A DNA stretch of 64,000 nucleotides. It comes from a virus. Shown piece by piece: positions 1-64,000 of the stretch. Every line of letters begins with the position of its first letter. Position 1 is the stretch's first letter. The position numbers and the translations under genes are program-made. The stretch is from positions 32,001 to 96,000 of the IMG/VR virus record IMGVR_UViG_3300030117_007745; one strand, written 5' to 3'. Under the pieces are notes generated by a model. The model saw nothing but the letters and a program-made list of their open reading frames with translations, made no database searches and was not told the origin of the DNA.

Positions 1-3000
1 CTATTGGACCCGCTTATGAAGGGTGCATAAGATGACGAGAAGATATGTCCTAACTGAACAGACCTTAAGGCTGGGTAAAAGCCTTGATATGGCAATAATT
101 TCTTTACGGCATTTGCCTCCAATCTAATTTTTGATGCAAATGCCGTATCGTTTTTCTTGTGATCTTCTTGAATAACAGAAAAATGCTTCATAAAATCACT
201 ATGAGAATATACTTTAAAGAAATCTGGGTTGAAAGATCCAGACTCATTAGTTGCACTTGAACTAACAGACAAAGATGCTCCAATTAAATCTAAAAACTTA
301 TTGTTGTCAGCAAAAAACCCTTCTTTTAAATAATAATCTATATGATCGGTGATTCTAAATTCTGGCAATACCGTATAATCTTTTGCTATTCTTCTAATAT
401 CTTCTGAATAATCTTCATAAGAGTTGAACCAAGGACTCTTCCCACTTAAAACATCTGTTCTGTAGGGCGGTATCAAGTGAAGCGATGCAGAGGGAGAATT
501 TCTCCTAGGGACCATCGCTCCCGACATTATCATATTGGGATATTCAAATTGGAAAGAGGCCGTTGGCTTGAAACTTAAACCTGTCGTTGTTATAAAGTTT
601 GGGACTGGCCCAGATGCAGTTGGGGCTCCAAGTTCGCGCACTTTGCCTTGCAAATTTATGCCAAGCAAGTTGTAAATGTATCCAGCGCAAGACAATTCGC
701 CATTTTTATTTAGATTAGCGAATCTACTGGTAGTGTTAGTGCTTAGAGTAGCTCCAGAAGCATGTAGCGGGGCCCAGTAATAGGGGTTATATGGTCCGCC
801 GCTATAAGATGCAGATATTTGATGCAGATCGTAAAATGGCTCTTCGGCATCTAATGGCCAAATGCTCATGTCTGTTAATCCAAAGAATGATGAACCGCTA
901 GCAATAATTAAGCCCTCTGCGTTTCTTGCTACTGCATCTGTTCTTAAACGATCATCAATGTTATCTTTCCAAAAGGCAAGAGAATCCCCTAAGCGAATAT
1001 CAAAATTTGTTTGCCCCTTGGATACAGTGTAGTTTTCTCGACCCCTTGCCTTGGCAAGACCGGTATTTCTTTCTCTTGGGAAAACGACTTCTCTATAGCA
1101 CAATTTTAAAATTGAAGGCTTCAAATCATCTGGTAGTTCATTTGATATGTAAGATTTCTTAATAAAGTTATATGCTAATTTTATATCTTTATTATCTTTC
1201 TTAAAATCAAGTATGTCATCTATTTTGTTGTTTGTAAATGTTCCCAGCATGTTAGCGTAAGAGTAATCAAGCTCAACCATGTTTGTCCCTTGGCCATCAT
1301 CTTCTTTAACGAGAATATCATGTTCCAGTGGCTTATATTTAAAAGACACCATTGGCTCAGTAAAATTATTAAGCGTTTGCGTCTTTATCTTCTGCAACTT
1401 TAGATCGCCCGGAGAAATACTTGTCTTTTCTGTTAAGACCGAAAACGTGTTGTGCTTTACAAAATTTCTTATAAGTGGGTGATATGAAGACCTGCTTAGA
1501 TCTCTTGTGGAAAATCCATATGCTCCATTTCTGTTCAACAAGATCGAATTCAAAAGAAGCGTTGAATCTAATTGTTGGTTTGTTGGGAACAAATCTATAT
1601 TTGCACTTGACTCTAAAAGATTAGAGCCTGTCGTCAATGTGTCAACTACAACAGAATTAAGGCCAACAAAATCAACATTTATTAGCTCACCATTGGCCTG
1701 CTCTGCACCAGTTAGGCTAGCACTAACAAAAACTAAATCTGTTGCTGCATAGCTTTTGTTCTGGTAGTCTTTTTCAGAAAATCCAAAAGGAAACGCAATA
1801 GTTGAAGAGGAAATCCAAGCATATTGTTGATCACTTTGTGGAATCTGATGTTGTATAAAATAATTATCATATACAGAGCTTGTTAAAGTGTTTCCAAATA
1901 TATCTTGCCTCTTTATATATTTTCTTCCGTTTCTTTGAGTTTTTTTGAAGGATGCAGACGGAGAACCTATTACACTGTCATATCCACCGAATGCTGTATG
2001 TCTGGTTAAAAGAGTGCGTAATGGCTGTCTAACTGACAGATTTCTAAAGGGCATTGCGTTATACGGACTATATACCTCTGATTCATAGTTCAAAAATGCT
2101 GGCCCATTGACTTCTGGGCCGCCGGGTGCAGAAAATCTACTAACAAATATATGCTCACTCTTTCCTTTAACTGGAATAGCCCAATCGTATGCACCTGAAA
2201 CTGAAGGTGTTCCGATGGACTCAAATGACGCAGTAGAGATACCATTGTTTTTGAAGAAATACCTGTTATTGGTGTCTCTGCCTGCTATTTGAACAATCTG
2301 ATAGTCCTTTTCATAGTTACCATTATAGGCCTTTACCTGCCCGAGTTCATTAAACGGTGGCAAACTAGTTTGTGATGGAATGAAGCTGCTAGTTGTTGAC
2401 TTAATATTTTTAATATTTAATGGCCTTTTAGCAGCCTCTTCTCTAAGCATCGTTGCTCTGGGGGCGTTTACACCGCCGGGTAAATCATAGATATTATAAA
2501 AATCAAAATTAATCCCATTTGGATTGGCTGTAATGGTTCTTAAAGCATACCAAGCCTCTGGCTTTACGTGTGGGCTTTGTCCTATGTGCAAGTGAAGGCC
2601 CGAATGTCTATAGGCATATCCTCCAACATTCTGCTCTGTAAATGGACCTTGCATGGGAATATCTTTGTTATCTAGATAGTAATCTTGGAGATGCTGGGTT
2701 GATACTTCATAGCCAATGTGCCAAGGGGTGCTTCCCGTTATAAAAGGATTATCTGTCGAAGAGCTTTGAAATGACAGTGGAGCATATTTTCTACCATCGT
2801 ATCCTCGTTCTGTCGATATTGATGGTATTTGAACTTTAAATTCTGGTTTGAATTTTCTATTTGGATCAATCTTGTCAGGAGTATTAGTATTTGGTTGTCT
2901 TTCAATGGTGTTTGTATTGAAAGATATCCTATTGCCTGAACCGGCAGGAGATTCAGCGAAAACTACATTTCTAAAATTTCTATCTTTTTTGGGTCGAGAC

Positions 3001-6000
3001 CTATTTTGATCATTAAAAGCGCCCTTGTCGCCGGAATCTACTGAGAAATCTAAAGCTGCACCGCCCGCAGCCTTAACTAATGGATTTAAAGAATCTTCGT
3101 CTAAAACATCACTATATTTACTTAAATAGTATGAAAATGCTGACATATAGGCTTGGTTTATTGCATTGTCTATATCGGCATTACCAGTGCTTTTAGGAGT
3201 TTCTAATGAAAATGGCACTCTATTTCTCCACCAACTAAGGCTTTCTTTTTCATCGAATCTTCCGTCGTATTCTAAAATACCAACTTCAATAGGTGCTGAA
3301 TTGAATTCCCAGCCATCCGCTCTTCTGAGGTAGATGCCAGAGAAGTCAAAGCCTTCAAGACCCCTGATGACCTTGACTGGTGTGGTGATCCTAACTTCGT
3401 AAACCCCCTCTTCGTTTGTAATAATATCACGAAAATGAATGTCGTCTTTTAGTTGAGTTACTTTTAACTTTTTAGGACTTCTTTTATCAAGAGTGGGGTA
3501 TTTGTGCTTATATTTACTTCTTTCAAAAACGTGGCTTTCAATTACATTTCTGACCGTGCTAAATCTAGATGAAGCTGGAACTACCTGTTGTATCACTTGG
3601 CCAATACTGGTGTCTAACCACTTAAAATACTCTATGTAACGATCCAAATCAGGAACGTTGCCAACTCTTTCAAAAAATATGTTTCTTATTTTTTCTAGCT
3701 CTTTATATCGATCTCTGTATTTGTTGACTGGTGCACCTATCAAATCCTCCATGGCAGAGGCCTCTTTGGAGGCAGCTATGAAGTTTAACATCTCTTCCGA
3801 TATGCTTTGATACATGCTTTTTTCTACTGAGAAAGAAAAGGTTATTGGGCGGGTTCTTCTGGTAAAGAATTCATCGTCCCTGTTCAATACCTTTATTGCA
3901 TCTTGATTGTTTAAATTTTCTGGCACTTGTTGTCTATAAGAATGAACATACTCTCTTGAAATTGAACCAGTTTGGTTGTTTCCAGTTTCAAAAAATGCAC
4001 CCCGCCCAGTGTGTTGTTTTTCAAGCAAATTAGAAATGTGGAGGCCATATCTATTGTCTCCAGACCCAGATGAGAAATCCTGCACTTCAAATCCACCATT
4101 GTGCTCTCCAGTGTCAGACCCTGTGATATTGTCAAAATCCCAATTCATTGCTAATGTTTTTATTCTTGGAACTTCGACTGGATATGCGGCAGTTACTCCT
4201 CCACTAAAGGTGGCCACCCCGTCATCGCCTTCTCCTCCACTAGCGAGGGCAGTTGCATCGCCCCCAGTGGCAGTTTGGAACGTTCTAGACTCGGGGTTGG
4301 AGATGATATTAATGTTTTTCCCCACTACAGCTCCAGTATTTATTGCTTCAACCAGTTCCGCTGTTGTAAGATTAACGGGAGTAAAACCGTTATTGGTTCC
4401 GTCATTTGGCTTGACGTTAATAAATAATGGGTCTGTGGTGCTGGAAAATGAAAGGAGCACTGTATCTGACGGATTGTTTCCGGCGCTGAGGACAGTGAGT
4501 TTAATTTGTTTACCATTCCTCTCTTGTCCTGCCGCAGTAGAAGTGAAAACAATGGGAGTGGTGGTGTCTAATGTCGCAGTTGCTGCTACCGTCTGACGGT
4601 CCTCTAAAAGATACGCGCTTTGCATTGAGTTGTAAACACCATAATTTTTTGGATCCATGGCATGAGATTTCAATTCATCGTTAGTTAGCGGCACTCCCCA
4701 ATATCTACAGGACGATATTTTTGCATTAGTTCCAACTAACAAGCTACCAGTAAAGTTTGTTCTGTGTGCTCCAATATAAATTCTTTTGTTTGCTACGAGA
4801 TAGCTGAGTCTGGTGGAGAGGGGCATACGTTTCTTTATATCAAAACTATTTTGTATGATATCGCCAACCATGTTATATCCAGAGAATTGTACTGTGAGAT
4901 CTCCAAATTCTGATCCGCTTAACATTCCAATATTCGGATACCTACTGGGATACATTCTTACTGATAGATTCCACCTCTCATTATTATAAACTTTTTTATA
5001 TGTCTCAGTTGTTATTTCAGATATAAGTCCTTCTGCGGCGGCATTTGGGTTTGACGATGTTAAAATAAATCTGACATTTTCACTTTCTGGTGCGTTTCGG
5101 CTGGCCTTTTCTTTTACAGCATAAACTTGAAAATTTCCGTAGTCTCTGAGGTGATTTGTTGTGTCACCCGGAGTCGATGAGGCTTCTGTTATTGCCTCGT
5201 GAATTCCAAAGAGAGATGCAGATAAAGTAGGAAATTCATAAAATCTAAAACTCGGGTCATTTATTGCTGGTTGTTTAGGAAATATAACTTCCGTCTCCAA
5301 GGTAAAGCCTGTCTCACTATCCCAGCCGACCACGCTTGAGCCAGTTATAAAGGAAACAGAATTAGCATTATTAGAGGCTGTCATCTGGTAAACGGTTGCA
5401 CCATGTCTGGTGTAGTAATTAAAATCTGCATATGACTTTCTTGACGTTTTGGATTTAAAGTTGCCCTTTAAATCCAATTCGGCATTGTCAGCATAAAAAT
5501 TTATACTATACAGATCGTCGTCAACTCCAAAACATCTCATAATGTTTGTAATTGATTTTTCAGTCCCTTTTGTCTTGTTAATAAACAATAGATTATTATA
5601 AAGATTTGTATAAATCTCATTTTTTATATCTGTTAGTTTCCTATCAAATTCTCTATCATCATCCCTGTTGGCTAGAGCTTCAAAAGCGCTAGCATTTGAG
5701 AATATTTCTGGTACTACAAAGCCTGCATTCGACAATAATTTATCTGCAAAAGGAAGAGGCTTGTTTAAACTGCCGGACGATGAGCCTGATACATATGCTA
5801 TGTCCTTTAGCCTAGGCAATGATTGAATTTGAAGAAACAGATTATCAAAATAACTGGCCATTATTTGATTTAATTTTAATATCTCATTTCTTCCCTTTTG
5901 CTCATCCTCATCTATTATCCAGCTTGGCAACATGTTATACAAATACATGGAGTTTCTGCCATCAAATTCTCTACCTTTATAGCGAACATCACTTTCGTAG

Positions 6001-7544
6001 CTAACTACTGATGGGTGGAAATTGTAAATAATTGGGTCTTTGAATTCTCTTAATGCAGCATTTGCCTCAACGATGGCAGAGCCAGTATATCTCATTGCCG
6101 CTGTATAATTGCTTATGTATCCATTTGAAACTCTGCCCGAATAATCTAGAGCAACTCTATCGATTGAAGATGTGAGAGTTGCTCCCTCATTAAATTTAAA
6201 ATAAACACCCAAGTTAACAGGGTTTATGTCTTCATAAAATTTTGAACTTGCAGCACCAAAGTCGCTGTTAGTTCCACCTGCCACTTGTTTAAACCAATTA
6301 AATTTAATATCATCAGAGTCTCTATGGATTGTCCAAAATCTAAACTCATCAATAAGCGATCCAGTTAACGATCCATAGCCTTCGTACACGGGCCCCGCGA
6401 TACGGGCAGCTATACTAGGCGGGCGCTTGTAGGCTCCAATAGTAGAATTGAAAGATCCTGTGGATACGGGCTGTACTCTGCTTCCAGTAACTGTAGTTTC
6501 GATCAAATTACCGTTTGCGTAAAGCTTTATTTCTAGGTTATCTGTAGTAGGATGATTTTCAACTGTAAAAGCTATATGATTCCAATCTGCCAAATCAATT
6601 CCAAGAGAAGATGTTAAATCTTTTGATCCGATTGGCGCTCTCTGTACTCCACTTGTGCCACTCATATAAGTAACATGAAACAAGGAGTCTTGCACGTATT
6701 CTCCATCAGGATTTCCTCCAGATGTTGTGTATCTTGTTTCAATCAAGAACCTCCCATATTGGTTGCTAGCGCCGGCGGATTCGCCATTCCATAAATCAAA
6801 ATATGCATGAGATGGAGATGTTTGACTTTTTGAGGGTTCAAATGGTAATTTGAGCCAAAACTCTACTGTATTCCCTTTTGTTCCGTCTATAGTAAAGTTT
6901 TGTATCTGATTGGTTGTCGCATCAAAAATGTTAGCTTTTTGCTCTTTTTCTTTAAAGCTAAGTTCTTTTTCATAAGATCCAGTGGCATACGCTGGTATCG
7001 ATGCTGCATGGGGGCCGCCTCTGACAGAAATGTACTGCGGTGCATCTGATAATTTATATATATCTGGCTCCTCGGAAGAGCCGGGTGTGACTGTTGCACT
7101 AACACTACCCCAAGTTTCTCCTATCTCAATGTAACCATTAGTCCTTGGGTATTCATATTCAAAAATATAATTATCAAAGTAAGAAGACGAGTTGTGCCAT
7201 TGCATTCTTTCTTTTAAAGAGCCATCATAAGGATAAAATCTAGATATATTTTCAATAGATTTTACATAATATTGCTCTGCCGAGCCAAATTTTGCAAAGT
7301 TGCCCGGGTCTGAAAAATCTACTCTTGGTATGAATCTACTTCTATCAAAAAAGAATTGGCCAACATAGTCTGGTGATTCTATTTTTCTAGATACCACATC
7401 GAGGCTGGTGTTTCTTATAGCATATATGCCCCTGCCAGCGTTATTGATAATATTCTGGGATTTTATAATATAATCCATTATTTTACTGCCAGATGACCCA
7501 TCGCCCGAGAAGTCGAGGCCATCTACCATTAATTCGTATCCCAT
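1..7544 (-). CDS. Giant baseplate/tail protein (>2500 aa, 3' end beyond left edge) with two LamG/ConA-like domains and T4 gp7/P2 gpI-like wedge motifs
   Basis: Absent from the ORF track because no stop occurs in the window. ATG at 7544-7542 overlaps the TGA of the upstream gene (TGATG). Manual translation: MGYELMVDGLDF...RFIPRVDFSDPGNFAKFGSAEQYY. The frame is open at spot checks (5640: KLTDIKNEIYTNLYNNLLFI; 59-3: VQLGHIFSSSYAPFISGSN). LamG-like motifs: TVEFW, WNHIAFT, LYANG, IDEFRFW. Wedge-like motifs: NKTKGTEKSI...FG and IQQVVPA. It lies next to gp6/gp25 homologs. Confidence 0.85.
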   Translation of the reverse strand, partial: MGYELMVDGLDFSGDGSSGSKIMDYIIKSQNIINNAGRGIYAIRNTSLDVVSRKIESPDYVGQFFFDRSRFIPRVDFSDPGNFAKFGSAEQYYVKSIENISRFYPYDGSLKERMQWHNSSSYFDNYIFEYEYPRTNGYIEIGETWGSVSATVTPGSSEEPDIYKLSDAPQYISVRGGPHAASIPAYATGSYEKELSFKEKEQKANIFDATTNQIQNFTIDGTKGNTVEFWLKLPFEPSKSQTSPSHAYFDLWNGESAGASNQYGRFLIETRYTTSGGNPDGEYVQDSLFHVTYMSGTSGVQRAPIGSKDLTSSLGIDLADWNHIAFTVENHPTTDNLEIKLYANGNLIETTVTGSRVQPVSTGSFNSTIGAYKRPPSIAARIAGPVYEGYGSLTGSLIDEFRFWTIHRDSDDIKFNWFKQVAGGTNSDFGAASSKFYEDINPVNLGVYFKFNEGATLTSSIDRVALDYSGRVSNGYISNYTAAMRYTGSAIVEANAALREFKDPIIYNFHPSVVSYESDVRYKGREFDGRNSMYLYNMLPSWIIDEDEQKGRNEILKLNQIMASYFDNLFLQIQSLPRLKDIAYVSGSSSGSLNKPLPFADKLLSNAGFVVPEIFSNASAFEALANRDDDREFDRKLTDIKNEIYTNLYNNLLFINKTKGTEKSITNIMRCFGVDDDLYSINFYADNAELDLKGNFKSKTSRKSYADFNYYTRHGATVYQMTASNNANSVSFITGSSVVGWDSETGFTLETEVIFPKQPAINDPSFRFYEFPTLSASLFGIHEAITEASSTPGDTTNHLRDYGNFQVYAVKEKASRNAPESENVRFILTSSNPNAAAEGLISEITTETYKKVYNNERWNLSVRMYPSRYPNIGMLSGSEFGDLTVQFSGYNMVGDIIQNSFDIKKRMPLSTRLSYLVANKRIYIGAHRTNFTGSLLVGTNAKISSCRYWGVPLTNDELKSHAMDPKNYGVYNSMQSAYLLEDRQTVAATATLDTTTPIVFTSTAAGQERNGKQIKLTVLSAGNNPSDTVLLSFSSTTDPLFINVKPNDGTNNGFTPVNLTTAELVEAINTGAVVGKNINIISNPESRTFQTATGGDATALASGGEGDDGVATFSGGVTAAYPVEVPRIKTLAMNWDFDNITGSDTGEHNGGFEVQDFSSGSGDNRYGLHISNLLEKQHTGRGAFFETGNNQTGSISREYVHSYRQQVPENLNNQDAIKVLNRDDEFFTRRTRPITFSFSVEKSMYQSISEEMLNFIAASKEASAMEDLIGAPVNKYRDRYKELEKIRNIFFERVGNVPDLDRYIEYFKWLDTSIGQVIQQVVPASSRFSTVRNVIESHVFERSKYKHKYPTLDKRSPKKLKVTQLKDDIHFRDIITNEEGVYEVRITTPVKVIRGLEGFDFSGIYLRRADGWEFNSAPIEVGILEYDGRFDEKESLSWWRNRVPFSLETPKSTGNADIDNAINQAYMSAFSYYLSKYSDVLDEDSLNPLVKAAGGAALDFSVDSGDKGAFNDQNRSRPKKDRNFRNVVFAESPAGSGNRISFNTNTIERQPNTNTPDKIDPNRKFKPEFKVQIPSISTERGYDGRKYAPLSFQSSSTDNPFITGSTPWHIGYEVSTQHLQDYYLDNKDIPMQGPFTEQNVGGYAYRHSGLHLHIGQSPHVKPEAWYALRTITANPNGINFDFYNIYDLPGGVNAPRATMLREEAAKRPLNIKNIKSTTSSFIPSQTSLPPFNELGQVKAYNGNYEKDYQIVQIAGRDTNNRYFFKNNGISTASFESIGTPSVSGAYDWAIPVKGKSEHIFVSRFSAPGGPEVNGPAFLNYESEVYSPYNAMPFRNLSVRQPLRTLLTRHTAFGGYDSVIGSPSASFKKTQRNGRKYIKRQDIFGNTLTSSVYDNYFIQHQIPQSDQQYAWISSSTIAFPFGFSEKDYQNKSYAATDLVFVSASLTGAEQANGELINVDFVGLNSVVVDTLTTGSNLLESSANIDLFPTNQQLDSTLLLNSILLNRNGAYGFSTRDLSRSSYHPLIRNFVKHNTFSVLTEKTSISPGDLKLQKIKTQTLNNFTEPMVSFKYKPLEHDILVKEDDGQGTNMVELDYSYANMLGTFTNNKIDDILDFKKDNKDIKLAYNFIKKSYISNELPDDLKPSILKLCYREVVFPRERNTGLAKARGRENYTVSKGQTNFDIRLGDSLAFWKDNIDDRLRTDAVARNAEGLIIASGSSFFGLTDMSIWPLDAEEPFYDLHQISASYSGGPYNPYYWAPLHASGATLSTNTTSRFANLNKNGELSCAGYIYNLLGINLQGKVRELGAPTASGPVPNFITTTGLSFKPTASFQFEYPNMIMSGAMVPRRNSPSASLHLIPPYRTDVLSGKSPWFNSYEDYSEDIRRIAKDYTVLPEFRITDHIDYYLKEGFFADNNKFLDLIGASLSVSSSATNESGSFNPDFFKVYSHSDFMKHFSVIQEDHKKNDTAFASKIRLEANAVKKLLPYQGFYPALRSVQLGHIFSSSYAPFISGSN

Positions 7545-9478
7545 CAGTGCTCTCCTACCTTAAACTTAAACACTTCTTTTTGTTCTCTATAAGAACCATT
7601 TGAATAGTAAGCAAATTTTAGGCCGTATTCATATCCCGCCTGCAATAAAGACATATCTAAATCAAAATAATTGCCAGAAATATCGTAAGATAATCTCGTG
7701 TATGACCCTGCTGAACCACTGGCTTGGGGAGATATCGCAGAACCTGTTCCAAAAGGAATTATCTCATAATCGTCAACAGTTCTGTAAAGACTAAAATATG
7801 CATCTTCAATTACACTTGATACTGGTTCGGCTTGAACAACTGTGTAATTATTTGGATTCCAGTCTTTCTCCCTAACAAATAATCTAAATCTTGCCTCTTC
7901 TTTTCTGGAGTAGACGGGTTTAAGATTATCTATGGTTGTAACATATTCTGGATCCGGGTTGAAATTGGATGCGTTAATAGTGTTTACTGTAATTTCAGAG
8001 CTTGTATGATACGCAACTAGATCATTGTAATGCCATACGGCATATACAGAACCTGAGAAGCCTGCTGTTCCTTCAGAATGGCTCATGGCTAGAGATGCAG
8101 TGTATATTCCAGTGGACACAATTCCACCAACTGCATTAGTGTCATTCGCGCTAGCAACATTTCCACCTTTAGGTAGTTTTAATTTATCATAAACATTTCC
8201 AACAGAGTTTGAATACAGGCTGACTTTCATATTTGTGCGCGTATCGGAATGTTGGGCATTATCCGGTATGTTCTGTAGCTTTCCTTTTACGTAATTGTAT
8301 AAAAACAATGTATTTAGGTTATCTTCTGCTGTTGCTAAAGAGCTACTTTGTACAAAATTGGCCGCACTATCTTTGTCAGAGGAATCCCACCTAGCCTCTA
8401 GGTTTGGCCTAAGAAAGAAGTACTCGCTTGATCTAGCAAAGAACTTTTTGGTATAGTATGAGTGTGATCCAGTTTCAAAGCTAGAGGATAGAAACACTCC
8501 TAATCCGTAGTTTGTTGTAGTGTCATCCATTCCACCTTGAAATTGCCGGAACATACTTAAATGACCTGTTGCACCAGAGGCATCGAAATTACCATTTCCT
8601 CCAATATTGTTTCCCGCTAGTCCGATAGCATCCATAGTTAGGGTAAATTGTGAAGTCGTAGCTCCGTTTGATGCGTCTATTTTTAAACTAGAAACCGCAT
8701 CAATTGAACTGACAATTTTATCTCTTATAGCCTCTGTTGTTGAAAGGCCTGAGAGTCCTATTGTCTCACCAGTTGATGATACATCTTTGTCAAACGTAAA
8801 TGTAACTGTTGTTCCTTCATAATCTGTTAGGGAAAAAGTTTTTTCATCAAAATCTGTTATACCGGAAGCACCATTTAATAATCCAGTAGCCGTTGCAGCA
8901 ACACCATTGCCATCAACCCAATTTTCTACCAAATGGCTGATATCTATTGACAAGTCTTCAGTGCCGTCTACAAAGGAAGCTGAATACGCCGGGGATGTGG
9001 TGCTTTCGGTAAAATCTCCTCCCGCGTCAGACCAAGCTGCAAAACCGTCACCGGTGGCACCTCTTCTAGCCCAATTTGATCCAGTGCCCTCATAAGTTTG
9101 GTCTGTATAATTTTCCATGTCTAGACCGTAACCCTCTTGCCATGATTTTTCAACAACCTTTACTGTCACTTTAAAATCTTTTGGTAGAGTAAAGGTGTGA
9201 GGAGCATTATACAAATTTAAATACCAAGCGACATTTCCACTAATTGGTATTAATCCATTTATTCTATCTTGCTTGATCTTTGCTGTGTCAAATTGAACTA
9301 ATATCCTAGATTTTTCGGCAGTTGTGCCAGCAGAAGAGCTTAATTGGCCATATATGTAGAATACCTCTAGGGTGTCAGCTGCACCCATATTCGAGCCTGT
9401 ACCTCTGGTTTGCAAATCCATTTGATATGCGTTGCTAATTGTGTTGTCTGCCGAAGCGATATATCTTTTTATACCCAT
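7544..9478 (-). CDS. Virion structural protein with N-terminal DNRLRE/CBM96-like domain and an inserted VAATAT...FQGG module
   Basis: 644-aa ORF. ADNTI...NMG...LEV...SRILVQFD and W.EG.G patterns are typical of DNRLRE domains. It sits in the baseplate operon. Confidence 0.65.
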   Translation of the reverse strand: MGIKRYIASADNTISNAYQMDLQTRGTGSNMGAADTLEVFYIYGQLSSSAGTTAEKSRILVQFDTAKIKQDRINGLIPISGNVAWYLNLYNAPHTFTLPKDFKVTVKVVEKSWQEGYGLDMENYTDQTYEGTGSNWARRGATGDGFAAWSDAGGDFTESTTSPAYSASFVDGTEDLSIDISHLVENWVDGNGVAATATGLLNGASGITDFDEKTFSLTDYEGTTVTFTFDKDVSSTGETIGLSGLSTTEAIRDKIVSSIDAVSSLKIDASNGATTSQFTLTMDAIGLAGNNIGGNGNFDASGATGHLSMFRQFQGGMDDTTTNYGLGVFLSSSFETGSHSYYTKKFFARSSEYFFLRPNLEARWDSSDKDSAANFVQSSSLATAEDNLNTLFLYNYVKGKLQNIPDNAQHSDTRTNMKVSLYSNSVGNVYDKLKLPKGGNVASANDTNAVGGIVSTGIYTASLAMSHSEGTAGFSGSVYAVWHYNDLVAYHTSSEITVNTINASNFNPDPEYVTTIDNLKPVYSRKEEARFRLFVREKDWNPNNYTVVQAEPVSSVIEDAYFSLYRTVDDYEIIPFGTGSAISPQASGSAGSYTRLSYDISGNYFDLDMSLLQAGYEYGLKFAYYSNGSYREQKEVFKFKVGEH

Positions 9479-11310
9479 TACTTAATTGTTCCTACAATAT
9501 CTGAATCTGGAAATTTTAATTCAAAAATAACATCAGATGGTGCTACCACAATTCTTCCGTCAGAGGTTGTCATTTGATCAATGTTAAATATTGCTGTAGA
9601 ATATGATGATCCCACTTTTCTAACAATATTCAAGCTAACCACATCTAGAAGTCCATCGACGTTTTTTAAAACTCTCAAAATGTCCCCATACCTTATAGGT
9701 TCACCTATGTTCATCTTTGCTGCACCGAAATAATCTTTTAACTGTATTATTGCAGTGCTCAAAACCTCATAAGCATTAAAATTATTATCTGCAATTATTG
9801 AAAAATTTAATCCAAAATTTACTATTTTTGCATCTAAAATGTCTATAGTATCATTAACCATTTTATAATTGGCCAACCATACTTTTAAATTATTTTTTAT
9901 GGCTGTTGATGTTGGGCTTAATTTTCCTAATTCGTCTTCAGACACAACATATAAATTTAGATTTCTTTTGAAAGAATTGAGATCTTTAACTATTGCTGTT
10001 CTTTTGACAGCCCCAAATTTAGCCGGCATATTATAGGTTAAAGAAATATAATCCTGCTCTGTAACTGCTCTATTCTGCGAGGAGTAAGACCCATATGCCT
10101 TGTATTTTATTTCTTGTGAAGAATCCTCTCTGGTGCTACCAACAATTGGTTGCTCATTTTCAAATTCTAAAGATGAAATAACATCTTGTATTTTAGATGA
10201 GTCTAAAGTATTGATTTCGTTAAAATCGAATACCTGATCTGAAACACTAGCTAAAGATTTGGCTGTAATATTTACATTTCGGGGGCCGTTTATTCTATAA
10301 ACGACAGTAAGATTGGTATTTGATGGAGCAACACCCAATTTATCACCATTCGTGAGCCTTGTTGGATCAAAGGATAGGTCTGAAATATAATCTCTACCAT
10401 GCAAATTTATTGCTACCTTTGATGGATCAGAAAAAGTTTCTTGTGTTAAATCTGCGGAAGAACCTGCACCAAACTGTATGAAATATCCCTCTTGAGTGCT
10501 CTCTGTTATAAACCTTCTAGGCACTGCCATTGGTTTTAAGGAAAAGAGAGTTTCTGTGTTAGCTACTTGTGTTGTTAGGTTAACACTATTGTTTCTGACA
10601 GGAATATAAACTGTGTCTTGCGATAATGAGCCAACCTCAAAATAGTCATTTCCATCTGAGTCCACTATAGATACTACTTCAACAATATTTGACCCATCAA
10701 GTTGAAACCTTGGAAACCTCTGATATTCTCCAACAGATATAGTTTGAGAGGTTAGCTCTCCAGATATGACTTGTCCGTAAGCTTTGATTGCATAAGTTAT
10801 AGGAGAACCAAATGAATCAACGGCTGCCGGAACTGCTTGTGAATTTACGGAGTTAAAATTGACATCTTCTGCAAGAGTAAACACAACTCCACTATTTGTA
10901 GAGAATTTTGTACCTCTCCTCAAAACTGGTGCATATCTATAATCTGGTTCGTTAGCGACGCCACCAGCAGTTTGATCAGCTGGTATTATAACATATAAGG
11001 CTACAGGGCCTGAAGATACTGGTACACCAGATTTCCTATAACCCATTTGGCGGCCAAGCTTTAAAATATTATTATATTCATTAGCTGTTTCTAAAAAAGA
11101 TTCATTTGCTTGGTAGTCTAGGTAAAAAGATAAAACGTCTCCGACATATGCTACAGTATCAAGCATAAGAGACCCAAATGATCCCTCACTAAAATCTTGA
11201 AACGTGTCCGGATAGTATCTCTTGGTATAATCCAGTAACTCTTCTTTAATTGAATTGAATTCTCGGTTTGTATAATTTATTGGAATAATTCTTTTTTTAT
11301 CAAAAGGCAC
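9478..11310 (-). CDS. Baseplate wedge subunit (T4 gp6 / baseplate J-like)
   Basis: INYTNREFNSIKEEL, DFSEGSFG.LMLD.VAYVGDVLSFYLDYQANESFL.TA and QNRAVT..DY are hallmark gp6 motifs. GTG start with AAGGAG RBS. Confidence 0.92.
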   Translation of the reverse strand: MPFDKKRIIPINYTNREFNSIKEELLDYTKRYYPDTFQDFSEGSFGSLMLDTVAYVGDVLSFYLDYQANESFLETANEYNNILKLGRQMGYRKSGVPVSSGPVALYVIIPADQTAGGVANEPDYRYAPVLRRGTKFSTNSGVVFTLAEDVNFNSVNSQAVPAAVDSFGSPITYAIKAYGQVISGELTSQTISVGEYQRFPRFQLDGSNIVEVVSIVDSDGNDYFEVGSLSQDTVYIPVRNNSVNLTTQVANTETLFSLKPMAVPRRFITESTQEGYFIQFGAGSSADLTQETFSDPSKVAINLHGRDYISDLSFDPTRLTNGDKLGVAPSNTNLTVVYRINGPRNVNITAKSLASVSDQVFDFNEINTLDSSKIQDVISSLEFENEQPIVGSTREDSSQEIKYKAYGSYSSQNRAVTEQDYISLTYNMPAKFGAVKRTAIVKDLNSFKRNLNLYVVSEDELGKLSPTSTAIKNNLKVWLANYKMVNDTIDILDAKIVNFGLNFSIIADNNFNAYEVLSTAIIQLKDYFGAAKMNIGEPIRYGDILRVLKNVDGLLDVVSLNIVRKVGSSYSTAIFNIDQMTTSDGRIVVAPSDVIFELKFPDSDIVGTIK

Positions 11311-11332
11311 TGTATATTTTCTCCTTATTTGA

Positions 11333-11340
11333 TAAGTAGT
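11333..11340 (-). promoter_or_regulatory. Candidate phage late-promoter motif ACTACTTA (ACTANTTA family)
   Basis: Lies in the intergenic gap 23 nt upstream of the gp6-like start. The same motif recurs upstream of several other genes. Confidence 0.55.
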
Positions 11341-11369
11341 ATCATTTTATCATTATTTTTTGAACAAAA

Positions 11370-11765
11370 CTAAAAATCATAGCTTTGAACATTAACCTGC
11401 ACTTCATCCTGTGCATTCAAAGCTGGTACGGCGTATTTGATGACCACTCCAAGAGTATTATCTTTTAAGCCGGGGTCTGCTTTGTTATCAATAAAATTTA
11501 TATCTTTTATTGTTATAAATGGCATATAAATTGAAACTTGCTGCTGTATTTTAGTTCTGACCTTTTCTTTCAATAAAGGATTAAAAGGCTCAAAGAAAAA
11601 CCTATATAATCCAACACCAAAGTCTGGCATCATTATTCTTTCGCCGGGAACAGTTAGAATTAACATTCTAAAATTCTGCCTTATAACGCCCGACATTGTT
11701 TTTAACATTTCATAAGTTGTCTCGCTTCCTCTGGTAAGCGGCAACTGGGGTGCATAATATCTCAT
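11370..11765 (-). CDS. Baseplate wedge subunit gp25-like (GPW/gp25 family)
   Basis: IRQNFRMLILTVPGERIMMPDFGVGL..FFFEP signature. 131 aa, adjacent to gp6. Confidence 0.93.
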   Translation of the reverse strand: MRYYAPQLPLTRGSETTYEMLKTMSGVIRQNFRMLILTVPGERIMMPDFGVGLYRFFFEPFNPLLKEKVRTKIQQQVSIYMPFITIKDINFIDNKADPGLKDNTLGVVIKYAVPALNAQDEVQVNVQSYDF

Positions 11766-11770
11766 TTAAA

Positions 11771-14700
11771 TTAATCCTCGTTTACCTTTGATGATGCTGA
11801 TGAGGCTATTCCTCTTTCGCCTCCTTTTTCCTTAACATAAGCTGGCTCATAGGCATATGATTTAGAGCCCTTAACATCATAAATAGATTGTATGCTTTGT
11901 TTTAATATCTCTTTTGTTTCATCAAAGCTAGATTCTAGGTCTTTATCTTGATTAACCGCTAGAGCATTATAAATTGCTAGCATTGATACCATCTTTGATA
12001 TTGGAATGCTATAAGTGAACAAAGCTCTCATTTCTGGGCCGGTGGACATTTCACTAACTAATTTCTTTATAATCTCCGCTCCTTGAAAATCTTTAGCATA
12101 CTTAGTTAGTTTTATTAGTGTGCTCTCTGCAAAATTCTCGTCTTCAGCTATATAAGAATCAACCGATGCACTAAAGGGGCTGTTTTCGCTTTTTGGAACA
12201 TCAATTTCTTTACTAAATATTGGAAAGATAATATTGGTTTTAACAATTGGATTGCCCTCGCCCGAGACTTGTTCTGTTACAAGTAAGCACTTTTCTCTTA
12301 GCTGAAAATCAATAAGCTCTGGGTTCTGCGCGTTATTGGCTAACAGGGTTACAATCAAATCTTCTTTTAATTTTTTTATTTCTGGTTTTTGAGGCACATC
12401 TTGATCAATTATTTTAACAGGATTTCCATCTTCATCTTTTATTTCTTCTGATGAATCTACTAACGCATACACCAAACGAACACCCAATTTTATGCTTTTA
12501 AAGAAATCATGAAATGGCTTTTGTTGATCTTGTATTGAAATTTCATAGGTTCCGTCAGCTACATTAAAAGGCCCATTTGACATTATTTTCCACAAGTTAC
12601 TGATTCCAAAATTATTTAATATTCCCTTCAAGCGAGCATCTGGAGGGGAATCATCGGGGCCAGCATCTTCAACTTCGTCTGCATCGGGATCGAACTGTCC
12701 TCCGCCAAGAGGATCTGTTTTGAAAGCATCTCTAGCTACTAAACGTTCATTGTAAAGAGGGTCTCCGGGCTCAAGCTCTTCAAATCTATAATAAAATTGA
12801 AATACAAATTTTCCATTTTTAAATTCATGGATAGCCTCGGGCCCAAACAGCGTTGAAGCAAGGTTTTCTTGCAGACCATCATACATTTCAAAATTACTAG
12901 TGTGTATCTCTCTTAAATTTTTGTGACAGATGAAATTAAATGGATTTACTTCTGTGTCCATTGGGTAAGCTTTTAGCTCAGTTTCTTTTAAGCGAGTTTT
13001 CAAAAATTCTAAAGGTCTTTCAAAATTCTGTCTAATATAATATGCCGTAGCATCTTGCCAGCTTGTGATGGGAACTTCTCTTCCCAATTGAGTGTCATAA
13101 ATACTTCCATTGATTGCAGCAGGTGCGCCGCCACCAAACTCTCCCGCAAGAGCCGGCTTATTGGATCCGGGCACAGGAGTAAACTCTGGCTTTTCATAAA
13201 CAATTCTTGTCACCAAATTAAACCATCTTTGGTCAGTCCCGTCAAGTTGTTTCAAAAGCCACGACCTGTATTGAGCAACAACAAATTGAACATAAAGTTC
13301 ATTAAAAAATAACTCTTTTGGAAAGAATGGCAAAATAGCAATGCTCTTTACCAAAGTTTCTCCAATAAAAAGCTGCATTGTCCATGATATTACAGCCTCT
13401 AATATAGCAAAGTGAGGCATTCCAATTACATCTGAATTTGGATCATGATATTTTGAAAAGTCATAAGCTTGTTTTGCTAATTCTGATCCGTAATTAAAAT
13501 CAACAAATGTTTGGGGCCCAACTTTTGATCCGACTTTTGTTAAGTTTAAATTTTCAATCTCACACCTGAAAAGATCTGGTAAAAAATACTCGACTGTAAA
13601 ATCTGCTGCTGTTGGGTTTGGTGCGCCCATCAGCTGATAGGTAAGAATTTCTTGAGTCTGTACGGTGAGGAAGAGTGGGTTCATTGAAAAAAGAACAATT
13701 GCTGCGTCAGAAAAAGGCTGTATTCCATACTTTTTTAACAAATTTGAATCGCCACACGTCTGTGCCATTTTCTCAAGCATAGAACTCAATATTGAATAAT
13801 ATACATCACCTTCAAATAATTCTTTTACTATATTAGTTGTAGCATTGTCTGGTATTTCTACAATTCCGTCATCGTTTGTAGACGATAATCCCAAACTTTG
13901 TAATAAAAGACTACTAAAAAATTGCGCTTGCTCCGGGGTCTCTCCTTTTAAAGAAAACTTTTGTAAAAATTGTTTTACGTCATCACCTAGTGGAGGCATC
14001 TCATCTCCACTAACCATCACATCAATACCAAATGCGCCAAGGTTGGGTAGGCCCTTTATCCTTACTTGATAATTATTAGTATAAATTTTTTGACCAGTCT
14101 CCTCATCTGCGGCAGGAGGGTTAAGAATAAAATGAACAAAATCTTCATCGCTCAAATTAAGTTTAAATGTGTTATCTTCTTTTGCATCTGCAAAGTTTAG
14201 TCCTTGTGAAATATTGAACAAGAACTGATCAACCGATTTCTTTCCTCCGTCTGGCATTGTGAATTCAATTAATTCGTTTTCATAGATGTCTTTAGATGTG
14301 CCTATGGCCAGAGGAAGAGCTAAAGTATCTGGTAATCTTACAATTTCCTCTAAAACATCACTTCCTTTTACTAATTTGTTTCTTTTTGGTTTAGTTAATC
14401 CTATTGAATTTTCAATTAATTTTGGTTCAGCAGTTATTATTATGGAATCAAGTGCTTTTTGCAAGGCAAAATCCGCTGTCTCTGCTTTTTGGCCAGATAG
14501 AAGACCTTGAGTTCCTTTACCATCTGTGAATAGCGGAGGCAGCTGTGAAGATAAATCATCATTATCTCTAATAATTTTTGCCAAATTTTTATACTTGTCA
14601 ATGTCGTGATTAAGATTTTTATCGGCTATATCGTCAAATCCCGGGATATCGCCACACTTATCTTTTAGCAGCTTCTTTGCTTTTGTAGCTAATTCAGTAC

Positions 14701-17700
14701 AAAGAACAGGGTCGTTAATTTTTTCATTGGCCTGCTTGTCAAGAAAATCAAACATAGCAGGATCCATTTTTTTACCTAAGCATTCAAAAAAGTCTGCTAT
14801 TTTTGATATGTCTTTCATCTTAGGTTGCTTCTGAATGGAAGGGTATGCAAACAATATTTGTTCTACTGTCTCTAAGGTTTCTTTTGAAGGGCTGCCGTCA
14901 AAAAGACCCAAGACTTCGGGAGTTGTTAGAGCCTCTGATATACTTACAAGCATATCATCTATAACTGCTTGTTCCGCAATCAACCCACAATTAACTAAAT
15001 CTTGTGAAGCGTTGTCTGAATAAGTATTAAGCAGATCTCCAATATTTTGAGCCCCATAATCTTTTAATCTAGTTTCTCCAGCTGTGCAATTTAACTCCGG
15101 GCATGTTAATAGAGCGTCCAACAATGCAGCTATTAGTTCCAATAAAATTTGCGCTAATGCAAATTCTAAAAGAGCCTTTAGTGCCTGTATTAGAGAGTCC
15201 AACAAATCAGTTGTTGGAAGCCTAAAAAACACTGAGGGTATTCTAAAGCAAAAAGAACAGAGTAGGTCTTCTACGGCAACTTGCTCCATAAAAGCGTCTC
15301 TGCCTTTAAAATTACCATCTTCATCAACAAAGTTATTATTAAAGCTGGCTCCTTTAGAATTAAAGATTTGCTTTGGATTGTTTTGTATCGTAGATGGATT
15401 TAAATTTAGTCCTCCCGAGCCTCCCGAAGCATTAATGGTCAGATTGGGGATGCCAATCTCTTCAGCGCCGATAACATCTAGAAAACATTTGCATATTTTG
15501 CTATATAACACCTCTGGCGTAATATAGTTTAATACGTATGCATACAGGTCATCTAAATCAAATATTTTACTTTTTATGTCTCTTAATGCAGCTCCGGATG
15601 ATAAAAAGTCTCCTACATATTGCTCTAATCTATCTGCCTCCTCGGCTAAAGCTCCCAAAAACTCACCATTCTCTGCGACAGTTGTTTCTTTGTCAATTTC
15701 TGATAGAAATTTAAAAAATGCTGTCCCTTTTCCGGGTGGAGGCTTTGGGCAGGGAGGGAAGAACTGTAGCAAACTAAATTGAAATGCACCTAAATCATAC
15801 CTTGGATTTAAATCTAAAAGTTCATCCAGTCTTTGTGCGACATTATTTATAATTTCTGTAAAAGGCGGCAAAGAGAAATATGAGAAGCCACATTTTTGTG
15901 ATGGCAAATCCAATGGCACAGGACCTTGTTTAGGAAGTATTTGAGGCTTTGGTTCCGGTAGCCATTGCTCAAATATTGTTTGCCACTTTAGAAGAGGGTT
16001 TTTTATATCCCTGTGATAGTATAAAAATGCCATTGTATATGGGAAAATAAAAGGCTCTTGTTGTTTAAAATAGTCGAACCCCACTGATAAAAGTTCTTCT
16101 TGTTTACTATTAACCTCGCTTGCATCTTCTATGTAAGACACGAATGTTAATTTAAAGTTATTGTCAAAACCAATATTTATTATATTATCACTTTGTTTAT
16201 TGATATCAAATCCGTTAGCTGCCACTATTTTCTTTATAGCAGTGGGGACAAAAGCTAGCCTCTCAGCTTCTTTAGCTAAATTTATGCCTTCAACAATAAA
16301 CTCTGAACTAAAAATGTCTAAATATATTTGATTCAAAGAGAACAGGGCTTGTTGTAGGTGCAAGTCAAAATATCTCGAATCTAATGAAAGTATTTTTGCA
16401 GACTTATTTTTTAGCTCTTGTAAGGATTCCTCTTTTGAGGGGAATGAATTAACATATATTCCTCCAACCTTTACCAATATTTTTACTTTTGCCCCGGGTC
16501 TAGCTGACAACATGTAATCTTCTGCTCTGACTACCAAGTAAGTTTCAACTAAATCTATCAATTCCTGATCGGTATAAGATTTATTTTGAAAATCTAATAT
16601 TTTTCTAAGTCCAAATTTTTTGGCCAATTCTTTTTGAGCTTCCAAATCTTGATCATCGACAATGCAATCATTCGGCATTGTAACACTAACCCAGTATTCC
16701 CCATCAGCTCTGTGATAATATGGCTGATCCATATCTCTATACCAAGTTGGGATTAGGGCCTCTGCCATTTCGGACATAAATGTCACAAGAGTTCCTTTAA
16801 GTGGCCGATTCGGAAATCTTTGCTCAAAGAATATTTTATAAGATGTTTTAGCGCTGGGTGATATAGGTCTTAAAAACTTTGGATGTATGAAACCCTCTTT
16901 CCCATTGTGAGTAGAGGAGGGGTCTCTTACAACAATCTTGTTATACTCGCCTTTGCCATTAACCCACTCTTTTAGAACTTTTACAGTTGTGTTATCATCT
17001 AAGTAGCCAACATTTGGCGCATTTGGGCCCGGGGCTTCTTTAAATCTAACTGTGGGAACATTGAAATCTGAAAGGCAAATGTAACTAGTTACAGCAAATA
17101 TGTCTTCTGGAGATTGTTCCAATATTTGGGTTGCTTTTTCTGTTACGACATCCGGTGGGAATGGGGGGCAGTCAAAATCTGGATTTGATCCAAAAAGAGA
17201 TGGAAAGTCATTCAAGTCCACTCCCAAAGAAGTAGAAAAATCATAATCTCCACTTTCATAAGTTTCAATTAAATCGGCAGATGAAACATTTCCATTTGAT
17301 TTTCCTAATAATTCTGTTATGACAAATCCTGCGTTCTCATACTCTTCTACAGTTCCATCAAAAGAAGCAACCCCTTGCCCAACCATGTCCATTATAAGTT
17401 TTCTTTCGTCAATATCAAGTTCAACAACGTATCTTACTTCAACATAGCCGTAATGGCCGAAGCCAGCAAAAGAAGGCTCTGCAATAATCTTTACAGCCGC
17501 AGATGTAACTTCTTCCATAGGCTTGTTTTTGTAACTTCCCAGTTGGGCTATTCCACTAGTTGTCTGGGGTGTATTGGAGCCAGCGAACGGATCAACGCGA
17601 GTTGCTATAGTTTGATTATCTGTGCATGGGTAAATCCTCAATCCCGTCACCCACTCTGGTATTCCATAGTTTACAATTGCCGTCAAAGATGGGTTCTGAG

Positions 17701-20245
17701 AAAAGGCTTCTTTTAATGCGTCTTCTTTATCTTTAAATTCGTTTAACTTTTTCCATTCAATTTGGCTAATTTCTTGTTTAGTGCCAGCATCATATTTCCA
17801 AATTGGAAATGCCAAAGGAGATTCTTGATTAATTTTAAGATCAGGTTGATCGCCACTGTCTCCATCTGTTTCATTGTAGTCCTTGATAACGAGGTTAGCG
17901 CTTTCACCAGTAAGGGAGCCAGTTTCCTTATAAATATCAATTTGATCTTGCTTAATGGTACCATCTTCACCCATGGCGATAGCAGGGAGGCTCGCATCGG
18001 ATAGGCCCAATTCTGAATATGTGAAGCCTTTAAGAAGAGCCTTTATCTCTTCAGATGATAAGTTCGGATTCAAGATAGAGGGATAATACATTGGGGCCGC
18101 AGGTGCATTAAAAACATCGACATCCAGCTCATTTGCTAGGGTTGCGGCTGGATTAAGATAAGCTAAAACATTGCCGGTCTGATAGCCAGATGGCCTTTTT
18201 AAGAACATATAACTCAACAACTTTGTGGAAAAAAATACAGATTTTTCCAACATGTTAAAGCCATCGTCAGAATCTGCATGCTTGCTGTATTCTCCAACCA
18301 TTTCACTCGGGATGTAATGAGATCCGCCGCCAGAAATATCTTCTGAATTAGGAAGAATTCCTTTTGTTTGCACCGGCAATTGTTCTTTTTGAAGTGGAGA
18401 AAAATACCCATTAACGGCAAATTGGTACTTATCGAAGTGGTATCCTCCTTTGCCTTGTGGATTTAAAAAATAGTCTAGGTGTAATTGTGTTTTAAATATG
18501 ACTGAGAACTTATTTCTGAAATATCGTATAGTAGGATCTTCATTTTGATTCTTGATGTCATAAAATGCTAGGGCTGCCTTTGTTTTGTCCAAAGAACCAA
18601 TTATGTGTGTTGGCCCTAACTTATCATATTTATAAGATTCAATTGGTTGGCTAGAAATTTGCTTAAATTCTTGAAGTTCCCATCCTAGTCTAAATTTCCT
18701 TAAAAAACTCTTGTTCTGTAATCCATCCGGAGATTCTAGGGCTTCTGGAGTTATTATGTCCGATGCATTAAGAGGTGTGCTAACTGTGCCACCTCCCGCC
18801 GGCGATGGTATGCGTCCCTGAGTCATAAACATAGGGACAACATCTCTAACATATTTAAAAATTCTCGGATATATTTTATTAAGAGTTTTAGCTGGATCTT
18901 CTCTAAAAGGCAATAAATTTTGTGGTGCTACGTCTAAATTTGATGGCACAAGCTTATAAAGAGATGCTATGTTGGCTGTTTTAAAATCGATTGGAACTTG
19001 AGAATCTGGGTCGTCTACTTGCTCGATATAGCTCGCAGGATAGTGTTGCCAATCAGAAGAATTGTTAAAAGTGTCGCCTAATGTCAAGGACAAAGAGTTT
19101 AGCAAACTATCATCTATAAAAGCGTTTGGAGTCATTTGCTGTCTCCAAGTGTAGTTTCCTAGGGTTGTTTGGGCACTGCTATATAGATAGAACGCTTTTG
19201 TTCCGGGGATATATTCTCCCTGATAGTTGAAATTGCCGTCTGCCGTTGATGGAGCCCATGCTCTGCTGTATGTTCTATCTATAGGATTGCTTTCGTGACT
19301 CCATTTCCCGTAAAATCTAAGGTCCATTTGTTGAAATCCTTCGATTGTGGAATCGTTTTCTACTTTAAGGCCGGAAGCTTGGGCGTCAACACCTATTGGC
19401 TCAACATATGAAAACGACCCTCCTATGGAGGCTTGGGTCTCGCCATTGCCCAAGGATCCGTGAAGAAAATTAAAAAACTCTTTCACAGGATTATAAGATG
19501 GAGACTCGGTATTTATAGCAGTTGTGTTAAGTTTTTCAGGAATTGTTCCAAAAATATTCTCGGGAGGAGATTGAGGGACATCATCAACAAAGGATGGCAA
19601 TTCTCCAAGTTCCCCAAGTTGATATAGGCCCTTTGCGTATTCAATGAAAACAGCCTTGGGAGTTGCATCAAACTCAGAAGCTCCCAGCTCGTTTCCCGGT
19701 AGATCTGCGTTGTCTGCCATAAAAATACTAGTGGCTCCATCTTCAACTTGTACAGAATTAAGGCCAAAGGACTTATCTCTACTTGCGACTCTACGGCGTA
19801 TCTGGAACCTATTGTCACCAAATTTTGTAGCATTTATTTGTAGATAATTCTCATCAACAAATATTCCGGAATTAAGGTTTGCCACTGGAAATCCGAAATA
19901 GTTATACAATAAGCCATATCTGATTGCCTTGCTCAAGGCACCATTTTCAGTAATTAATCTAGCAAAATCTTCAGGACCATAGTTTCTATAAACGTTTTGA
20001 AAAGACAACATCCCCTCTTTTCCCGGCACAGGAGAGGTTTCTTCAGCAACTGCATCGTATAAAGGCAATCTAATGACAACCGACGACTTTATCTTTATTG
20101 GATTATTTGGTGGCTTTTGTTTGAAATAGAATTTATTTGGCAGAAATGAATTGCTGTCAACAAGGTAGTCTTCTACGAGGTCTTGGCCTGCTAGTTTAAC
20201 TTCTTTATCGCCTATTACAACTATTTTAGGTGGTTTTATTGCCAT
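11771..20245 (-). CDS. Giant (2824 aa) tail/baseplate-associated protein with an internal SH3b-like domain
   Basis: Uninterrupted ORF between the spike and gp25 genes. SH3b-like segment VRFKEAPGPNAPNVGYLDDNTTVKVLKEW...EGFIHPKFL at ~16860-17050, plus Cys clusters and a hydrophobic helix. Confidence 0.7.
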   Translation of the reverse strand: MAIKPPKIVVIGDKEVKLAGQDLVEDYLVDSNSFLPNKFYFKQKPPNNPIKIKSSVVIRLPLYDAVAEETSPVPGKEGMLSFQNVYRNYGPEDFARLITENGALSKAIRYGLLYNYFGFPVANLNSGIFVDENYLQINATKFGDNRFQIRRRVASRDKSFGLNSVQVEDGATSIFMADNADLPGNELGASEFDATPKAVFIEYAKGLYQLGELGELPSFVDDVPQSPPENIFGTIPEKLNTTAINTESPSYNPVKEFFNFLHGSLGNGETQASIGGSFSYVEPIGVDAQASGLKVENDSTIEGFQQMDLRFYGKWSHESNPIDRTYSRAWAPSTADGNFNYQGEYIPGTKAFYLYSSAQTTLGNYTWRQQMTPNAFIDDSLLNSLSLTLGDTFNNSSDWQHYPASYIEQVDDPDSQVPIDFKTANIASLYKLVPSNLDVAPQNLLPFREDPAKTLNKIYPRIFKYVRDVVPMFMTQGRIPSPAGGGTVSTPLNASDIITPEALESPDGLQNKSFLRKFRLGWELQEFKQISSQPIESYKYDKLGPTHIIGSLDKTKAALAFYDIKNQNEDPTIRYFRNKFSVIFKTQLHLDYFLNPQGKGGYHFDKYQFAVNGYFSPLQKEQLPVQTKGILPNSEDISGGGSHYIPSEMVGEYSKHADSDDGFNMLEKSVFFSTKLLSYMFLKRPSGYQTGNVLAYLNPAATLANELDVDVFNAPAAPMYYPSILNPNLSSEEIKALLKGFTYSELGLSDASLPAIAMGEDGTIKQDQIDIYKETGSLTGESANLVIKDYNETDGDSGDQPDLKINQESPLAFPIWKYDAGTKQEISQIEWKKLNEFKDKEDALKEAFSQNPSLTAIVNYGIPEWVTGLRIYPCTDNQTIATRVDPFAGSNTPQTTSGIAQLGSYKNKPMEEVTSAAVKIIAEPSFAGFGHYGYVEVRYVVELDIDERKLIMDMVGQGVASFDGTVEEYENAGFVITELLGKSNGNVSSADLIETYESGDYDFSTSLGVDLNDFPSLFGSNPDFDCPPFPPDVVTEKATQILEQSPEDIFAVTSYICLSDFNVPTVRFKEAPGPNAPNVGYLDDNTTVKVLKEWVNGKGEYNKIVVRDPSSTHNGKEGFIHPKFLRPISPSAKTSYKIFFEQRFPNRPLKGTLVTFMSEMAEALIPTWYRDMDQPYYHRADGEYWVSVTMPNDCIVDDQDLEAQKELAKKFGLRKILDFQNKSYTDQELIDLVETYLVVRAEDYMLSARPGAKVKILVKVGGIYVNSFPSKEESLQELKNKSAKILSLDSRYFDLHLQQALFSLNQIYLDIFSSEFIVEGINLAKEAERLAFVPTAIKKIVAANGFDINKQSDNIINIGFDNNFKLTFVSYIEDASEVNSKQEELLSVGFDYFKQQEPFIFPYTMAFLYYHRDIKNPLLKWQTIFEQWLPEPKPQILPKQGPVPLDLPSQKCGFSYFSLPPFTEIINNVAQRLDELLDLNPRYDLGAFQFSLLQFFPPCPKPPPGKGTAFFKFLSEIDKETTVAENGEFLGALAEEADRLEQYVGDFLSSGAALRDIKSKIFDLDDLYAYVLNYITPEVLYSKICKCFLDVIGAEEIGIPNLTINASGGSGGLNLNPSTIQNNPKQIFNSKGASFNNNFVDEDGNFKGRDAFMEQVAVEDLLCSFCFRIPSVFFRLPTTDLLDSLIQALKALLEFALAQILLELIAALLDALLTCPELNCTAGETRLKDYGAQNIGDLLNTYSDNASQDLVNCGLIAEQAVIDDMLVSISEALTTPEVLGLFDGSPSKETLETVEQILFAYPSIQKQPKMKDISKIADFFECLGKKMDPAMFDFLDKQANEKINDPVLCTELATKAKKLLKDKCGDIPGFDDIADKNLNHDIDKYKNLAKIIRDNDDLSSQLPPLFTDGKGTQGLLSGQKAETADFALQKALDSIIITAEPKLIENSIGLTKPKRNKLVKGSDVLEEIVRLPDTLALPLAIGTSKDIYENELIEFTMPDGGKKSVDQFLFNISQGLNFADAKEDNTFKLNLSDEDFVHFILNPPAADEETGQKIYTNNYQVRIKGLPNLGAFGIDVMVSGDEMPPLGDDVKQFLQKFSLKGETPEQAQFFSSLLLQSLGLSSTNDDGIVEIPDNATTNIVKELFEGDVYYSILSSMLEKMAQTCGDSNLLKKYGIQPFSDAAIVLFSMNPLFLTVQTQEILTYQLMGAPNPTAADFTVEYFLPDLFRCEIENLNLTKVGSKVGPQTFVDFNYGSELAKQAYDFSKYHDPNSDVIGMPHFAILEAVISWTMQLFIGETLVKSIAILPFFPKELFFNELYVQFVVAQYRSWLLKQLDGTDQRWFNLVTRIVYEKPEFTPVPGSNKPALAGEFGGGAPAAINGSIYDTQLGREVPITSWQDATAYYIRQNFERPLEFLKTRLKETELKAYPMDTEVNPFNFICHKNLREIHTSNFEMYDGLQENLASTLFGPEAIHEFKNGKFVFQFYYRFEELEPGDPLYNERLVARDAFKTDPLGGGQFDPDADEVEDAGPDDSPPDARLKGILNNFGISNLWKIMSNGPFNVADGTYEISIQDQQKPFHDFFKSIKLGVRLVYALVDSSEEIKDEDGNPVKIIDQDVPQKPEIKKLKEDLIVTLLANNAQNPELIDFQLREKCLLVTEQVSGEGNPIVKTNIIFPIFSKEIDVPKSENSPFSASVDSYIAEDENFAESTLIKLTKYAKDFQGAEIIKKLVSEMSTGPEMRALFTYSIPISKMVSMLAIYNALAVNQDKDLESSFDETKEILKQSIQSIYDVKGSKSYAYEPAYVKEKGGERGIASSASSKVNED

Positions 20246-20267
20246 TATTTACTTTACCTGTTCTTTA

Positions 20268-21239
20268 CTAGTTTACATGATTCGCTTTGCTATTTATATA
20301 CCTAGCACCATATGGATTTAAAAATTCAATCTCTTCAGAAATATTATTAAAAGTTTGTACAATCTGAGATGGTATATCAGAAACTATTCTCTTTATCTGA
20401 GAATTGATTGTATAAATACCAAGTTCGATTGAAGGGATTGCTACTCCGGGACCTGCTGCGCCGCCTGTGGTGTGTGTATGGCAAGCTAGCATAGATTCTA
20501 GAGCTGCCTGACCTAGGGTTAGCGAATGAATCATCTGAGCCAGTCTTCTACTATCGTCTACCATATACTTTAATAACTGCGCTAAATTTTCACCCTTTAC
20601 CATTGGCTGCAAATCTGAATCATCATCTCCGGCGATGATGTCAACACCAAGTATAACATCCATTCTTCCGCCCATTGAATTTTTTTCATCAGGTCTGGTA
20701 ACCAATTTTATACCTTCTCTGGCCATAATTCTAACATTATCGGCCTTGATTCCTATACCAGATCTACCTCTGGGGTTTCCAATTTTTCCGGGAACTAATC
20801 CAAAATTTAAATCTATGTCTGTTCTTTCTGAAATATATATTCTCGCTGAGTCTGCTACAAAATCATTATCGACTTTTAGTGTTTTATCTTTTTTGTCAAC
20901 TCTCCTAGCATTTCTCCCTGATCTACCTACTACTAAATCAATTGCACTAGCGCCGCCAGCACCGATTCCGCCATATCCGCTGCCGGCCTCTCCGGGTCGG
21001 TCGCGGCCTAAAACTATGTAACTATTGTTTTGCCCTTCGTATACTGTCTCGCATTCTACTTCATTAAAAATTGGTTTTGGTTCAATCTTTTTTTTACCCA
21101 TCAAACCGCTAGCATGATAGAAGAATGGTTCTTCTGGAATCTGATCGAGTCTTTCTTTTAAGTTTTTAGACAGGGCTTCAATATAGGGTCCTTCATTAAG
21201 CTGAACTCTTTCCCCACCATCGTCATATGATATTCCCAT
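20268..21239 (-). CDS. Central spike C-terminal (beta-helix) protein, gp5C/gpV/gp138-like
   Basis: Repeating short beta-strand segments (ARIYISE, IGIKADNVRIMAREGIKLVT) and an HTH (H-x-H) metal-binding apex motif in ACHTHTTGG. Follows the OB-fold gene. Confidence 0.7.
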   Translation of the reverse strand: MGISYDDGGERVQLNEGPYIEALSKNLKERLDQIPEEPFFYHASGLMGKKKIEPKPIFNEVECETVYEGQNNSYIVLGRDRPGEAGSGYGGIGAGGASAIDLVVGRSGRNARRVDKKDKTLKVDNDFVADSARIYISERTDIDLNFGLVPGKIGNPRGRSGIGIKADNVRIMAREGIKLVTRPDEKNSMGGRMDVILGVDIIAGDDDSDLQPMVKGENLAQLLKYMVDDSRRLAQMIHSLTLGQAALESMLACHTHTTGGAAGPGVAIPSIELGIYTINSQIKRIVSDIPSQIVQTFNNISEEIEFLNPYGARYINSKANHVN

Positions 21240-21253
21240 AGATCTACCTCCCC

Positions 21254-22642
21254 TTATGCAACCGCTTCTGATTTTGGAAGTGCTTTGTATTTTAATATCA
21301 CTTCGTAGTCTTCCTTGCCATCACTACCTTTAACGCTTGCATAGGTACCATCCGCCAGATTCAAACGCAATTCTGCGGCAATTTTTCCTGTTGCTTTGCC
21401 GGATGGGCCCAAATTTCCCCCCGCTAATAATGCCCTGTCGCCCTCTATTTTATAAACCACATCGCCATGGCTGGCTGCCGGTTGTTTCTTATTGTTCTTT
21501 GGAAATCTTGGTTTTACTAGAATATCCCCAATGTTTGCCACAATTTTACCGGGCTGATCTCCTAATAATGAGTATGCTTTCCATGGACTACTTGCGGAGG
21601 TTTTTCCCTTTGTATCACCATTGGCACCAATATAAAAATAATGTGATTGCCTACCAGAAAATTCTAAATCTCTAAAAATATAAGAAATAAATGCAGCGCT
21701 CCATGGTGCATCGTTTTTGTATTTCTTAGCTGGGTTTGCGTTTACGTTCTTCCAGTATTCTGCTATCCTGTCATACTCGGGCCGGCCGGGCTTATACTTT
21801 CCATTTCCCTCGTGCTTGCCATTCCAAAAATCTAATTCTTCTTGGGCTGCTTTGGTGACTTCTGTGTAATCTGTTCCCACTATAATCTTTCCTTCAGGGA
21901 TTACTCTATCTTTATTAGCTAATCTCTCAGAGATTTTAGTTATAAAATTTTTAGCGTATCCGGGGGGAGGCGCTGTTCCAGTGTACTCTGAGCCGTCTCC
22001 TTCTTCCACTTCTTCTTCGCCGCCGGGGGCTGTCTCCTCCGGCGGTACAGTTTCTTCTTTTTTAAATGCCTCGGTAGATAAAATAGTTTCTCTTGCGGGA
22101 AGCTGGGGTGTTCTGCTATCAACGATATCAATATAGATTCCACCATTCATCGTTTCTTTATTCTGAAAGTCAACCCACACCAATTGCCCCCTAGATGGCA
22201 CACTGACTTCAGCTGTTTGCGCTGTGAACAAAGGATATTGATTTATGATGTCATGATCGGGACTAGAAGTAGAATCATTTGGTAAGTCTTGAGGTATTGG
22301 CAAGCATGCATGAATTTCAGGTACTCTGACTCTAATTTGCACGAGGGCCGGCCCATCTGATGCTATATCGCCATGGATAATTGAATTTGTTGTCGCATGC
22401 CAACTAGTTGGGTCCATTGCAGCACCTTGATTTGTATACCCCTCAACTCTTAAAACTATTCCAACCATCGGGCCCGGGTTTGCTAGGTCCTGTGTTCCAA
22501 GTGTATCTTTGGCAGTTTTCATCATCGTGCTAAAAAAACTGACTTCATCAGTATCATAACTTTTTTTATGCTGACTATCAAAAGACGGGTTTAGGACTCC
22601 GTACCCTGCGTCAAGCATTTTATATCTACTAACCATCGCCAA
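21254..22642 (-). CDS. Central spike N-terminal protein: gp5-like OB-fold fused to a DUF2272/CHAP-like putative peptidoglycan hydrolase
   Basis: OB-fold motifs QIRVRVPEIH and P.RGQLVWVDF, then an acidic linker, then C-terminal PWSAAFISY...GDILV...SHGDVV...GGN. Confidence 0.72.
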   Translation of the reverse strand: MAMVSRYKMLDAGYGVLNPSFDSQHKKSYDTDEVSFFSTMMKTAKDTLGTQDLANPGPMVGIVLRVEGYTNQGAAMDPTSWHATTNSIIHGDIASDGPALVQIRVRVPEIHACLPIPQDLPNDSTSSPDHDIINQYPLFTAQTAEVSVPSRGQLVWVDFQNKETMNGGIYIDIVDSRTPQLPARETILSTEAFKKEETVPPEETAPGGEEEVEEGDGSEYTGTAPPPGYAKNFITKISERLANKDRVIPEGKIIVGTDYTEVTKAAQEELDFWNGKHEGNGKYKPGRPEYDRIAEYWKNVNANPAKKYKNDAPWSAAFISYIFRDLEFSGRQSHYFYIGANGDTKGKTSASSPWKAYSLLGDQPGKIVANIGDILVKPRFPKNNKKQPAASHGDVVYKIEGDRALLAGGNLGPSGKATGKIAAELRLNLADGTYASVKGSDGKEDYEVILKYKALPKSEAVA

Positions 22643-22919
22643 CCCCCTTTATAAGATCAAATAGTTCATTTTTATCTTGATCCGTCAGTCCCTGTTCTGC
22701 TCCGGCTTTCTTTTGTAGCAATGCACTAATCTTTACTAATTGCTCATTTGATCTTTGCAAAGTTTCAACGTATTTTGCTGCTATAGTGCCGACAGATCCC
22801 TTTTTGTCATCGTCTTTTTTCATATACTCCATCAACTCCATTAATAAAGTTGTGGTGATTGCTCTATCGCTACGTATGTTTTTAATTGCTTCGTCTATGT
22901 ATGCTTCCAAATCTTTCAT
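22629..22919 (-). CDS. Hypothetical helical phage protein (96 aa)
   Basis: ORF overlapping the next gene, predicted coiled-coil, preceded by the ACTATTTA motif. Confidence 0.75.
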   Translation of the reverse strand: MKDLEAYIDEAIKNIRSDRAITTTLLMELMEYMKKDDDKKGSVGTIAAKYVETLQRSNEQLVKISALLQKKAGAEQGLTDQDKNELFDLIKGVGDG

Positions 22920-22927
22920 AACAAAAA

Positions 22928-22935
22928 TAAATAGT
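22928..22935 (-). promoter_or_regulatory. Candidate late promoter ACTATTTA heading the tail/baseplate operon
   Basis: Located in the 33-nt gap between the sigma-factor stop and the first gene of the structural run. Confidence 0.6.
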
Positions 22936-22952
22936 TGTGCATTAAAAAAGTA

Positions 22953-23636
22953 TTATAAATCGCCTCTGTCCCATTTCTTTTTAAAAACTCTATATTTTAT
23001 TCTCATCTTGTTTAGATTGTTGACTACCTGTTTTGTATTAAGGCCAGTAATCTCTCTTATATAAAAATATATTGCTTTTTTATTAAAAATGTCTATTCGA
23101 TCTGGGTTTGAGAAAATTAATCTAATTGCCTCGTATACCTTCTCTTCATTAGGCTTCATGTTAGAAGTTTCCCAAGAATTAACCTCTTGCCAAAAACTCA
23201 TCCAAAATTCCTTTTCAACCCTCTTTGATTCATATTCATTTACAACAGTAAATTGTCTTATCTCTACATTTTTTGGTATTTGATCAAACTTTACTTCTCT
23301 TTTGTTTTCTAAAGTTGTTTTTTTAACCTTGTGGATAAACCAATTTTTAGTAATAACACTAAAATATGAAAAAGCTTTAGAGCCTTTGTTTGGATCGTAC
23401 TTATCTAATATGGTTGTAAGCCATATCTTACAATCATCTTTTAGCACTTCTATGTTTGGGAGGTTGGTAAATTTATAAGTGTAGATAATTTTATCTACCA
23501 TTTCACTAAATGCAGGCTCTATATATTCAATATATAAATCAGTTCTTATCTTTATATCATTTGTATTCGCATACTTAACGATTGCATCTTCATGAACCTG
23601 TGTAAAGTATAAGTTTTTCTTTTTTGCTTTTGGCAT
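22953..23636 (-). CDS. Phage RNA polymerase sigma factor, T4 gp55-like (late transcription)
   Basis: N-terminal YFT...AIV.Y and sigma region-2-like DKYDPNKGSKAFSYFSVITKNWF (cf. gp55-family FDP.K...F.YFT.I). C-terminal helix-turn-helix-like IREITGLNTKQV. Confidence 0.75.
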   Translation of the reverse strand: MPKAKKKNLYFTQVHEDAIVKYANTNDIKIRTDLYIEYIEPAFSEMVDKIIYTYKFTNLPNIEVLKDDCKIWLTTILDKYDPNKGSKAFSYFSVITKNWFIHKVKKTTLENKREVKFDQIPKNVEIRQFTVVNEYESKRVEKEFWMSFWQEVNSWETSNMKPNEEKVYEAIRLIFSNPDRIDIFNKKAIYFYIREITGLNTKQVVNNLNKMRIKYRVFKKKWDRGDL

Positions 23637-23935
23637 TATTCTTGTTCTTCATCTTCTAGGCCTTCGTTCGTTAGTGTATAGATGTCTTCAAATTCTTTTA
23701 TATCTTCTATTACTTGCTTTGAGTGCCTGATCAAAGAACCTAGTGTTTCGTCTCCATAATATGTCTCCAAGGAATGTAAATTATCCAAGTGACTAGAGAA
23801 ATTTTTGGCACTAACCAATAAAGATCCAATGCTATCAGAAACGTATAACAATTTTGCTAGCATCTTCCTAATATACCATATTAAAAGTGCGTTAATTCCC
23901 AAAGATAGAACTAGGGAAAAGATAAGTATACTCAA
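23636..23935 (-). CDS. Hypothetical protein with N-terminal transmembrane helix
   Basis: MSILIFSLVLSLGINALLIWYIRK hydrophobic segment and an acidic C-tail. Start and stop overlap the neighbouring genes. Confidence 0.75.
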   Translation of the reverse strand: MSILIFSLVLSLGINALLIWYIRKMLAKLLYVSDSIGSLLVSAKNFSSHLDNLHSLETYYGDETLGSLIRHSKQVIEDIKEFEDIYTLTNEGLEDEEQE

Positions 23936-24174
23936 TTTTTATACTCCTTTCTCATTTGTTCTTTATCCTCACGAACTTGCTGCTTGGCATCTTCAATGTG
24001 CTGCTTAACAACTTTACCAGCGTTATTGCTATTTAAATAAATTGGGACTTCTGGTATTTTATTTAGTGCATTTTGGGCCCCGCATGCTTCGCAGTCAGTT
24101 CGGTCCTCACTCATTGAATGAAAAACCTCAAAAACCTCTTCACATTCAGAGCACTCATACACATAGCTAGGCAT
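23932..24174 (-). CDS. FmdB-family zinc-ribbon protein
   Basis: MP.Y.YEC..C...FE....MS......C..CG pattern. Confidence 0.88.
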   Translation of the reverse strand: MPSYVYECSECEEVFEVFHSMSEDRTDCEACGAQNALNKIPEVPIYLNSNNAGKVVKQHIEDAKQQVREDKEQMRKEYKN

Positions 24175-24176
24175 TA

Positions 24177-24392
24177 CTATACCTCTTCAGCTACTTCTTC
24201 GCTGCCCATCTTTACAAGTGGAGGATTTTTTACGTAAAGTTGTGCCTCATCACCTTCTTTATCGGCTGCGGGTACAAATTCAAAACCCTTAATTACGGGA
24301 ACAATATCGCTTTGCTCCAAAATGCTCTTTTGTAGTGCCATCATAACGGCCCCCACTGCTTGATCTGAAAGTTTCATATATTCTCCTACCAT
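24177..24392 (-). CDS. Hypothetical protein (true start probably MKLSDQ at 24377)
   Basis: Fills the gap in the operon. GGAG RBS precedes the internal ATG. Confidence 0.7.
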   Translation of the reverse strand: MVGEYMKLSDQAVGAVMMALQKSILEQSDIVPVIKGFEFVPAADKEGDEAQLYVKNPPLVKMGSEEVAEEV

Positions 24393-25342
24393 TTAAAATT
24401 ATCTATGTAGAATTTTACCATCTTTTCTACTTCTTCGTTAAATATTTTTTCAGGTTTCCAGCCCAAAGATCGCAACTTGTCATCATTTAGGGCATACCTT
24501 ACGTCTTGTCCAAGCCTTTTGTAGCCAAGATCTACATATTGTTGCCAATTCTCGTCTGTTCCATGGTAAGCTTTGATGACTTTTCTAACAGTTTCCCTGT
24601 TTTCTTGCTCAAATCCGCCGGCGATGTTGTAAATTTCGTTTGTTTTTCCACTATTTATGATAGTTACAACTGCATTTGCCGTATCTTCAGCATGTAACCA
24701 GTTTCTTATAGGCTTACCCTCATCATGAAGTCTAATTTTTTTACCTCTCATTAAAAGTTTGACTGTTAAAGGGACCAGTTTCTCTGGATACTGGTAAGAG
24801 CCATAGTTGTTTGTAGGTCGAAGGATAATATACTCTAATCCATAAGTTCTTGCCCAAGATTTTACAAGCATATCTGCGGCCGCTTTGGAGGCAGAGTATG
24901 GATTACTAGGGTTTAGGGGGTCAGTTTCTATGTGTTCTCCGTCTGCTATGTCACCATACACTTCATCAGTACTAAATTGCAAAAATACGGGCCTTTCTAC
25001 AACATTATTTGGCTTTTTTTTGATTAATTCTAATAAATTGTGCACTCCATCGACATTTGTTCTTAAAAATTCTTTACTATCAAGAATACTATTGCCAACA
25101 TGAGTTTCTGCCGCAACATTAATGACATAATCGCAATCTGGTAAGCTCTTTAGCTCTGTTATATCCTCATCAATAAAAGTAAAGTTATCTTTATAATGAG
25201 TTTTGAATTTTCTGATCAAACTAGGGTTTGATGCGTATGTTTTGTTGTCTATACCATACACTTTCCAGCCTTGACCTAAGCACTTATTCGTCACATGAGA
25301 CCCAATAAACCCCAAACAACCTGTTATAACAACTAATTTCAT
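24386..25342 (-). CDS. rfbB: dTDP-glucose 4,6-dehydratase (RmlB-like)
   Basis: GCLGFIG, AAETHV, STDEVYG, PYSASKAA, NNYG.YQYPEKL and G.D.RYA motifs. Confidence 0.88.
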   Translation of the reverse strand: MKLVVITGCLGFIGSHVTNKCLGQGWKVYGIDNKTYASNPSLIRKFKTHYKDNFTFIDEDITELKSLPDCDYVINVAAETHVGNSILDSKEFLRTNVDGVHNLLELIKKKPNNVVERPVFLQFSTDEVYGDIADGEHIETDPLNPSNPYSASKAAADMLVKSWARTYGLEYIILRPTNNYGSYQYPEKLVPLTVKLLMRGKKIRLHDEGKPIRNWLHAEDTANAVVTIINSGKTNEIYNIAGGFEQENRETVRKVIKAYHGTDENWQQYVDLGYKRLGQDVRYALNDDKLRSLGWKPEKIFNEEVEKMVKFYIDNFKW

Positions 25343-25720
25343 CTAATCTCCCTTGTGAATCCTGTGACTGTCACTATCGAAGTGTTGTGTTGAAAATTCA
25401 AACAATTCGGTGTCCTCTAAAGCTATCATTTGGTGCCTTAAACCTCTGTAAACATGGAAGTTATCGCCTCTATTCAAGATTAACTCCTTTGCAGACTCAA
25501 TATCATCTTCGTCAGAGTACTTAACCAACATTTTACCTGACTGAATATAAAATACCTCGTCTTTTAACTCATGATAATGCCATGAACACCTCTTGCCCTT
25601 GACAAAATAGAGCAATTTTCCACAATATTCTTCATTATTTACGATCCACTTTTCAAATCCCCAACCTTTAGGGACAAATTTCATTGGTAAAGAAGTGTCC
25701 ATCACTAATCCCCTTATCAT
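25343..25720 (-). CDS. Cupin-fold sugar isomerase-like protein
   Basis: VPKGWG.E, SWHYH..KDE.F and H...A......E.ST cupin motifs. The start may be 25702 or 25684. Confidence 0.8.
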   Translation of the reverse strand: MIRGLVMDTSLPMKFVPKGWGFEKWIVNNEEYCGKLLYFVKGKRCSWHYHELKDEVFYIQSGKMLVKYSDEDDIESAKELILNRGDNFHVYRGLRHQMIALEDTELFEFSTQHFDSDSHRIHKGD

Positions 25721-26003
25721 CTATGTATAGGTCTCCGCTTGGTTTACCTAAAATTAACTGGTGGTATTTAACTTTCCAAGAATTTAATTGATTTTCCGTC
25801 AAAGCGTAAAATTCTTGTATCGCTAAAGTAGCATTATTGTTATACCTGCCCATCCCTCGGGCCGTAAAGAAAACTATTTCATTTCCTTCATCATAAAGCC
25901 TATTTATAAATTCTATTCTGTGATCATAGGGCTCTGACTTGTCATAATCTTCATTATCTTTTTTGTAACAAATTGTTCCGTCAATGTCAAAAACATATCT
26001 CAT
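25668..26003 (-). CDS. Minimal HAD-family phosphatase (capsule-biosynthesis type)
   Basis: DIDGT motif I, FTARG, KP..D.YIDDK motifs III/IV. Confidence 0.85.
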   Translation of the reverse strand: MRYVFDIDGTICYKKDNEDYDKSEPYDHRIEFINRLYDEGNEIVFFTARGMGRYNNNATLAIQEFYALTENQLNSWKVKYHQLILGKPSGDLYIDDKGISDGHFFTNEICP

Positions 26004-26380
26004 AACTTACTCAACGTGCTAGTAGTGGAATAACCATCAATATAATTAAATATTTTAACATCACACAAGTCGCTACCAACAACTGTGCTGACTGTATAAT
26101 CACCACCTTTAACTATTATATCAGGTTTTGTCTGTTTTATTAAGTTATAAGGAGTGTCTTCGTCAAATATATGCACTTCGTCAACATACTTACAAGAAAG
26201 AAGCATAAATATTCTGTCTTCCTGAGAAAAGACTGGCCTAGATGGGCCCTTTAACTCCCTGACACTAGTGTCGCTATTTAGGCCAACGATAACATAGCCT
26301 AGAGATTTGCAATACCTAAGCAGTTCAAAGTGCCCTCGATGCAATACATCAAAGCACCCATTGGTAAAAATCTTCTTCAT
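26000..26380 (-). CDS. rfaE2: Heptose-1-phosphate nucleotidyltransferase (HldE domain II / RfaE2-like)
   Basis: FTNGCFDVLHRGH, VGLNSD.SV..LKG..RP, KGGDY and GYSTT. Confidence 0.92.
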   Translation of the reverse strand: MKKIFTNGCFDVLHRGHFELLRYCKSLGYVIVGLNSDTSVRELKGPSRPVFSQEDRIFMLLSCKYVDEVHIFDEDTPYNLIKQTKPDIIVKGGDYTVSTVVGSDLCDVKIFNYIDGYSTTSTLSKL

Positions 26381-27117
26381 ACAATGCTAACCCCTCGTTT
26401 TTGAACAACTTTTGTTGCACACTGATTAGCAAATTTAATTGCATCAACTATGTCTTTTGTCCGGACATACTCAAAGCACAGGCCGGATACAAATGTGTCT
26501 CCTGCTCCTGATGTATCCTTCACTTCAACTGTTGGGACTGAATAGATATTGTTTTGAAACTCTGAACCGTATTGCCCTTTTGTTAAAATCACTTTTTGCT
26601 TAAGGGTGTCTGTAAAATTATCTCGATTGTTCTCGTATTCTTTATGATTTAGCTTAATAAAATTAAATCCTTCGGCCCAATCAGATAAAAGTCTTTTTGT
26701 GTCAATAAAAGTTGTGTGATGCATTCCAGAGATAGCATGCAATACTTCTTCCGACATATAACCTTTGTTATAATCAGACACAATCACAGCATCATAATCT
26801 TCAAAGTTTATTTCCTGTAGCTGATCCAGTGTCAGGGTTCCGTAAGAATTGTCGTTTTCATCAACACGCAGGAACATGTGATTTGTTCTGTTGTCCATGT
26901 ACCTTGTTTTTGTTATTGAGTCGTTGGTAGCGTTGGTAATTAAATCTACTCTTGCACCCAAAGATAGTAGGTTTCTTTCAACGTTCTTGGCCATACCCCA
27001 TGTTTCAACTGTATTTATCAGCTTAAAGACAGGGACAGGTGCATCAGGGCACAGACGGCTACAATCTCCGTAATGAAATACATCTTTGCAGCTTTCACCA
27101 AAAACTAATATTTTCAT
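26377..27117 (-). CDS. rfaE1: Heptose-7-phosphate kinase (HldE domain I / RfaE1-like, PfkB family)
   Basis: RLCPDAPVPV, TKTRY, VSDYNKG and DTSGAGDTF motifs. Confidence 0.88.
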   Translation of the reverse strand: MKILVFGESCKDVFHYGDCSRLCPDAPVPVFKLINTVETWGMAKNVERNLLSLGARVDLITNATNDSITKTRYMDNRTNHMFLRVDENDNSYGTLTLDQLQEINFEDYDAVIVSDYNKGYMSEEVLHAISGMHHTTFIDTKRLLSDWAEGFNFIKLNHKEYENNRDNFTDTLKQKVILTKGQYGSEFQNNIYSVPTVEVKDTSGAGDTFVSGLCFEYVRTKDIVDAIKFANQCATKVVQKRGVSIV

Positions 27118-28121
27118 CGAGTTAAGAACCTTCTACCAGTTTTTATTTGTTGTCTCCAATATTCTAACAGATCTTTCATTGTTTTGTCAAATGAAATTTC
27201 AGGCTCCCACCCAGTATGCTCTTTAAACTTTGATGTATCAGGCACCTGAAGATCTGCATCAATTGGTCGAAGGCGATCAGGGTCGATCTCTACCTTAATA
27301 TCTTTGACGGTAGATAATGATATAAGATGTTCTAACATTTCTCGAACAGTGCAGGTGTAAGACCCTCCAATGTTATAGTACTCTCCAGCTTGTGGATTCT
27401 CTGTAACCAATAAATAATAAGCTCGCACCGCATCTCTAACATCAGACCAAGTTCTAAGTGAATCTAAGTTTCCAACCTTAATAACAGGAGGTATCAAGCC
27501 TTCCTCAATCATTGCAATTTGCTTTGCAAATGTTGACTCTGCAAAAACATCTCCTCGTCTTGGCCCTGTGTGAGTAAACATTCTGGTTGTCATCACTGTC
27601 ATACCATATGCTTCTCCATAGAAGCGGCCAACCAAATCTGTGCCGACTTTGGAAATTGCATACGGAGAAGCTGGATGAAACGTTATGTCTTCGTGAATTG
27701 GCAAAAACTCTTTTGGCACTCTTCCAAACACTTCTGAAGATGCACAAACATGCACCACTGGATTTTGTCCGAGAACTCTGATTGCTTCTAAAACCTTTGC
27801 AGTACCAAGCACATTTGTCTCTAGCGTTTCTAGCGGAGCAGAAAAGCTTGTCTTTGGATAACTTTGTGCTGCCAAGTGAAATACATAATCAGGCTTTGAT
27901 TCCTCAAAGCATGTTATCAGCGAGGCCAAATCATTAATGTCAGCATTTAAAAGATGTACCCTTTCTTTATTGTTGATTAAGGGCATAAGGTGCTCAATGT
28001 TATCCATCTTATCATTCCATCGAACTAATCCATAAACTTCCCAGTCCGTATTCTCAAGTAGATAATCGGCTAGATGAGAGCCAACCATACCAGTGATTCC
28101 AGTGATTACTGCTTTTTTCAT
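27114..28121 (-). CDS. GDP-sugar 4,6-dehydratase, DmhA/DdahA (GDP-manno-heptose dehydratase)-like
   Basis: RW...MDNI.HL, HLAAQSYPKTSF, HVCASSEV, ASPY.ISK, RMFTHTGPRRGDVF.ESTFAKQIA and LRPIDAD match the 6-deoxyheptose dehydratase subfamily as recalled. Confidence 0.8.
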   Translation of the reverse strand: MKKAVITGITGMVGSHLADYLLENTDWEVYGLVRWNDKMDNIEHLMPLINNKERVHLLNADINDLASLITCFEESKPDYVFHLAAQSYPKTSFSAPLETLETNVLGTAKVLEAIRVLGQNPVVHVCASSEVFGRVPKEFLPIHEDITFHPASPYAISKVGTDLVGRFYGEAYGMTVMTTRMFTHTGPRRGDVFAESTFAKQIAMIEEGLIPPVIKVGNLDSLRTWSDVRDAVRAYYLLVTENPQAGEYYNIGGSYTCTVREMLEHLISLSTVKDIKVEIDPDRLRPIDADLQVPDTSKFKEHTGWEPEISFDKTMKDLLEYWRQQIKTGRRFLTR

Positions 28122-28906
28122 TTGTTTTTCTCCGCGTCATAACGATCTAAAAGGCGGCGTTGTGCAGTGAATCCGGGCCAGAATGGCTCTTTTTCTTTAA
28201 TATACACTGAGTATATTGTTCTACGCCATCGTGTTGGATGCATATTCTTGTCAGCTTTATGAAGTAATAAGCCATTAACTACAAGAATATCTCCTGCATT
28301 GTACTTTAATTGTTTTGTTGGTAGCTCATCAGAAAGTATATTTCCATCAGAATCTCTATAATCACTTAACTTCTTAGCATCTCCAATGGGCGCAACCTGA
28401 ACTATTCGACCCTCTTCGTCACGAGAAAAATTTGGGCTTGGATCAAAAGACAGCATTCCAAACTTATGACTTTTTGGTACGACAATTAAAGATCCGTTTG
28501 TCTCATCTGCGTCGTCTACAATTATAGCCAAGTTTATGTAATTGTTCCCGTTTGGGGCCATTGGGGCAAAGTTATCTTGATGCCATATAGAACCATACTC
28601 CAATGGATTACTCGGCTTACAGAAAAAAGTAGTCGAGGCTATTGGAATTGCGCGGCCTTTACATATTGCATCACCAATATCACACATCTTCTTTCCCCTG
28701 TGTGCCTGTTTGATGCTTTTATGAAAATGCATATCTAAGCGAACCGTAAAGTGTCCATTAGCAGCGTCGTCCAAGTCTTTTCTGATGATGTCTACTTCTT
28801 CGCTGTTCCACACCTGTGGGATTAGCAAGTACCCATTTTCCTCATAAAAATCGAGCTGATCTGGACTTAGTTCATACGAGTCCATATGTGTCCTTAATTC
28901 ACTCAC
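28118..28906 (-). CDS. PhyH-family Fe(II)/2-oxoglutarate dioxygenase
   Basis: Y.ENGY, WHQD, NG.L.VVP.SH, G(D)...LLH and R motifs. Confidence 0.88.
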   Translation of the reverse strand: MSELRTHMDSYELSPDQLDFYEENGYLLIPQVWNSEEVDIIRKDLDDAANGHFTVRLDMHFHKSIKQAHRGKKMCDIGDAICKGRAIPIASTTFFCKPSNPLEYGSIWHQDNFAPMAPNGNNYINLAIIVDDADETNGSLIVVPKSHKFGMLSFDPSPNFSRDEEGRIVQVAPIGDAKKLSDYRDSDGNILSDELPTKQLKYNAGDILVVNGLLLHKADKNMHPTRWRRTIYSVYIKEKEPFWPGFTAQRRLLDRYDAEKNK

Positions 28907-29852
28907 TACAGTTCTCCTGATACCACTTGATTGTTTTTTCCAAACCTCTCCCTAAAGTATGGGCTGGCTTCCAATCAAGCTCTTTCTCTGCTTTTGTGCA
29001 ATCTAAAAATAAAGATGTTGGCACAGTCGGCTTTGTTAAATCGTGCCTAATCGCAAGATCTCTACCAGAGCATTGTATCACTTTCTCAACCAAATTTTTA
29101 ATTTTTATTCCCTCTCCTAAGCCCACATTGTAAAGCTCATAGTTGCCTTCTTGCTTCGATAGAGCAGCCTCTATAAAAGAGATAAAATCTTCTACGTACA
29201 GCAAATCTCTTGCTTCTTCGCCTGTTCCCCATACATTAACAAGCCCATCCTGAGATGTCATTACCTTAGTGATTGTTGCCCCTGTAACATGAGACTTCTC
29301 CAAATCGTACTTATCGTAGGGGCCATATAGATTAGAATGCCTGATCACTGTGTGCTTTGTTTTTCCAAAGCCAGCATAAAATTTACACATGTTCTCCAAG
29401 TATACCTTTGTGTGGCCTGCTCCGTAATAAAAAGGCAGAATATCATCTGATGGGTTGTAGTCACTTTCCTTTAAGGCTTTTTCTGATTTTTGGTACATTA
29501 TTGTACAACTAGGGAAAATGAAATGCTCTATACCTTGCTCAAATGCCTCTCGTAAAAGATATGAATTCATTACAACATTGTCTGTTACGTGGATGTATGG
29601 CTTAGAAACAATATCTTTGGCTCCAGTTGTTGTGGCAGCAAACTGCATAACAATATCCACGTCTTTAAGAATATTTGATACCTGCTTTGGATCGCGCAGA
29701 TCACACTGCACCCATTCGACATCTGCATATTCAGATAACGCTGGTCTTTTGAAGTGAGTGGCCCTAATTTTATATTTGTTAGTCTTAGAATAAAAATCTA
29801 ATAAGTTTTTTCCTATAAACCCTGTTGCTCCACAAATCAAAATTCTTTTCAT
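28899..29852 (-). CDS. Extended SDR NDP-sugar epimerase/reductase (GDP-fucose synthase-like)
   Basis: GATGFIG, PSCT.MY, NLYGPYD, SHV and VWGTG...RD.LYVED. Confidence 0.85.
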   Translation of the reverse strand: MKRILICGATGFIGKNLLDFYSKTNKYKIRATHFKRPALSEYADVEWVQCDLRDPKQVSNILKDVDIVMQFAATTTGAKDIVSKPYIHVTDNVVMNSYLLREAFEQGIEHFIFPSCTIMYQKSEKALKESDYNPSDDILPFYYGAGHTKVYLENMCKFYAGFGKTKHTVIRHSNLYGPYDKYDLEKSHVTGATITKVMTSQDGLVNVWGTGEEARDLLYVEDFISFIEAALSKQEGNYELYNVGLGEGIKIKNLVEKVIQCSGRDLAIRHDLTKPTVPTSLFLDCTKAEKELDWKPAHTLGRGLEKTIKWYQENCSE

Positions 29853-30430
29853 TTCTTTCTCCCGTCCAGTATTAGCTCTTCTTTCTTTTCTATGAAAGCA
29901 TTGTAGATCTTATCAACGACCATATCAATGTCCATAGCATTAACTCTATCTGGAGTTGTCTTTATGTTCGTGGGATACACATCTAATACCTGAATATTGT
30001 TTTCTTTTTTGAAACTATTTGAAAACCCTCGAAGGCCCCACTTAGTAGCAGAATACAGAGTTCTGGGTGTCTTTACTTCTAATCCTACCATCGAGTTTAT
30101 ATTTATAACCCCTTTAAGATTTTTCAATAATCTCTTGGTTAAAAGAACTGGGGCCTTTAAATTAACTTCTATCATGGAATTAATTAAATCATCTTCATAT
30201 TCTTCCAAAGGAATGTTCGGACAGACAATCGCAGCGTTATTAACCAACACATTTACCTGTAGTCTGTTGGCCTCTTGAGATAGTTTCTTAACCTCATCTG
30301 CATTTGTCAGGTCGTAATGTTTCCTTCCTTCGTGCCGAAAAACAAAATGGCCCTCGTTTTCAAATTTATTAGCTAAATGAAAACCAAGGCCAGAAGAGCA
30401 TCCAGTTATTAAAATTCTAAACTTATTCAA
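29849..30430 (-). CDS. Short classical SDR oxidoreductase
   Basis: TGCSSGLG, VNNA and YSATK. TTG start. Confidence 0.85.
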   Translation of the reverse strand: MNKFRILITGCSSGLGFHLANKFENEGHFVFRHEGRKHYDLTNADEVKKLSQEANRLQVNVLVNNAAIVCPNIPLEEYEDDLINSMIEVNLKAPVLLTKRLLKNLKGVININSMVGLEVKTPRTLYSATKWGLRGFSNSFKKENNIQVLDVYPTNIKTTPDRVNAMDIDMVVDKIYNAFIEKKEELILDGRKK

Positions 30431-31402
30431 TTATTTCTCCAATAATTTAAAAACATCCTTACCAGAGTCTGCCACTGCTTTATTCTCTAGGTACCATTGA
30501 ATTGTTTCCTTCACACCCTCTTCAATTGAAATTTGAGGCTGAAATCCATAAGACTTTGCCCTTTCCATATCGAAGACCCTCCTGTGATCGCCTGTCGGCT
30601 TGGAGGTATCCCACTCTATTTCTACGTTTGCTTCGGCTGCTACAGCTTCAGCAATTCTTTTAATGCTAATTTCATCACCTGATCCGAGATTAAGCGGCTC
30701 TGTTATTTTGTTTTCAACTGCAAAAACCATTCCTCGTGCAACATCTCTAGCATGGATAAAATCCCGAATAGAAGATCCATCTCCCCACACTTCTAGAGTA
30801 TTATTACTAAAGGCTTTTCTTATAAGAGAGGGAATCACCATTGCACTATCTAAATCAAAATTATCATGAGGGCCATATACATTTGCAGGCCTAACAATGC
30901 TGCACTTTCCTTCGCCATATTGCTTTTGGTATGCCTGACATTGAAGCTCGCCCATTCTTTTTGCCCAACCGCCGAACCAATCATTTCTTGACGGCTGTGT
31001 TTGCCATACATCATCCTCTCTTAGTACCTCTGCTGGCTGATATACTCCAACAGTGCTTGTATACAAATACCACTCTACATTGTGATACATGGCCGCTTCT
31101 AGCATATTTGTGTTAAACTGCATCATTGGTCCCATGATTTTTGCCGGCTCTTCAATGCAGACGCGAGGTGAACATTTGATGCCAACTAAATTAAAAACAT
31201 AGTCCATTCCCTCACAAATTTTTAAACACGAAGAGTATTCTCTTAAGTCTACTTTGACAAATGTGACCTTTTCTTTTAAATCTTCTGGCTGTTTTAAGTC
31301 TGCAACATGAACATCTGCACCTTTGTCTAAAAGAATCGTTACCAGTTCACGGCCGATCATTCCTGCTCCGCCTGTTACTAATACTTTTTTATTCTCAAAC
31401 AT
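30431..31402 (-). CDS. Extended SDR NDP-sugar epimerase/reductase
   Basis: GGAGMIG, RPANVYGP.DNF, VWGDGS.IRDFIH and WDTSKP.G. Confidence 0.87.
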   Translation of the reverse strand: MFENKKVLVTGGAGMIGRELVTILLDKGADVHVADLKQPEDLKEKVTFVKVDLREYSSCLKICEGMDYVFNLVGIKCSPRVCIEEPAKIMGPMMQFNTNMLEAAMYHNVEWYLYTSTVGVYQPAEVLREDDVWQTQPSRNDWFGGWAKRMGELQCQAYQKQYGEGKCSIVRPANVYGPHDNFDLDSAMVIPSLIRKAFSNNTLEVWGDGSSIRDFIHARDVARGMVFAVENKITEPLNLGSGDEISIKRIAEAVAAEANVEIEWDTSKPTGDHRRVFDMERAKSYGFQPQISIEEGVKETIQWYLENKAVADSGKDVFKLLEK

Positions 31403-32552
31403 TGTTTAACCTCTTGCAAAGCTCTAAAATCTGCTCTTCTCTAAGCTCGGGGTGATTTCCTATGTAAAGTCCGTAGTCTTGTATGTAATCAGAAACTTCC
31501 AACTTTCCAACTACCTTATGATCGTATCTTTCAAGGTATGGCTGCCTAGCTTGGTTGCCGCCGCCTGCCGTGCCGAGACGATATTCTACCTTTTCTTCTT
31601 CCAAAATCTCACAAACTAGCTTAATTTTATCGTTATCTTTTGTTAAGATCAAAGGTAGTGCATAATTGCTGCTACCCTCTACATTATACTCTGTATAATA
31701 CAACATATTGTCCAAGTTTGTCAACCAAACATTTAGATTTTCTTGCCTTTTTTCAATATTATAATCAAGACGTTGGATCTGTTCGAGTCCCAAAACTGCA
31801 TTAATCTCGCTTGATCGCATGTTATATCCCGGTACTGCAAAAGTAAACAGCGGATTTACATCTGGCTTTGCGTATTTCTCATGTGTTTCTTGGCTAGCTT
31901 CCCTTGTCATACCATGAGACCTAAACATTCGCGCCAACTGATAAATTTCTTCGTTATTTGTGCAAAGCATGCCACCTTCAATTGTTGTCATGTGATGTCC
32001 AAAATAGAAAGAAAAACAAGACATATCTCCGTAAGAGCCCACTTTCTTGTCTTTGTATGTTGCTCCATGAGATTCGCAACAATCCTCAATTAAAATCAAA
32101 TCATGCTCTTTTGCCAACTCAATAATCTTATCGTTAATTCCATTAAATCCCAAAGCATGAACAAGAACTATAGCTTTTGTATTCTCATTTATTGCTTTTT
32201 TTATGTTTTCATAGGAAATAGCCATTGTATCCAAATCAACGTCTACAAAAACAGGCAAGAAACCAGTGTTTATTACTGAAGAAATGTCAGACACCCAGCC
32301 GATTGGAGGCACAATAATTTCCCCTTTTTGACCTTTTAATTCTCTTACAATAGATGTTGTTATGTAGTTGGACGCTGCTCCAGATCCAACCATTACACTA
32401 TACTTCACGCCAAGCCATTCGGACCACTTTTTTTCAAACTCTTTTACTTTTGGACCGTTTGTGAAGCGGTTAGTGTTCAAAACAAAGTCTGCGAGGGCTC
32501 TCTTGTCATCATTTGTTATATTATCGTTAATTAATGGCCAATCAAACACCAC
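31395..32552 (-). CDS. PLP-dependent DegT-family enzyme, ColD-like 4-keto-6-deoxysugar 3-dehydratase
   Basis: EDCCES.GA and SFYFGHHMTTIEGG: His replaces the Schiff-base Lys, as in ColD/E1. Also F...GYNMR. Confidence 0.85.
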   Translation of the reverse strand: MVFDWPLINDNITNDDKRALADFVLNTNRFTNGPKVKEFEKKWSEWLGVKYSVMVGSGAASNYITTSIVRELKGQKGEIIVPPIGWVSDISSVINTGFLPVFVDVDLDTMAISYENIKKAINENTKAIVLVHALGFNGINDKIIELAKEHDLILIEDCCESHGATYKDKKVGSYGDMSCFSFYFGHHMTTIEGGMLCTNNEEIYQLARMFRSHGMTREASQETHEKYAKPDVNPLFTFAVPGYNMRSSEINAVLGLEQIQRLDYNIEKRQENLNVWLTNLDNMLYYTEYNVEGSSNYALPLILTKDNDKIKLVCEILEEEKVEYRLGTAGGGNQARQPYLERYDHKVVGKLEVSDYIQDYGLYIGNHPELREEQILELCKRLNNV

Positions 32553-33447
32553 ATACCTCCCTTACTTTAGCCTCAATTTCACTTGCATTCGGCGGCAAGT
32601 TGTCCACTGTTGGGTAAAATCCTGCTGTTCGATGTCTTAAGCAGAATGTTCTCACCCTCTTATCCACATCCATCATCATTTGGTGGGCGATGCTACTTGC
32701 GGCACCCTCTTCATAGTCATCATCTAGCACAATTCCTCCATGTTTTGAGGAGGATAGAGCTTTTTTCCAGTCTTCTTTGAAATCAAACGGCTTGATCCAC
32801 AGTTGGTGGATTACATTAACTTTTAGGCCCATAGACTCCAAGTTTTTAGATGCCTCTTGAGCGGCAAATCTGGTAATGGAAATAGGGAACAATGTGATAT
32901 CGGCATCTTCATGTACGATATTCTCTAGTTCCTCTGTGTTATCATAGCTTTTTCTATGCTCTGAAATGTAATATACATCATCTTCTTTCATAAACTGATC
33001 GTATGCATACTGCCATTCTACTGGCGTCATTGGGGAAATAATTTTTGCTCCGGGCATTCTCTGGTAGATTGAGTGGTGTGATGATCCAGCAACGGGGCCG
33101 ATGCCACCTTCCATTGCAATACTTCTTATGAATAGGGGGCATGGGCGTTGCCAAATTTCCTTTGATTTCATAGCATAGTTTGCGATGATTGGCGAATTGT
33201 ACCATTGGAAACCTTGATACCTGACTACATAGAAGGGCCTTTCGCCAGCCAGTGCAGCGCCAACAACGATACCAGAGCCGGCAACGTCAGCCATTGATAG
33301 CTCAACCATTCCATCTTCTTCGTATAGTTCTGGCAGAGTACCCCCAACCCAACCAACTGCTGTGAGGCACTGGCCGTAGCACTTGGATCCCCCTTTCAGG
33401 TGTTCTCTGGTGATGTCTTTTATTGTTTGTCTAACTGTTTTTGCCAT
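32542..33447 (-). CDS. TPP-dependent enzyme, pyruvate-dehydrogenase E1 beta-like subunit
   Basis: Similarity to E1-beta/transketolase C-terminal domains (GAALAG.RP, GP.AGSSH, SEHR, IKPF). Paired with the alpha subunit. Confidence 0.8.
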   Translation of the reverse strand: MAKTVRQTIKDITREHLKGGSKCYGQCLTAVGWVGGTLPELYEEDGMVELSMADVAGSGIVVGAALAGERPFYVVRYQGFQWYNSPIIANYAMKSKEIWQRPCPLFIRSIAMEGGIGPVAGSSHHSIYQRMPGAKIISPMTPVEWQYAYDQFMKEDDVYYISEHRKSYDNTEELENIVHEDADITLFPISITRFAAQEASKNLESMGLKVNVIHQLWIKPFDFKEDWKKALSSSKHGGIVLDDDYEEGAASSIAHQMMMDVDKRVRTFCLRHRTAGFYPTVDNLPPNASEIEAKVREVCGV

Positions 33448-34253
33448 GCTCTTTCCACTTTAATTTTAGTTTCATTGTGAATTTTATCAGCGATATCACC
33501 AAGCTTAGACATCTCGTGCTCATACCTATCAAAGGTATTTGGATCATCAATGCCAGCGCCAGAGTGCCAATATTTCCTATGGGTGTTTACATTCAATAAC
33601 ATTGGCTTTTCAAAAACATTCTCTAGACACTTCTTAATCTCTAGCGGATCGTCAGAGGTTTGCATGCCCTCCATTCCAAAAGCTTTTGCTACATCATCCA
33701 TTTCCCACTTTCTTCTTACTCTTTTTTCTGTCAAGATAGAAAGATTATTGTCCTCGACAATGAAAAGTATAGGCAAGTTTTTAGTAGAAGCCCACCCCAT
33801 AGCGCCCAAAACATAATCTTCTTCGGCGGAGGCGTCACCCATATAAACAATTGTTGGATGCTTTGTTTTATAACAATGACCAACGGCAATCGGTACTTGA
33901 CTACCCATAAGGCCATCGTGTCCATAAATATTTTTTACTTTAGATTGTATAGAAGCAGAACCCCCCATGCCATGAGCACACCCTGTTTTTCGACCTAACA
34001 ATTCATCAATTAGCTCCTCAATAGGTGCTTTAAAGGACAAGTAAGTTGAGTGCCCTCGATGCTGAATAAATATGTTTGGTTGGATATTCTTCTCTGACAT
34101 GACCTCTGCAATAGAAGCAGAGATATATTCTTGTCCTGCTGATAAATAAATTGGAAACTTAAACATTTTATTTTGAATGCCTTCAAAAACGTATTGCTCA
34201 AAGTTTCTGTTTAAAGATGCCCTCTTAAAAACATTTACTCTATAATCTTGCAT
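33420..34253 (-). CDS. TPP-dependent enzyme, pyruvate-dehydrogenase E1 alpha-like subunit
   Basis: YLSAGQE, HRGH, G..GMGGS, GDA...EDNN TPP-binding motif and R...H. Confidence 0.88.
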   Translation of the reverse strand: MQDYRVNVFKRASLNRNFEQYVFEGIQNKMFKFPIYLSAGQEYISASIAEVMSEKNIQPNIFIQHRGHSTYLSFKAPIEELIDELLGRKTGCAHGMGGSASIQSKVKNIYGHDGLMGSQVPIAVGHCYKTKHPTIVYMGDASAEEDYVLGAMGWASTKNLPILFIVEDNNLSILTEKRVRRKWEMDDVAKAFGMEGMQTSDDPLEIKKCLENVFEKPMLLNVNTHRKYWHSGAGIDDPNTFDRYEHEMSKLGDIADKIHNETKIKVERAWQKQLDKQ

Positions 34254-34259
34254 GTAACC

Positions 34260-34649
34260 TCAAAAGTTTTCATTTAAATATTTTAGAGTGTCTTTCCAAT
34301 TTTGAAAATGATACCCCTTGTCATCGATATAAATTTGGGAGCGTGGCTTTTCTGAAGTTATATCTGAAACATACTGCATAACATTATGTTTTTCAAGCCA
34401 CTCTTGAACCAACTCAGTCCCCGTTTTTCCATTGACTAATGGCCTAGATGGCTTGGCTTTAGCTGTAAAAATAATTATATTATAATTTTCTGATAGGGTT
34501 TTTATAGCTTGAAGCGACCCCTTGATTGGATCGCCATAACAAGTTCCATCGTGATATCCCTTATCAAAATTGTGAATTACTCCATCAAAATCAATAGCAA
34601 GATTGTTTGCATCTTTTTCAAAACCGGGAGGATAATCTTTTGCAGTCAT
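34260..34649 (-). CDS. Minimal HAD-family phosphatase
   Basis: DFDGVI, FTA and KP....YIDDK. Confidence 0.82.
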   Translation of the reverse strand: MTAKDYPPGFEKDANNLAIDFDGVIHNFDKGYHDGTCYGDPIKGSLQAIKTLSENYNIIIFTAKAKPSRPLVNGKTGTELVQEWLEKHNVMQYVSDITSEKPRSQIYIDDKGYHFQNWKDTLKYLNENF

Positions 34650-35311
34650 TATTCAAACACCATTACAATTGTTTCTATTTTAACCTTGTTAAATACTTTT
34701 GTCAACTCTTTTATTACTTTGCTTGAAACAATATCGCCGGGGCCAGCTACATTAATACCATATTCAGTTACAATTCCGCCCTTTAAAAACATTATGTTTT
34801 TGTTGTCGTCTAAATTGTCAAAAAACTTTATATCTTCTATGTTGCAAACTCGAAGGGTTGCTTGACCAGACTTATATATGTTTTCTTGTCCAATCAAAGG
34901 CTCTTCAATCTTTAAGCACTCTTCAAGTTTTGGATATTCATAGCTAACATCTTCGTATGGCTTTCCCTCTCGACCATAGCTGTCTTTGAGTCTGACTAAA
35001 TCAAATTTATCTACGGGAGTTTCTATTTCAAATAAGCTAATGCCATCTTTACTTGTCGCTTTTGTAGAATGAAAGAGGCCTTTTCTTATCATAATTTTAT
35101 GATTCGGATTAAGAACAAACGAATCACTTATAAAAGAAACCTCTGCTGTACCCTCCAACAAGATAAGACCAGTTGTTTTATTGGGGTGACAATGCATTGA
35201 CGTGCTGTGTTGATTTTTTATATGCAAAAACCACAAGGCACAATGTTCGTTTTCATAAGCAACATATTCATATCCCCATGGCTTTTTAACAATATTGTCA
35301 AACTTTCTCAC
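34649..35311 (-). CDS. Cupin (mannose-6-phosphate isomerase type II-like) domain protein
   Basis: VKKPWG.E, TSMHCH, H, EIETP..K.DLVRL.D.YGR. Confidence 0.82.
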   Translation of the reverse strand: MRKFDNIVKKPWGYEYVAYENEHCALWFLHIKNQHSTSMHCHPNKTTGLILLEGTAEVSFISDSFVLNPNHKIMIRKGLFHSTKATSKDGISLFEIETPVDKFDLVRLKDSYGREGKPYEDVSYEYPKLEECLKIEEPLIGQENIYKSGQATLRVCNIEDIKFFDNLDDNKNIMFLKGGIVTEYGINVAGPGDIVSSKVIKELTKVFNKVKIETIVMVFE

Positions 35312-35314
35312 AAA

Positions 35315-35854
35315 TTACTTGCCTCTTTCCTCAAGTGTCTGATATCCGGTCCTCATCCATTCTCCCATGAAATCATAGTGAGGGGAGGAGACTATATTGC
35401 TATCGACTACAACTGGGCCACGATGGTAAGTTGCTCCAGCATTATTAATATCTGCTTCAATGGCATAATAACCAGAAACAGTTTTTCCCCTAATAACGTC
35501 TGCTGTGATTAGCAACTGTGCGCCGTTACACAAGGAGAAAATAGTTTTATCCAACTCATTCCATTCGCGAACAAACTGCACTACACCCTCTTCTAGTCTT
35601 AACTTTTCCAGTGCTTTGACTCCTCCGGGAACAACCAGCAGATCATATTCTAAGTATTTTTTTCTGTTTTCGGCGTCGTTGAAATCGGTTGTTAACACAT
35701 CGCCCACCATGTGGCAGCCCAAAATACCATAAAATCTACCTAATTGATTTGCAACAATAGTAACTTCAAAGTTGTTTTCCTTTAGGCTATGGTACGGGTA
35801 AATCACCTCGTGGTCTTGAAAGCCTGCATATGTCAGAATAAGTGCTTTTTTCAT
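35315..35854 (-). CDS. DJ-1/PfpI family protein
   Basis: GFQD.E, VPGG...E.LR, nucleophile-elbow SLCNG and VVVD.NIVSS. Confidence 0.88.
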   Translation of the reverse strand: MKKALILTYAGFQDHEVIYPYHSLKENNFEVTIVANQLGRFYGILGCHMVGDVLTTDFNDAENRKKYLEYDLLVVPGGVKALEKLRLEEGVVQFVREWNELDKTIFSLCNGAQLLITADVIRGKTVSGYYAIEADINNAGATYHRGPVVVDSNIVSSPHYDFMGEWMRTGYQTLEERGK

Positions 35855-35863
35855 TGTTTCTCC

Positions 35864-36340
35864 TTATTTATCTCTTAACTGAAGTATTGGCTTATCTATA
35901 GGCCAGTTTATATTAATATCTTTGTCATTCCACTTTATTGTGAATTGCTGATCTACATCCGGATATTCTCCTTCGTAAGACCATTTGTAATGGAACACGG
36001 AGTTTTCTGATAATACCAAAAACCCATTCCCTACTCCGGGCGGTACTAGTACTTGTTTTCTAGTTTTATCATTTAAGATTAGCCAGTCCCATTGCTTGTA
36101 TGTTGAGGAATCAGGCCTGTTATCAACAACCACAAAATATATTTCTCCATGTAAACATGTTATAAGCTTGTGTGATTTACGATCTCCATGGATGCCGCGT
36201 AGAACGTTCTTTCTGCTAGTTGAAACCTTGTCATGATTAAATTCTAAATCATGATCCCCAGATTTCCACAAAGTCCAAAGATCTCCCCTGTAGTCTACAA
36301 AGACATCCGGTTCGATAACTTTGACATCATGAATTTTCAT
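35864..36340 (-). CDS. rfbC: dTDP-4-dehydrorhamnose 3,5-epimerase (RmlC-like)
   Basis: D.RG, S.KNVLRGIH, VVVD.R.DS.TY..W, GNGF.VLS and I.WND..INI.WP. Confidence 0.9.
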   Translation of the reverse strand: MKIHDVKVIEPDVFVDYRGDLWTLWKSGDHDLEFNHDKVSTSRKNVLRGIHGDRKSHKLITCLHGEIYFVVVDNRPDSSTYKQWDWLILNDKTRKQVLVPPGVGNGFLVLSENSVFHYKWSYEGEYPDVDQQFTIKWNDKDININWPIDKPILQLRDK

Positions 36341-36749
36341 CCCAACTAATTTCCCAATCTTTAAATTCTGCCGCTAAACAGTCAATTTTATAATCTTTTC
36401 GGCCGCCTACAATCTCTTGGATCTTATTCTTGGCAGTGTTTCTTATGCCATTTAATCCATGTGTAAGCTCTAGATTGTTGCCGTCTTTAATGCCTTTTCT
36501 GTAATTTGACTCGTTGTGCCAAATATGCAAATTCATCTGTGATAATACCACAATTGCGCGGATTGTTTCAGCATTTATTTGCCCTTTATTCTCGTCTAGA
36601 CAGAGCTGGATATCATGCACAATGTCACTTATTTCTTGTGCATACTCTTCTCTATGGTCCGAGATAAATACTTCTTTTAACTGTGCAATGGATAGTCTGT
36701 CTATAAGTTCAGAGAGGGTTGGTAAGTATTTTCTATTTTTCACAAGCAT
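36327..36749 (-). CDS. Helical hypothetical protein (DUF4254/DUF6165-like)
   Basis: ELIDRLSI..LK...N..IW..E...R...N..RN..K..I pattern, as recalled from small proteins in glycan loci. Confidence 0.6.
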   Translation of the reverse strand: MLVKNRKYLPTLSELIDRLSIAQLKEVFISDHREEYAQEISDIVHDIQLCLDENKGQINAETIRAIVVLSQMNLHIWHNESNYRKGIKDGNNLELTHGLNGIRNTAKNKIQEIVGGRKDYKIDCLAAEFKDWEISWDENS

Positions 36750-37774
36750 TCCTTTTTAATTTTTTCTACAAAATGTTCTGTTGAATAATTGTTTACTGCC
36801 TTATTAAAGGCATTTTCAACTATTTGTTCATAGTTTTTCCAATTAATTTTAACATCTTCTAGAATAGAATGCAATTCTTTTTTGTCGTTATAATAAATAA
36901 ATTCCTTATCAGGCTCGAAAAAATCCTCTTGAATATTCCACGGGTCCTTTTTCACAACCATCAAGCATCTATTAACAGCAGTCTCTATTGGTCTAGATTT
37001 TATTTGTGGCATAATAAATTGATCTAAGTTTTCAAACGCTTCGTGTTTTTCCCAATGATCATGCTGTCTTATATTGTTGTTTATTTTTTCATCTGTGTAA
37101 AGAAGATTGGACATAACGTTAACCTTAGTCTTTCTGAGTAGCTGCCACATCAATGTTCTCTTTACATTAATTCCGGTTATGTAAGAAGCATATTGATCAA
37201 TGGGAGGCAAAGAACTTTCCCTGCCCCACCATAAATTCCAAGTTTGAGGTCCAACAGTTAAGAAGTTGTAATTATAATCTCTTATTGAATCAATTATGTC
37301 TTTGTGATCTAAACCATGCATTCCTCCCCAGTAGAGTGCATCAAACTGTTTATCTTCTTTTTTATCAACAACAAAGTCTTTATTAAATGGTGTAAATATG
37401 TATTTAAACCTATCATTTTCTTCTATAAAATTTGCCCACTTGGCAGTATAAGGACAGAGTGTATAAACTGTATTAAAAACCTTATTTGAGTCCATCGACA
37501 GAGAAATTGAATTGGGGTCTGAAGTTTGGAGAAGGCATGGGTGCTCGTTATTTAAATAAACTCTATTTTTGTATTGAATTATGGTAGACATATGCCTTGC
37601 TAGATTGTCCATATAGGCCCAGCCCATAAACAATGCATTGTTGGAGTCCTCCTCTGAATGTTTTGATAAATTCCAATAATGGTTTAGTGCATCAGGATAT
37701 GTTGAGCTGTAATCCTCATAAATTTTCATTTTTAATTTGTTCCTTAATCCATTTAAAAGTTTTTTCCATTCCAA
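36740..37774 (-). CDS. GT-B glycosyltransferase (CgeB/Glyco_trans_1_2-like C-terminus); true start probably 37729
   Basis: IKSR.IE.A, FFEPDKEFIYY and IVENAF.K...NYS motifs. Confidence 0.72.
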   Translation of the reverse strand: MEWKKLLNGLRNKLKMKIYEDYSSTYPDALNHYWNLSKHSEEDSNNALFMGWAYMDNLARHMSTIIQYKNRVYLNNEHPCLLQTSDPNSISLSMDSNKVFNTVYTLCPYTAKWANFIEENDRFKYIFTPFNKDFVVDKKEDKQFDALYWGGMHGLDHKDIIDSIRDYNYNFLTVGPQTWNLWWGRESSLPPIDQYASYITGINVKRTLMWQLLRKTKVNVMSNLLYTDEKINNNIRQHDHWEKHEAFENLDQFIMPQIKSRPIETAVNRCLMVVKKDPWNIQEDFFEPDKEFIYYNDKKELHSILEDVKINWKNYEQIVENAFNKAVNNYSTEHFVEKIKKECL

Positions 37775-38729
37775 CCCTTAGTGGCTGTTCATAATCCCAG
37801 CCAAGCTTTTCTCTAATCAAATTATTATCAGAGTTTCGACCCATCACACCTATTGGGCATGGAAAGCCGTACTTGTTTTGAAATTCTTGCCCTTGTATGT
37901 TATGTATTTTAACAGACTTGCCAGAGATGTCAATAGCCATTTGTGCAAAATCATTAATAGCAATCATCTCCTCGGAACCAATGTTAACAGGACCTTGGAA
38001 GCTCTCATTATCCATAAATCTTCTAGTTGCTTCAATGCATTCATCAATATACAAAAAAGATCTGGTTTGCTTGCCATCGCCCCAAACCTCAATCTCACCA
38101 CCGTCTTCAGCTAGTGCAGCTTTTCTACAAAAGGCTGCTGGTGCTTTTTCTCGGCCGCCATCCCATGTTCCCTCTGGTCCAAAGATATTGTGATACCTAG
38201 CCACTCTTACGTTTAAGCGATAATTTCTAGCAAATGCAAACCAAAGTCTTTCACTAAATAATTTTTCCCAACCATATTCACTATCTGGCGCGGCTGGATA
38301 TGCAGAGTCCTCAGTGCATGTTGGATTATCAGGATCTAACTGATTGTGCTCTGGGTACATACAGGCAGAAGATGAATAGAATATCTTACTTATCCCCTTT
38401 TTAACACATTGTTCAGCAATATTCAAATTAATCATTGCTGAATTGTGCATAATATCAGCATCATTTTCTCCTGTAAAAACAAAACCAGCGCCGCCCATAT
38501 CTGCTGCAAATTGGTATATTTCATCAATATCCATTGATACAACTTTATTACACACTTCAGGATCCCTAAGATCACCAACTATGAATTCATCAGCGATGTC
38601 ATAGCAATTAAAATATTCATGCTCTTTAATATCTACACCTCGAACCCAGTGGCCTTCACTTTTTAATCTTTTTACCATGGCACCTCCGATAAAACCTCCA
38701 GCGCCACAAACTAATATTCTTTTCATCAT
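37716..38729 (-). CDS. GDP-mannose 3,5-epimerase (GME)-like
   Basis: GAGGFIG, AADMGG.GF, YSSSAC.YPE, AYPA.P...YGWEK and HNIFGP.GTW.GGREKAPAA.CRK. Confidence 0.9.
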   Translation of the reverse strand: MMKRILVCGAGGFIGGAMVKRLKSEGHWVRGVDIKEHEYFNCYDIADEFIVGDLRDPEVCNKVVSMDIDEIYQFAADMGGAGFVFTGENDADIMHNSAMINLNIAEQCVKKGISKIFYSSSACMYPEHNQLDPDNPTCTEDSAYPAAPDSEYGWEKLFSERLWFAFARNYRLNVRVARYHNIFGPEGTWDGGREKAPAAFCRKAALAEDGGEIEVWGDGKQTRSFLYIDECIEATRRFMDNESFQGPVNIGSEEMIAINDFAQMAIDISGKSVKIHNIQGQEFQNKYGFPCPIGVMGRNSDNNLIREKLGWDYEQPLRVGMEKTFKWIKEQIKNENL

Positions 38730-39952
38730 TTCTCCTTAACTCCCCATAAATCTATAAGCTCAACATTGTCATAATTTAATTTTGAAAAATCTTTATCCGG
38801 ATGCATAATAACCACAACATCACTTTTATCAATGCAATCTTGTGCCGTCACGCACTCGACTGTGTTGAGACTTAAATTTGTATGAGTTTCCTTTAATTTA
38901 TCATAAGTATTAACAATTTTTTTCTCTTTCAACAAAGAATTAATAAGTGTCTTTGAGGGAGACCCAACGGTTACTGGGGATGTTGGCTTAAAAGATACTC
39001 CCAGAACACCAACCTTTTTAAAACTCTTGCATTTATCAAAAATAAGCTGCTGAAGTTCTTCATTAACTTCCTCTGCAAACATTAAATTTTTTGCTTTCAA
39101 GCCTCTGTCCTTGGCAAACTTAATAAACGCCAGAGCATCCCTAGGAAAGCATGTGCCCCCATAGGGTGTCCCACTTCTAAAAAAATGAGGAGATATGCGC
39201 CTATCTAAGCCAATTACACTAGAGACGTTATGAACACTAACATTGTCCATTTCATCGCACATCATGCCTAAAAAATTAGCAAAAGTAATTTTATTTACAA
39301 TAAAAGCATTTAAGCTAACTTTGGCAACTTCAGTCTCCTCTAGGGTCAATTTAAACTCTTGACATCCGTTTTTGTGAACTCCTTTAAATATTTTATGAGT
39401 TGTATTGTAATCCTTCTCTTTGTTTGCTCCTATGGCAAAAAATTCAGGGTTTTCAAAATCATGTATAACGCTTCCTAGTTTTACAAAATCTGGCACGTAT
39501 GAAAATCCAAATCCTGTTCCATATTTCCTGCCTGATATTTTTTCAAACAGTGGTATCAGTTCGTCAACAATTGTTCCGGGAAGAACAGTTGAAGAGAGTA
39601 TAATTGTAAAATATTTTTTATCAGACTTCTTAAGATTAATAGCCAGATCAGTGATGGCTGATTCAACAAACTCTGCTGAGTATCCGTTGTCTCCTAGCTG
39701 CGTATTGACCAAAATAACTGCTGCATCGGTTTCTATAATGGCCCTCTTATACGAGTCAGTATAATCAATAATGTTGTTAGAAACCGTAAGTAATAATTCT
39801 TTTAGGCCGGCCTCATAAAAAGGGAGGGTGCCCTCACTTAATTGGTTTAAAACATATTCATTTTTATCAATACAAAGGACTTTATTATTTTTTGCTAATA
39901 GTCCAGCTAAAGGCAGTCCTAATTTCCCTAGGCCTATAAAAGATATGTTCAT
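38726..39952 (-). CDS. UDP-glucose/GDP-mannose 6-dehydrogenase family protein
   Basis: GLGKLG, STV.PGT, E.AK...N.F...KITFAN, YGGTCFPRD and LG.SFKP. Confidence 0.9.
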   Translation of the reverse strand: MNISFIGLGKLGLPLAGLLAKNNKVLCIDKNEYVLNQLSEGTLPFYEAGLKELLLTVSNNIIDYTDSYKRAIIETDAAVILVNTQLGDNGYSAEFVESAITDLAINLKKSDKKYFTIILSSTVLPGTIVDELIPLFEKISGRKYGTGFGFSYVPDFVKLGSVIHDFENPEFFAIGANKEKDYNTTHKIFKGVHKNGCQEFKLTLEETEVAKVSLNAFIVNKITFANFLGMMCDEMDNVSVHNVSSVIGLDRRISPHFFRSGTPYGGTCFPRDALAFIKFAKDRGLKAKNLMFAEEVNEELQQLIFDKCKSFKKVGVLGVSFKPTSPVTVGSPSKTLINSLLKEKKIVNTYDKLKETHTNLSLNTVECVTAQDCIDKSDVVVIMHPDKDFSKLNYDNVELIDLWGVKEK

Positions 39953-41001
39953 TTCGTGCTCTCCAATACTTCAATAATTCTTTTTGTAGTTTCTAACGAT
40001 CCAACAGTTATTCTAATACAATTGTTTAAATTTTTAAAAGAACTTCTGTCTCTAATTGAAATTTTATTCTCGATCATTTTTTTTATTACTCTTTCTGAGC
40101 TATTTGTTTTAACTAAAACAAAATTTGAATGGCTTTTTGCACAAGAAAGGTGTTCTGATTTATCAATGTAATCCTCTAAAAGTTTTCTTGATTGCTTTGT
40201 TTCTGCCACACATTTGTTTAAATAATTTAAATCTTTCAAACAAGCGATAGCTGCCACTTGGGCAATAGAATTTATGCTTTTAACATTTTTAATTTTATTC
40301 AAAAATGATATTTTTTCTTTTGGACCCAGTGCATATCCAATCCTAAGTGAAGCTAAACCAAAAGCCTTAGAAAATGTTCTGGTGATTATTATATTATCAT
40401 ATTTTAAAACCAAATCAGAACAAGAGACTTGAGAAAACTCATAATAAGCCTCGTCAATAATAAAAATAGTATTGGGATTACTAGAAATAATTTGTTCAAT
40501 TACATCTTTTTCAATGATATGACCTGTCGGATTGTTTGGGTTGGCCAGATATGCTATATCATAGTTTTTTAAAACTTCAAAATCGTATTCATGGTCTCCA
40601 AGAGGATCTTTTATAGGATGTTTTTGATGAATATTTGTAGACATTGCAATAAATGTGTCTACCTGAGTATACGATGGGCAATAAGTTACAATTTTTGTTT
40701 GTTGATCAGCAAAAGAAAGAAAAATATCTTTTAGGGCATCATCTGATCCATTATAAACTGTTATGTTCTCTGTTTGTAAGCCCGTGTAATCACTCAATAG
40801 CTCCAAAAGCTCTTTGTTGTTCGTACAAGGATATTTTTCAATGTTTCCATTCAGTAAAAAGTCTTCAATACTCGATATTACTAGTGGTGACGGAGAGAAC
40901 TGAGACTCATTCCAGTCGCAATAAGACCAATTTTTAGAATCAAAATCTCGATTACTAGGAATATATGGATCTAATTTAGATATTCTATCAACTACATTCA
41001 T
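39949..41001 (-). CDS. PLP-dependent aminotransferase, HisC/CobD-like (class I/II)
   Basis: NES, NGSDD, NPNNPTG, DEAY, RTFSKAFGLA.LRIGY and RITVG. Confidence 0.88.
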   Translation of the reverse strand: MNVVDRISKLDPYIPSNRDFDSKNWSYCDWNESQFSPSPLVISSIEDFLLNGNIEKYPCTNNKELLELLSDYTGLQTENITVYNGSDDALKDIFLSFADQQTKIVTYCPSYTQVDTFIAMSTNIHQKHPIKDPLGDHEYDFEVLKNYDIAYLANPNNPTGHIIEKDVIEQIISSNPNTIFIIDEAYYEFSQVSCSDLVLKYDNIIITRTFSKAFGLASLRIGYALGPKEKISFLNKIKNVKSINSIAQVAAIACLKDLNYLNKCVAETKQSRKLLEDYIDKSEHLSCAKSHSNFVLVKTNSSERVIKKMIENKISIRDRSSFKNLNNCIRITVGSLETTKRIIEVLESTK

Positions 41002-42331
41002 TGAATATACACCTTATCTTGCCTGTTGTTCTGTTCCTTTCAATAGAGTCTTTTATTAAGATATTGACTTTTATGTTTCCTAGGCGTTGTTGAAGGCCAG
41101 TCCTAATCTGGTCGATGGTTTTATCAGAGAAAAGTTCATTTGGTACCAAATAAAAATCTATAGTTTTTCGATCAATCTGTCTGATTTGGAACATTTTAAC
41201 ACCATCTATCTTATACATCATTGTATAAAAATTGACCCCGGGTAGGCGGCAGCCGTCTTCTGATATTAGTATATCGTCACATCTCCCATTAATATCCTTA
41301 ACTCTAAATAAAGTATTTTTTTCTTTGGATAAAATAGCAGTGTCGTTTGTCTTATATCTAATAAAGGGCATGTAATGATTTATAAATCCTGTTCCAACAA
41401 TAATGTTTTGATCGTCTTCTTCAACGAATTCAGTTACCCCATATTCTAAATTTTCATAGTATAAACTACTATCTGATATTTGGTGGTGAAAGCATACTTT
41501 TTCTTGCATTCCGTAATGGCTTTTTGGTTCAATTCCAAAAACATCACTTATTTTTCTTTCCCACTCTGGTAGCATTTTTTCGGATGCAGTGTGAATCGCC
41601 TTTATGTGTTCTAGGCCTAGGGAGGCCTCTTCGCACAAGCATGCCAAAACATATATGCTAGAGGGATATCCAACTAAAGTGTGATATTTTTTTGAATTAA
41701 TCTCATCAACATATTTTTTTGCGCTCTTCAAGTTAAGATGATAGGCAGACATATATAATCTTTTTAACTCATAATCATAGTACCACAATTTTTCTTTAGT
41801 TGATGGAACAAACCTTCTTAGCCACACACTAGGCTTATCATACATGGTTGCTCCATGGTCCCTAAATGCTCTCAATACAAATGCAGCTTCTTTCTTATAC
41901 ACATCATCGGTACCTAAGAAGATTAATTTTTTACCAGTTGACCCGCTTGTTCTGAATTCAACTGGCTTTACATGTTTCATGTTTTGCGCGATTAGATCAT
42001 CAAAATTATTTGTTATAATTTCTTTTGTCAAAAAAGGCAACAAGGATATGTCTTCTACAGATTTAAATGATTCAGGAGTTAATTGTCTATCAATCATAAT
42101 TTTTCTATAATATGGAACATTTTTGTAAGCGTGTTCAATAAGGTTCCTGAATTTAATGTATTGATAATCTTGTAAATTCTGAATTGGTAGGTCCCTCAAC
42201 TTGCTAATATTATTAAATGTTTCTTGAAAAACTTTTCCATATCTTCGCTCAAAAGGAACAAGATTGTAATATAACTTCTTGATAAAAAAGGGGCTTTTTT
42301 TTATTATCTTATTAACACTACCCATCTTCAA
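40988..42331 (-). CDS. CapK/phenylacetate-CoA ligase-like adenylate-forming enzyme
   Basis: HAY.NVPYY, LP.LTK, TSGSTG, GYPS, YG..E, MP.IRY.T.D, GR.DD and GK.R. Confidence 0.88.
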   Translation of the reverse strand: MKMGSVNKIIKKSPFFIKKLYYNLVPFERRYGKVFQETFNNISKLRDLPIQNLQDYQYIKFRNLIEHAYKNVPYYRKIMIDRQLTPESFKSVEDISLLPFLTKEIITNNFDDLIAQNMKHVKPVEFRTSGSTGKKLIFLGTDDVYKKEAAFVLRAFRDHGATMYDKPSVWLRRFVPSTKEKLWYYDYELKRLYMSAYHLNLKSAKKYVDEINSKKYHTLVGYPSSIYVLACLCEEASLGLEHIKAIHTASEKMLPEWERKISDVFGIEPKSHYGMQEKVCFHHQISDSSLYYENLEYGVTEFVEEDDQNIIVGTGFINHYMPFIRYKTNDTAILSKEKNTLFRVKDINGRCDDILISEDGCRLPGVNFYTMMYKIDGVKMFQIRQIDRKTIDFYLVPNELFSDKTIDQIRTGLQQRLGNIKVNILIKDSIERNRTTGKIRCIFNECS

Positions 42332-42644
42332 AAAAGTCCTTATCGCTTACACCTTTGTCATCGATGTAATAATCTGCAACAAGTTTTACGCCCACTCTTA
42401 ATTGATGAAATTTTAATCCCCATGAAATCAATTGATTGTGAGTTTCCATATACCAATTGTTTTTAGAACTGGATCCCCTAGCAGTTTCAATGTAAATTGT
42501 ATTACCTTTTTCAAACAAATCATTTACTTTTGCTATTCTATCCCTGTAAGGTTCTGCACCAAAGTAATCCCAGTCTCCATTTTCTTTCTTTAAGGTGTTG
42601 CAGAGAGTATGGTCTAGATCAAATACGTATGTTTTATTCTTCAT
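42318..42644 (-). CDS. Minimal HAD-family phosphatase (paralog of 25668..26003)
   Basis: DLDHT, TARG and K..ADYYIDDK. Confidence 0.82.
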   Translation of the reverse strand: MKNKTYVFDLDHTLCNTLKKENGDWDYFGAEPYRDRIAKVNDLFEKGNTIYIETARGSSSKNNWYMETHNQLISWGLKFHQLRVGVKLVADYYIDDKGVSDKDFFEDG

Positions 42645-42647
42645 GTA

Positions 42648-43547
42648 TCACTCAATAATAGTCCAGTTTGAAGGAAATGTGCCATTAGATATTCTAGCAT
42701 CACTTTTTTCTTTTGGCATCTCAAAATAATAATGTTCTGGTGCGGTTACGATTCTGCCCTTGTTATCATTCATATAAGAGGCCCACCAACCAAAGCTAGT
42801 TTGATGACAAGAAATATTGTGGTCACAAGACATTATCAAAGAAAAATCTTGCATTGGATCATTTGAATCAGAGATTATAAATCTGTCATCGTTAAATACT
42901 TTTTTTATATATTGAATATCACTAGAGTCATCTGCACTTCTATTTCCACCCGAAAATACTAAGTACTTAACTTTCTTGTTCTCGAACAAAGACATGGCCT
43001 TATTTAAATAATTGCCATATATTGTATTGTCATCAAAGATATTTTCTGGTCCATAAACTTGGTCTGGGTGTATTCCTGTGGCCGGATACATGACAGTCAT
43101 CATATCTCCTCTCCTAATATGTATGCTAACTATTTCGTGACCATCTTGTTTATATAAGTCTAGTTTTTTCTTAGCGTCTAATAAGAACTCTTCTTTTGGT
43201 TTAAGCTCTTGCCTTATCAATTCCTCGCAGTGATCAAAATATTTAGTAAATTGAAAAAAACCATGAATATTAGAATTGCTAGGAATGTTGAAAAAATCTT
43301 GATAAAACATGTTTGGATCTGGTTCGATCACATTTCTTTCTATGGATTTAATTTCTTGTTCATCATAAAAATCTGCTTTAATATTAAAATTACTTAGCAA
43401 GCATTTTTGTCCATGCCATAGAAAGTTTTCAAAGTCTGGTATTTTGCATTTTATACCAGTTTTTTCGCTTATTCCTCGGAGCGCTGCATACTGATAAAGC
43501 TGGTTGCCTAATCGTCCATGCTTTCCAAGTTGAACAAAAGTGATCAT
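42648..43547 (-). CDS. GT11 alpha-1,2-fucosyltransferase-like glycosyltransferase
   Basis: GRLGNQ.YQYA, GFFQ..KYF, HIRRGD and SF.WW.SY. Confidence 0.9.
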   Translation of the reverse strand: MITFVQLGKHGRLGNQLYQYAALRGISEKTGIKCKIPDFENFLWHGQKCLLSNFNIKADFYDEQEIKSIERNVIEPDPNMFYQDFFNIPSNSNIHGFFQFTKYFDHCEELIRQELKPKEEFLLDAKKKLDLYKQDGHEIVSIHIRRGDMMTVMYPATGIHPDQVYGPENIFDDNTIYGNYLNKAMSLFENKKVKYLVFSGGNRSADDSSDIQYIKKVFNDDRFIISDSNDPMQDFSLIMSCDHNISCHQTSFGWWASYMNDNKGRIVTAPEHYYFEMPKEKSDARISNGTFPSNWTIIE

Positions 43548-44272
43548 TTTTTCCTCAATACTTGAATAGGTTGATAAGGGGTGCCATTTACGCCATTAAC
43601 ATCATTGGTGTAGGATTGTTCGAAGAAGCCAAATTTGTCAACCACTTCCCACCCTGTCAGGATTTTTGGCATTCTGTTTTCTCCATAAACTCTGTGTACA
43701 TTAAAGACAGTCTTATCTAGGCCAACAGGGACGGCAAAGTATACAAAGGCGTCATCTTTTATGAAGTTTTTAAGGCTTTTCATTGCTTTTAAATCTCCGT
43801 CAGGATCAAGAGGGTCGCCATACCTTCCCAAGCCATCATGTTCAACAGAAGAGATAGAAAAACAAGCATCAAAATTGCCCTCAGTAATCTCATGTGGCTG
43901 TAAATATGTGATCTTTTCGTGGAAAGATTCGCGCTTAGAATATTCAATGACAGTGCATGATTTAGCTCCAAAAGAAACGGCGATGGCCTCATACCATGGA
44001 TTGGCAGAGCCAATAATGCAAATATCTTTTCCCTCAATAGGATACTTTGTTAAGGCCTCATAGAGCCAGCCGTCTGTTGGGCCGTAATAAAAATTCTCTC
44101 TTTTTGATGCCTTTTGCAGATATTCTTCAAATATTTCTGACTTAAAATTGTCGTTGAAAAGCTTTTGTATTTCATCAGAACAGTCATTCGCATATTTGTA
44201 TTCTAAAGCTGCTTCTCCATCCATTGTATAACCATCAAAAAGTTTTGATGGAATTCTTTCTGGGGCCTTCAT
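43544..44272 (-). CDS. DUF268-like (SAM-methyltransferase-fold) protein
   Basis: IGS..PW.E, EY, S.SS.EHDGLGRYGDPLDP.GD, VP.G.D...FN.HR.YG..R. Confidence 0.8.
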   Translation of the reverse strand: MKAPERIPSKLFDGYTMDGEAALEYKYANDCSDEIQKLFNDNFKSEIFEEYLQKASKRENFYYGPTDGWLYEALTKYPIEGKDICIIGSANPWYEAIAVSFGAKSCTVIEYSKRESFHEKITYLQPHEITEGNFDACFSISSVEHDGLGRYGDPLDPDGDLKAMKSLKNFIKDDAFVYFAVPVGLDKTVFNVHRVYGENRMPKILTGWEVVDKFGFFEQSYTNDVNGVNGTPYQPIQVLRKK

Positions 44273-44893
44273 TTATCTCACCTCGATGTTTTTAAATAAT
44301 TCAAATTCTGTTAAGTCTCTATAGGGCGGAGACTCTGGAATATCTGGTACATTTTCAGGGTAATTTTGCATTAACATTAACCCCCTAACTGCTTGCTCGG
44401 GTGTCATGTACATGTTCCACCCCTCTTCATCAATCATATCTTCATGATATCTCATGCCATCGGTTCGGCCTTCATATCGCCTTGCCTTAAGCCATTTTAC
44501 TGCTTCTAGATCATCGCAAAGTATCATACCACCTTTACCAATTTTAAGATGTTTTTTAATATGAAACGATAAGCACATCATTGTTCCGGGAATGTACATA
44601 TTTGATGTAAGTCGCTTTGCTGCGTCATATATTGGAAATGGTTTGAATTGATATATGCCTTCCCATTCTATATCTTCAAAAATTAATTTTCCGCCGGCCT
44701 GTATAACAGACTGCGGTGGGGAAAGGTAAGTCCTCTTTGGGAGTATGACCTCTTTTCCTTCTATTTTATGCCATTTGCATGCAAGAAATAAAGCATTTGT
44801 GCAGCTATTGACCGATACAGCGTATGGGGCTCCGGTGTAGTGGGCTATTTCTTCCTCAAACATTTGCACTACCTTATAAGGATTGTGAAGCAC
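44273..44893 (-). CDS. Miniature DegT/DnrJ-like PLP aminotransferase (206 aa)
   Basis: FEE..A.YTGA.YAV.VNSCT.AL, DAA and SFH.KK.L..G.GG motifs. The C-terminal domain is missing. Confidence 0.8.
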   Translation of the reverse strand: MLHNPYKVVQMFEEEIAHYTGAPYAVSVNSCTNALFLACKWHKIEGKEVILPKRTYLSPPQSVIQAGGKLIFEDIEWEGIYQFKPFPIYDAAKRLTSNMYIPGTMMCLSFHIKKHLKIGKGGMILCDDLEAVKWLKARRYEGRTDGMRYHEDMIDEEGWNMYMTPEQAVRGLMLMQNYPENVPDIPESPPYRDLTEFELFKNIEVR

Positions 44894-45276
44894 TATTCTT
44901 TCTCCATTATATAATATTTCTTTTTAAATCCGCAAGATTCAAATAATCTCATACTTGCATTATTTTCTAATTTAACTTTAGCATATGCACTAGGGTGCAT
45001 GTCCATCAATTTCTTGATCATAAATTTTCCAACTCCACGGCCTTGAAAATCCGGATGTGTTGCTACTCTGATATCTTCATCGATAACTCCCACGTATCCT
45101 GCTGGTTGGTCATCTATTAGGCAAACATAGAAGAATAGGCCGTATCTAAGCATATACTTTTCGTGACAATCTTTTCTAATTGCTTCTTGTTGAATAAACC
45201 CTCTTTTAACATCTGGGTGATTGCGAAGATTTCTAATGAATTCCCAATATTTTGGCTTGTTTTGTACTAATTCCAT
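44893..45276 (-). CDS. GNAT-family N-acetyltransferase
   Basis: HPDFQGRGVG acetyl-CoA motif and N.AS..LFE.CGF. Confidence 0.9.
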   Translation of the reverse strand: MELVQNKPKYWEFIRNLRNHPDVKRGFIQQEAIRKDCHEKYMLRYGLFFYVCLIDDQPAGYVGVIDEDIRVATHPDFQGRGVGKFMIKKLMDMHPSAYAKVKLENNASMRLFESCGFKKKYYIMEKE

Positions 45277-46053
45277 TTACACACACGATTTGAATAGGTC
45301 AGGGTGAGGGAAGTTGTTATGATAAGCTCTCAAATAATCCCTCTCTATGCTTAACCCAATATAAGGATGAAGAGTTGTTCCAATGTCGATGTACGTATTT
45401 TTATCACTGTGTTTAAACAACTCATATATAAGAACTTCACTTAAGCTGCTAGCAGACAACAAAAATACATGATCTTCTACATTATTATCGTCTATCCATT
45501 GCTTAATGTCAACAACTAAATGATGATCATTAACAATACAATTTTTTCCAACTTTAAAAGATTTTACAACATCAAACTCAGTATTGGATAAGTCAGCATT
45601 CTCACTACAAACAAAAACAACTTTTTTCTTCTTGAGTTCTGGTACGAAATGGCCAATGAATAAAGGATAGTTTGAATTTACCAAGAGATTAGCAGAAGTG
45701 AGATTATCGTCTACTTGGCCATATAATTCATGCATCCAAGGGGCAAATTCCATAGAGGCGCAGGTACAATCTTTGCAAATGCCGCCAACAAAATAGTTTT
45801 CTTTTTTGTATTTATAGGCTTCGATTAAAATATCTTTTAAGAAGCCATGCTGATTTGGATCGTAGTGTTTATGGTCGTCTGAAGAATATCCAAAATTATA
45901 ATGAGTCTCGCCCATTACAACATGATCATTCGCTAGCTTAAGCTCTTTGTCTTGCATAACACAGATTTCGCCATCAGAAAAACGAGTGTATGCAAAGTGT
46001 TCATTTCTTTTTAATTTACCGAGCAGATTGAAAAAATCTTCTTCAAACTTCAT
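45277..46053 (-). CDS. GT-D-fold (DUF1792-like) putative glycosyltransferase
   Basis: RFSDGE near the N-terminus and IDIG near the C-terminus. Confidence 0.65.
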   Translation of the reverse strand: MKFEEDFFNLLGKLKRNEHFAYTRFSDGEICVMQDKELKLANDHVVMGETHYNFGYSSDDHKHYDPNQHGFLKDILIEAYKYKKENYFVGGICKDCTCASMEFAPWMHELYGQVDDNLTSANLLVNSNYPLFIGHFVPELKKKKVVFVCSENADLSNTEFDVVKSFKVGKNCIVNDHHLVVDIKQWIDDNNVEDHVFLLSASSLSEVLIYELFKHSDKNTYIDIGTTLHPYIGLSIERDYLRAYHNNFPHPDLFKSCV

Positions 46054-47065
46054 CCTTCAGGACCTCATATACTTTTTCAGCAGCGTGTCCGTCGCCATAT
46101 GGGCAGTCGCCTTCAGGTATATGATCTTCATTGAGTTGATTGAAAATACCTTCCAGAGACTTTGGCTCAAAACACATAAAAGCAAAAGTATTGACGCCTT
46201 CAACTCTCTCTGTCTTCTTTCGACAGACAATGCACTTCTTTTTTAGGAATGAAGTTTCTTCTTGTAATCCGCCAGAATCAGTTATAACGAGCCTTGTTTT
46301 CGCCAACAACTTTATAAATTCATTATACTCCATTGGCTCAACAATTTTAAGGTTTTTTAGCAAATGTTTATGCTTTTGAACATTCGGATTTGGGTGAAGA
46401 GGGATGATGAATTCTAGTTCTTTGTTACCTTCTGCTATCTTATTAATTGCCTTGAACCACTCATCCATATTGTGGTGGTTTTCTCTGCGGTGCATTGTTA
46501 CAACAACTTTATTTGTATACTCTGTCTTGGTTCCCAACAGGTTATCTAACACAGTATTTCCGACAACTTCGATTCTTCCCTCTGTATTTTCATTCCTTAA
46601 AAATATTTCAGACAATTCAGTTGGGCACAAATGTACATCAGCTATTCTGGATATAGCTTGGCGATTGAACTCTTCTGGATAGGGCTGATTTTTATCGTAA
46701 GTTCTCAGGCCTGCCTCTAGATGCATCACTTTTATTCTGCGATGAAAAGCAGCAAGGGCAATAGAGAAAGCAGAGGTCGTATCGCCCTGTACTAAAACAG
46801 AAGTTACGCCTTCAAAAATCTCTTCCAAATTCATAACGGAACTGACAATAGAGTCAAGTCGATTTGGCCCGTCTTTGATCTCTAGCTTAATCAAATCCTT
46901 GCCTTCTCCAACTTTTGATAGCAGGTCTGTGTGTTGGCCTGTAAACAAAAGCCGATAAGGAATTTTGCCTTCCATTTGGTCTAGCAAAGGCTTAATCTTA
47001 ATCCATTCTGGTCTTGTGCCAAAGCTTAATAAAATCATACCTTTATACCTCGCACGGTTTTCCAA
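46043..47065 (-). CDS. wecB: UDP-N-acetylglucosamine 2-epimerase (non-hydrolysing); true start probably 47038
   Basis: GTRPE.IK, TGQH, VQGDT, H.EAGLRT, PEE.NR, GNT..D, HRREN, TDSGG.QEE and PYGDG.A. Confidence 0.93.
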   Translation of the reverse strand: MENRARYKGMILLSFGTRPEWIKIKPLLDQMEGKIPYRLLFTGQHTDLLSKVGEGKDLIKLEIKDGPNRLDSIVSSVMNLEEIFEGVTSVLVQGDTTSAFSIALAAFHRRIKVMHLEAGLRTYDKNQPYPEEFNRQAISRIADVHLCPTELSEIFLRNENTEGRIEVVGNTVLDNLLGTKTEYTNKVVVTMHRRENHHNMDEWFKAINKIAEGNKELEFIIPLHPNPNVQKHKHLLKNLKIVEPMEYNEFIKLLAKTRLVITDSGGLQEETSFLKKKCIVCRKKTERVEGVNTFAFMCFEPKSLEGIFNQLNEDHIPEGDCPYGDGHAAEKVYEVLKDEV

Positions 47066-48642
47066 CCGCCTTTAATCGCTGTCTGAACACACACGTCTCT
47101 TTCGTTAAAAAACTGTTGATGTGATACAGCTTGATTTGTTGAGGTCGCTTTCACATCAATTCCCAATTCATTGCCCAACACTGAACCGTGCATCGATTTA
47201 TCTTCGGGAGGATGTGGAGGGCAGTATGTTTGAATGTTGCCATATTTCTGGGCAAGGTAAGAAAACTGAATATCTTCTCCGTTATCCCAAGTTGTTGGCT
47301 TTTCTCTCCACAAATATTGTAGCCATTCTCGTTTAAAAAACCAAGCGTGTCCAACTAAGTCAACCCTTGTTGTTTCACTATTTTGTGTTGGCCATCCGCA
47401 ACGATCATGCTTAACATAAAATTTATCATTCAATGTAACTCCGGCAGATCCCAAGATTCCTTCATTAGTTTTCATTGTTTCTAGGCAGTTATCAAACCAC
47501 TTTTCTCCGGGTATTGTATCGTCGTCAAATATGGCTACATATTCAGTGTCAGCCAACAAAGCAGCGGCAAACCTTCCATAGAACTTCCAGTTGTAATCAT
47601 TGTGGAATATTCTATCAAGGTCAAGTTCTTTAAAATTGAATCCATCATTATCCTCGTGTTGATTTACCCACAGCCAAATCTGTGTTGGTCTAGTTGTCTG
47701 CTTTCTGATTGCATCAATCTGCATTTTAAGATTGTATGGGCGTCGATAAGCATTGAGAATCACAGTGATTGGAGCTTTTTTGGCCTCGGGCCTTTTGTCA
47801 CTTTCTAGAACCTCTATAACTTTGTCAATAACCTTTGTTTTTTGAGACCTTACAAAATCTAGAAGCTCTTGTCCTTTATATTTAGAGAACCATTCCTCGC
47901 TAGCACAGCCGAGGTTATTATTGGTCTTAAGTTTGCAATTTACAATACGAGCTTCAACGGCCAAACGGCAGAAAGTTTCGAGAACCTGAGAAAAGAAAAC
48001 CAACCCGTCGTGTTCTGCAAGTTGTTTGATAAAATTGTTATAATCTAGTGAGACAATAAGGTTGTAAGGAATCTTGTTTTGTTCGCAGAAACTTTTAGCT
48101 TGCTCTGTTCCTTTAATTTGATTAGTGCTGTTCAAAACAGCCATCTTCCCATTCTTCTTGCTGTTCACATGTTGTTGTAGCGTATCGAACTCTTCGTCAG
48201 ACCATAGAGAACATCCCAGATTGATTACATTTGCTTCTCTAATGTTTTTACTGATTACTTCAGCGTGTAATTTAGATTGAGCAAAGACTGCTTTCGCGCT
48301 TCTGTAAAAATCAAGATTAAGCAATCTGTTGGGTGGTACTTTGTAATCTTTGTACGGGGAAGGATCTCTGCCAACAATGTATTTGTGGTCGTGTTCGTAT
48401 ATCACGTAGTCGCAAGACTTAAGTAAGTTGATGCACATGCCGGGAAGCATAACAAAATTAGAAACAATAAAAAGCTTATCTGCGTTATCCTTGATTAGTT
48501 TTTCTGTGACATGTTTTGATTTAACTCGCGCTACTTTATAGCCCCTTTTAACGAGCGAAGAGACGACAATCTCGTCTACGAGTTCACCGCCTCCTCTAAT
48601 CTCTGAAGCATAAAAATCCGCTATGTGAATAATTTGTTTCAT
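47035..48642 (-). CDS. Two-domain glycosyltransferase (N-terminal GT-B-like plus C-terminal GT-A)
   Basis: N-terminal GGGE...ETFCRLAVEA. C-terminal ITVIL..Y.R, IFDDD (DxD) and GEDI.FS. Confidence 0.78.
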   Translation of the reverse strand: MKQIIHIADFYASEIRGGGELVDEIVVSSLVKRGYKVARVKSKHVTEKLIKDNADKLFIVSNFVMLPGMCINLLKSCDYVIYEHDHKYIVGRDPSPYKDYKVPPNRLLNLDFYRSAKAVFAQSKLHAEVISKNIREANVINLGCSLWSDEEFDTLQQHVNSKKNGKMAVLNSTNQIKGTEQAKSFCEQNKIPYNLIVSLDYNNFIKQLAEHDGLVFFSQVLETFCRLAVEARIVNCKLKTNNNLGCASEEWFSKYKGQELLDFVRSQKTKVIDKVIEVLESDKRPEAKKAPITVILNAYRRPYNLKMQIDAIRKQTTRPTQIWLWVNQHEDNDGFNFKELDLDRIFHNDYNWKFYGRFAAALLADTEYVAIFDDDTIPGEKWFDNCLETMKTNEGILGSAGVTLNDKFYVKHDRCGWPTQNSETTRVDLVGHAWFFKREWLQYLWREKPTTWDNGEDIQFSYLAQKYGNIQTYCPPHPPEDKSMHGSVLGNELGIDVKATSTNQAVSHQQFFNERDVCVQTAIKGGWKTVRGIKV

Positions 48643-49904
48643 TAGTCAAAGCTCACAACTGATTCTTCTCTTTCCTGTTCTTCCTGCATAACAGCGTTTG
48701 CAAACATGTCATATTGTTTGCTTGGCTCATATTCTTTCTTAACAAATTTTTTCAAATTTTGTGCGAGCTTTTTGTAATGATCGTAATTGTTATACATGCT
48801 GTTTAAGCTTTTTTGGTAACTATCTTTTTCTGGATATGCCCACATTGAATCTGGTACCAAGACTCCTTGCCATGCAGCCTCCGGCTGAATTGGCCCAATT
48901 GTGTATTCAACTTCACAAAAATGTGGCTTATAAACAGTTGTAGTTTTGCTTTTTGATCCTTTCTTTCTTTGTTTAGTGGGAACATTCAAAAAGTCACATT
49001 GTCCACCCCAATTTATGCTAATAATTGGCAGTCCCGTGTAAGACGCCTCATACATTGGTAGCCCCCATCCTTCCGCATTTGAAATACAAATCAATGACTT
49101 AACTTTTTCATGATCATATAAGCCAACCATTTGCTCATCTGACAGATCTCCATGGAGCAAGTATATTTTACATTTTGCATCTGGTGGGACCAGCGCTTTC
49201 ATCATTGATTCTGCTCGCAACCTATCACTAGTTGCATTGTTTTTTACAAAACCTTTGACAATTAGTCCAACATCTGGGTTGTCTTTGAAATTGTCCACAA
49301 ACCAAGAAATAGTATTGTTCATGTTTTTTCTTGGGCCCCACTGAGACACGGTAAGAAAATTAAAATCGGTTTCTAAATCTAAATCAATTTTTTCTTTTTT
49401 TAGATCTTTTGCTGGATATCCAACAAACTTCACAGGCGTTGTTACAGATGCCTTTCCAACCGGCTGATTTGTATTTCTATCAATCATATCATAGGATGTC
49501 TTAACCATACTTGTTCTTGCATGATTACTAATAACAATGATTCTATCCATTATATTACATTTTTCAATCCACTCTGGTGCGATCTTTGTTGACTCGATGC
49601 CGGCAGTATAGCCTATATTTACTGGAGCTAATTTTTCCCATTCATTAGGTATTGTTATTTGCAAAGACAGGTCAAATTGTCCCTTGCTTTGAATGAAGTG
49701 GAAAGTCTTTTGTATGAGAAAGTCAATATATTTTCTTTCTTCGTTATCTTGAGAGGCCCATCCAGTTTGGCCCCAAGATGTATTAATCAGATAAATATCA
49801 TATCTATGCTCATGTTTTTTTAAAGATCTTAGTGCAAATCTTGACTGCTCTCCATAGCCTGACCTGCTCAATACTGGTCCTCGGAGGATTATTTTTTTTC
49901 TCAT
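48642..49904 (-). CDS. GT4-like glycosyltransferase
   Basis: SGYG, RKN and EGWGLP.YEA...GLP.I...WGG..DFL. Confidence 0.85.
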   Translation of the reverse strand: MRKKIILRGPVLSRSGYGEQSRFALRSLKKHEHRYDIYLINTSWGQTGWASQDNEERKYIDFLIQKTFHFIQSKGQFDLSLQITIPNEWEKLAPVNIGYTAGIESTKIAPEWIEKCNIMDRIIVISNHARTSMVKTSYDMIDRNTNQPVGKASVTTPVKFVGYPAKDLKKEKIDLDLETDFNFLTVSQWGPRKNMNNTISWFVDNFKDNPDVGLIVKGFVKNNATSDRLRAESMMKALVPPDAKCKIYLLHGDLSDEQMVGLYDHEKVKSLICISNAEGWGLPMYEASYTGLPIISINWGGQCDFLNVPTKQRKKGSKSKTTTVYKPHFCEVEYTIGPIQPEAAWQGVLVPDSMWAYPEKDSYQKSLNSMYNNYDHYKKLAQNLKKFVKKEYEPSKQYDMFANAVMQEEQEREESVVSFD

Positions 49905-49913
49905 AAAAATTCC

Positions 49914-51176
49914 TTAGTTTATTTTCTTAAGCGTCCATGGGGAGTAAACTTTTCTATTTTCCCATGACCCATGCTTTTCATGTATTTCATCTAAAAGTTC
50001 TACCCATTTTTCTTGATATTGATCAAAAGAATAGTTGTTGGTAACATGTTCTCTTCCCATATCTCCGAGCTTTTTCAAATCTTCTTTTTTCATGTTATAC
50101 ATTTTTTCACATGCATCCATAAAATCTTTTTCGGAGATCCTATCTTCAAAAATATAAGGAACCTGTTGAGAGCCAATAAGCGCCTTTGAAGCTGGCTCCA
50201 AACCAATACCAAACCAATTTTCTCCATCGGTAACCTGCTCTTGCAATCCTCCGGTCATTGTGGCGATGATGGGTGTACCGCAAGAAAGAGATTCTAGAGT
50301 CGCTAAACCAAACCCCTCTGCATCTGATATATTAATCGTGCAATCGGAAATATTATACATTGCTGATAATTCTTCTGGTCCAACTTTTTCCCTAGATATT
50401 CTTACTTGGCCCTCGTTTGCTCCAAAATGTTGTATTAGGTGATCTAGAGGCTGACCATATGGATCGTTTGGATCAGTGTGCATAATCAAGACACATTTAT
50501 CTTTGCCTACTTTATCACAAAACTTTTTAAACCAATAAACTAAACTTCCGCTTTGTTTTCTTCTAGCATTTCTATTGTTCCAAAAGAAAATAAATTTATC
50601 TTTCAGGCCATGGTGTTCTTTTAAATTATCAATTGCTTCTTGAGACATCGGCTTGAATACTTCTGAGTCTACAGCATGTGGTAGATACAATGATTCAACT
50701 TTGTCTGTAACTTCTTTAACAATTGAATGTGTTACTTTTGAAATACAAGCTACAACATCATTAGATTCATAAAAACCTTTATTGAAAACTGGTGCTGGAT
50801 AATTGTCCCAAACGTGATAATAGATCATAGGAGCATGGGCCCTCACTTCGTTATCAATATCCCATAACCATTCATAAAACCTAGGATCTGTCATAAACCA
50901 AACCATATCAGGCTTTTGAGTTCTCAGGATTGATCTAACCTGATCTTGGGTTCCATAGCCATCTACTGGTAATATAACCCAGTCGTCTCCAAATTTGTCA
51001 ACTTTCATTGGCTCATAATTTTCATGCTTGACTGCACCGCCTAAAGAAAAAACTTGATACCTTCCAGTTTTAAGGAGTGCTTCAATCATGTATCTTGTTT
51101 GGTTTGCTACCCCGGAAGGAGAAAGGGGGTGATCGCTAATGGTAAGTAATTTTATCTTTTTATCTGTCATGGACAA
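49914..51176 (-). CDS. GT4-like glycosyltransferase
   Basis: PSGV, PHAVD...F.P, RN.RRK and EGFGL..LESL.CG.P.IA..TGG..E. Confidence 0.88.
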   Translation of the reverse strand: MSMTDKKIKLLTISDHPLSPSGVANQTRYMIEALLKTGRYQVFSLGGAVKHENYEPMKVDKFGDDWVILPVDGYGTQDQVRSILRTQKPDMVWFMTDPRFYEWLWDIDNEVRAHAPMIYYHVWDNYPAPVFNKGFYESNDVVACISKVTHSIVKEVTDKVESLYLPHAVDSEVFKPMSQEAIDNLKEHHGLKDKFIFFWNNRNARRKQSGSLVYWFKKFCDKVGKDKCVLIMHTDPNDPYGQPLDHLIQHFGANEGQVRISREKVGPEELSAMYNISDCTINISDAEGFGLATLESLSCGTPIIATMTGGLQEQVTDGENWFGIGLEPASKALIGSQQVPYIFEDRISEKDFMDACEKMYNMKKEDLKKLGDMGREHVTNNYSFDQYQEKWVELLDEIHEKHGSWENRKVYSPWTLKKIN

Positions 51177-51940
51177 TGTTCCGTTCTGTGAAATTCACAC
51201 TTGCGACAAGCAAGTCTGTTCTTTATGAAGTTTTTCTTCTCAATATTATAAACAGCTTTTTCTAAAAATTTAAGAGCGTTTTGAGTTTTTTTTGGGCCGC
51301 TAGTCACTCGGAAAATTTCAACTCTATCGCTTTTTGCTGTCCTTTTAAGTAATGCAAAATGAGTTTCTACTGTTTTTGGATCGACATTATGCTTCTTTGC
51401 CCAATAGTGTTTGTAGAATGTAAGCTGATATGTCATCATTGGGTCGGATTTCTTTCGAGCATCCCATCCCCATGAGCACGTTTTCCAATCAATGATGTGA
51501 ACTTTGTCGTCTGGGGTCTTTATTACTAAATCGATGAACCCTTTAAACTTGTTTTTCTCTTTACAAGGGAAGTCTTCCATCATTTCCATCAGATCTTCCT
51601 CTGCTGCTAACACTTCGTAGTCTCCAAAGTGCTCTTTCATAGCCGGGAGCACCTCATCAAGGATCAAAGGGCCCTGATTTTGCATAGAATTGACTAATTT
51701 TGGGTCTTTATTGGCGTTTTCAGGTAGATTTTGCAGTATTTCTTTGAATTTTAGGGCAAAAAACGTCTTTTTATCGTCTAAACCCTCCGTCATCATCTTT
51801 TCACATGTGTCGTGGATAGCGTTACCAAAAGCAGTAAAAGCGTTGCCTTCAAAGCCTTTTACCTTGTCAATGTTCATTAATTTGTGATAAAAAGGGCAAA
51901 AATTCCAGTTTTTTGCTTCAGAAAAGCTAATGTGACCCAT
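51167..51940 (-). CDS. PD-(D/E)XK nuclease, RecB/Cas4-like with 4-Cys cluster
   Basis: CP near the N-terminus, G..IH, G.IDL, IIDWKT, QL..Y and C..C.....C at the C-terminus. Confidence 0.88.
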   Translation of the reverse strand: MGHISFSEAKNWNFCPFYHKLMNIDKVKGFEGNAFTAFGNAIHDTCEKMMTEGLDDKKTFFALKFKEILQNLPENANKDPKLVNSMQNQGPLILDEVLPAMKEHFGDYEVLAAEEDLMEMMEDFPCKEKNKFKGFIDLVIKTPDDKVHIIDWKTCSWGWDARKKSDPMMTYQLTFYKHYWAKKHNVDPKTVETHFALLKRTAKSDRVEIFRVTSGPKKTQNALKFLEKAVYNIEKKNFIKNRLACRKCEFHRTEHCP

Positions 51941-51942
51941 TA

Positions 51943-52683
51943 TTACTCCATATCTGCTAAAGTTTCTATCCTATTATACAGTATGGGGCTCACAGATGCA
52001 AGTGTTTTTAGGTCTTTGTACAAAAAGAATGCCTCAAAACCTCTTGCGAAGTATTCTCTAACAGAGGTGGCTGAATAAGGTGAGTAAAATAGACCACTTG
52101 TATAAGAAGAAAGGAGGGGGTATCCTAAAACAGTATACAAATATTCATCAAACTCTTCATCGTACATTGGATTCTTAAAAAAAGAAAAATCCACCAATGG
52201 CTCATTGTATGCTTTGAGTAATTGAAACAACTTTTCTCTTTTACCTAAAAATTCATTCTCTACTCTGCCGTCTCCGTAGATATTATCATAGAATTTTTCT
52301 TCTACAGCATGTGCTATCTCATGTACAATATCGTCGGCCATGTCCACAGCATTATCTTGAACATTTATAACGTAAATTGCGCCATTTTCATATGCTGCGT
52401 TGGTTTCACGCTCTTCAAAATGAGAAAAGTCTCCAACATAGATTACATCCACATTGGAAACAAAGAAGGAAGGAAGTGAATTTTCTATAATTTTTATGAC
52501 TTCTTCTAAAGAACTTTTTTGATCAGTAAAAATTAAATCATCTTTAATATAAATCGGTATTTGAGAACCGTATAAAGAGTAGTGATTAAAAGTTTTAGAT
52601 TTTTTCAAACTTTCTTTTATGTAATCACTTTTGCTCATTTGATTGCTGCTCTTCTTCCCAAGCCTTTCTTCCGATATCAACAT
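51943..52683 (-). CDS. Putative zinc metallopeptidase (HExxH); true start probably 52638
   Basis: VHEIAHAVE plus downstream Y......EYFA.GFE, resembling lethal-factor/zincin third-ligand motifs. Confidence 0.65.
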   Translation of the reverse strand: MLISEERLGKKSSNQMSKSDYIKESLKKSKTFNHYSLYGSQIPIYIKDDLIFTDQKSSLEEVIKIIENSLPSFFVSNVDVIYVGDFSHFEERETNAAYENGAIYVINVQDNAVDMADDIVHEIAHAVEEKFYDNIYGDGRVENEFLGKREKLFQLLKAYNEPLVDFSFFKNPMYDEEFDEYLYTVLGYPLLSSYTSGLFYSPYSATSVREYFARGFEAFFLYKDLKTLASVSPILYNRIETLADME

Positions 52684-52921
52684 CTGTCAAAGCTTGGCGA
52701 TAACCTCTCATAAAGTTTTCTTCTGCAACTGCTAAAACAAATTCAGGAAACTCATCTGCTAATTGATCTACAATCATTTCAACGGTAACACTATCATCTT
52801 CGGGAGACTTTTTTTCCCCAACATAGTTTACCAACATTTTCTTAAGATCATTTTCTGGGTGAACAACTTCGTCTAGCACTTCGTTAGTATCTTCGCTGTT
52901 TTCTTTAAATTCAATATCCAT
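52625..52921 (-). CDS. Hypothetical acidic protein (98 aa)
   Basis: ORF with GGAG RBS immediately downstream of the tRNA. Confidence 0.78.
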   Translation of the reverse strand: MDIEFKENSEDTNEVLDEVVHPENDLKKMLVNYVGEKKSPEDDSVTVEMIVDQLADEFPEFVLAVAEENFMRGYRQALTDVDIGRKAWEEEQQSNEQK

Positions 52922-52935
52922 TTTTTCTCCATATT

Positions 52936-53012
52936 TGGTGGACCCCCTCGGACTCGAACCGAGGACCTAACCGTTATGAGCGGTGTGCTCTAACCAACTG
53001 AGCTAGAGGTCC
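52936..53012 (-). tRNA. tRNA-Ile2 (anticodon CAT, lysidine type; Met less likely)
   Basis: GGACCTC-TA-GCTC AGTTGGTTA GAGC-A-CACCG CT CAT AA CGGTT-AGGTC-CTCGG TTCGAGT CCGAG-GGGGTCC-A-CCA. The acceptor and D arms resemble bacterial Ile2 tRNAs. Confidence 0.9.
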
Positions 53013-53024
53013 TTAATATATAAT

Positions 53025-53053
53025 AATATAATATAATGTTTAAATTTTGTCAA
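53025..53053 (-). promoter_or_regulatory. Sigma70-type promoter (TTGACA-17 nt-TATATT) upstream of tRNA-Ile2
   Basis: -35 at 53053-53048, -10 at 53030-53025, 17-nt spacer. Confidence 0.8.
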
Positions 53054-53061
53054 GAAAAAAA

Positions 53062-54369
53062 TTACAAAATCTTTGCTGCTAGAGTAGCAACCTTTGATCG
53101 CTCACCTTTTTGGAGTGTAATATGACCTGAAATATCATAATTCTTAAATTTCTCAACTGCATAAGTTAGGCCATTTGAAGTTTCGTCAATATAAATGTTA
53201 TCAATTTGTTCGATATCCCCGGTTAAAATTATTTTTGTTCCCTCGCCAACACGGGTCAGAATTGTTTTTAATTCGTGCCTTGTAAGGTTTTGTGCTTCAT
53301 CTATAATAATAAAGGCATTCGTAATAGATCTGCCGCGAATATAAGTGATGGCCTCTATCTCTATAACTCCCTTTTCAAAATAATCCTGAACAACATATCT
53401 ATCATTTCCCATTAAAAATTCTAGATTATCTTTAATTGGCATAAGCCATGGATCCATTTTCTCCTCTAGTGTTCCCGGCAAGAAACCAATATCTTTTCCT
53501 AGGGGCTGGACTGGTCTAGATACAATAAGTTTTTTATACTTTGATTCTTCTCCCAATACTTGCTCCAAACCTGCGGCGACCGCCAAAAGAGTTTTCCCAG
53601 ATCCAGCTTGTCCAATTAGAGAAACAACCTCGACACCAGAGTCCATTAAAAGATCTAATGCAAATGTTTGTTCTTTATTTCTTGCAGAAATCCCCCAAAC
53701 ATCTTCATTTTTGTACAATTTTTTTAGTGGGCTATTGTAACCGAAAAATCTGGCCAATGCAGTTTTTTTATCATTAGAGTTTGAAACAAGCATCACATAT
53801 TGATTTGGATTGAGACTTATTTCTTCCTCATATGCATATATTTCATCTCCAGAATAAAAAGAATCGATCACTTGCTCATCAACAAGGTACTGGGAAAATC
53901 CAGTAAATACTTCATCTTTGCTGTCAACCGTGTCATGTGCAATATAATCCTCACACAAAAGACCCAAAGCATCACACTTGACTCTCATGTTTATATCTTG
54001 CGATACAACAATTATTTTTTTTCTTTTATAATTTGATTTTTCAGTTAAAGCAGTAGCTATAATTTGATTGTCTGGAACTGTGAGATCAAAATCATGTGGC
54101 AGGTTTTCAGTATCGTAGTGTTTTACAAATAGCTTACCCTTGTCATCTCCTAAAGATACACCTTTTACTAAGCTTCCCTTCGTTCTATAAACATCTAGAA
54201 TTCTTATAATATATCTAGCATTAAACCCAGCACCATCTTGTCTGGCTTTGTTTTTATCAATTTCATCTAAAACCTTAAGGGGTATAATGATATCATTATT
54301 ATCAAAGTGCTTAAGGCAACTAGGGTCTGACAAAAAAACACAAGTATCTAGAACAAAAGTTTTTTTCAC
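53062..54369 (-). CDS. phoH: PIN-PhoH (PhoH2/YlaK-like) protein
   Basis: PIN motifs VLDT.V, DN.I and S.D.N.R.K. PhoH motifs G.AGSGKT, GFLPG...EK, RGRS, DEAQN, GD..Q.D and RS. Confidence 0.95.
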   Translation of the reverse strand: MKKTFVLDTCVFLSDPSCLKHFDNNDIIIPLKVLDEIDKNKARQDGAGFNARYIIRILDVYRTKGSLVKGVSLGDDKGKLFVKHYDTENLPHDFDLTVPDNQIIATALTEKSNYKRKKIIVVSQDINMRVKCDALGLLCEDYIAHDTVDSKDEVFTGFSQYLVDEQVIDSFYSGDEIYAYEEEISLNPNQYVMLVSNSNDKKTALARFFGYNSPLKKLYKNEDVWGISARNKEQTFALDLLMDSGVEVVSLIGQAGSGKTLLAVAAGLEQVLGEESKYKKLIVSRPVQPLGKDIGFLPGTLEEKMDPWLMPIKDNLEFLMGNDRYVVQDYFEKGVIEIEAITYIRGRSITNAFIIIDEAQNLTRHELKTILTRVGEGTKIILTGDIEQIDNIYIDETSNGLTYAVEKFKNYDISGHITLQKGERSKVATLAAKIL

Positions 54370-54424
54370 GGAGGCTCCTTATAACATAAATACAACTTTA
54401 AAAAATAAAAGTTTATTTTTCTAA

Positions 54425-54432
54425 ACTAGTTA
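54425..54432 (+). promoter_or_regulatory. Candidate late-promoter motif ACTAGTTA
   Basis: 5 nt upstream of the protease ATG. Confidence 0.45.
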
Positions 54433-54437
54433 AAAAT

Positions 54438-55268
54438 ATGGCCAATAGAATTTATTACATATTATCATGTTTATTGCTTAGTATTTTAACTCTTTCTTGT
54501 GCATCTACAAATTTAAATTTTTCAAATGATGCTAGAGATACATTTGTAAAAATTAAACAAAATGTCAAAATAACTATTTGCAATCCAGAAAATAAAAAAG
54601 AATGTGTTAGCAAAAGTAGTGTTTCAAGTGGATCTGGAGCTGTTGTTTATTTGACAGATGAGGGTTCTTATGTGCTAACTGCTGGACATGTCTGCACATT
54701 TGATAGAGAGTTGCAAATAGCAGCAGAACTGAACGCTGATAGGATGGATGTTCAGATGAAAGCTATAAATTTTAAAATGGGAGAATATGTTGCAGATATT
54801 ATTGCGGTTGACGAAACAATAGATGCATGTATACTGTTCGCTCATAATTTATACACAACAAAAGTAGCCAAATTGGCCCCTAAAATAAAAAAATTAGAAG
54901 TTGGAGAAAGAGTGTACAATGCGGCCGCTCCAGTTGGAATATTTTATGAAAATGTAGTTCCTTTGTTAGAAGGATTTTTTATGGGGAATAGGGATACTAG
55001 GGCTTATTATTCTATACCTGCAATGGGTGGCAGCTCTGGATCTCCTATATTTAATTCAGATGATGAAATAGTCGGTATGATTCATTCTGTTAATGTTTAT
55101 TTCCCAGTTGTGTCTGTCTCTCCCCCCTTGGATGAATTAAGAGAATTTACAAAAAATAGTATAAAAAAGGGAGAGAGACTAAGGCTTAAGAACGAAACGG
55201 ATCCAGAATCTTTTTGGGATTCTTTGAGATTATCTCCAATGAGCAAGCCAAGCAATTCTAGTCTTTAG
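54438..55268 (+). CDS. Trypsin-like (S1) serine protease, predicted lipoprotein
   Basis: Signal peptide ending in LTLSC (lipobox-like). Catalytic motifs TAGHV, D and GSSGSP. Confidence 0.88.
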   Translation: MANRIYYILSCLLLSILTLSCASTNLNFSNDARDTFVKIKQNVKITICNPENKKECVSKSSVSSGSGAVVYLTDEGSYVLTAGHVCTFDRELQIAAELNADRMDVQMKAINFKMGEYVADIIAVDETIDACILFAHNLYTTKVAKLAPKIKKLEVGERVYNAAAPVGIFYENVVPLLEGFFMGNRDTRAYYSIPAMGGSSGSPIFNSDDEIVGMIHSVNVYFPVVSVSPPLDELREFTKNSIKKGERLRLKNETDPESFWDSLRLSPMSKPSNSSL

Positions 55269-55354
55269 TGTCGAGAGGGGGATTCGAACCCCCACACACG
55301 CTTTAGTGCGGCAGATTTTAAGTCTGCTGTGTCTACCAGTTCCACCACCCCGAC
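55269..55354 (-). tRNA. tRNA-Leu (anticodon TAA); CCA not encoded
   Basis: GTCGGGG/TCTCGAC acceptor, GCAGA CT TAA AA TCTGC anticodon arm, long variable arm, GGGGG TTCGAAT CCCCC T-arm. Confidence 0.93.
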
Positions 55355-55367
55355 ATATTTTTTTATT

Positions 55368-55396
55368 ATTATATTAAAATATATTTTATTTGTCAA
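55368..55396 (-). promoter_or_regulatory. Consensus sigma70 promoter (TTGACA-17 nt-TATAAT) for tRNA-Leu
   Basis: Perfect -35 at 55396-55391 and -10 at 55373-55368. Confidence 0.88.
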
Positions 55397-55451
55397 CAAA
55401 ATTTAACATAAGAATAAACCTAGCCTTATAGTTATAACTAAGGACAAACAA

Positions 55452-55850
55452 ATGGTATCAATAGGTCTTTTTAGTTATATTTTATTTTTACACTATCTTG
55501 GAGATTATATTCTCCAGCCATATAGTATGTCTGTTCAGAAATCAGAAAATAATATTATGTTGCTATATCATACAATAATATATTCCATTACAATTTATTT
55601 TGGGTTATTGTTTGTAGTTGAGGTATATGATGCAATGCTATTTTTTGCATTGACTTTTATTACTCATTTTGCAGTTGATTTTGCTACTAGTAGAGTTATT
55701 TCTGATAATTCTTCTGAGCTTAGATTGGACCCTGATGTATCAAAGCCTATACACAAAAGGCTTAAACTTTGGGGTCCAATCAGTTTGCTTGGATTTGACC
55801 AACTTCTTCATCAAGCCTGTCTCTTGATAACAGCTTACATAGTTTTTTAA
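55452..55850 (+). CDS. DUF3307-like membrane protein
   Basis: H..GDY.LQ, H...Y, HF.VD and GFDQ.LH motifs with several hydrophobic helices. Confidence 0.82.
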   Translation: MVSIGLFSYILFLHYLGDYILQPYSMSVQKSENNIMLLYHTIIYSITIYFGLLFVVEVYDAMLFFALTFITHFAVDFATSRVISDNSSELRLDPDVSKPIHKRLKLWGPISLLGFDQLLHQACLLITAYIVF

Positions 55851-56353
55851 TCTTCTGCAAGTGTAGCTCTATGTATTTCTCTGTATCTATCTAATTTTTC
55901 TAACTCTGGTATTGCAGTTCTTTGAATTGTATCTTGAACAAGAATTAAATACTTCTCTTCTATCGAATCGCTATTTTCTCCTAAACTAAAAATAGGAACA
56001 ATGTCTAATTCCGAACAAGTGTCTAGTTCTTTTTTTGGGATTGTTGTGTTTTTTGCTGTACCACCATTACCAAAGAAAGTTGGCCTAACCTTTTTAAGAG
56101 CATCGCAAACAGTGCCGTCTGAGTCATCAAATTCCACTACTTCGCTGACATATGGGACATCTTCTAGGGTTATTTTACGAACATCAAAATCAAAAAGTAA
56201 ATAACCTTTATTTTTTATGACCCATTCGTCACTATTTAGGGCTACAACAACGTCACCGTATGAACTGGCATGTTTGAGTAATAATAAATGCCCGAGATGG
56301 AGAGGATTAAAAGCTCCGCTTATTAATATTTTTGGTTTTCTATCAAAGTTCAT
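55847..56353 (-). CDS. HIGH-motif cytidylyl/adenylyltransferase (TagD/RfaE2-like)
   Basis: SGAFNPLHLGH, VALNSD.W...KG and P..F.NGG. Confidence 0.85.
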   Translation of the reverse strand: MNFDRKPKILISGAFNPLHLGHLLLLKHASSYGDVVVALNSDEWVIKNKGYLLFDFDVRKITLEDVPYVSEVVEFDDSDGTVCDALKKVRPTFFGNGGTAKNTTIPKKELDTCSELDIVPIFSLGENSDSIEEKYLILVQDTIQRTAIPELEKLDRYREIHRATLAED

Positions 56354-56970
56354 GGAGTGATAATATCATCAACGAGACCATACTTTAAACAAGTTTTTGC
56401 ATCCCACCATAAATCTCTCTTTAGGATATCTTTAATTTTTGTTTTTGGAATTTTTGTATGCTCTTCATAAATCTTAATAATCCTTTTCATTAACATTTCA
56501 TTGTTTTTCATATCATCTTTCATGTCTTCAAATTTTCCCCACATGCCTGATGATAATTGATGAATTAACATAAAAGCATGCTCATTGATATATCTTTCAT
56601 TAGCGACGACACTCATGATTGTCGCAGCGGAAGCTGCACATCCATCTATGATCGAGACGACAGGTGCTGGACAGTTTCTAATATAATCAACAGATCCAAA
56701 TCCTGCAAAAACAGACCCTCCATAAGAATTAATATGAAGATTTACTTTTGGAGTCTCGGACAAATGGTACAATTGCTGTATATTTTTAAGCTTGTGGCCA
56801 GTTGTATGCAAAAGTTTATTTAAAACTAAATTATCTTGCCTTGTTACGCCAGAATAAAAATAAATTTTATTATATTCTACAGATACTCTACTATCATCAG
56901 CTGATCCAGCAGACATTGTGGGCTCTCCTTTTTCAATATCTTTTAATTTTGTGTTCCAATATTCGTTCAT
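56350..56970 (-). CDS. clpP: ClpP-family protease subunit
   Basis: INSYGG.V, G.AASAA (Ser), LIHQ (His), RD.W (Asp) and YGLVD.I. Confidence 0.9.
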   Translation of the reverse strand: MNEYWNTKLKDIEKGEPTMSAGSADDSRVSVEYNKIYFYSGVTRQDNLVLNKLLHTTGHKLKNIQQLYHLSETPKVNLHINSYGGSVFAGFGSVDYIRNCPAPVVSIIDGCAASAATIMSVVANERYINEHAFMLIHQLSSGMWGKFEDMKDDMKNNEMLMKRIIKIYEEHTKIPKTKIKDILKRDLWWDAKTCLKYGLVDDIITP

Positions 56971-56989
56971 GTTTACCTCTTTTATTTAG

Positions 56990-57063
<74 letters not shown>

Positions 57064-57064
57064 T

Positions 57065-57415
57065 TTATAATATAATATTCTTCTGGAGATGGTCTCCTGC
57101 CTTTCTCATATCAGTTTCTAATTTATGAAGATAAGCTGCTATTAATATAAATCTAGCAACAAAATCTATTTCAGTTTTTGATAGGATTGTACCAAAAATT
57201 CTACCTTCTTTGTTTTCATGATAATAAACAGTATTGAACATATACTGCTCTGTTTGAATTCCCACTCTCTCAGCTAAATCTTTATAAGATTGATGGCAAA
57301 ATTTGCATTCATTCACCCAGACATTAGAATGCCTTCTTACTTGTGAATAATCTTGTGCTTGTGCAGCAAAAGGAAGGAAAAAAAGAATAGAAATAAATTT
57401 TACAATGTTCTTCAT
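57065..57415 (-). CDS. Secreted c-type cytochrome-like protein (single CxxCH)
   Basis: Sec signal ending AQA, then CKFCH, then a class-I-like C-terminal helix LSKTEIDFVARFI. Confidence 0.62.
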   Translation of the reverse strand: MKNIVKFISILFFLPFAAQAQDYSQVRRHSNVWVNECKFCHQSYKDLAERVGIQTEQYMFNTVYYHENKEGRIFGTILSKTEIDFVARFILIAAYLHKLETDMRKAGDHLQKNIIL

Positions 57416-57435
57416 TAGAACATAATAACCTATTT

Positions 57436-58587
57436 TTATTTTAATTTCAAGAACTTTTTTAATTCTTCTATTCTTTTCTTTGGAGACTTTAATCCTCCAA
57501 CAATTGTATAAGCAACCAACTTTTCTCTTTCAGGATCTTCATAGATTCCCCTGTGAATGATTGCTCCACCAGTTAAGGTAGCCAAAGTATCGAACCCATA
57601 TTCAATATTATCCATGAGGCCGGGAACTGTTTCATATAGCTCTGTACCACCAACAATAATAGATGCGGCACCCTTTGCAGAGGTTAAATCAAAACCGCTA
57701 GCGAGGAGTGTTTTTTCTAAGTTATTACGGAGGCCCTGAGAAACTGAAGTTGGGCTTTCTGGATCTTTGATTGTTGTAGCGCCAAAAATCATGCAACCAG
57801 CTGTTTTCATAATACTTTCATAGTCCGCTGGATCAAACACTGTATAATCAGAGTTTTTTGTGCATAACAAATTAAAAATATGAAAAAGGCCGGCAACTGT
57901 ATTGTTGAGCGTTGGCCAAAATTGCTTAACTGTTAGTTTAGAGTATAATTTTTTAATTTTATCATTATCGATAATTATTAAAGGAGCGAACTTTCCTTTT
58001 TCTGCTTGATCACAAAGTTCTGTCATCCTATTGTAAGAATTTTCAGCCACAATTGGGGATGCACATTCTCCTGTCGTTGGAAGAGAGGCAATAACTCCAA
58101 CTCTTTCATTTGGATTTTCCACTCCAATATAAGTGAAATATCTTTTTGCGGTATCCAATAGAGACATGACACTACCGCCGCCTGTTCCACCGCCAACACC
58201 AACGCAAATTAAAATACGGTCGATGTTATCTCCAAAAATTTCTTTGAATTTATTAAATATTTCTTGGCTTCTGTCATCGAATGCTTCCTTTGAGACGGCA
58301 TGATTCTTGCCGGCACCGGAAGCGCCTTCATAAACCAAATGGTGTTTGTGGTTTTCTGGAAGTCCTAAGTGTGTAAGATCAGATTTGGCCAAATTAAATG
58401 CAATTGTCTTTCTATATCCTAAATCAAAGAATGCTTTTGCCATTCTTCCGCCACCTTGACCGGATCCAACAATACCATAGCGAATGGCTCCTCCGCTTTC
58501 GTCTTCCACAAGATCCATCTTTGATTGTTCAATCTCTTCAACATCAATATCTTCAATATCTAAAGTAGGCAAATTTAAATCATTCAT
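57436..58587 (-). CDS. Tubulin/FtsZ-superfamily GTPase (TubZ/PhuZ/CetZ-like)
   Basis: G.GQGGGR, GAGKN, GGGTGGG signature, IDND and DPADY (T7-loop-like). AGGAG RBS. Confidence 0.92.
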   Translation of the reverse strand: MNDLNLPTLDIEDIDVEEIEQSKMDLVEDESGGAIRYGIVGSGQGGGRMAKAFFDLGYRKTIAFNLAKSDLTHLGLPENHKHHLVYEGASGAGKNHAVSKEAFDDRSQEIFNKFKEIFGDNIDRILICVGVGGGTGGGSVMSLLDTAKRYFTYIGVENPNERVGVIASLPTTGECASPIVAENSYNRMTELCDQAEKGKFAPLIIIDNDKIKKLYSKLTVKQFWPTLNNTVAGLFHIFNLLCTKNSDYTVFDPADYESIMKTAGCMIFGATTIKDPESPTSVSQGLRNNLEKTLLASGFDLTSAKGAASIIVGGTELYETVPGLMDNIEYGFDTLATLTGGAIIHRGIYEDPEREKLVAYTIVGGLKSPKKRIEELKKFLKLK

Positions 58588-58616
58588 AGTAATCTCCTAA
58601 TGATAATATAGTACAA

Positions 58617-58624
58617 TAAATAGT
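58617..58624 (-). promoter_or_regulatory. Candidate late-promoter motif ACTATTTA upstream of the tubulin gene
   Basis: Located in the intergenic gap 30 nt upstream of the ATG. Confidence 0.55.
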
Positions 58625-58641
58625 TTGAAATTTTAAAATAA

Positions 58642-59118
58642 TTATTTTGAATGCTTATCTGCAATTGAAGCAGCAGCGAAAGCGTAAGGCTTTATTCTAC
58701 ATTCGTAACCAGAGCCTTTAACATAGCCAACCAACATGTTGGCGAGATGACTAGTTCCTTCGTTATTTTCTTGAGGACTTATATCTAGATGAAGTTCTAA
58801 TTTTGCAGAGGGTATCAATTCTATAATGTTATTTGCTAAAATTATGGTATTTTCTGCTTCTTTTATCATTCTAATGCTTAATTCTGGAAATTTCTTCTTA
58901 TTTAGTCTAGTTTTTGTATAGAAATATCTACCACCTTGTTGATTATCTGCTCCATATAAACAGATAGCAGTAGAAAATATACATTTATTTTTTATAAAAA
59001 AAGAATCAGTACCAATATAAACAGTACCATTATACTTGCAGTGTATTTTAATCTGTTCTATAATATCATTAAATTGTATGATATCTTTAGAACCAGTATT
59101 CCAAGTAGTTTTTAACAT
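58642..59118 (-). CDS. YkuK/DUF458 RNase H-like protein
   Basis: YIGTDS, R...E, LELHLDI and IKP.A.AA..IADK. Confidence 0.87.
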   Translation of the reverse strand: MLKTTWNTGSKDIIQFNDIIEQIKIHCKYNGTVYIGTDSFFIKNKCIFSTAICLYGADNQQGGRYFYTKTRLNKKKFPELSIRMIKEAENTIILANNIIELIPSAKLELHLDISPQENNEGTSHLANMLVGYVKGSGYECRIKPYAFAAASIADKHSK

Positions 59119-59126
59119 GCTAATAA

Positions 59127-59141
59127 TAACTAGTAATTAGT
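59127..59141 (-). promoter_or_regulatory. Tandem candidate late-promoter motifs ACTAATTA / ACTAGTTA
   Basis: Two overlapping copies 9-23 nt upstream of the ykuK-like start. Confidence 0.45.
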
Positions 59142-59184
59142 TGTTTTGAGGGTAACACAGTAATTTTCCAAAGTCAAATAAAAA

Positions 59185-59529
59185 ATGAAAAAACAATCAA
59201 AAAATAAAAAAAGTTACAGCATTATTAGAAAGTTACGCAACGAAGGAAAACTACCAGAAGAAGCTGAAATATTTCTCTCTAACATATCATTAGAAGATTT
59301 GATCGGTTTAAAATTAGAATTGGCCAGTAAACCAATCGGAGGAAAGCTGTTTGGAATTCCAATTTGGAAATCAATACCATTTATTGTTAGAGATGCTCTT
59401 CTAAAAACTGCTATTTCAGTTTGCAAAACAAAAATAGAAGCTGCTAATTTCTTAGGAATGGATGTCGATAAATTAGACAAACTCCTCAGAAAGTATAATA
59501 CAAAAGATTTTTTTGAAAAAAACGATTGA
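59185..59529 (+). CDS. Protein with C-terminal Fis-type helix-turn-helix
   Basis: DALLKTAISVCKTKIEAANFLGMD...L.KLLRKY resembles the HTH_8 (Fis/NtrC) pattern AL......AA..LG.....L...L.KY. Confidence 0.6.
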   Translation: MKKQSKNKKSYSIIRKLRNEGKLPEEAEIFLSNISLEDLIGLKLELASKPIGGKLFGIPIWKSIPFIVRDALLKTAISVCKTKIEAANFLGMDVDKLDKLLRKYNTKDFFEKND

Positions 59530-59553
59530 CATATTATCATAAACCTGTATAGT
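59526..59553 (+). promoter_or_regulatory. Sigma70-type promoter (TTGACA-16 nt-TATAGT) for the structured RNA / tmRNA transcript
   Basis: -35 at 59526-59531, -10 at 59548-59553. Confidence 0.7.
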
Positions 59554-59560
59554 TATGATT

Positions 59561-59720
59561 AGGAAGTTGAAAGGCGTTACTTATAACAATAATAGAGGTT
59601 AACCTTCCAAGCCCTTAACGAAGGGGATAAATATTGAAGAAGGGATAGCACGACGGCTCTGCGAGTATCCGTTCGCTTTTTAACAATGCCCCCTCGTTGG
59701 CTTAGGATGGCGAGGGGGCA
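59561..59720 (+). ncRNA. Unassigned structured RNA upstream of tmRNA
   Basis: An 11-bp long-range stem (59566-59576 with 59674-59684) encloses three hairpins. A 10-bp GC-rich hairpin follows (59687-59696 with 59711-59720). No credible ORF. Confidence 0.5.
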
Positions 59721-59736
59721 AAGTTCTTTGAAATAT

Positions 59737-60061
59737 GGGGGTGTACAGGTTTCGACTGGGTAGTGAAACTAATGTGTGCAAGGCAGAGGGCAGCGAAGGT
59801 CTCTGTAAAAACGCTGAAATTAATAAGTGCAAATACTGACACTTACTCTGAATACGCACTAGCTGCGTAATCGGGGGTAGCCATACCTTCTTAACCAAAA
59901 TGGCATATGGTTTCTTATTTCCTAAAAATGAGTGGTGCGAAAGAAGGCTTGTGGAAAATAAATTGTCTGTGTTGTTTTCCAGTATTTTACAGACTAACCT
60001 TGTGAACGACTCATTAGCAGAGTTATTTAGGACGGGGGTTCGATTCCCCCCACCTCCACCA
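59737..60061 (+). ncRNA. ssrA: tmRNA (one-piece), tag ANTDTYSEYALAA
   Basis: 5' GGGGGTGTACAGGTTTCGAC and 3' GACGGGGGTTCGATTCCCCCCACCTCCACCA with a G3-U70 pair. Resume codon GCA at 59829; tag ends TAA at 59868-59870. Confidence 0.96.
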
Positions 60062-60079
60062 ACTTTTTATATTTTATCA

Positions 60080-60087
60080 ACTATTTA
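60080..60087 (+). promoter_or_regulatory. Candidate late-promoter motif ACTATTTA
   Basis: 5 nt upstream of the ATG at 60093. Confidence 0.55.
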
Positions 60088-60092
60088 CATTC

Positions 60093-61229
60093 ATGAGCAA
60101 TATACACAAAAATTGGAAAGAATTTATTATAAATGAGGCTGGTTTAAATAAAATTAGGCAAGATATGTCTGATTATGATACAGCCTTTATTACAGCATTT
60201 CGTGGCGATATAAATGACAAAACTATGTGCGTTTATACACCTCCTTCAGAAGAAGAACTATCCGAAAGAGATAAAATGGGAAAAAGAGGCAAGAGCAACA
60301 AAAGAAACAATAAAGAACTCTCAGCTTTTCTTCTTAGTCAAGGATACGGTATCAAGAATGTTCAAGGTTCTTATATTGAGAATTTTGGATCTATTGACCC
60401 AGAAAAGATCCCCAGAGAAGTTAAAGAAGCAAGTTTCTTTGTTACTAACTTAAAAAATGACCCTGAATTTGCGGAACAAATAATAAATCTTGGAAAAAGA
60501 TTTTGTCAGGATTCGGTCATTGTTGTTCCAAAGGGAGAAGAAGGATACATTTATGGAACAAACAAAAGTAAATACCCCGGACTAGACCAAAAAGAAACTG
60601 TTGGTAAATTTATGGGCGGCGAAACTGGAGAATTTATGTCTCGTATAGGTGGCCGGCCCTTTGTTATGAAGGAAGATGAAGAAACGCAGACATATGAGGA
60701 TTTTCCCGGAAAACAGAGGCAAGCCATAAAAATTATGGCCAATAGAACAGATAGAGAAATAAACGAAATGCACATGGTGTATAATATAAGTGAAGCAGAT
60801 TTATCAGCCTATGATAATAGCGGAAAGACCACTCTATATCATTACGCACCAGTTGATTCTGAAGATATAAAAGTTGATCCTAGTATGTTTGGAAAGCAAT
60901 CTTATTCTAGAAGAGAAAAAGAAAGGTCCACATATCCTAGATCTTTCTTTTATGTAAATTTAGATCAAGCCGAGAGTCAAGTAAAACAGGGCAGTACTCT
61001 ATATTCCCTTAACATTCCAACCAATAAGTTGTATAGTATAAAAAGTGATCCAGATGGGCTGGTAAAATCTATAAGGCATCCCACGTATGGTTTTAGAAAT
61101 GATATCGAATGGACTGAACTTTTTGAAACAATACATGAAAATTACCTTGGCGCTTATTATTCTACCCCCTCTATGGACCTTGTGGTTCTGTTTGAGCCAA
61201 TTACAGCGAGCAAGATGGAGAAAGAATGA
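60093..61229 (+). CDS. Two-domain protein (DUF3293-like N-domain, LYH-type possible ADP-ribosyltransferase-like C-domain), probable internal head protein
   Basis: ITAFR...N..L...GY...G.Y.E...E.SFFV...QDSV, then TLYHY...RSFFY. Leader NWKEFIINE and interdomain INE/ISE sites. Confidence 0.5.
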   Translation: MSNIHKNWKEFIINEAGLNKIRQDMSDYDTAFITAFRGDINDKTMCVYTPPSEEELSERDKMGKRGKSNKRNNKELSAFLLSQGYGIKNVQGSYIENFGSIDPEKIPREVKEASFFVTNLKNDPEFAEQIINLGKRFCQDSVIVVPKGEEGYIYGTNKSKYPGLDQKETVGKFMGGETGEFMSRIGGRPFVMKEDEETQTYEDFPGKQRQAIKIMANRTDREINEMHMVYNISEADLSAYDNSGKTTLYHYAPVDSEDIKVDPSMFGKQSYSRREKERSTYPRSFFYVNLDQAESQVKQGSTLYSLNIPTNKLYSIKSDPDGLVKSIRHPTYGFRNDIEWTELFETIHENYLGAYYSTPSMDLVVLFEPITASKMEKE

Positions 61230-61504
61230 AAACAGGTGACATAGTATTTCAGAATTACTCTGGGATACACAGATACGGAAAAGTTATCGAAAAAAAAGAA
61301 AATCTAAAAGGTGATGGCTGGGCTTGGTTTTCTATTAATTGGGTTAATGATGAAAAATATATTGATGCTCAAAAATGGAAAGCGAGACTAAGAGGTTTGA
61401 ATGATAACGCATACCTTCCAAAGTATTATCGCGCAGACGATATCCAACTAATAGACCTTAACAAAACACTAAGAACTCTAATAAATTTAAAAGAAGCGTC
61501 ATGA
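61226..61504 (+). CDS. Hypothetical protein (92 aa)
   Basis: ATGA overlaps on both sides. GDIV...GKV beta-barrel-like start. Confidence 0.72.
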   Translation: MKTGDIVFQNYSGIHRYGKVIEKKENLKGDGWAWFSINWVNDEKYIDAQKWKARLRGLNDNAYLPKYYRADDIQLIDLNKTLRTLINLKEAS

Positions 61505-62361
61505 AACAATATACACTTAGAAGCGGAGACAAAGGCCAAGAAGTTAAGAAATTACAGTTGGCCATCGGAAACCTATTAGCAGATGGTGATTTTGGCCCCG
61601 CTACCGAAAATGCTGTAAAAAACTATCAATCAAGCCACAACTTAGTTGCTGATGGAATTGCAGGAGTTAAAACTTTAACTTCATTAGAAATTCCAGTGGA
61701 AATAGGAGTAGATCTTAGCCGCCACAATGGCGATGTTGACTTCGAGACCATGGCAAGAGCAGGCGTAAAATACGCTTGGATTAAGTGCTCAGAGGGTACA
61801 ACGCACGTAAATCCGGGTTACGAATTAAAGTTTAGACAAGCTAGAGAAGCCGGCATACAGGTCGGTGGATATCATTTTTCTAGACCAGATACATATCCTA
61901 GTTTACAGGATGCTATTGATGAATCCCTCAACTTCCTAGGCGCTCTTTCAAAAGTTGGCTTTTATAAAGGAGACTTACTGCCTGTTTTAGACGTTGAAGA
62001 TGGATTAAAGACTGATGATAAGTATAATGTTGAATGGACGCTAAAATGGCTTGCATCTGTTGAAAAATCTTTAGGTGTTCGACCTGTAATATATACTGGA
62101 AAATGGGCCTACGATCTTTATTTAAGAAATGGAGACCCTGACCATCTACAAGAATTGAAGACTTATCCTCTTTGGGTAGCATCTTACAATGATGGAATAG
62201 AACCAGAAAGAATGGTTAGCCTTTGGGATGAATGGGATGTGTGGCAGTGGACAGGAGAAGGTCAAGTTCCCGGTGTTAAAGGAAAATGTGATATAAACTG
62301 GGCTGCTGGAGGTGTTTTGCCAACGCTGACTTATAAAAGAGAAATTAATATATGCGGCTAA
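61501..62361 (+). CDS. Endolysin: peptidoglycan-binding domain plus GH25 muramidase
   Basis: L..GD.G.EV..LQ, DGDFGP.TE.AV..YQ and DGIAG..T (PG_binding_1). GVDLS..NG, K.SEG, GGYHF, LDVED and WQWT (GH25). Confidence 0.93.
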   Translation: MKQYTLRSGDKGQEVKKLQLAIGNLLADGDFGPATENAVKNYQSSHNLVADGIAGVKTLTSLEIPVEIGVDLSRHNGDVDFETMARAGVKYAWIKCSEGTTHVNPGYELKFRQAREAGIQVGGYHFSRPDTYPSLQDAIDESLNFLGALSKVGFYKGDLLPVLDVEDGLKTDDKYNVEWTLKWLASVEKSLGVRPVIYTGKWAYDLYLRNGDPDHLQELKTYPLWVASYNDGIEPERMVSLWDEWDVWQWTGEGQVPGVKGKCDINWAAGGVLPTLTYKREINICG

Positions 62362-62630
62362 CATCTAAGAGAATAAGCAAACAAGATATAGACGAAGTTA
62401 AAGATTGGTCAGAGGATCACGCTCTTTATTGTTCTAAAATATGGGGAGTTGATTTTAATTTTGAGAAATATGATTCAGAGGTCCAAACTTTTTATATAAG
62501 AGACTTGCAGATAAAAGGTAGAGAAGAGTTACAATTTCGTCACTTATTTGAGCTAGAAGAGAAGATTCAAGCTAAGTTTGGCAAGAGATACAGAGTCGGC
62601 ATAATATACGAGAATGCGCCACTAGAATAG
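62352..62630 (+). CDS. Hypothetical protein (92 aa)
   Basis: ORF overlapping the endolysin stop. Confidence 0.68.
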   Translation: MRLTSKRISKQDIDEVKDWSEDHALYCSKIWGVDFNFEKYDSEVQTFYIRDLQIKGREELQFRHLFELEEKIQAKFGKRYRVGIIYENAPLE

Positions 62631-62642
62631 AAATGTGGGATA

Positions 62643-63380
62643 CTATAAGTCTGCGATGTCTGCTAAGTCTGTATCATCAGCTTCAGGAGGAGTTGTCTCG
62701 CCAGAAGGAATTCCGCCCGGAGCCTCAACAGATGGCTGGATTTCGTCTTCAAACTTCTTGAAATAAAGATCCAAGTTCATAAGTAGTCCATCATAAAATG
62801 CTTTAATATCTGATGAATTGTGCAAAGTCTTATAGGCTTCAACGATTTGAGTTTCAACTTTGTTAAACGTTTCATATGCCTTATCACGTCCAGTTAAATC
62901 TTCGCCCTCAATACCAAAGTCCTCTTTTCCTAATTCATCTTTATCTTTTCTTACATCTTTCATATCTTCCGGACTGTCAGAACCTATATCTATATCTATA
63001 TCTTCGCTCATTTGATCTGAGTTGTCCAAGGCCCTAAGAGGTGCTAATGTATTCTCAACGGCTTTTAGCATGTGTGCAGAGAAAGAATCTCTTTGTTCTT
63101 TTGAAGATGCCAATTCCTTATATCCCGTTTCTATTGTTTTGAGGATATTGTCAAATAATGTATTAAGAGTATTGAGACCAGTGTTGTCATAAGGAGAATC
63201 CTCAGTATCCCCAATTTCATCTTCCATAATAAGATTTCTTACGATTTTACGAAGTCTCATTTCTTCAGCTAAATATTGATCAGACTCTTTTTGTCTTCTA
63301 GATTCTACAATTTTTATAGCTTTGCGAACAAGCTTGCGAAGTCTGAGTTCTTCAACTATCTCTTCTCTATCAATATACAT
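62643..63380 (-). CDS. Acidic hypothetical protein with duplicated LRK(L/I)VR leader, probable internal head protein
   Basis: EELRLRKLVRKAI / EEMRLRKIVRNLIME repeat. AAGGAG RBS with the ACTATTTA motif upstream. Confidence 0.7.
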   Translation of the reverse strand: MYIDREEIVEELRLRKLVRKAIKIVESRRQKESDQYLAEEMRLRKIVRNLIMEDEIGDTEDSPYDNTGLNTLNTLFDNILKTIETGYKELASSKEQRDSFSAHMLKAVENTLAPLRALDNSDQMSEDIDIDIGSDSPEDMKDVRKDKDELGKEDFGIEGEDLTGRDKAYETFNKVETQIVEAYKTLHNSSDIKAFYDGLLMNLDLYFKKFEDEIQPSVEAPGGIPSGETTPPEADDTDLADIADL

Positions 63381-63402
63381 TTATTAGTTCTCCTTAATAA
63401 CC

Positions 63403-63410
63403 TAAATAGT
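63403..63410 (-). promoter_or_regulatory. Candidate late-promoter motif ACTATTTA
   Basis: Intergenic, 23 nt upstream of the ATG at 63380. Confidence 0.55.
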
Positions 63411-63415
63411 GTTGA

Positions 63416-64000
63416 TTATTTGCTTTTGTTCATCCTTTGTGTTTTTCTTTTGGATGCCTCTTTTCTTGTCTTGGCATAATCATACGCTTTTTTTAGGCGA
63501 GATTTAACCTTTGGGTCTTTTGCATTGTTGTAGGCAGCTCTTGACCTTTGGTGAATAAGATTAATAATTTGTGACTGTCTTTTGTGAGACTTGGATTTAA
63601 AACTAGCTTTTGAAAGAGTATCTTTTATATCTTGAACGGTGCTAAATTTCACAGATACAGTATCGGATGGATCTTCATCTGTGTATAATCTTCTACCGGA
63701 TCCCTTTGGTTTTTTGCCAGTTCCCTTTTTTGGTTCCTTGGCCTCATCTTGATGCATATGGGGCTCCATATAAGGTTTTCCGGACTTTTTATTCTTCTTT
63801 CTTTTCTTTGGCTTTGCCCCTAACGGCAATGAATAACCAGCTACAGAACCTCCAGCCATTGATGAAATCTCCCCTAATTCAATTTCGGTAGGCTCTAAAA
63901 TGTCTGGATTTACAACAAAAATCTTTTCAAACCCTTGTTTATAATCAGGAATGTCCCAAACTATATCAATATTCCTGTATGTAAAATCGTCCCACCTATC
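63416..64000 (-). CDS. Hypothetical protein, 5'-truncated by the right edge, with a very basic C-terminal domain
   Basis: The frame of ORF 63416..63859 stays open to 64000 (DRWDDFTYRNIDIVWD...LGEISSMAGG). The C-terminal domain includes GTGKKPKGSGRRLYTDEDP. Confidence 0.75.
   Translation of the reverse strand, partial: DRWDDFTYRNIDIVWDIPDYKQGFEKIFVVNPDILEPTEIELGEISSMAGGSVAGYSLPLGAKPKKRKKNKKSGKPYMEPHMHQDEAKEPKKGTGKKPKGSGRRLYTDEDPSDTVSVKFSTVQDIKDTLSKASFKSKSHKRQSQIINLIHQRSRAAYNNAKDPKVKSRLKKAYDYAKTRKEASKRKTQRMNKSK

What the first reader, a model, noticed from the sequence alone, without database searches (positions are those of the whole stretch)
24386..51176. 33-gene phage glycan locus with six soluble glycosyltransferases and no export machinery: candidate virion (or DNA) glycosylation system
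Seen: ~27 kb of contiguous NDP-sugar synthesis and tailoring genes, and six GT genes carrying seven GT domains (two GT4, a GT-B+GT-A fusion, GT-D-like, GT11, CgeB-like), in a phage next to the tail module. No Wzx, Wzy, ABC transporter, WecA/WbaP-type initiator or multi-TM protein is visible in the locus. Established: bacterial O-antigen and capsule loci need such membrane components, whereas giant viruses and some phages glycosylate their own particles with soluble GTs. Inference: the glycan is built directly on a cytoplasmic acceptor, most plausibly capsid or tail proteins, and would be unusually complex for a phage.
Basis: partly seen in the sequence, partly recalled or inferred. Interest (0 to 1): 0.88.

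Follow-up and report, generated by a model that had tools for sequence, protein, structure and literature searches.

The report
Export-less glycan island in marine phage
A fragment of a large marine phage devotes 27 kb to making unusual sugars and joining them with six soluble glycosyltransferases; many related ocean phages hold such an island at the same place, none carries export genes, and whether the glycan ends up on the virus particle or on the host surface is still open.

Summary
Window 24386-51176 carries 33 gapless minus-strand ORFs. About 25 are NDP-sugar synthesis or tailoring enzymes. Six are glycosyltransferase (GT) genes with seven GT domains: two GT4, a GT-B+GT-A fusion, a GT-D fold, GT11 and a CgeB-like GT. 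None has more than one weak hydrophobic segment.

New here:
- The contig is a fragment, 44% complete by CheckV, of a roughly 190-250 kb myophage. It belongs to a large marine clade.
- The locus sits in a fixed slot between a PD-(D/E)XK nuclease and the late sigma gene. That slot is 3-27 kb in relatives. A GT4 pair is nearly universal, a conserved core follows it, and the middle is hypervariable.
- The same synteny occurs in cultured Flavobacterium phage immuto and Microcystis phage Mel-JY01.
- Five complete relatives lack initiator, flippase, polymerase and ABC-permease families. They also lack the thymidylate-synthase-type and C5-methylase genes needed for glycosylatable DNA bases. Immuto DNA shows no glycosylated nucleoside.
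- The two GT4s are predicted to form a heterodimer.

My preferred reading is cytoplasmic glycosylation of a phage-inherited acceptor, probably virion proteins (about 0.4). Host-surface remodelling through host lipid carriers and exporters is nearly as likely (about 0.35). Similar islands are already described in pelagi- and cyanomyophages. This is a new variant of a known, unexplained kind.

The parts
51167..51940 (-). PD-(D/E)XK nuclease; conserved upstream anchor of the island
   Evidence: Pfam PF12705 E 2e-17. 550 IMG/VR relatives. Homologue sits next to the GT pair in immuto and Mel-JY01.
49914..51176 (-). g73, GT4 glycosyltransferase; first member of the near-universal GT4 pair
   Evidence: Pfam Glycos_transf_1 E 7e-15. 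EX7E motif kept. Present in 117 of 118 related loci. 33% identity in immuto and Mel-JY01, 27% in RM378. Predicted to bind g72.
48642..49904 (-). g72, GT4 glycosyltransferase; second member of the pair
   Evidence: Pfam Glycos_transf_1 E 1.6e-8. EX7E kept. 117 of 118 loci. ipSAE 0.82 with g73 against best control 0.00.
47035..48642 (-). g71, two-domain GT: compact GT-B (1-285) plus GT-A (288-533) with invariant DDD; exostosin-like domain order
   Evidence: AF2 pLDDT 85.8. Foldseek EXT2/KfiA/PmHS2. VIA Z 17-19.7 for each domain. 596 homologues, none given a functional name by any source.
46043..47065 (-). g70, non-hydrolysing UDP-GlcNAc 2-epimerase (WecB type)
   Evidence: TIGR00236 244.7 bits, above cut-off 210. 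Pfam Epimerase_2.
45277..46053 (-). g69, GT-D-fold glycosyltransferase
   Evidence: AF2 pLDDT 91.3. Only significant PDB hits are DUF1792 structures 4phr/4pfx/5v4a. Invariant D26-G27-E28. No Pfam hit.
44893..45276 (-). g68, GNAT N-acetyltransferase
   Evidence: Pfam Acetyltransf_1 E 7e-12. Conserved in 64 loci.
44273..44893 (-). g67, 206-aa 'mini-DegT' PLP-enzyme-like protein; most conserved gene of the core
   Evidence: DegT hits in two pieces with the PLP lysine aligned; internal deletion and no C-terminal domain. Median 76% identity. 40% identity in immuto.
43544..44272 (-). DUF268 protein (tailoring enzyme candidate)
   Evidence: Pfam PF03269 E 1.5e-30.
42648..43547 (-). g65, GT11 (fucosyltransferase-type) glycosyltransferase
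   Evidence: Pfam PF01531 E 9e-17.
42318..42644 (-). small HAD-like phosphatase
   Evidence: Weak Pfam HAD_PNKP E 0.005. Paralogue of 25668-26003.
40988..42331 (-). g63, adenylate-forming ligase (PaaK/F390 synthetase type); candidate amide ligase for a uronic acid
   Evidence: NCBIfam NF045666 E 2.5e-26, PaaK E 2e-22. No Pfam hit.
39949..41001 (-). g62, class I/II PLP enzyme (HisC/CobD-like)
   Evidence: Pfam Aminotran_1_2 E 5e-41. TIGR01141 270 bits, TIGR01140 170 bits.
38726..39952 (-). g61, NDP-sugar 6-dehydrogenase (makes a uronic acid)
   Evidence: TIGR03026 255 bits, above cut-off. Three UDPG_MGDP_dh domains.
37716..38729 (-). extended SDR epimerase/reductase
   Evidence: Pfam Epimerase E 2e-42.
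36740..37774 (-). g59, CgeB-like GT (Glyco_trans_1_2)
   Evidence: Pfam PF13524 E 9e-9, above cut-off.
36327..36749 (-). g58, 140-aa virus-only protein of unknown function under strong purifying selection
   Evidence: 85-87% aa but 71-75% nt identity in phages whose flanking core genes are 50-65% identical. Atlas: viral clusters only.
35864..36340 (-). RmlC-type 3,5-epimerase
   Evidence: Pfam dTDP_sugar_isom E 4e-40. TIGR01221 117 bits.
35315..35854 (-). DJ-1/PfpI family protein (role in the locus unclear)
   Evidence: Pfam E 1e-33.
34649..35311 (-). cupin, mannose-6-P isomerase C-terminal type
   Evidence: Pfam PF01050 E 2e-7.
34260..34649 (-). 129-aa ORF with a DFDGV motif (HAD-like by motif only)
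   Evidence: No family hit. Motif read from the translation.
33420..34253 (-). TPP-dependent E1 alpha-like subunit (two-carbon branch transfer candidate)
   Evidence: Pfam E1_dh E 6e-21. TIGR03182 113 bits.
32542..33447 (-). E1 beta/transketolase-like subunit
   Evidence: Pfam Transket_pyr and Transketolase_C.
31395..32552 (-). full-length DegT-family PLP enzyme (RfbH/PseC-like)
   Evidence: Pfam E 4e-79. RfbH 220 bits, PseC 200 bits, both below cut-off.
30431..31402 (-). extended SDR, GDP-fucose-synthase-like
   Evidence: Pfam Epimerase E 2.5e-48. NF047922 154 bits.
29849..30430 (-). classical short-chain dehydrogenase
   Evidence: Pfam adh_short E 1e-24.
28899..29852 (-). extended SDR epimerase/reductase
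   Evidence: Pfam Epimerase E 1e-36.
28118..28906 (-). PhyH-type Fe(II)/2-oxoglutarate dioxygenase
   Evidence: Pfam PF05721 E 6e-17.
27114..28121 (-). GDP-mannose-4,6-dehydratase-like SDR
   Evidence: Pfam GDP_Man_Dehyd E 1e-77. TIGR01472 184 bits.
26377..27117 (-). HldE domain-I-like heptose-7-phosphate kinase (PfkB)
   Evidence: TIGR02198 E 3.5e-35, below cut-off. Pfam PfkB.
26000..26380 (-). HldE domain-II-like heptose-1-phosphate adenylyltransferase
   Evidence: TIGR02199 E 3e-41, 140.5 bits against cut-off 181.5.
25668..26003 (-). HAD-IIIA phosphatase (GmhB-like role)
   Evidence: TIGR01689 E 4e-11, TIGR01662.
25343..25720 (-). small cupin (sugar epimerase/isomerase candidate)
   Evidence: Pfam Cupin_2 E 9e-9.
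24386..25342 (-). g41, dTDP-glucose-4,6-dehydratase-like SDR; conserved distal end of the island
   Evidence: TIGR01181 305.6 bits against cut-off 365. 76-82% identity at the island end in close relatives.
22953..23636 (-). late sigma factor (gp55-like); conserved downstream anchor
   Evidence: phrog_234 E 4e-6. Found in 32 of 32 long related contigs.

Best explanation
The locus is the expanded form of a clade-wide, phage-autonomous cytoplasmic glycosylation system.

Core and supply: two GT4 enzymes, predicted to work as a heterodimer, start or anchor the glycan. An exostosin-like GT-B+GT-A enzyme and a GT-D enzyme extend it. WecB supplies UDP-ManNAc. An RmlB-like dehydratase, a mini-DegT and a GNAT supply a 4-acetamido-4,6-dideoxyhexose.

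Variable middle: a hypervariable block adds strain-specific sugars. Here these are an ADP-heptose-derived deoxyheptose, a possibly C-branched amino or deoxy sugar, and an amide-linked uronic acid. It also adds two capping GTs (GT11 and CgeB-like).

Acceptor: the phage has no initiator, flippase, polymerase or transporter. The GT pair is conserved in phages of unrelated hosts. The acceptor is therefore most likely a soluble molecule inherited with the phage, most plausibly virion proteins glycosylated before or during assembly.

Status of each step: gene content, folds, conservation and absences are shown. The heterodimer is predicted. The sugar identities and the acceptor are inferred.
For: 1. 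Soluble GT set and NDP-sugar enzymes. No multi-TM protein on the contig.
2. Five CheckV-complete relatives of 192-206 kb lack Bac_transf, Glycos_transf_4, Polysacc_synt, Wzy_C and ABC2_membrane, while the controls ring in 10-14 of 14 genomes. In the complete relative G003 the only ORF with four or more hydrophobic segments lies about 80 kb away. 158 related loci hold no export-like ORF.
3. The GT4 pair is in 117 of 118 related loci. It lies beside the nuclease homologue in Flavobacterium phage immuto and Microcystis phage Mel-JY01, and one member is in Rhodothermus phage RM378. These hosts belong to different phyla, which fits an acceptor that travels with the phage.
4. g73+g72 complex: ipSAE 0.82 against best control 0.00. 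That mark was reached by 58 of 80 solved complexes and 2 of 110 mismatched pairs. Runs agree in at least 95% of contacts and the partner pLDDT is at least 88. The g73 C-terminal tail that forms the interface is conserved.
5. Characterised GT-D enzymes act on protein-linked O-glycans in the cytoplasm (PDB 4pfx/4phr titles; their substrate is from my own knowledge). GT-D-like folds also occur in Mimiviridae multidomain glycosylation proteins.
6. The GT families are acidic to neutral, median pI 5.6-6.4. By my own knowledge this is unlike many lipid-acceptor GT-B enzymes, so it is a soft heuristic.
7. DNA as acceptor is disfavoured (see the rival explanation).
Against: No acceptor was identified.
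- No Ser/Thr-rich repeat protein of the SRRP type is on the contig, and the major capsid gene is not on this fragment.
- GTs that act on lipid-linked intermediates are also soluble or peripheral, so their solubility does not discriminate.
- A two-domain GT resembling KfiA/PmHS2/EXT is typical of polysaccharide polymerases, whose products are exported by host-type ABC systems.
- The published reading of comparable islands is host O-chain modification (PMC7029224, PMC12801897).
- No experiment on any member of this clade addresses virion glycans.
Confidence: 0.4

Rival explanations
1. Host-envelope remodelling. The phage GTs build a new O-antigen, capsule-like or glycolipid glycan on a host-made lipid primer such as Und-PP-GlcNAc. 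Host Wzm/Wzt, Wzx or ligase systems export it. The result is a changed infected-cell surface that blocks superinfection or re-adsorption of progeny.
For: This is the standard reading of hypervariable 'LPS' gene islands in pelagimyophages and cyanomyophages (PMC7029224; PMC12801897). The island content (heptose, deoxyhexoses, uronic acid, ManNAc) is typical of O-antigen and capsule chemistry. The g71 GT-A domain resembles capsule polymerase domains KfiA/PmHS2. Hypervariability mirrors bacterial surface-glycan loci.
Against: No initiator, flippase, polymerase or ABC permease is present in five complete relatives. The nuclease-GT4-GT4 synteny is conserved in phages of Bacteroidota and Cyanobacteria, and a g73 homologue is in a Rhodothermus phage, so the hosts have different envelopes. 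The GT families are acidic. By inference, a wholly new multi-sugar unit would have to be accepted by host polymerases and exporters within one lytic cycle.
Confidence: 0.35
2. DNA hypermodification. The GTs glycosylate hydroxylated or hydroxymethylated pyrimidines in phage DNA to evade restriction.
For: Phage GT-B and GT-A enzymes do this in T-even and other phages, and diverse DNA glycans are known (10.1101/2023.12.21.572611 and 10.1101/2025.06.16.659550). The locus lies beside a nuclease and PhoH rather than inside the structural module.
Against: All known routes need a thymidylate-synthase homologue or a C5-methylase plus TET (abstract and my own knowledge). PF00303 is absent above cut-off, and PF00145 absent altogether, from this contig and from five complete relatives. 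DNA of immuto, which shares the syntenic GT core, gave only dA, dC, dT and fdPreQ1 by LC-UV-MS. Twenty-five or more sugar-tailoring genes far exceed any known DNA glycan.
Confidence: 0.05
3. Another soluble or lipid acceptor: a small-molecule glycoside, a glycolipid, or an exported phage lipoprotein rather than a virion protein.
For: The nearest solved sequence relatives of g73 and the g71 GT-B domain include small-molecule GT4s such as BshA, MshA, TreT and sucrose-phosphate synthase. The contig encodes a lipoprotein-like protein with a Thr-rich stalk.
Against: Six GTs and several rare-sugar pathways that vary between strains suit a surface antigen better than a metabolite (inference). Fold neighbours of GT4 enzymes do not predict their acceptors.
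Confidence: 0.1
4. Artefact: a bacterial polysaccharide locus joined to phage DNA by mis-assembly.
For: Gene content looks bacterial. The record is an incomplete metagenomic contig.
Against: GC is uniform across the junctions. Gene packing is gapless and co-directional. The same nuclease-GT...sigma order occurs in 32 of 32 long related contigs, including 12 with CheckV completeness of 90% or more, and in cultured phages.
Confidence: 0.01

Closest known systems
Hypervariable 'LPS/cell-wall' gene islands of pelagimyophages and cyanomyophages (HTVC008M group, P-SSM2, S-SCSM1, S-SCSM2R)
   Same: These are large marine myophages. Each has a variable island rich in GTs, rfaE-type heptose genes, UDP-sugar dehydrogenase and NDP-sugar epimerases, with 22-24 genes in some phages. 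The function is untested (PMC7029224, PMC12801897).
   Different: This is a different phage lineage (TerL at most 35% identical to cyanophages). The slot is fixed between nuclease and late sigma rather than inside the tail-fibre cluster. A near-universal, predicted heterodimeric GT4 pair is present, plus an exostosin-like GT and a GT-D core. With 33 genes it exceeds the published gene counts I found.
Mycobacteriophage virion glycosylation (Freeman et al. 2023, cited in PMC12619734)
   Same: Phage-encoded soluble GTs act in the cytoplasm on capsid and tail-tube proteins, with no export genes.
   Different: Those systems have 2-4 GT genes and use host NDP-sugars. No sequence relationship was found (g73 matches nine phage records, none of them mycobacteriophages). 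The acceptor here is unknown.
Autonomous glycosylation of giant viruses (Mimivirus fibril clusters, chlorovirus capsid glycans)
   Same: The virus encodes both NDP-sugar pathways (4,6-dehydratase, DegT aminotransferase and N-acetyltransferase, as for viosamine or bacillosamine) and soluble GTs. Gene clusters are clade-specific. GT-D-like and GT4-like folds are shared (PBCV-1 B736L E 1.8e-7; Homavirus and Moumouvirus hits; Mimivirus R699).
   Different: Those are eukaryotic viruses with viral factories. Similarity is at fold level only.
Bacterial cytoplasmic protein or particle glycosylation: SRRP GtfA/GtfB-Gtf3-dGT1 pathway, flagellin glycosylation islands, Bacillus spore-crust sps/cge genes
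   Same: These systems use a two-protein GT-B complex, GT-D and GT-A extenders and a CgeB-type GT. They have large sugar-synthesis islands without flippase or polymerase, and a protein acceptor inside the cell.
   Different: Both GT4s here keep the EX7E motif, so neither looks like the inactive GtfB chaperone. No serine-rich repeat acceptor, flagellin or accessory Sec system is present.
Bacterial O-antigen and capsule loci (Wzx/Wzy- or ABC-dependent), including Campylobacter jejuni capsule heptose and glucuronamide modules
   Same: The NDP-sugar chemistry matches: HldE-like kinase and nucleotidyltransferase, GmhB-like phosphatase, GMD-like dehydratase, cupin epimerases and reductases. A uronic acid dehydrogenase sits with a PLP enzyme, a phosphatase and an ATP-dependent ligase. 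The comparison with C. jejuni is from my own knowledge and was not tested.
   Different: All membrane components are missing (initiating phosphoglycosyltransferase, Wzx, Wzy, ABC permease).

Membership tests
Wzx/Wzy-dependent O-antigen or capsule locus | Initiating phosphoglycosyltransferase (WbaP/Bac_transf or WecA/Glycos_transf_4) | tested here: not met
   No Pfam hit among the 33 ORFs. PF02397 and PF00953 are absent from five complete relatives while controls ring.
Wzx/Wzy-dependent O-antigen or capsule locus | Wzx flippase and Wzy polymerase (10-12 TM proteins) | tested here: not met
   No protein with two or more hydrophobic segments in the locus. PF01943 and PF04932 are absent from five complete relatives.
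ABC-transporter-dependent polysaccharide locus | ABC-2 permease encoded with the GTs | tested here: not met
   PF01061 is absent from five complete relatives. No multi-TM ORF in the islands of 158 related loci. The ATPase subunit was not searched separately.
Phage DNA glycosylation system | Enzyme that makes a hydroxylated or hydroxymethylated pyrimidine (thymidylate-synthase homologue, or C5-methylase plus TET) | tested here: not met
   No PF00303 match above cut-off (one 12.7-bit match in G004) and no PF00145 match, on the contig or in five complete relatives. The TET model rang nowhere in the controls, so that part is inconclusive.
Phage DNA glycosylation system | Glycosylated nucleosides in virion DNA | not testable with these tools
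   Only indirect evidence: immuto, which has the syntenic GT core, shows dA, dC, dT and fdPreQ1 only.
GT-D (DUF1792) glycosyltransferases | GT-D fold | tested here: met
   g69 model (pLDDT 91.3) matches 4phr/4pfx/5v4a at E 2e-7 to 5e-5, TM about 0.55. The next hits are at E above 0.03.
GT-D (DUF1792) glycosyltransferases | N-terminal DXE metal-binding motif | tested here: met
   D26-G27-E28 is invariant in 29 homologues. The motif definition is from my own knowledge of the 4pfx paper.
GT-D (DUF1792) glycosyltransferases | Sequence membership in Pfam PF08759 or PF22882 | tested here: not met
   No hit at E up to 1. There is only an Atlas lead, with 12-18% of members of neighbouring clusters carrying the family.
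Exostosin-type bifunctional GT (GT47 GT-B + GT64 GT-A) | N-terminal GT-B followed by C-terminal GT-A with a DXD motif | tested here: met
   Domains 1-285 and 288-533. Invariant D373-D374-D375. EXT2 is the top Foldseek hit.
Exostosin-type bifunctional GT (GT47 GT-B + GT64 GT-A) | Sequence membership in GT47/GT64 | tested here: inconclusive
   Only Pfam Glycos_transf_2 (E 3e-6) on the C-terminal domain. The GT-B half looks GT4-like by structure. Whole-protein TM to EXT is only 0.26-0.29.
SRRP-type GtfA/GtfB O-GlcNAc transferase complex | Two GT-B proteins forming a heteromer | tested here: met
   Prediction only: ipSAE 0.82 against best control 0.00.
SRRP-type GtfA/GtfB O-GlcNAc transferase complex | One catalytically inactive partner and a serine-rich repeat acceptor | tested here: not met
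   Both proteins keep EX7E. The highest Ser/Thr window is a Thr-rich stalk in a lipoprotein-like ORF, and no SRR protein was found.
ADP-heptose pathway (GmhA-HldE-GmhB) | Kinase, nucleotidyltransferase and phosphatase present | tested here: inconclusive
   TIGR02198, TIGR02199 and TIGR01689 are the best hits, but all fall below the curated cut-offs.
ADP-heptose pathway (GmhA-HldE-GmhB) | GmhA sedoheptulose-7-P isomerase | tested here: not met
   No SIS-domain hit among the 33 ORFs. The host enzyme would be needed.
Virion glycosylation system (mycobacteriophage or giant-virus type) | Glycans demonstrated on capsid, tail or fibril proteins | not testable with these tools
   Needs glycoproteomics or staining of purified particles.

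The most novel reading that the evidence does not exclude
An abundant, globally distributed clade of roughly 200-kb marine myophages coats its own virions with strain-specific complex glycans ("phage glyco-serotypes"). A conserved heterodimeric GT4 initiator and exostosin-like and GT-D extenders assemble them in the cytoplasm. A hypervariable cassette island, about 10% of the genome, diversifies them. This would be the bacterial-virus counterpart of giant-virus fibril glycosylation.
Probability: 0.35. Interest if true: 0.85.

Novelty: new variant of a known kind. Interest (0 to 1): 0.6.

Why it matters
Marine myophages commonly spend 10% or more of their genomes on 'LPS-like' genes, and nobody has shown what these genes glycosylate. 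This clade offers a clean test case:
- The island sits in a fixed slot.
- It has a small conserved GT core with a predicted heterodimer.
- Complete genomes have no export genes and no route to glycosylatable DNA.
- A cultured relative, Flavobacterium phage immuto, has the same core.

If the glycan is on virions, it would affect how we think about phage adsorption, particle stickiness, grazing and decay in the ocean, and antigenic diversity of phages. If it is on the host, it would be an unusually elaborate superinfection-exclusion device. Either answer is obtainable with standard assays.

Tried and rejected
- Megablast of both halves of the window against GenBank phages gave nothing. tblastn of the GT fusion against cultured phages gave nothing.
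- A scan for T4-type late promoter motifs showed no enrichment or positional pattern, so expression timing could not be inferred.
- I looked for bacterial donors of the ligase g63 in GTDB genomes and found no relative.
- I looked for a Ser/Thr-repeat acceptor. None was found on the contig. The capsid gene is off the fragment.
- The idea that g72 is an inactive GtfB-like chaperone is rejected, because both GT4s keep EX7E.
- The idea that shared island genes (g58, g67) reflect recent cassette exchange is rejected. Amino-acid identity of 85-90% goes with only 71-79% nucleotide identity, which indicates purifying selection instead.
- The 317-aa five-TM ORF between nuclease and GT4 in relative L140 is a PHO4-like phosphate-transporter fragment, not a glycan exporter.
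- The TET/JBP family search was uninformative because its controls did not ring.

Full report
**What is there**

The window is bases 32001-96000 of a single 112,654-bp IMG/VR viral record. It has no terminal repeat and CheckV rates it 44% complete. The record is a phage:
- portal (phrog_213, E 9e-75);
- large terminase;
- SbcC-like nuclease and primase;
- a gp6-like baseplate wedge protein at 9478-11310;
- a gp55-like late sigma factor at 22953-23636.

TerL is 46% identical to Flavobacterium phage vB_FspM_immuto, 42% to Microcystis phage Mel-JY01, and about 34% to cyanomyophages. The phage is therefore a distant member of the T4-like world.

From 51176 down to 24386, 33 minus-strand ORFs follow one another. 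There is no gap over 25 bp and no GC discontinuity.

**Gene content**

Pfam and NCBIfam give the following.
- Enzymes of general sugar chemistry:
  - six extended SDR dehydratases, epimerases or reductases, including RmlB-like, GMD-like and Fcl-like forms;
  - RmlC;
  - two cupins;
  - a PhyH dioxygenase;
  - a short-chain dehydrogenase.
- A heptose module: split HldE-like kinase and adenylyltransferase plus a HAD-IIIA phosphatase. These are the best hits but fall below the curated cut-offs, and no GmhA is present.
- A possible branched-sugar module: a full-length DegT enzyme (RfbH/PseC-like) beside a TPP-dependent E1 alpha/beta pair.
- A uronic-acid module:
  - an NDP-sugar 6-dehydrogenase;
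  - a HisC/CobD-like PLP enzyme;
  - a PaaK/F390-type adenylate-forming ligase;
  - a small HAD-like protein.

  By my own knowledge this module mirrors the glucuronamide module of Campylobacter jejuni capsules.
- Further enzymes: WecB (above the equivalog cut-off), a GNAT, a DUF268 protein and DJ-1/PfpI.

**The glycosyltransferases**

Two GT4, GT11 and a CgeB-like Glyco_trans_1_2 are above Pfam thresholds.

The 535-aa protein at 47035-48642 was modelled from 30 homologues (pLDDT 85.8).
- Residues 1-285 form a compact GT-B. The Z scores are 18-19.6 to sucrose-phosphate synthase, BshA, MshA and PimA.
- Residues 288-533 form a GT-A. The Z scores are 17-19.7 to EXTL2, KfiA and the GlcNAc-transferase domain of heparosan synthase 2.
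- Exostosin-2 is the top whole-chain Foldseek hit.
- A DDD motif is invariant.

The 258-aa protein at 45277-46053 has no Pfam hit. Its model (pLDDT 91.3) matches only the three DUF1792/GT-D structures at significant E-values. D26-x-E28 is invariant.

One correction: the 447-aa ORF at 40988-42331 is a ligase, not a GT.

**No membrane machinery**

A hydropathy scan finds no multi-TM protein in the locus or elsewhere on the contig. Because the contig is a fragment, I extended the test to relatives.
- Five relatives of 192-206 kb are rated 100% complete, one with terminal repeats. They lack Bac_transf, Glycos_transf_4, Polysacc_synt, Wzy_C and ABC2_membrane. The same searches ring in 10-14 of 14 control genomes.
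- In the fully fetched relative G003, only one ORF has four or more hydrophobic segments, and it lies about 80 kb from the island.
- Among about 3,500 ORFs in 158 related loci, the only same-strand multi-TM ORF inside the slot is a PHO4-like fragment.

**Comparative anatomy**

The nuclease has 550 relatives and the GT fusion 273 relatives in IMG/VR, on contigs up to 205 kb. A further 596 homologues of the fusion occur in metagenomes, none given a functional name by any source.

The gene order is constant:
- PhoH, two small genes, and the PD-(D/E)XK nuclease;
- GT4 and GT4;
- the GT fusion, WecB, GT-D, GNAT and the mini-DegT;
- the variable block;
- the RmlB-like gene, three small genes, and the late sigma gene.

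Further points on conservation and size:
- Both GT4s occur in 117 of 118 loci with enough flank, and the fusion in 86.
- In 32 long contigs the nuclease-to-sigma interval is 11.4-27.4 kb, typically about 19-20 kb. Here it is 27.5 kb, at the top of the range but not an outlier.
- A few relatives have only about 3-4 kb, which is just the GT4 pair.
- A phage whose sigma factor is 95% identical has a 12-kb version. The middle is therefore truly hypervariable.
- Among close relatives the GT4 pair is more diverged (58-75%) than its neighbours (83-94%).
- The mini-DegT and the 140-aa g58 are under strong purifying selection.

**Cultured relatives**

- Immuto has the nuclease homologue, g73 (33%), g72 (31%), then GT2, aminotransferases, a 214-aa short transaminase (40% to g67), an acetyltransferase, an epimerase and further GTs over about 11 kb.
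- Mel-JY01 has the nuclease, GuaB, g73 (split in two), g72 (29%), and GT-A genes.
- RM378 has a g73 homologue followed by a 425-aa ORF.

The hosts are a Flavobacterium, a cyanobacterium and Rhodothermus.

**Mechanism**

*Shown:* a soluble GT set and sugar-nucleotide pathways; clade-wide conservation of the core; no export, initiation or DNA-hydroxylation genes in complete genomes.

*Predicted:* g73 and g72 bind each other. The ipSAE is 0.82 against a best control of 0.00. That mark was reached by 58 of 80 solved complexes and 2 of 110 mismatched pairs. The runs agree in at least 95% of contacts and the partner pLDDT is at least 88. The C-terminal tail of g73 lies on strand 246-254 of g72, and that tail carries a conserved GSWxxRKxYxxWxLxE pattern. 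Both proteins keep EX7E, so both are probably active.

*Inferred:*
- The pair starts the glycan.
- The fusion and GT-D extend it with ManNAc- or HexNAc-type and 4-acetamido-4,6-dideoxyhexose residues.
- The variable block adds a deoxyheptose, a possibly branched deoxy or amino sugar and an amidated uronic acid.
- GT11 and the CgeB-like GT cap it.

**Acceptor**

DNA is disfavoured. Every known route to glycosylated DNA bases needs a thymidylate-synthase homologue or a methylase plus TET (and my own knowledge). PF00303 gives no match above cut-off and PF00145 gives none at all. Immuto DNA contains only dA, dC, dT and fdPreQ1.

Between virion proteins and host envelope the evidence is indirect.
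- For a phage-inherited soluble acceptor:
  - the pair's synteny is conserved in phages of two host phyla, and g73 in a third;
  - GT-D and CgeB-type enzymes are known from cytoplasmic protein or particle glycosylation;
  - the GT families are acidic;
  - every membrane component is absent.
- For host remodelling:
  - the O-antigen- or capsule-like chemistry;
  - the polymerase-like two-domain GT;
  - hypervariability like that of bacterial surface loci;
  - the published reading of comparable islands.

No Ser/Thr-repeat acceptor was found. I put virion or phage-protein glycosylation at about 0.4, host remodelling at about 0.35, another acceptor at about 0.1 and DNA at about 0.05.

**Novelty**

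Large GT- and LPS-gene islands in marine myophages are published, so the kind is known and still unexplained.

New here:
- a different, very abundant lineage;
- a fixed slot;
- a defined conserved core with a predicted heterodimeric GT4 pair, an exostosin-like GT and a GT-D enzyme;
- a systematic demonstration that complete genomes lack both export genes and a route to glycosylatable DNA.

A cultured relative makes the question directly testable.

Noticed in passing
window 44273-44893 (-): A 206-aa 'mini-DegT'. It aligns to sugar aminotransferases in two pieces, with about 65 residues missing internally and no C-terminal domain. It keeps the PLP lysine and is the most conserved protein of the island (76-92% aa identity). 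Immuto has a 214-aa counterpart. Whether it is still a transaminase is unknown.
   Followed up: partly
window 36327-36749 (-): A 140-aa virus-only protein of unknown function (g58). It is 85-87% identical in phages whose neighbouring core genes are 50-65% identical, yet only 71-75% identical at nucleotide level. This is strong purifying selection on an uncharacterised island protein.
   Followed up: partly
window 48642-51176 (-): Among close relatives the two GT4 genes are markedly more diverged (58-75% aa) than the flanking nuclease, GT fusion and WecB (83-94%). This suggests allele replacement or diversifying selection on the universal pair.
   Followed up: no
window 3-7544 and 11771-20245 (-): Two giant ORFs (3,248 aa in the whole contig, and 2,824 aa) flank the baseplate wedge gene. 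Neither has a PHROG hit. The first has a 3,727-aa counterpart in complete relative G003 and the second has none.
   Followed up: no
G000:C1:14410-16209 (-), outside the window: A 599-aa ORF has an N-terminal Thr-rich stretch, including a run of eight Thr. It has the highest Ser/Thr density on the contig. It could be a mucin-like glycosylation target but is predicted to be exported.
   Followed up: no
L140:6476-7429 (+) (IMGVR_UViG_3300025141_000036): One relative carries a PHO4-like phosphate-transporter fragment (five hydrophobic segments) inserted between the nuclease and the first GT4. It is probably an auxiliary metabolic gene, not glycan export.
   Followed up: partly
window 53062-54369 (-): A PIN-domain plus PhoH fusion (435 aa) heads the co-directional gene run that contains the island. 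It is conserved in 131 related loci.
   Followed up: no
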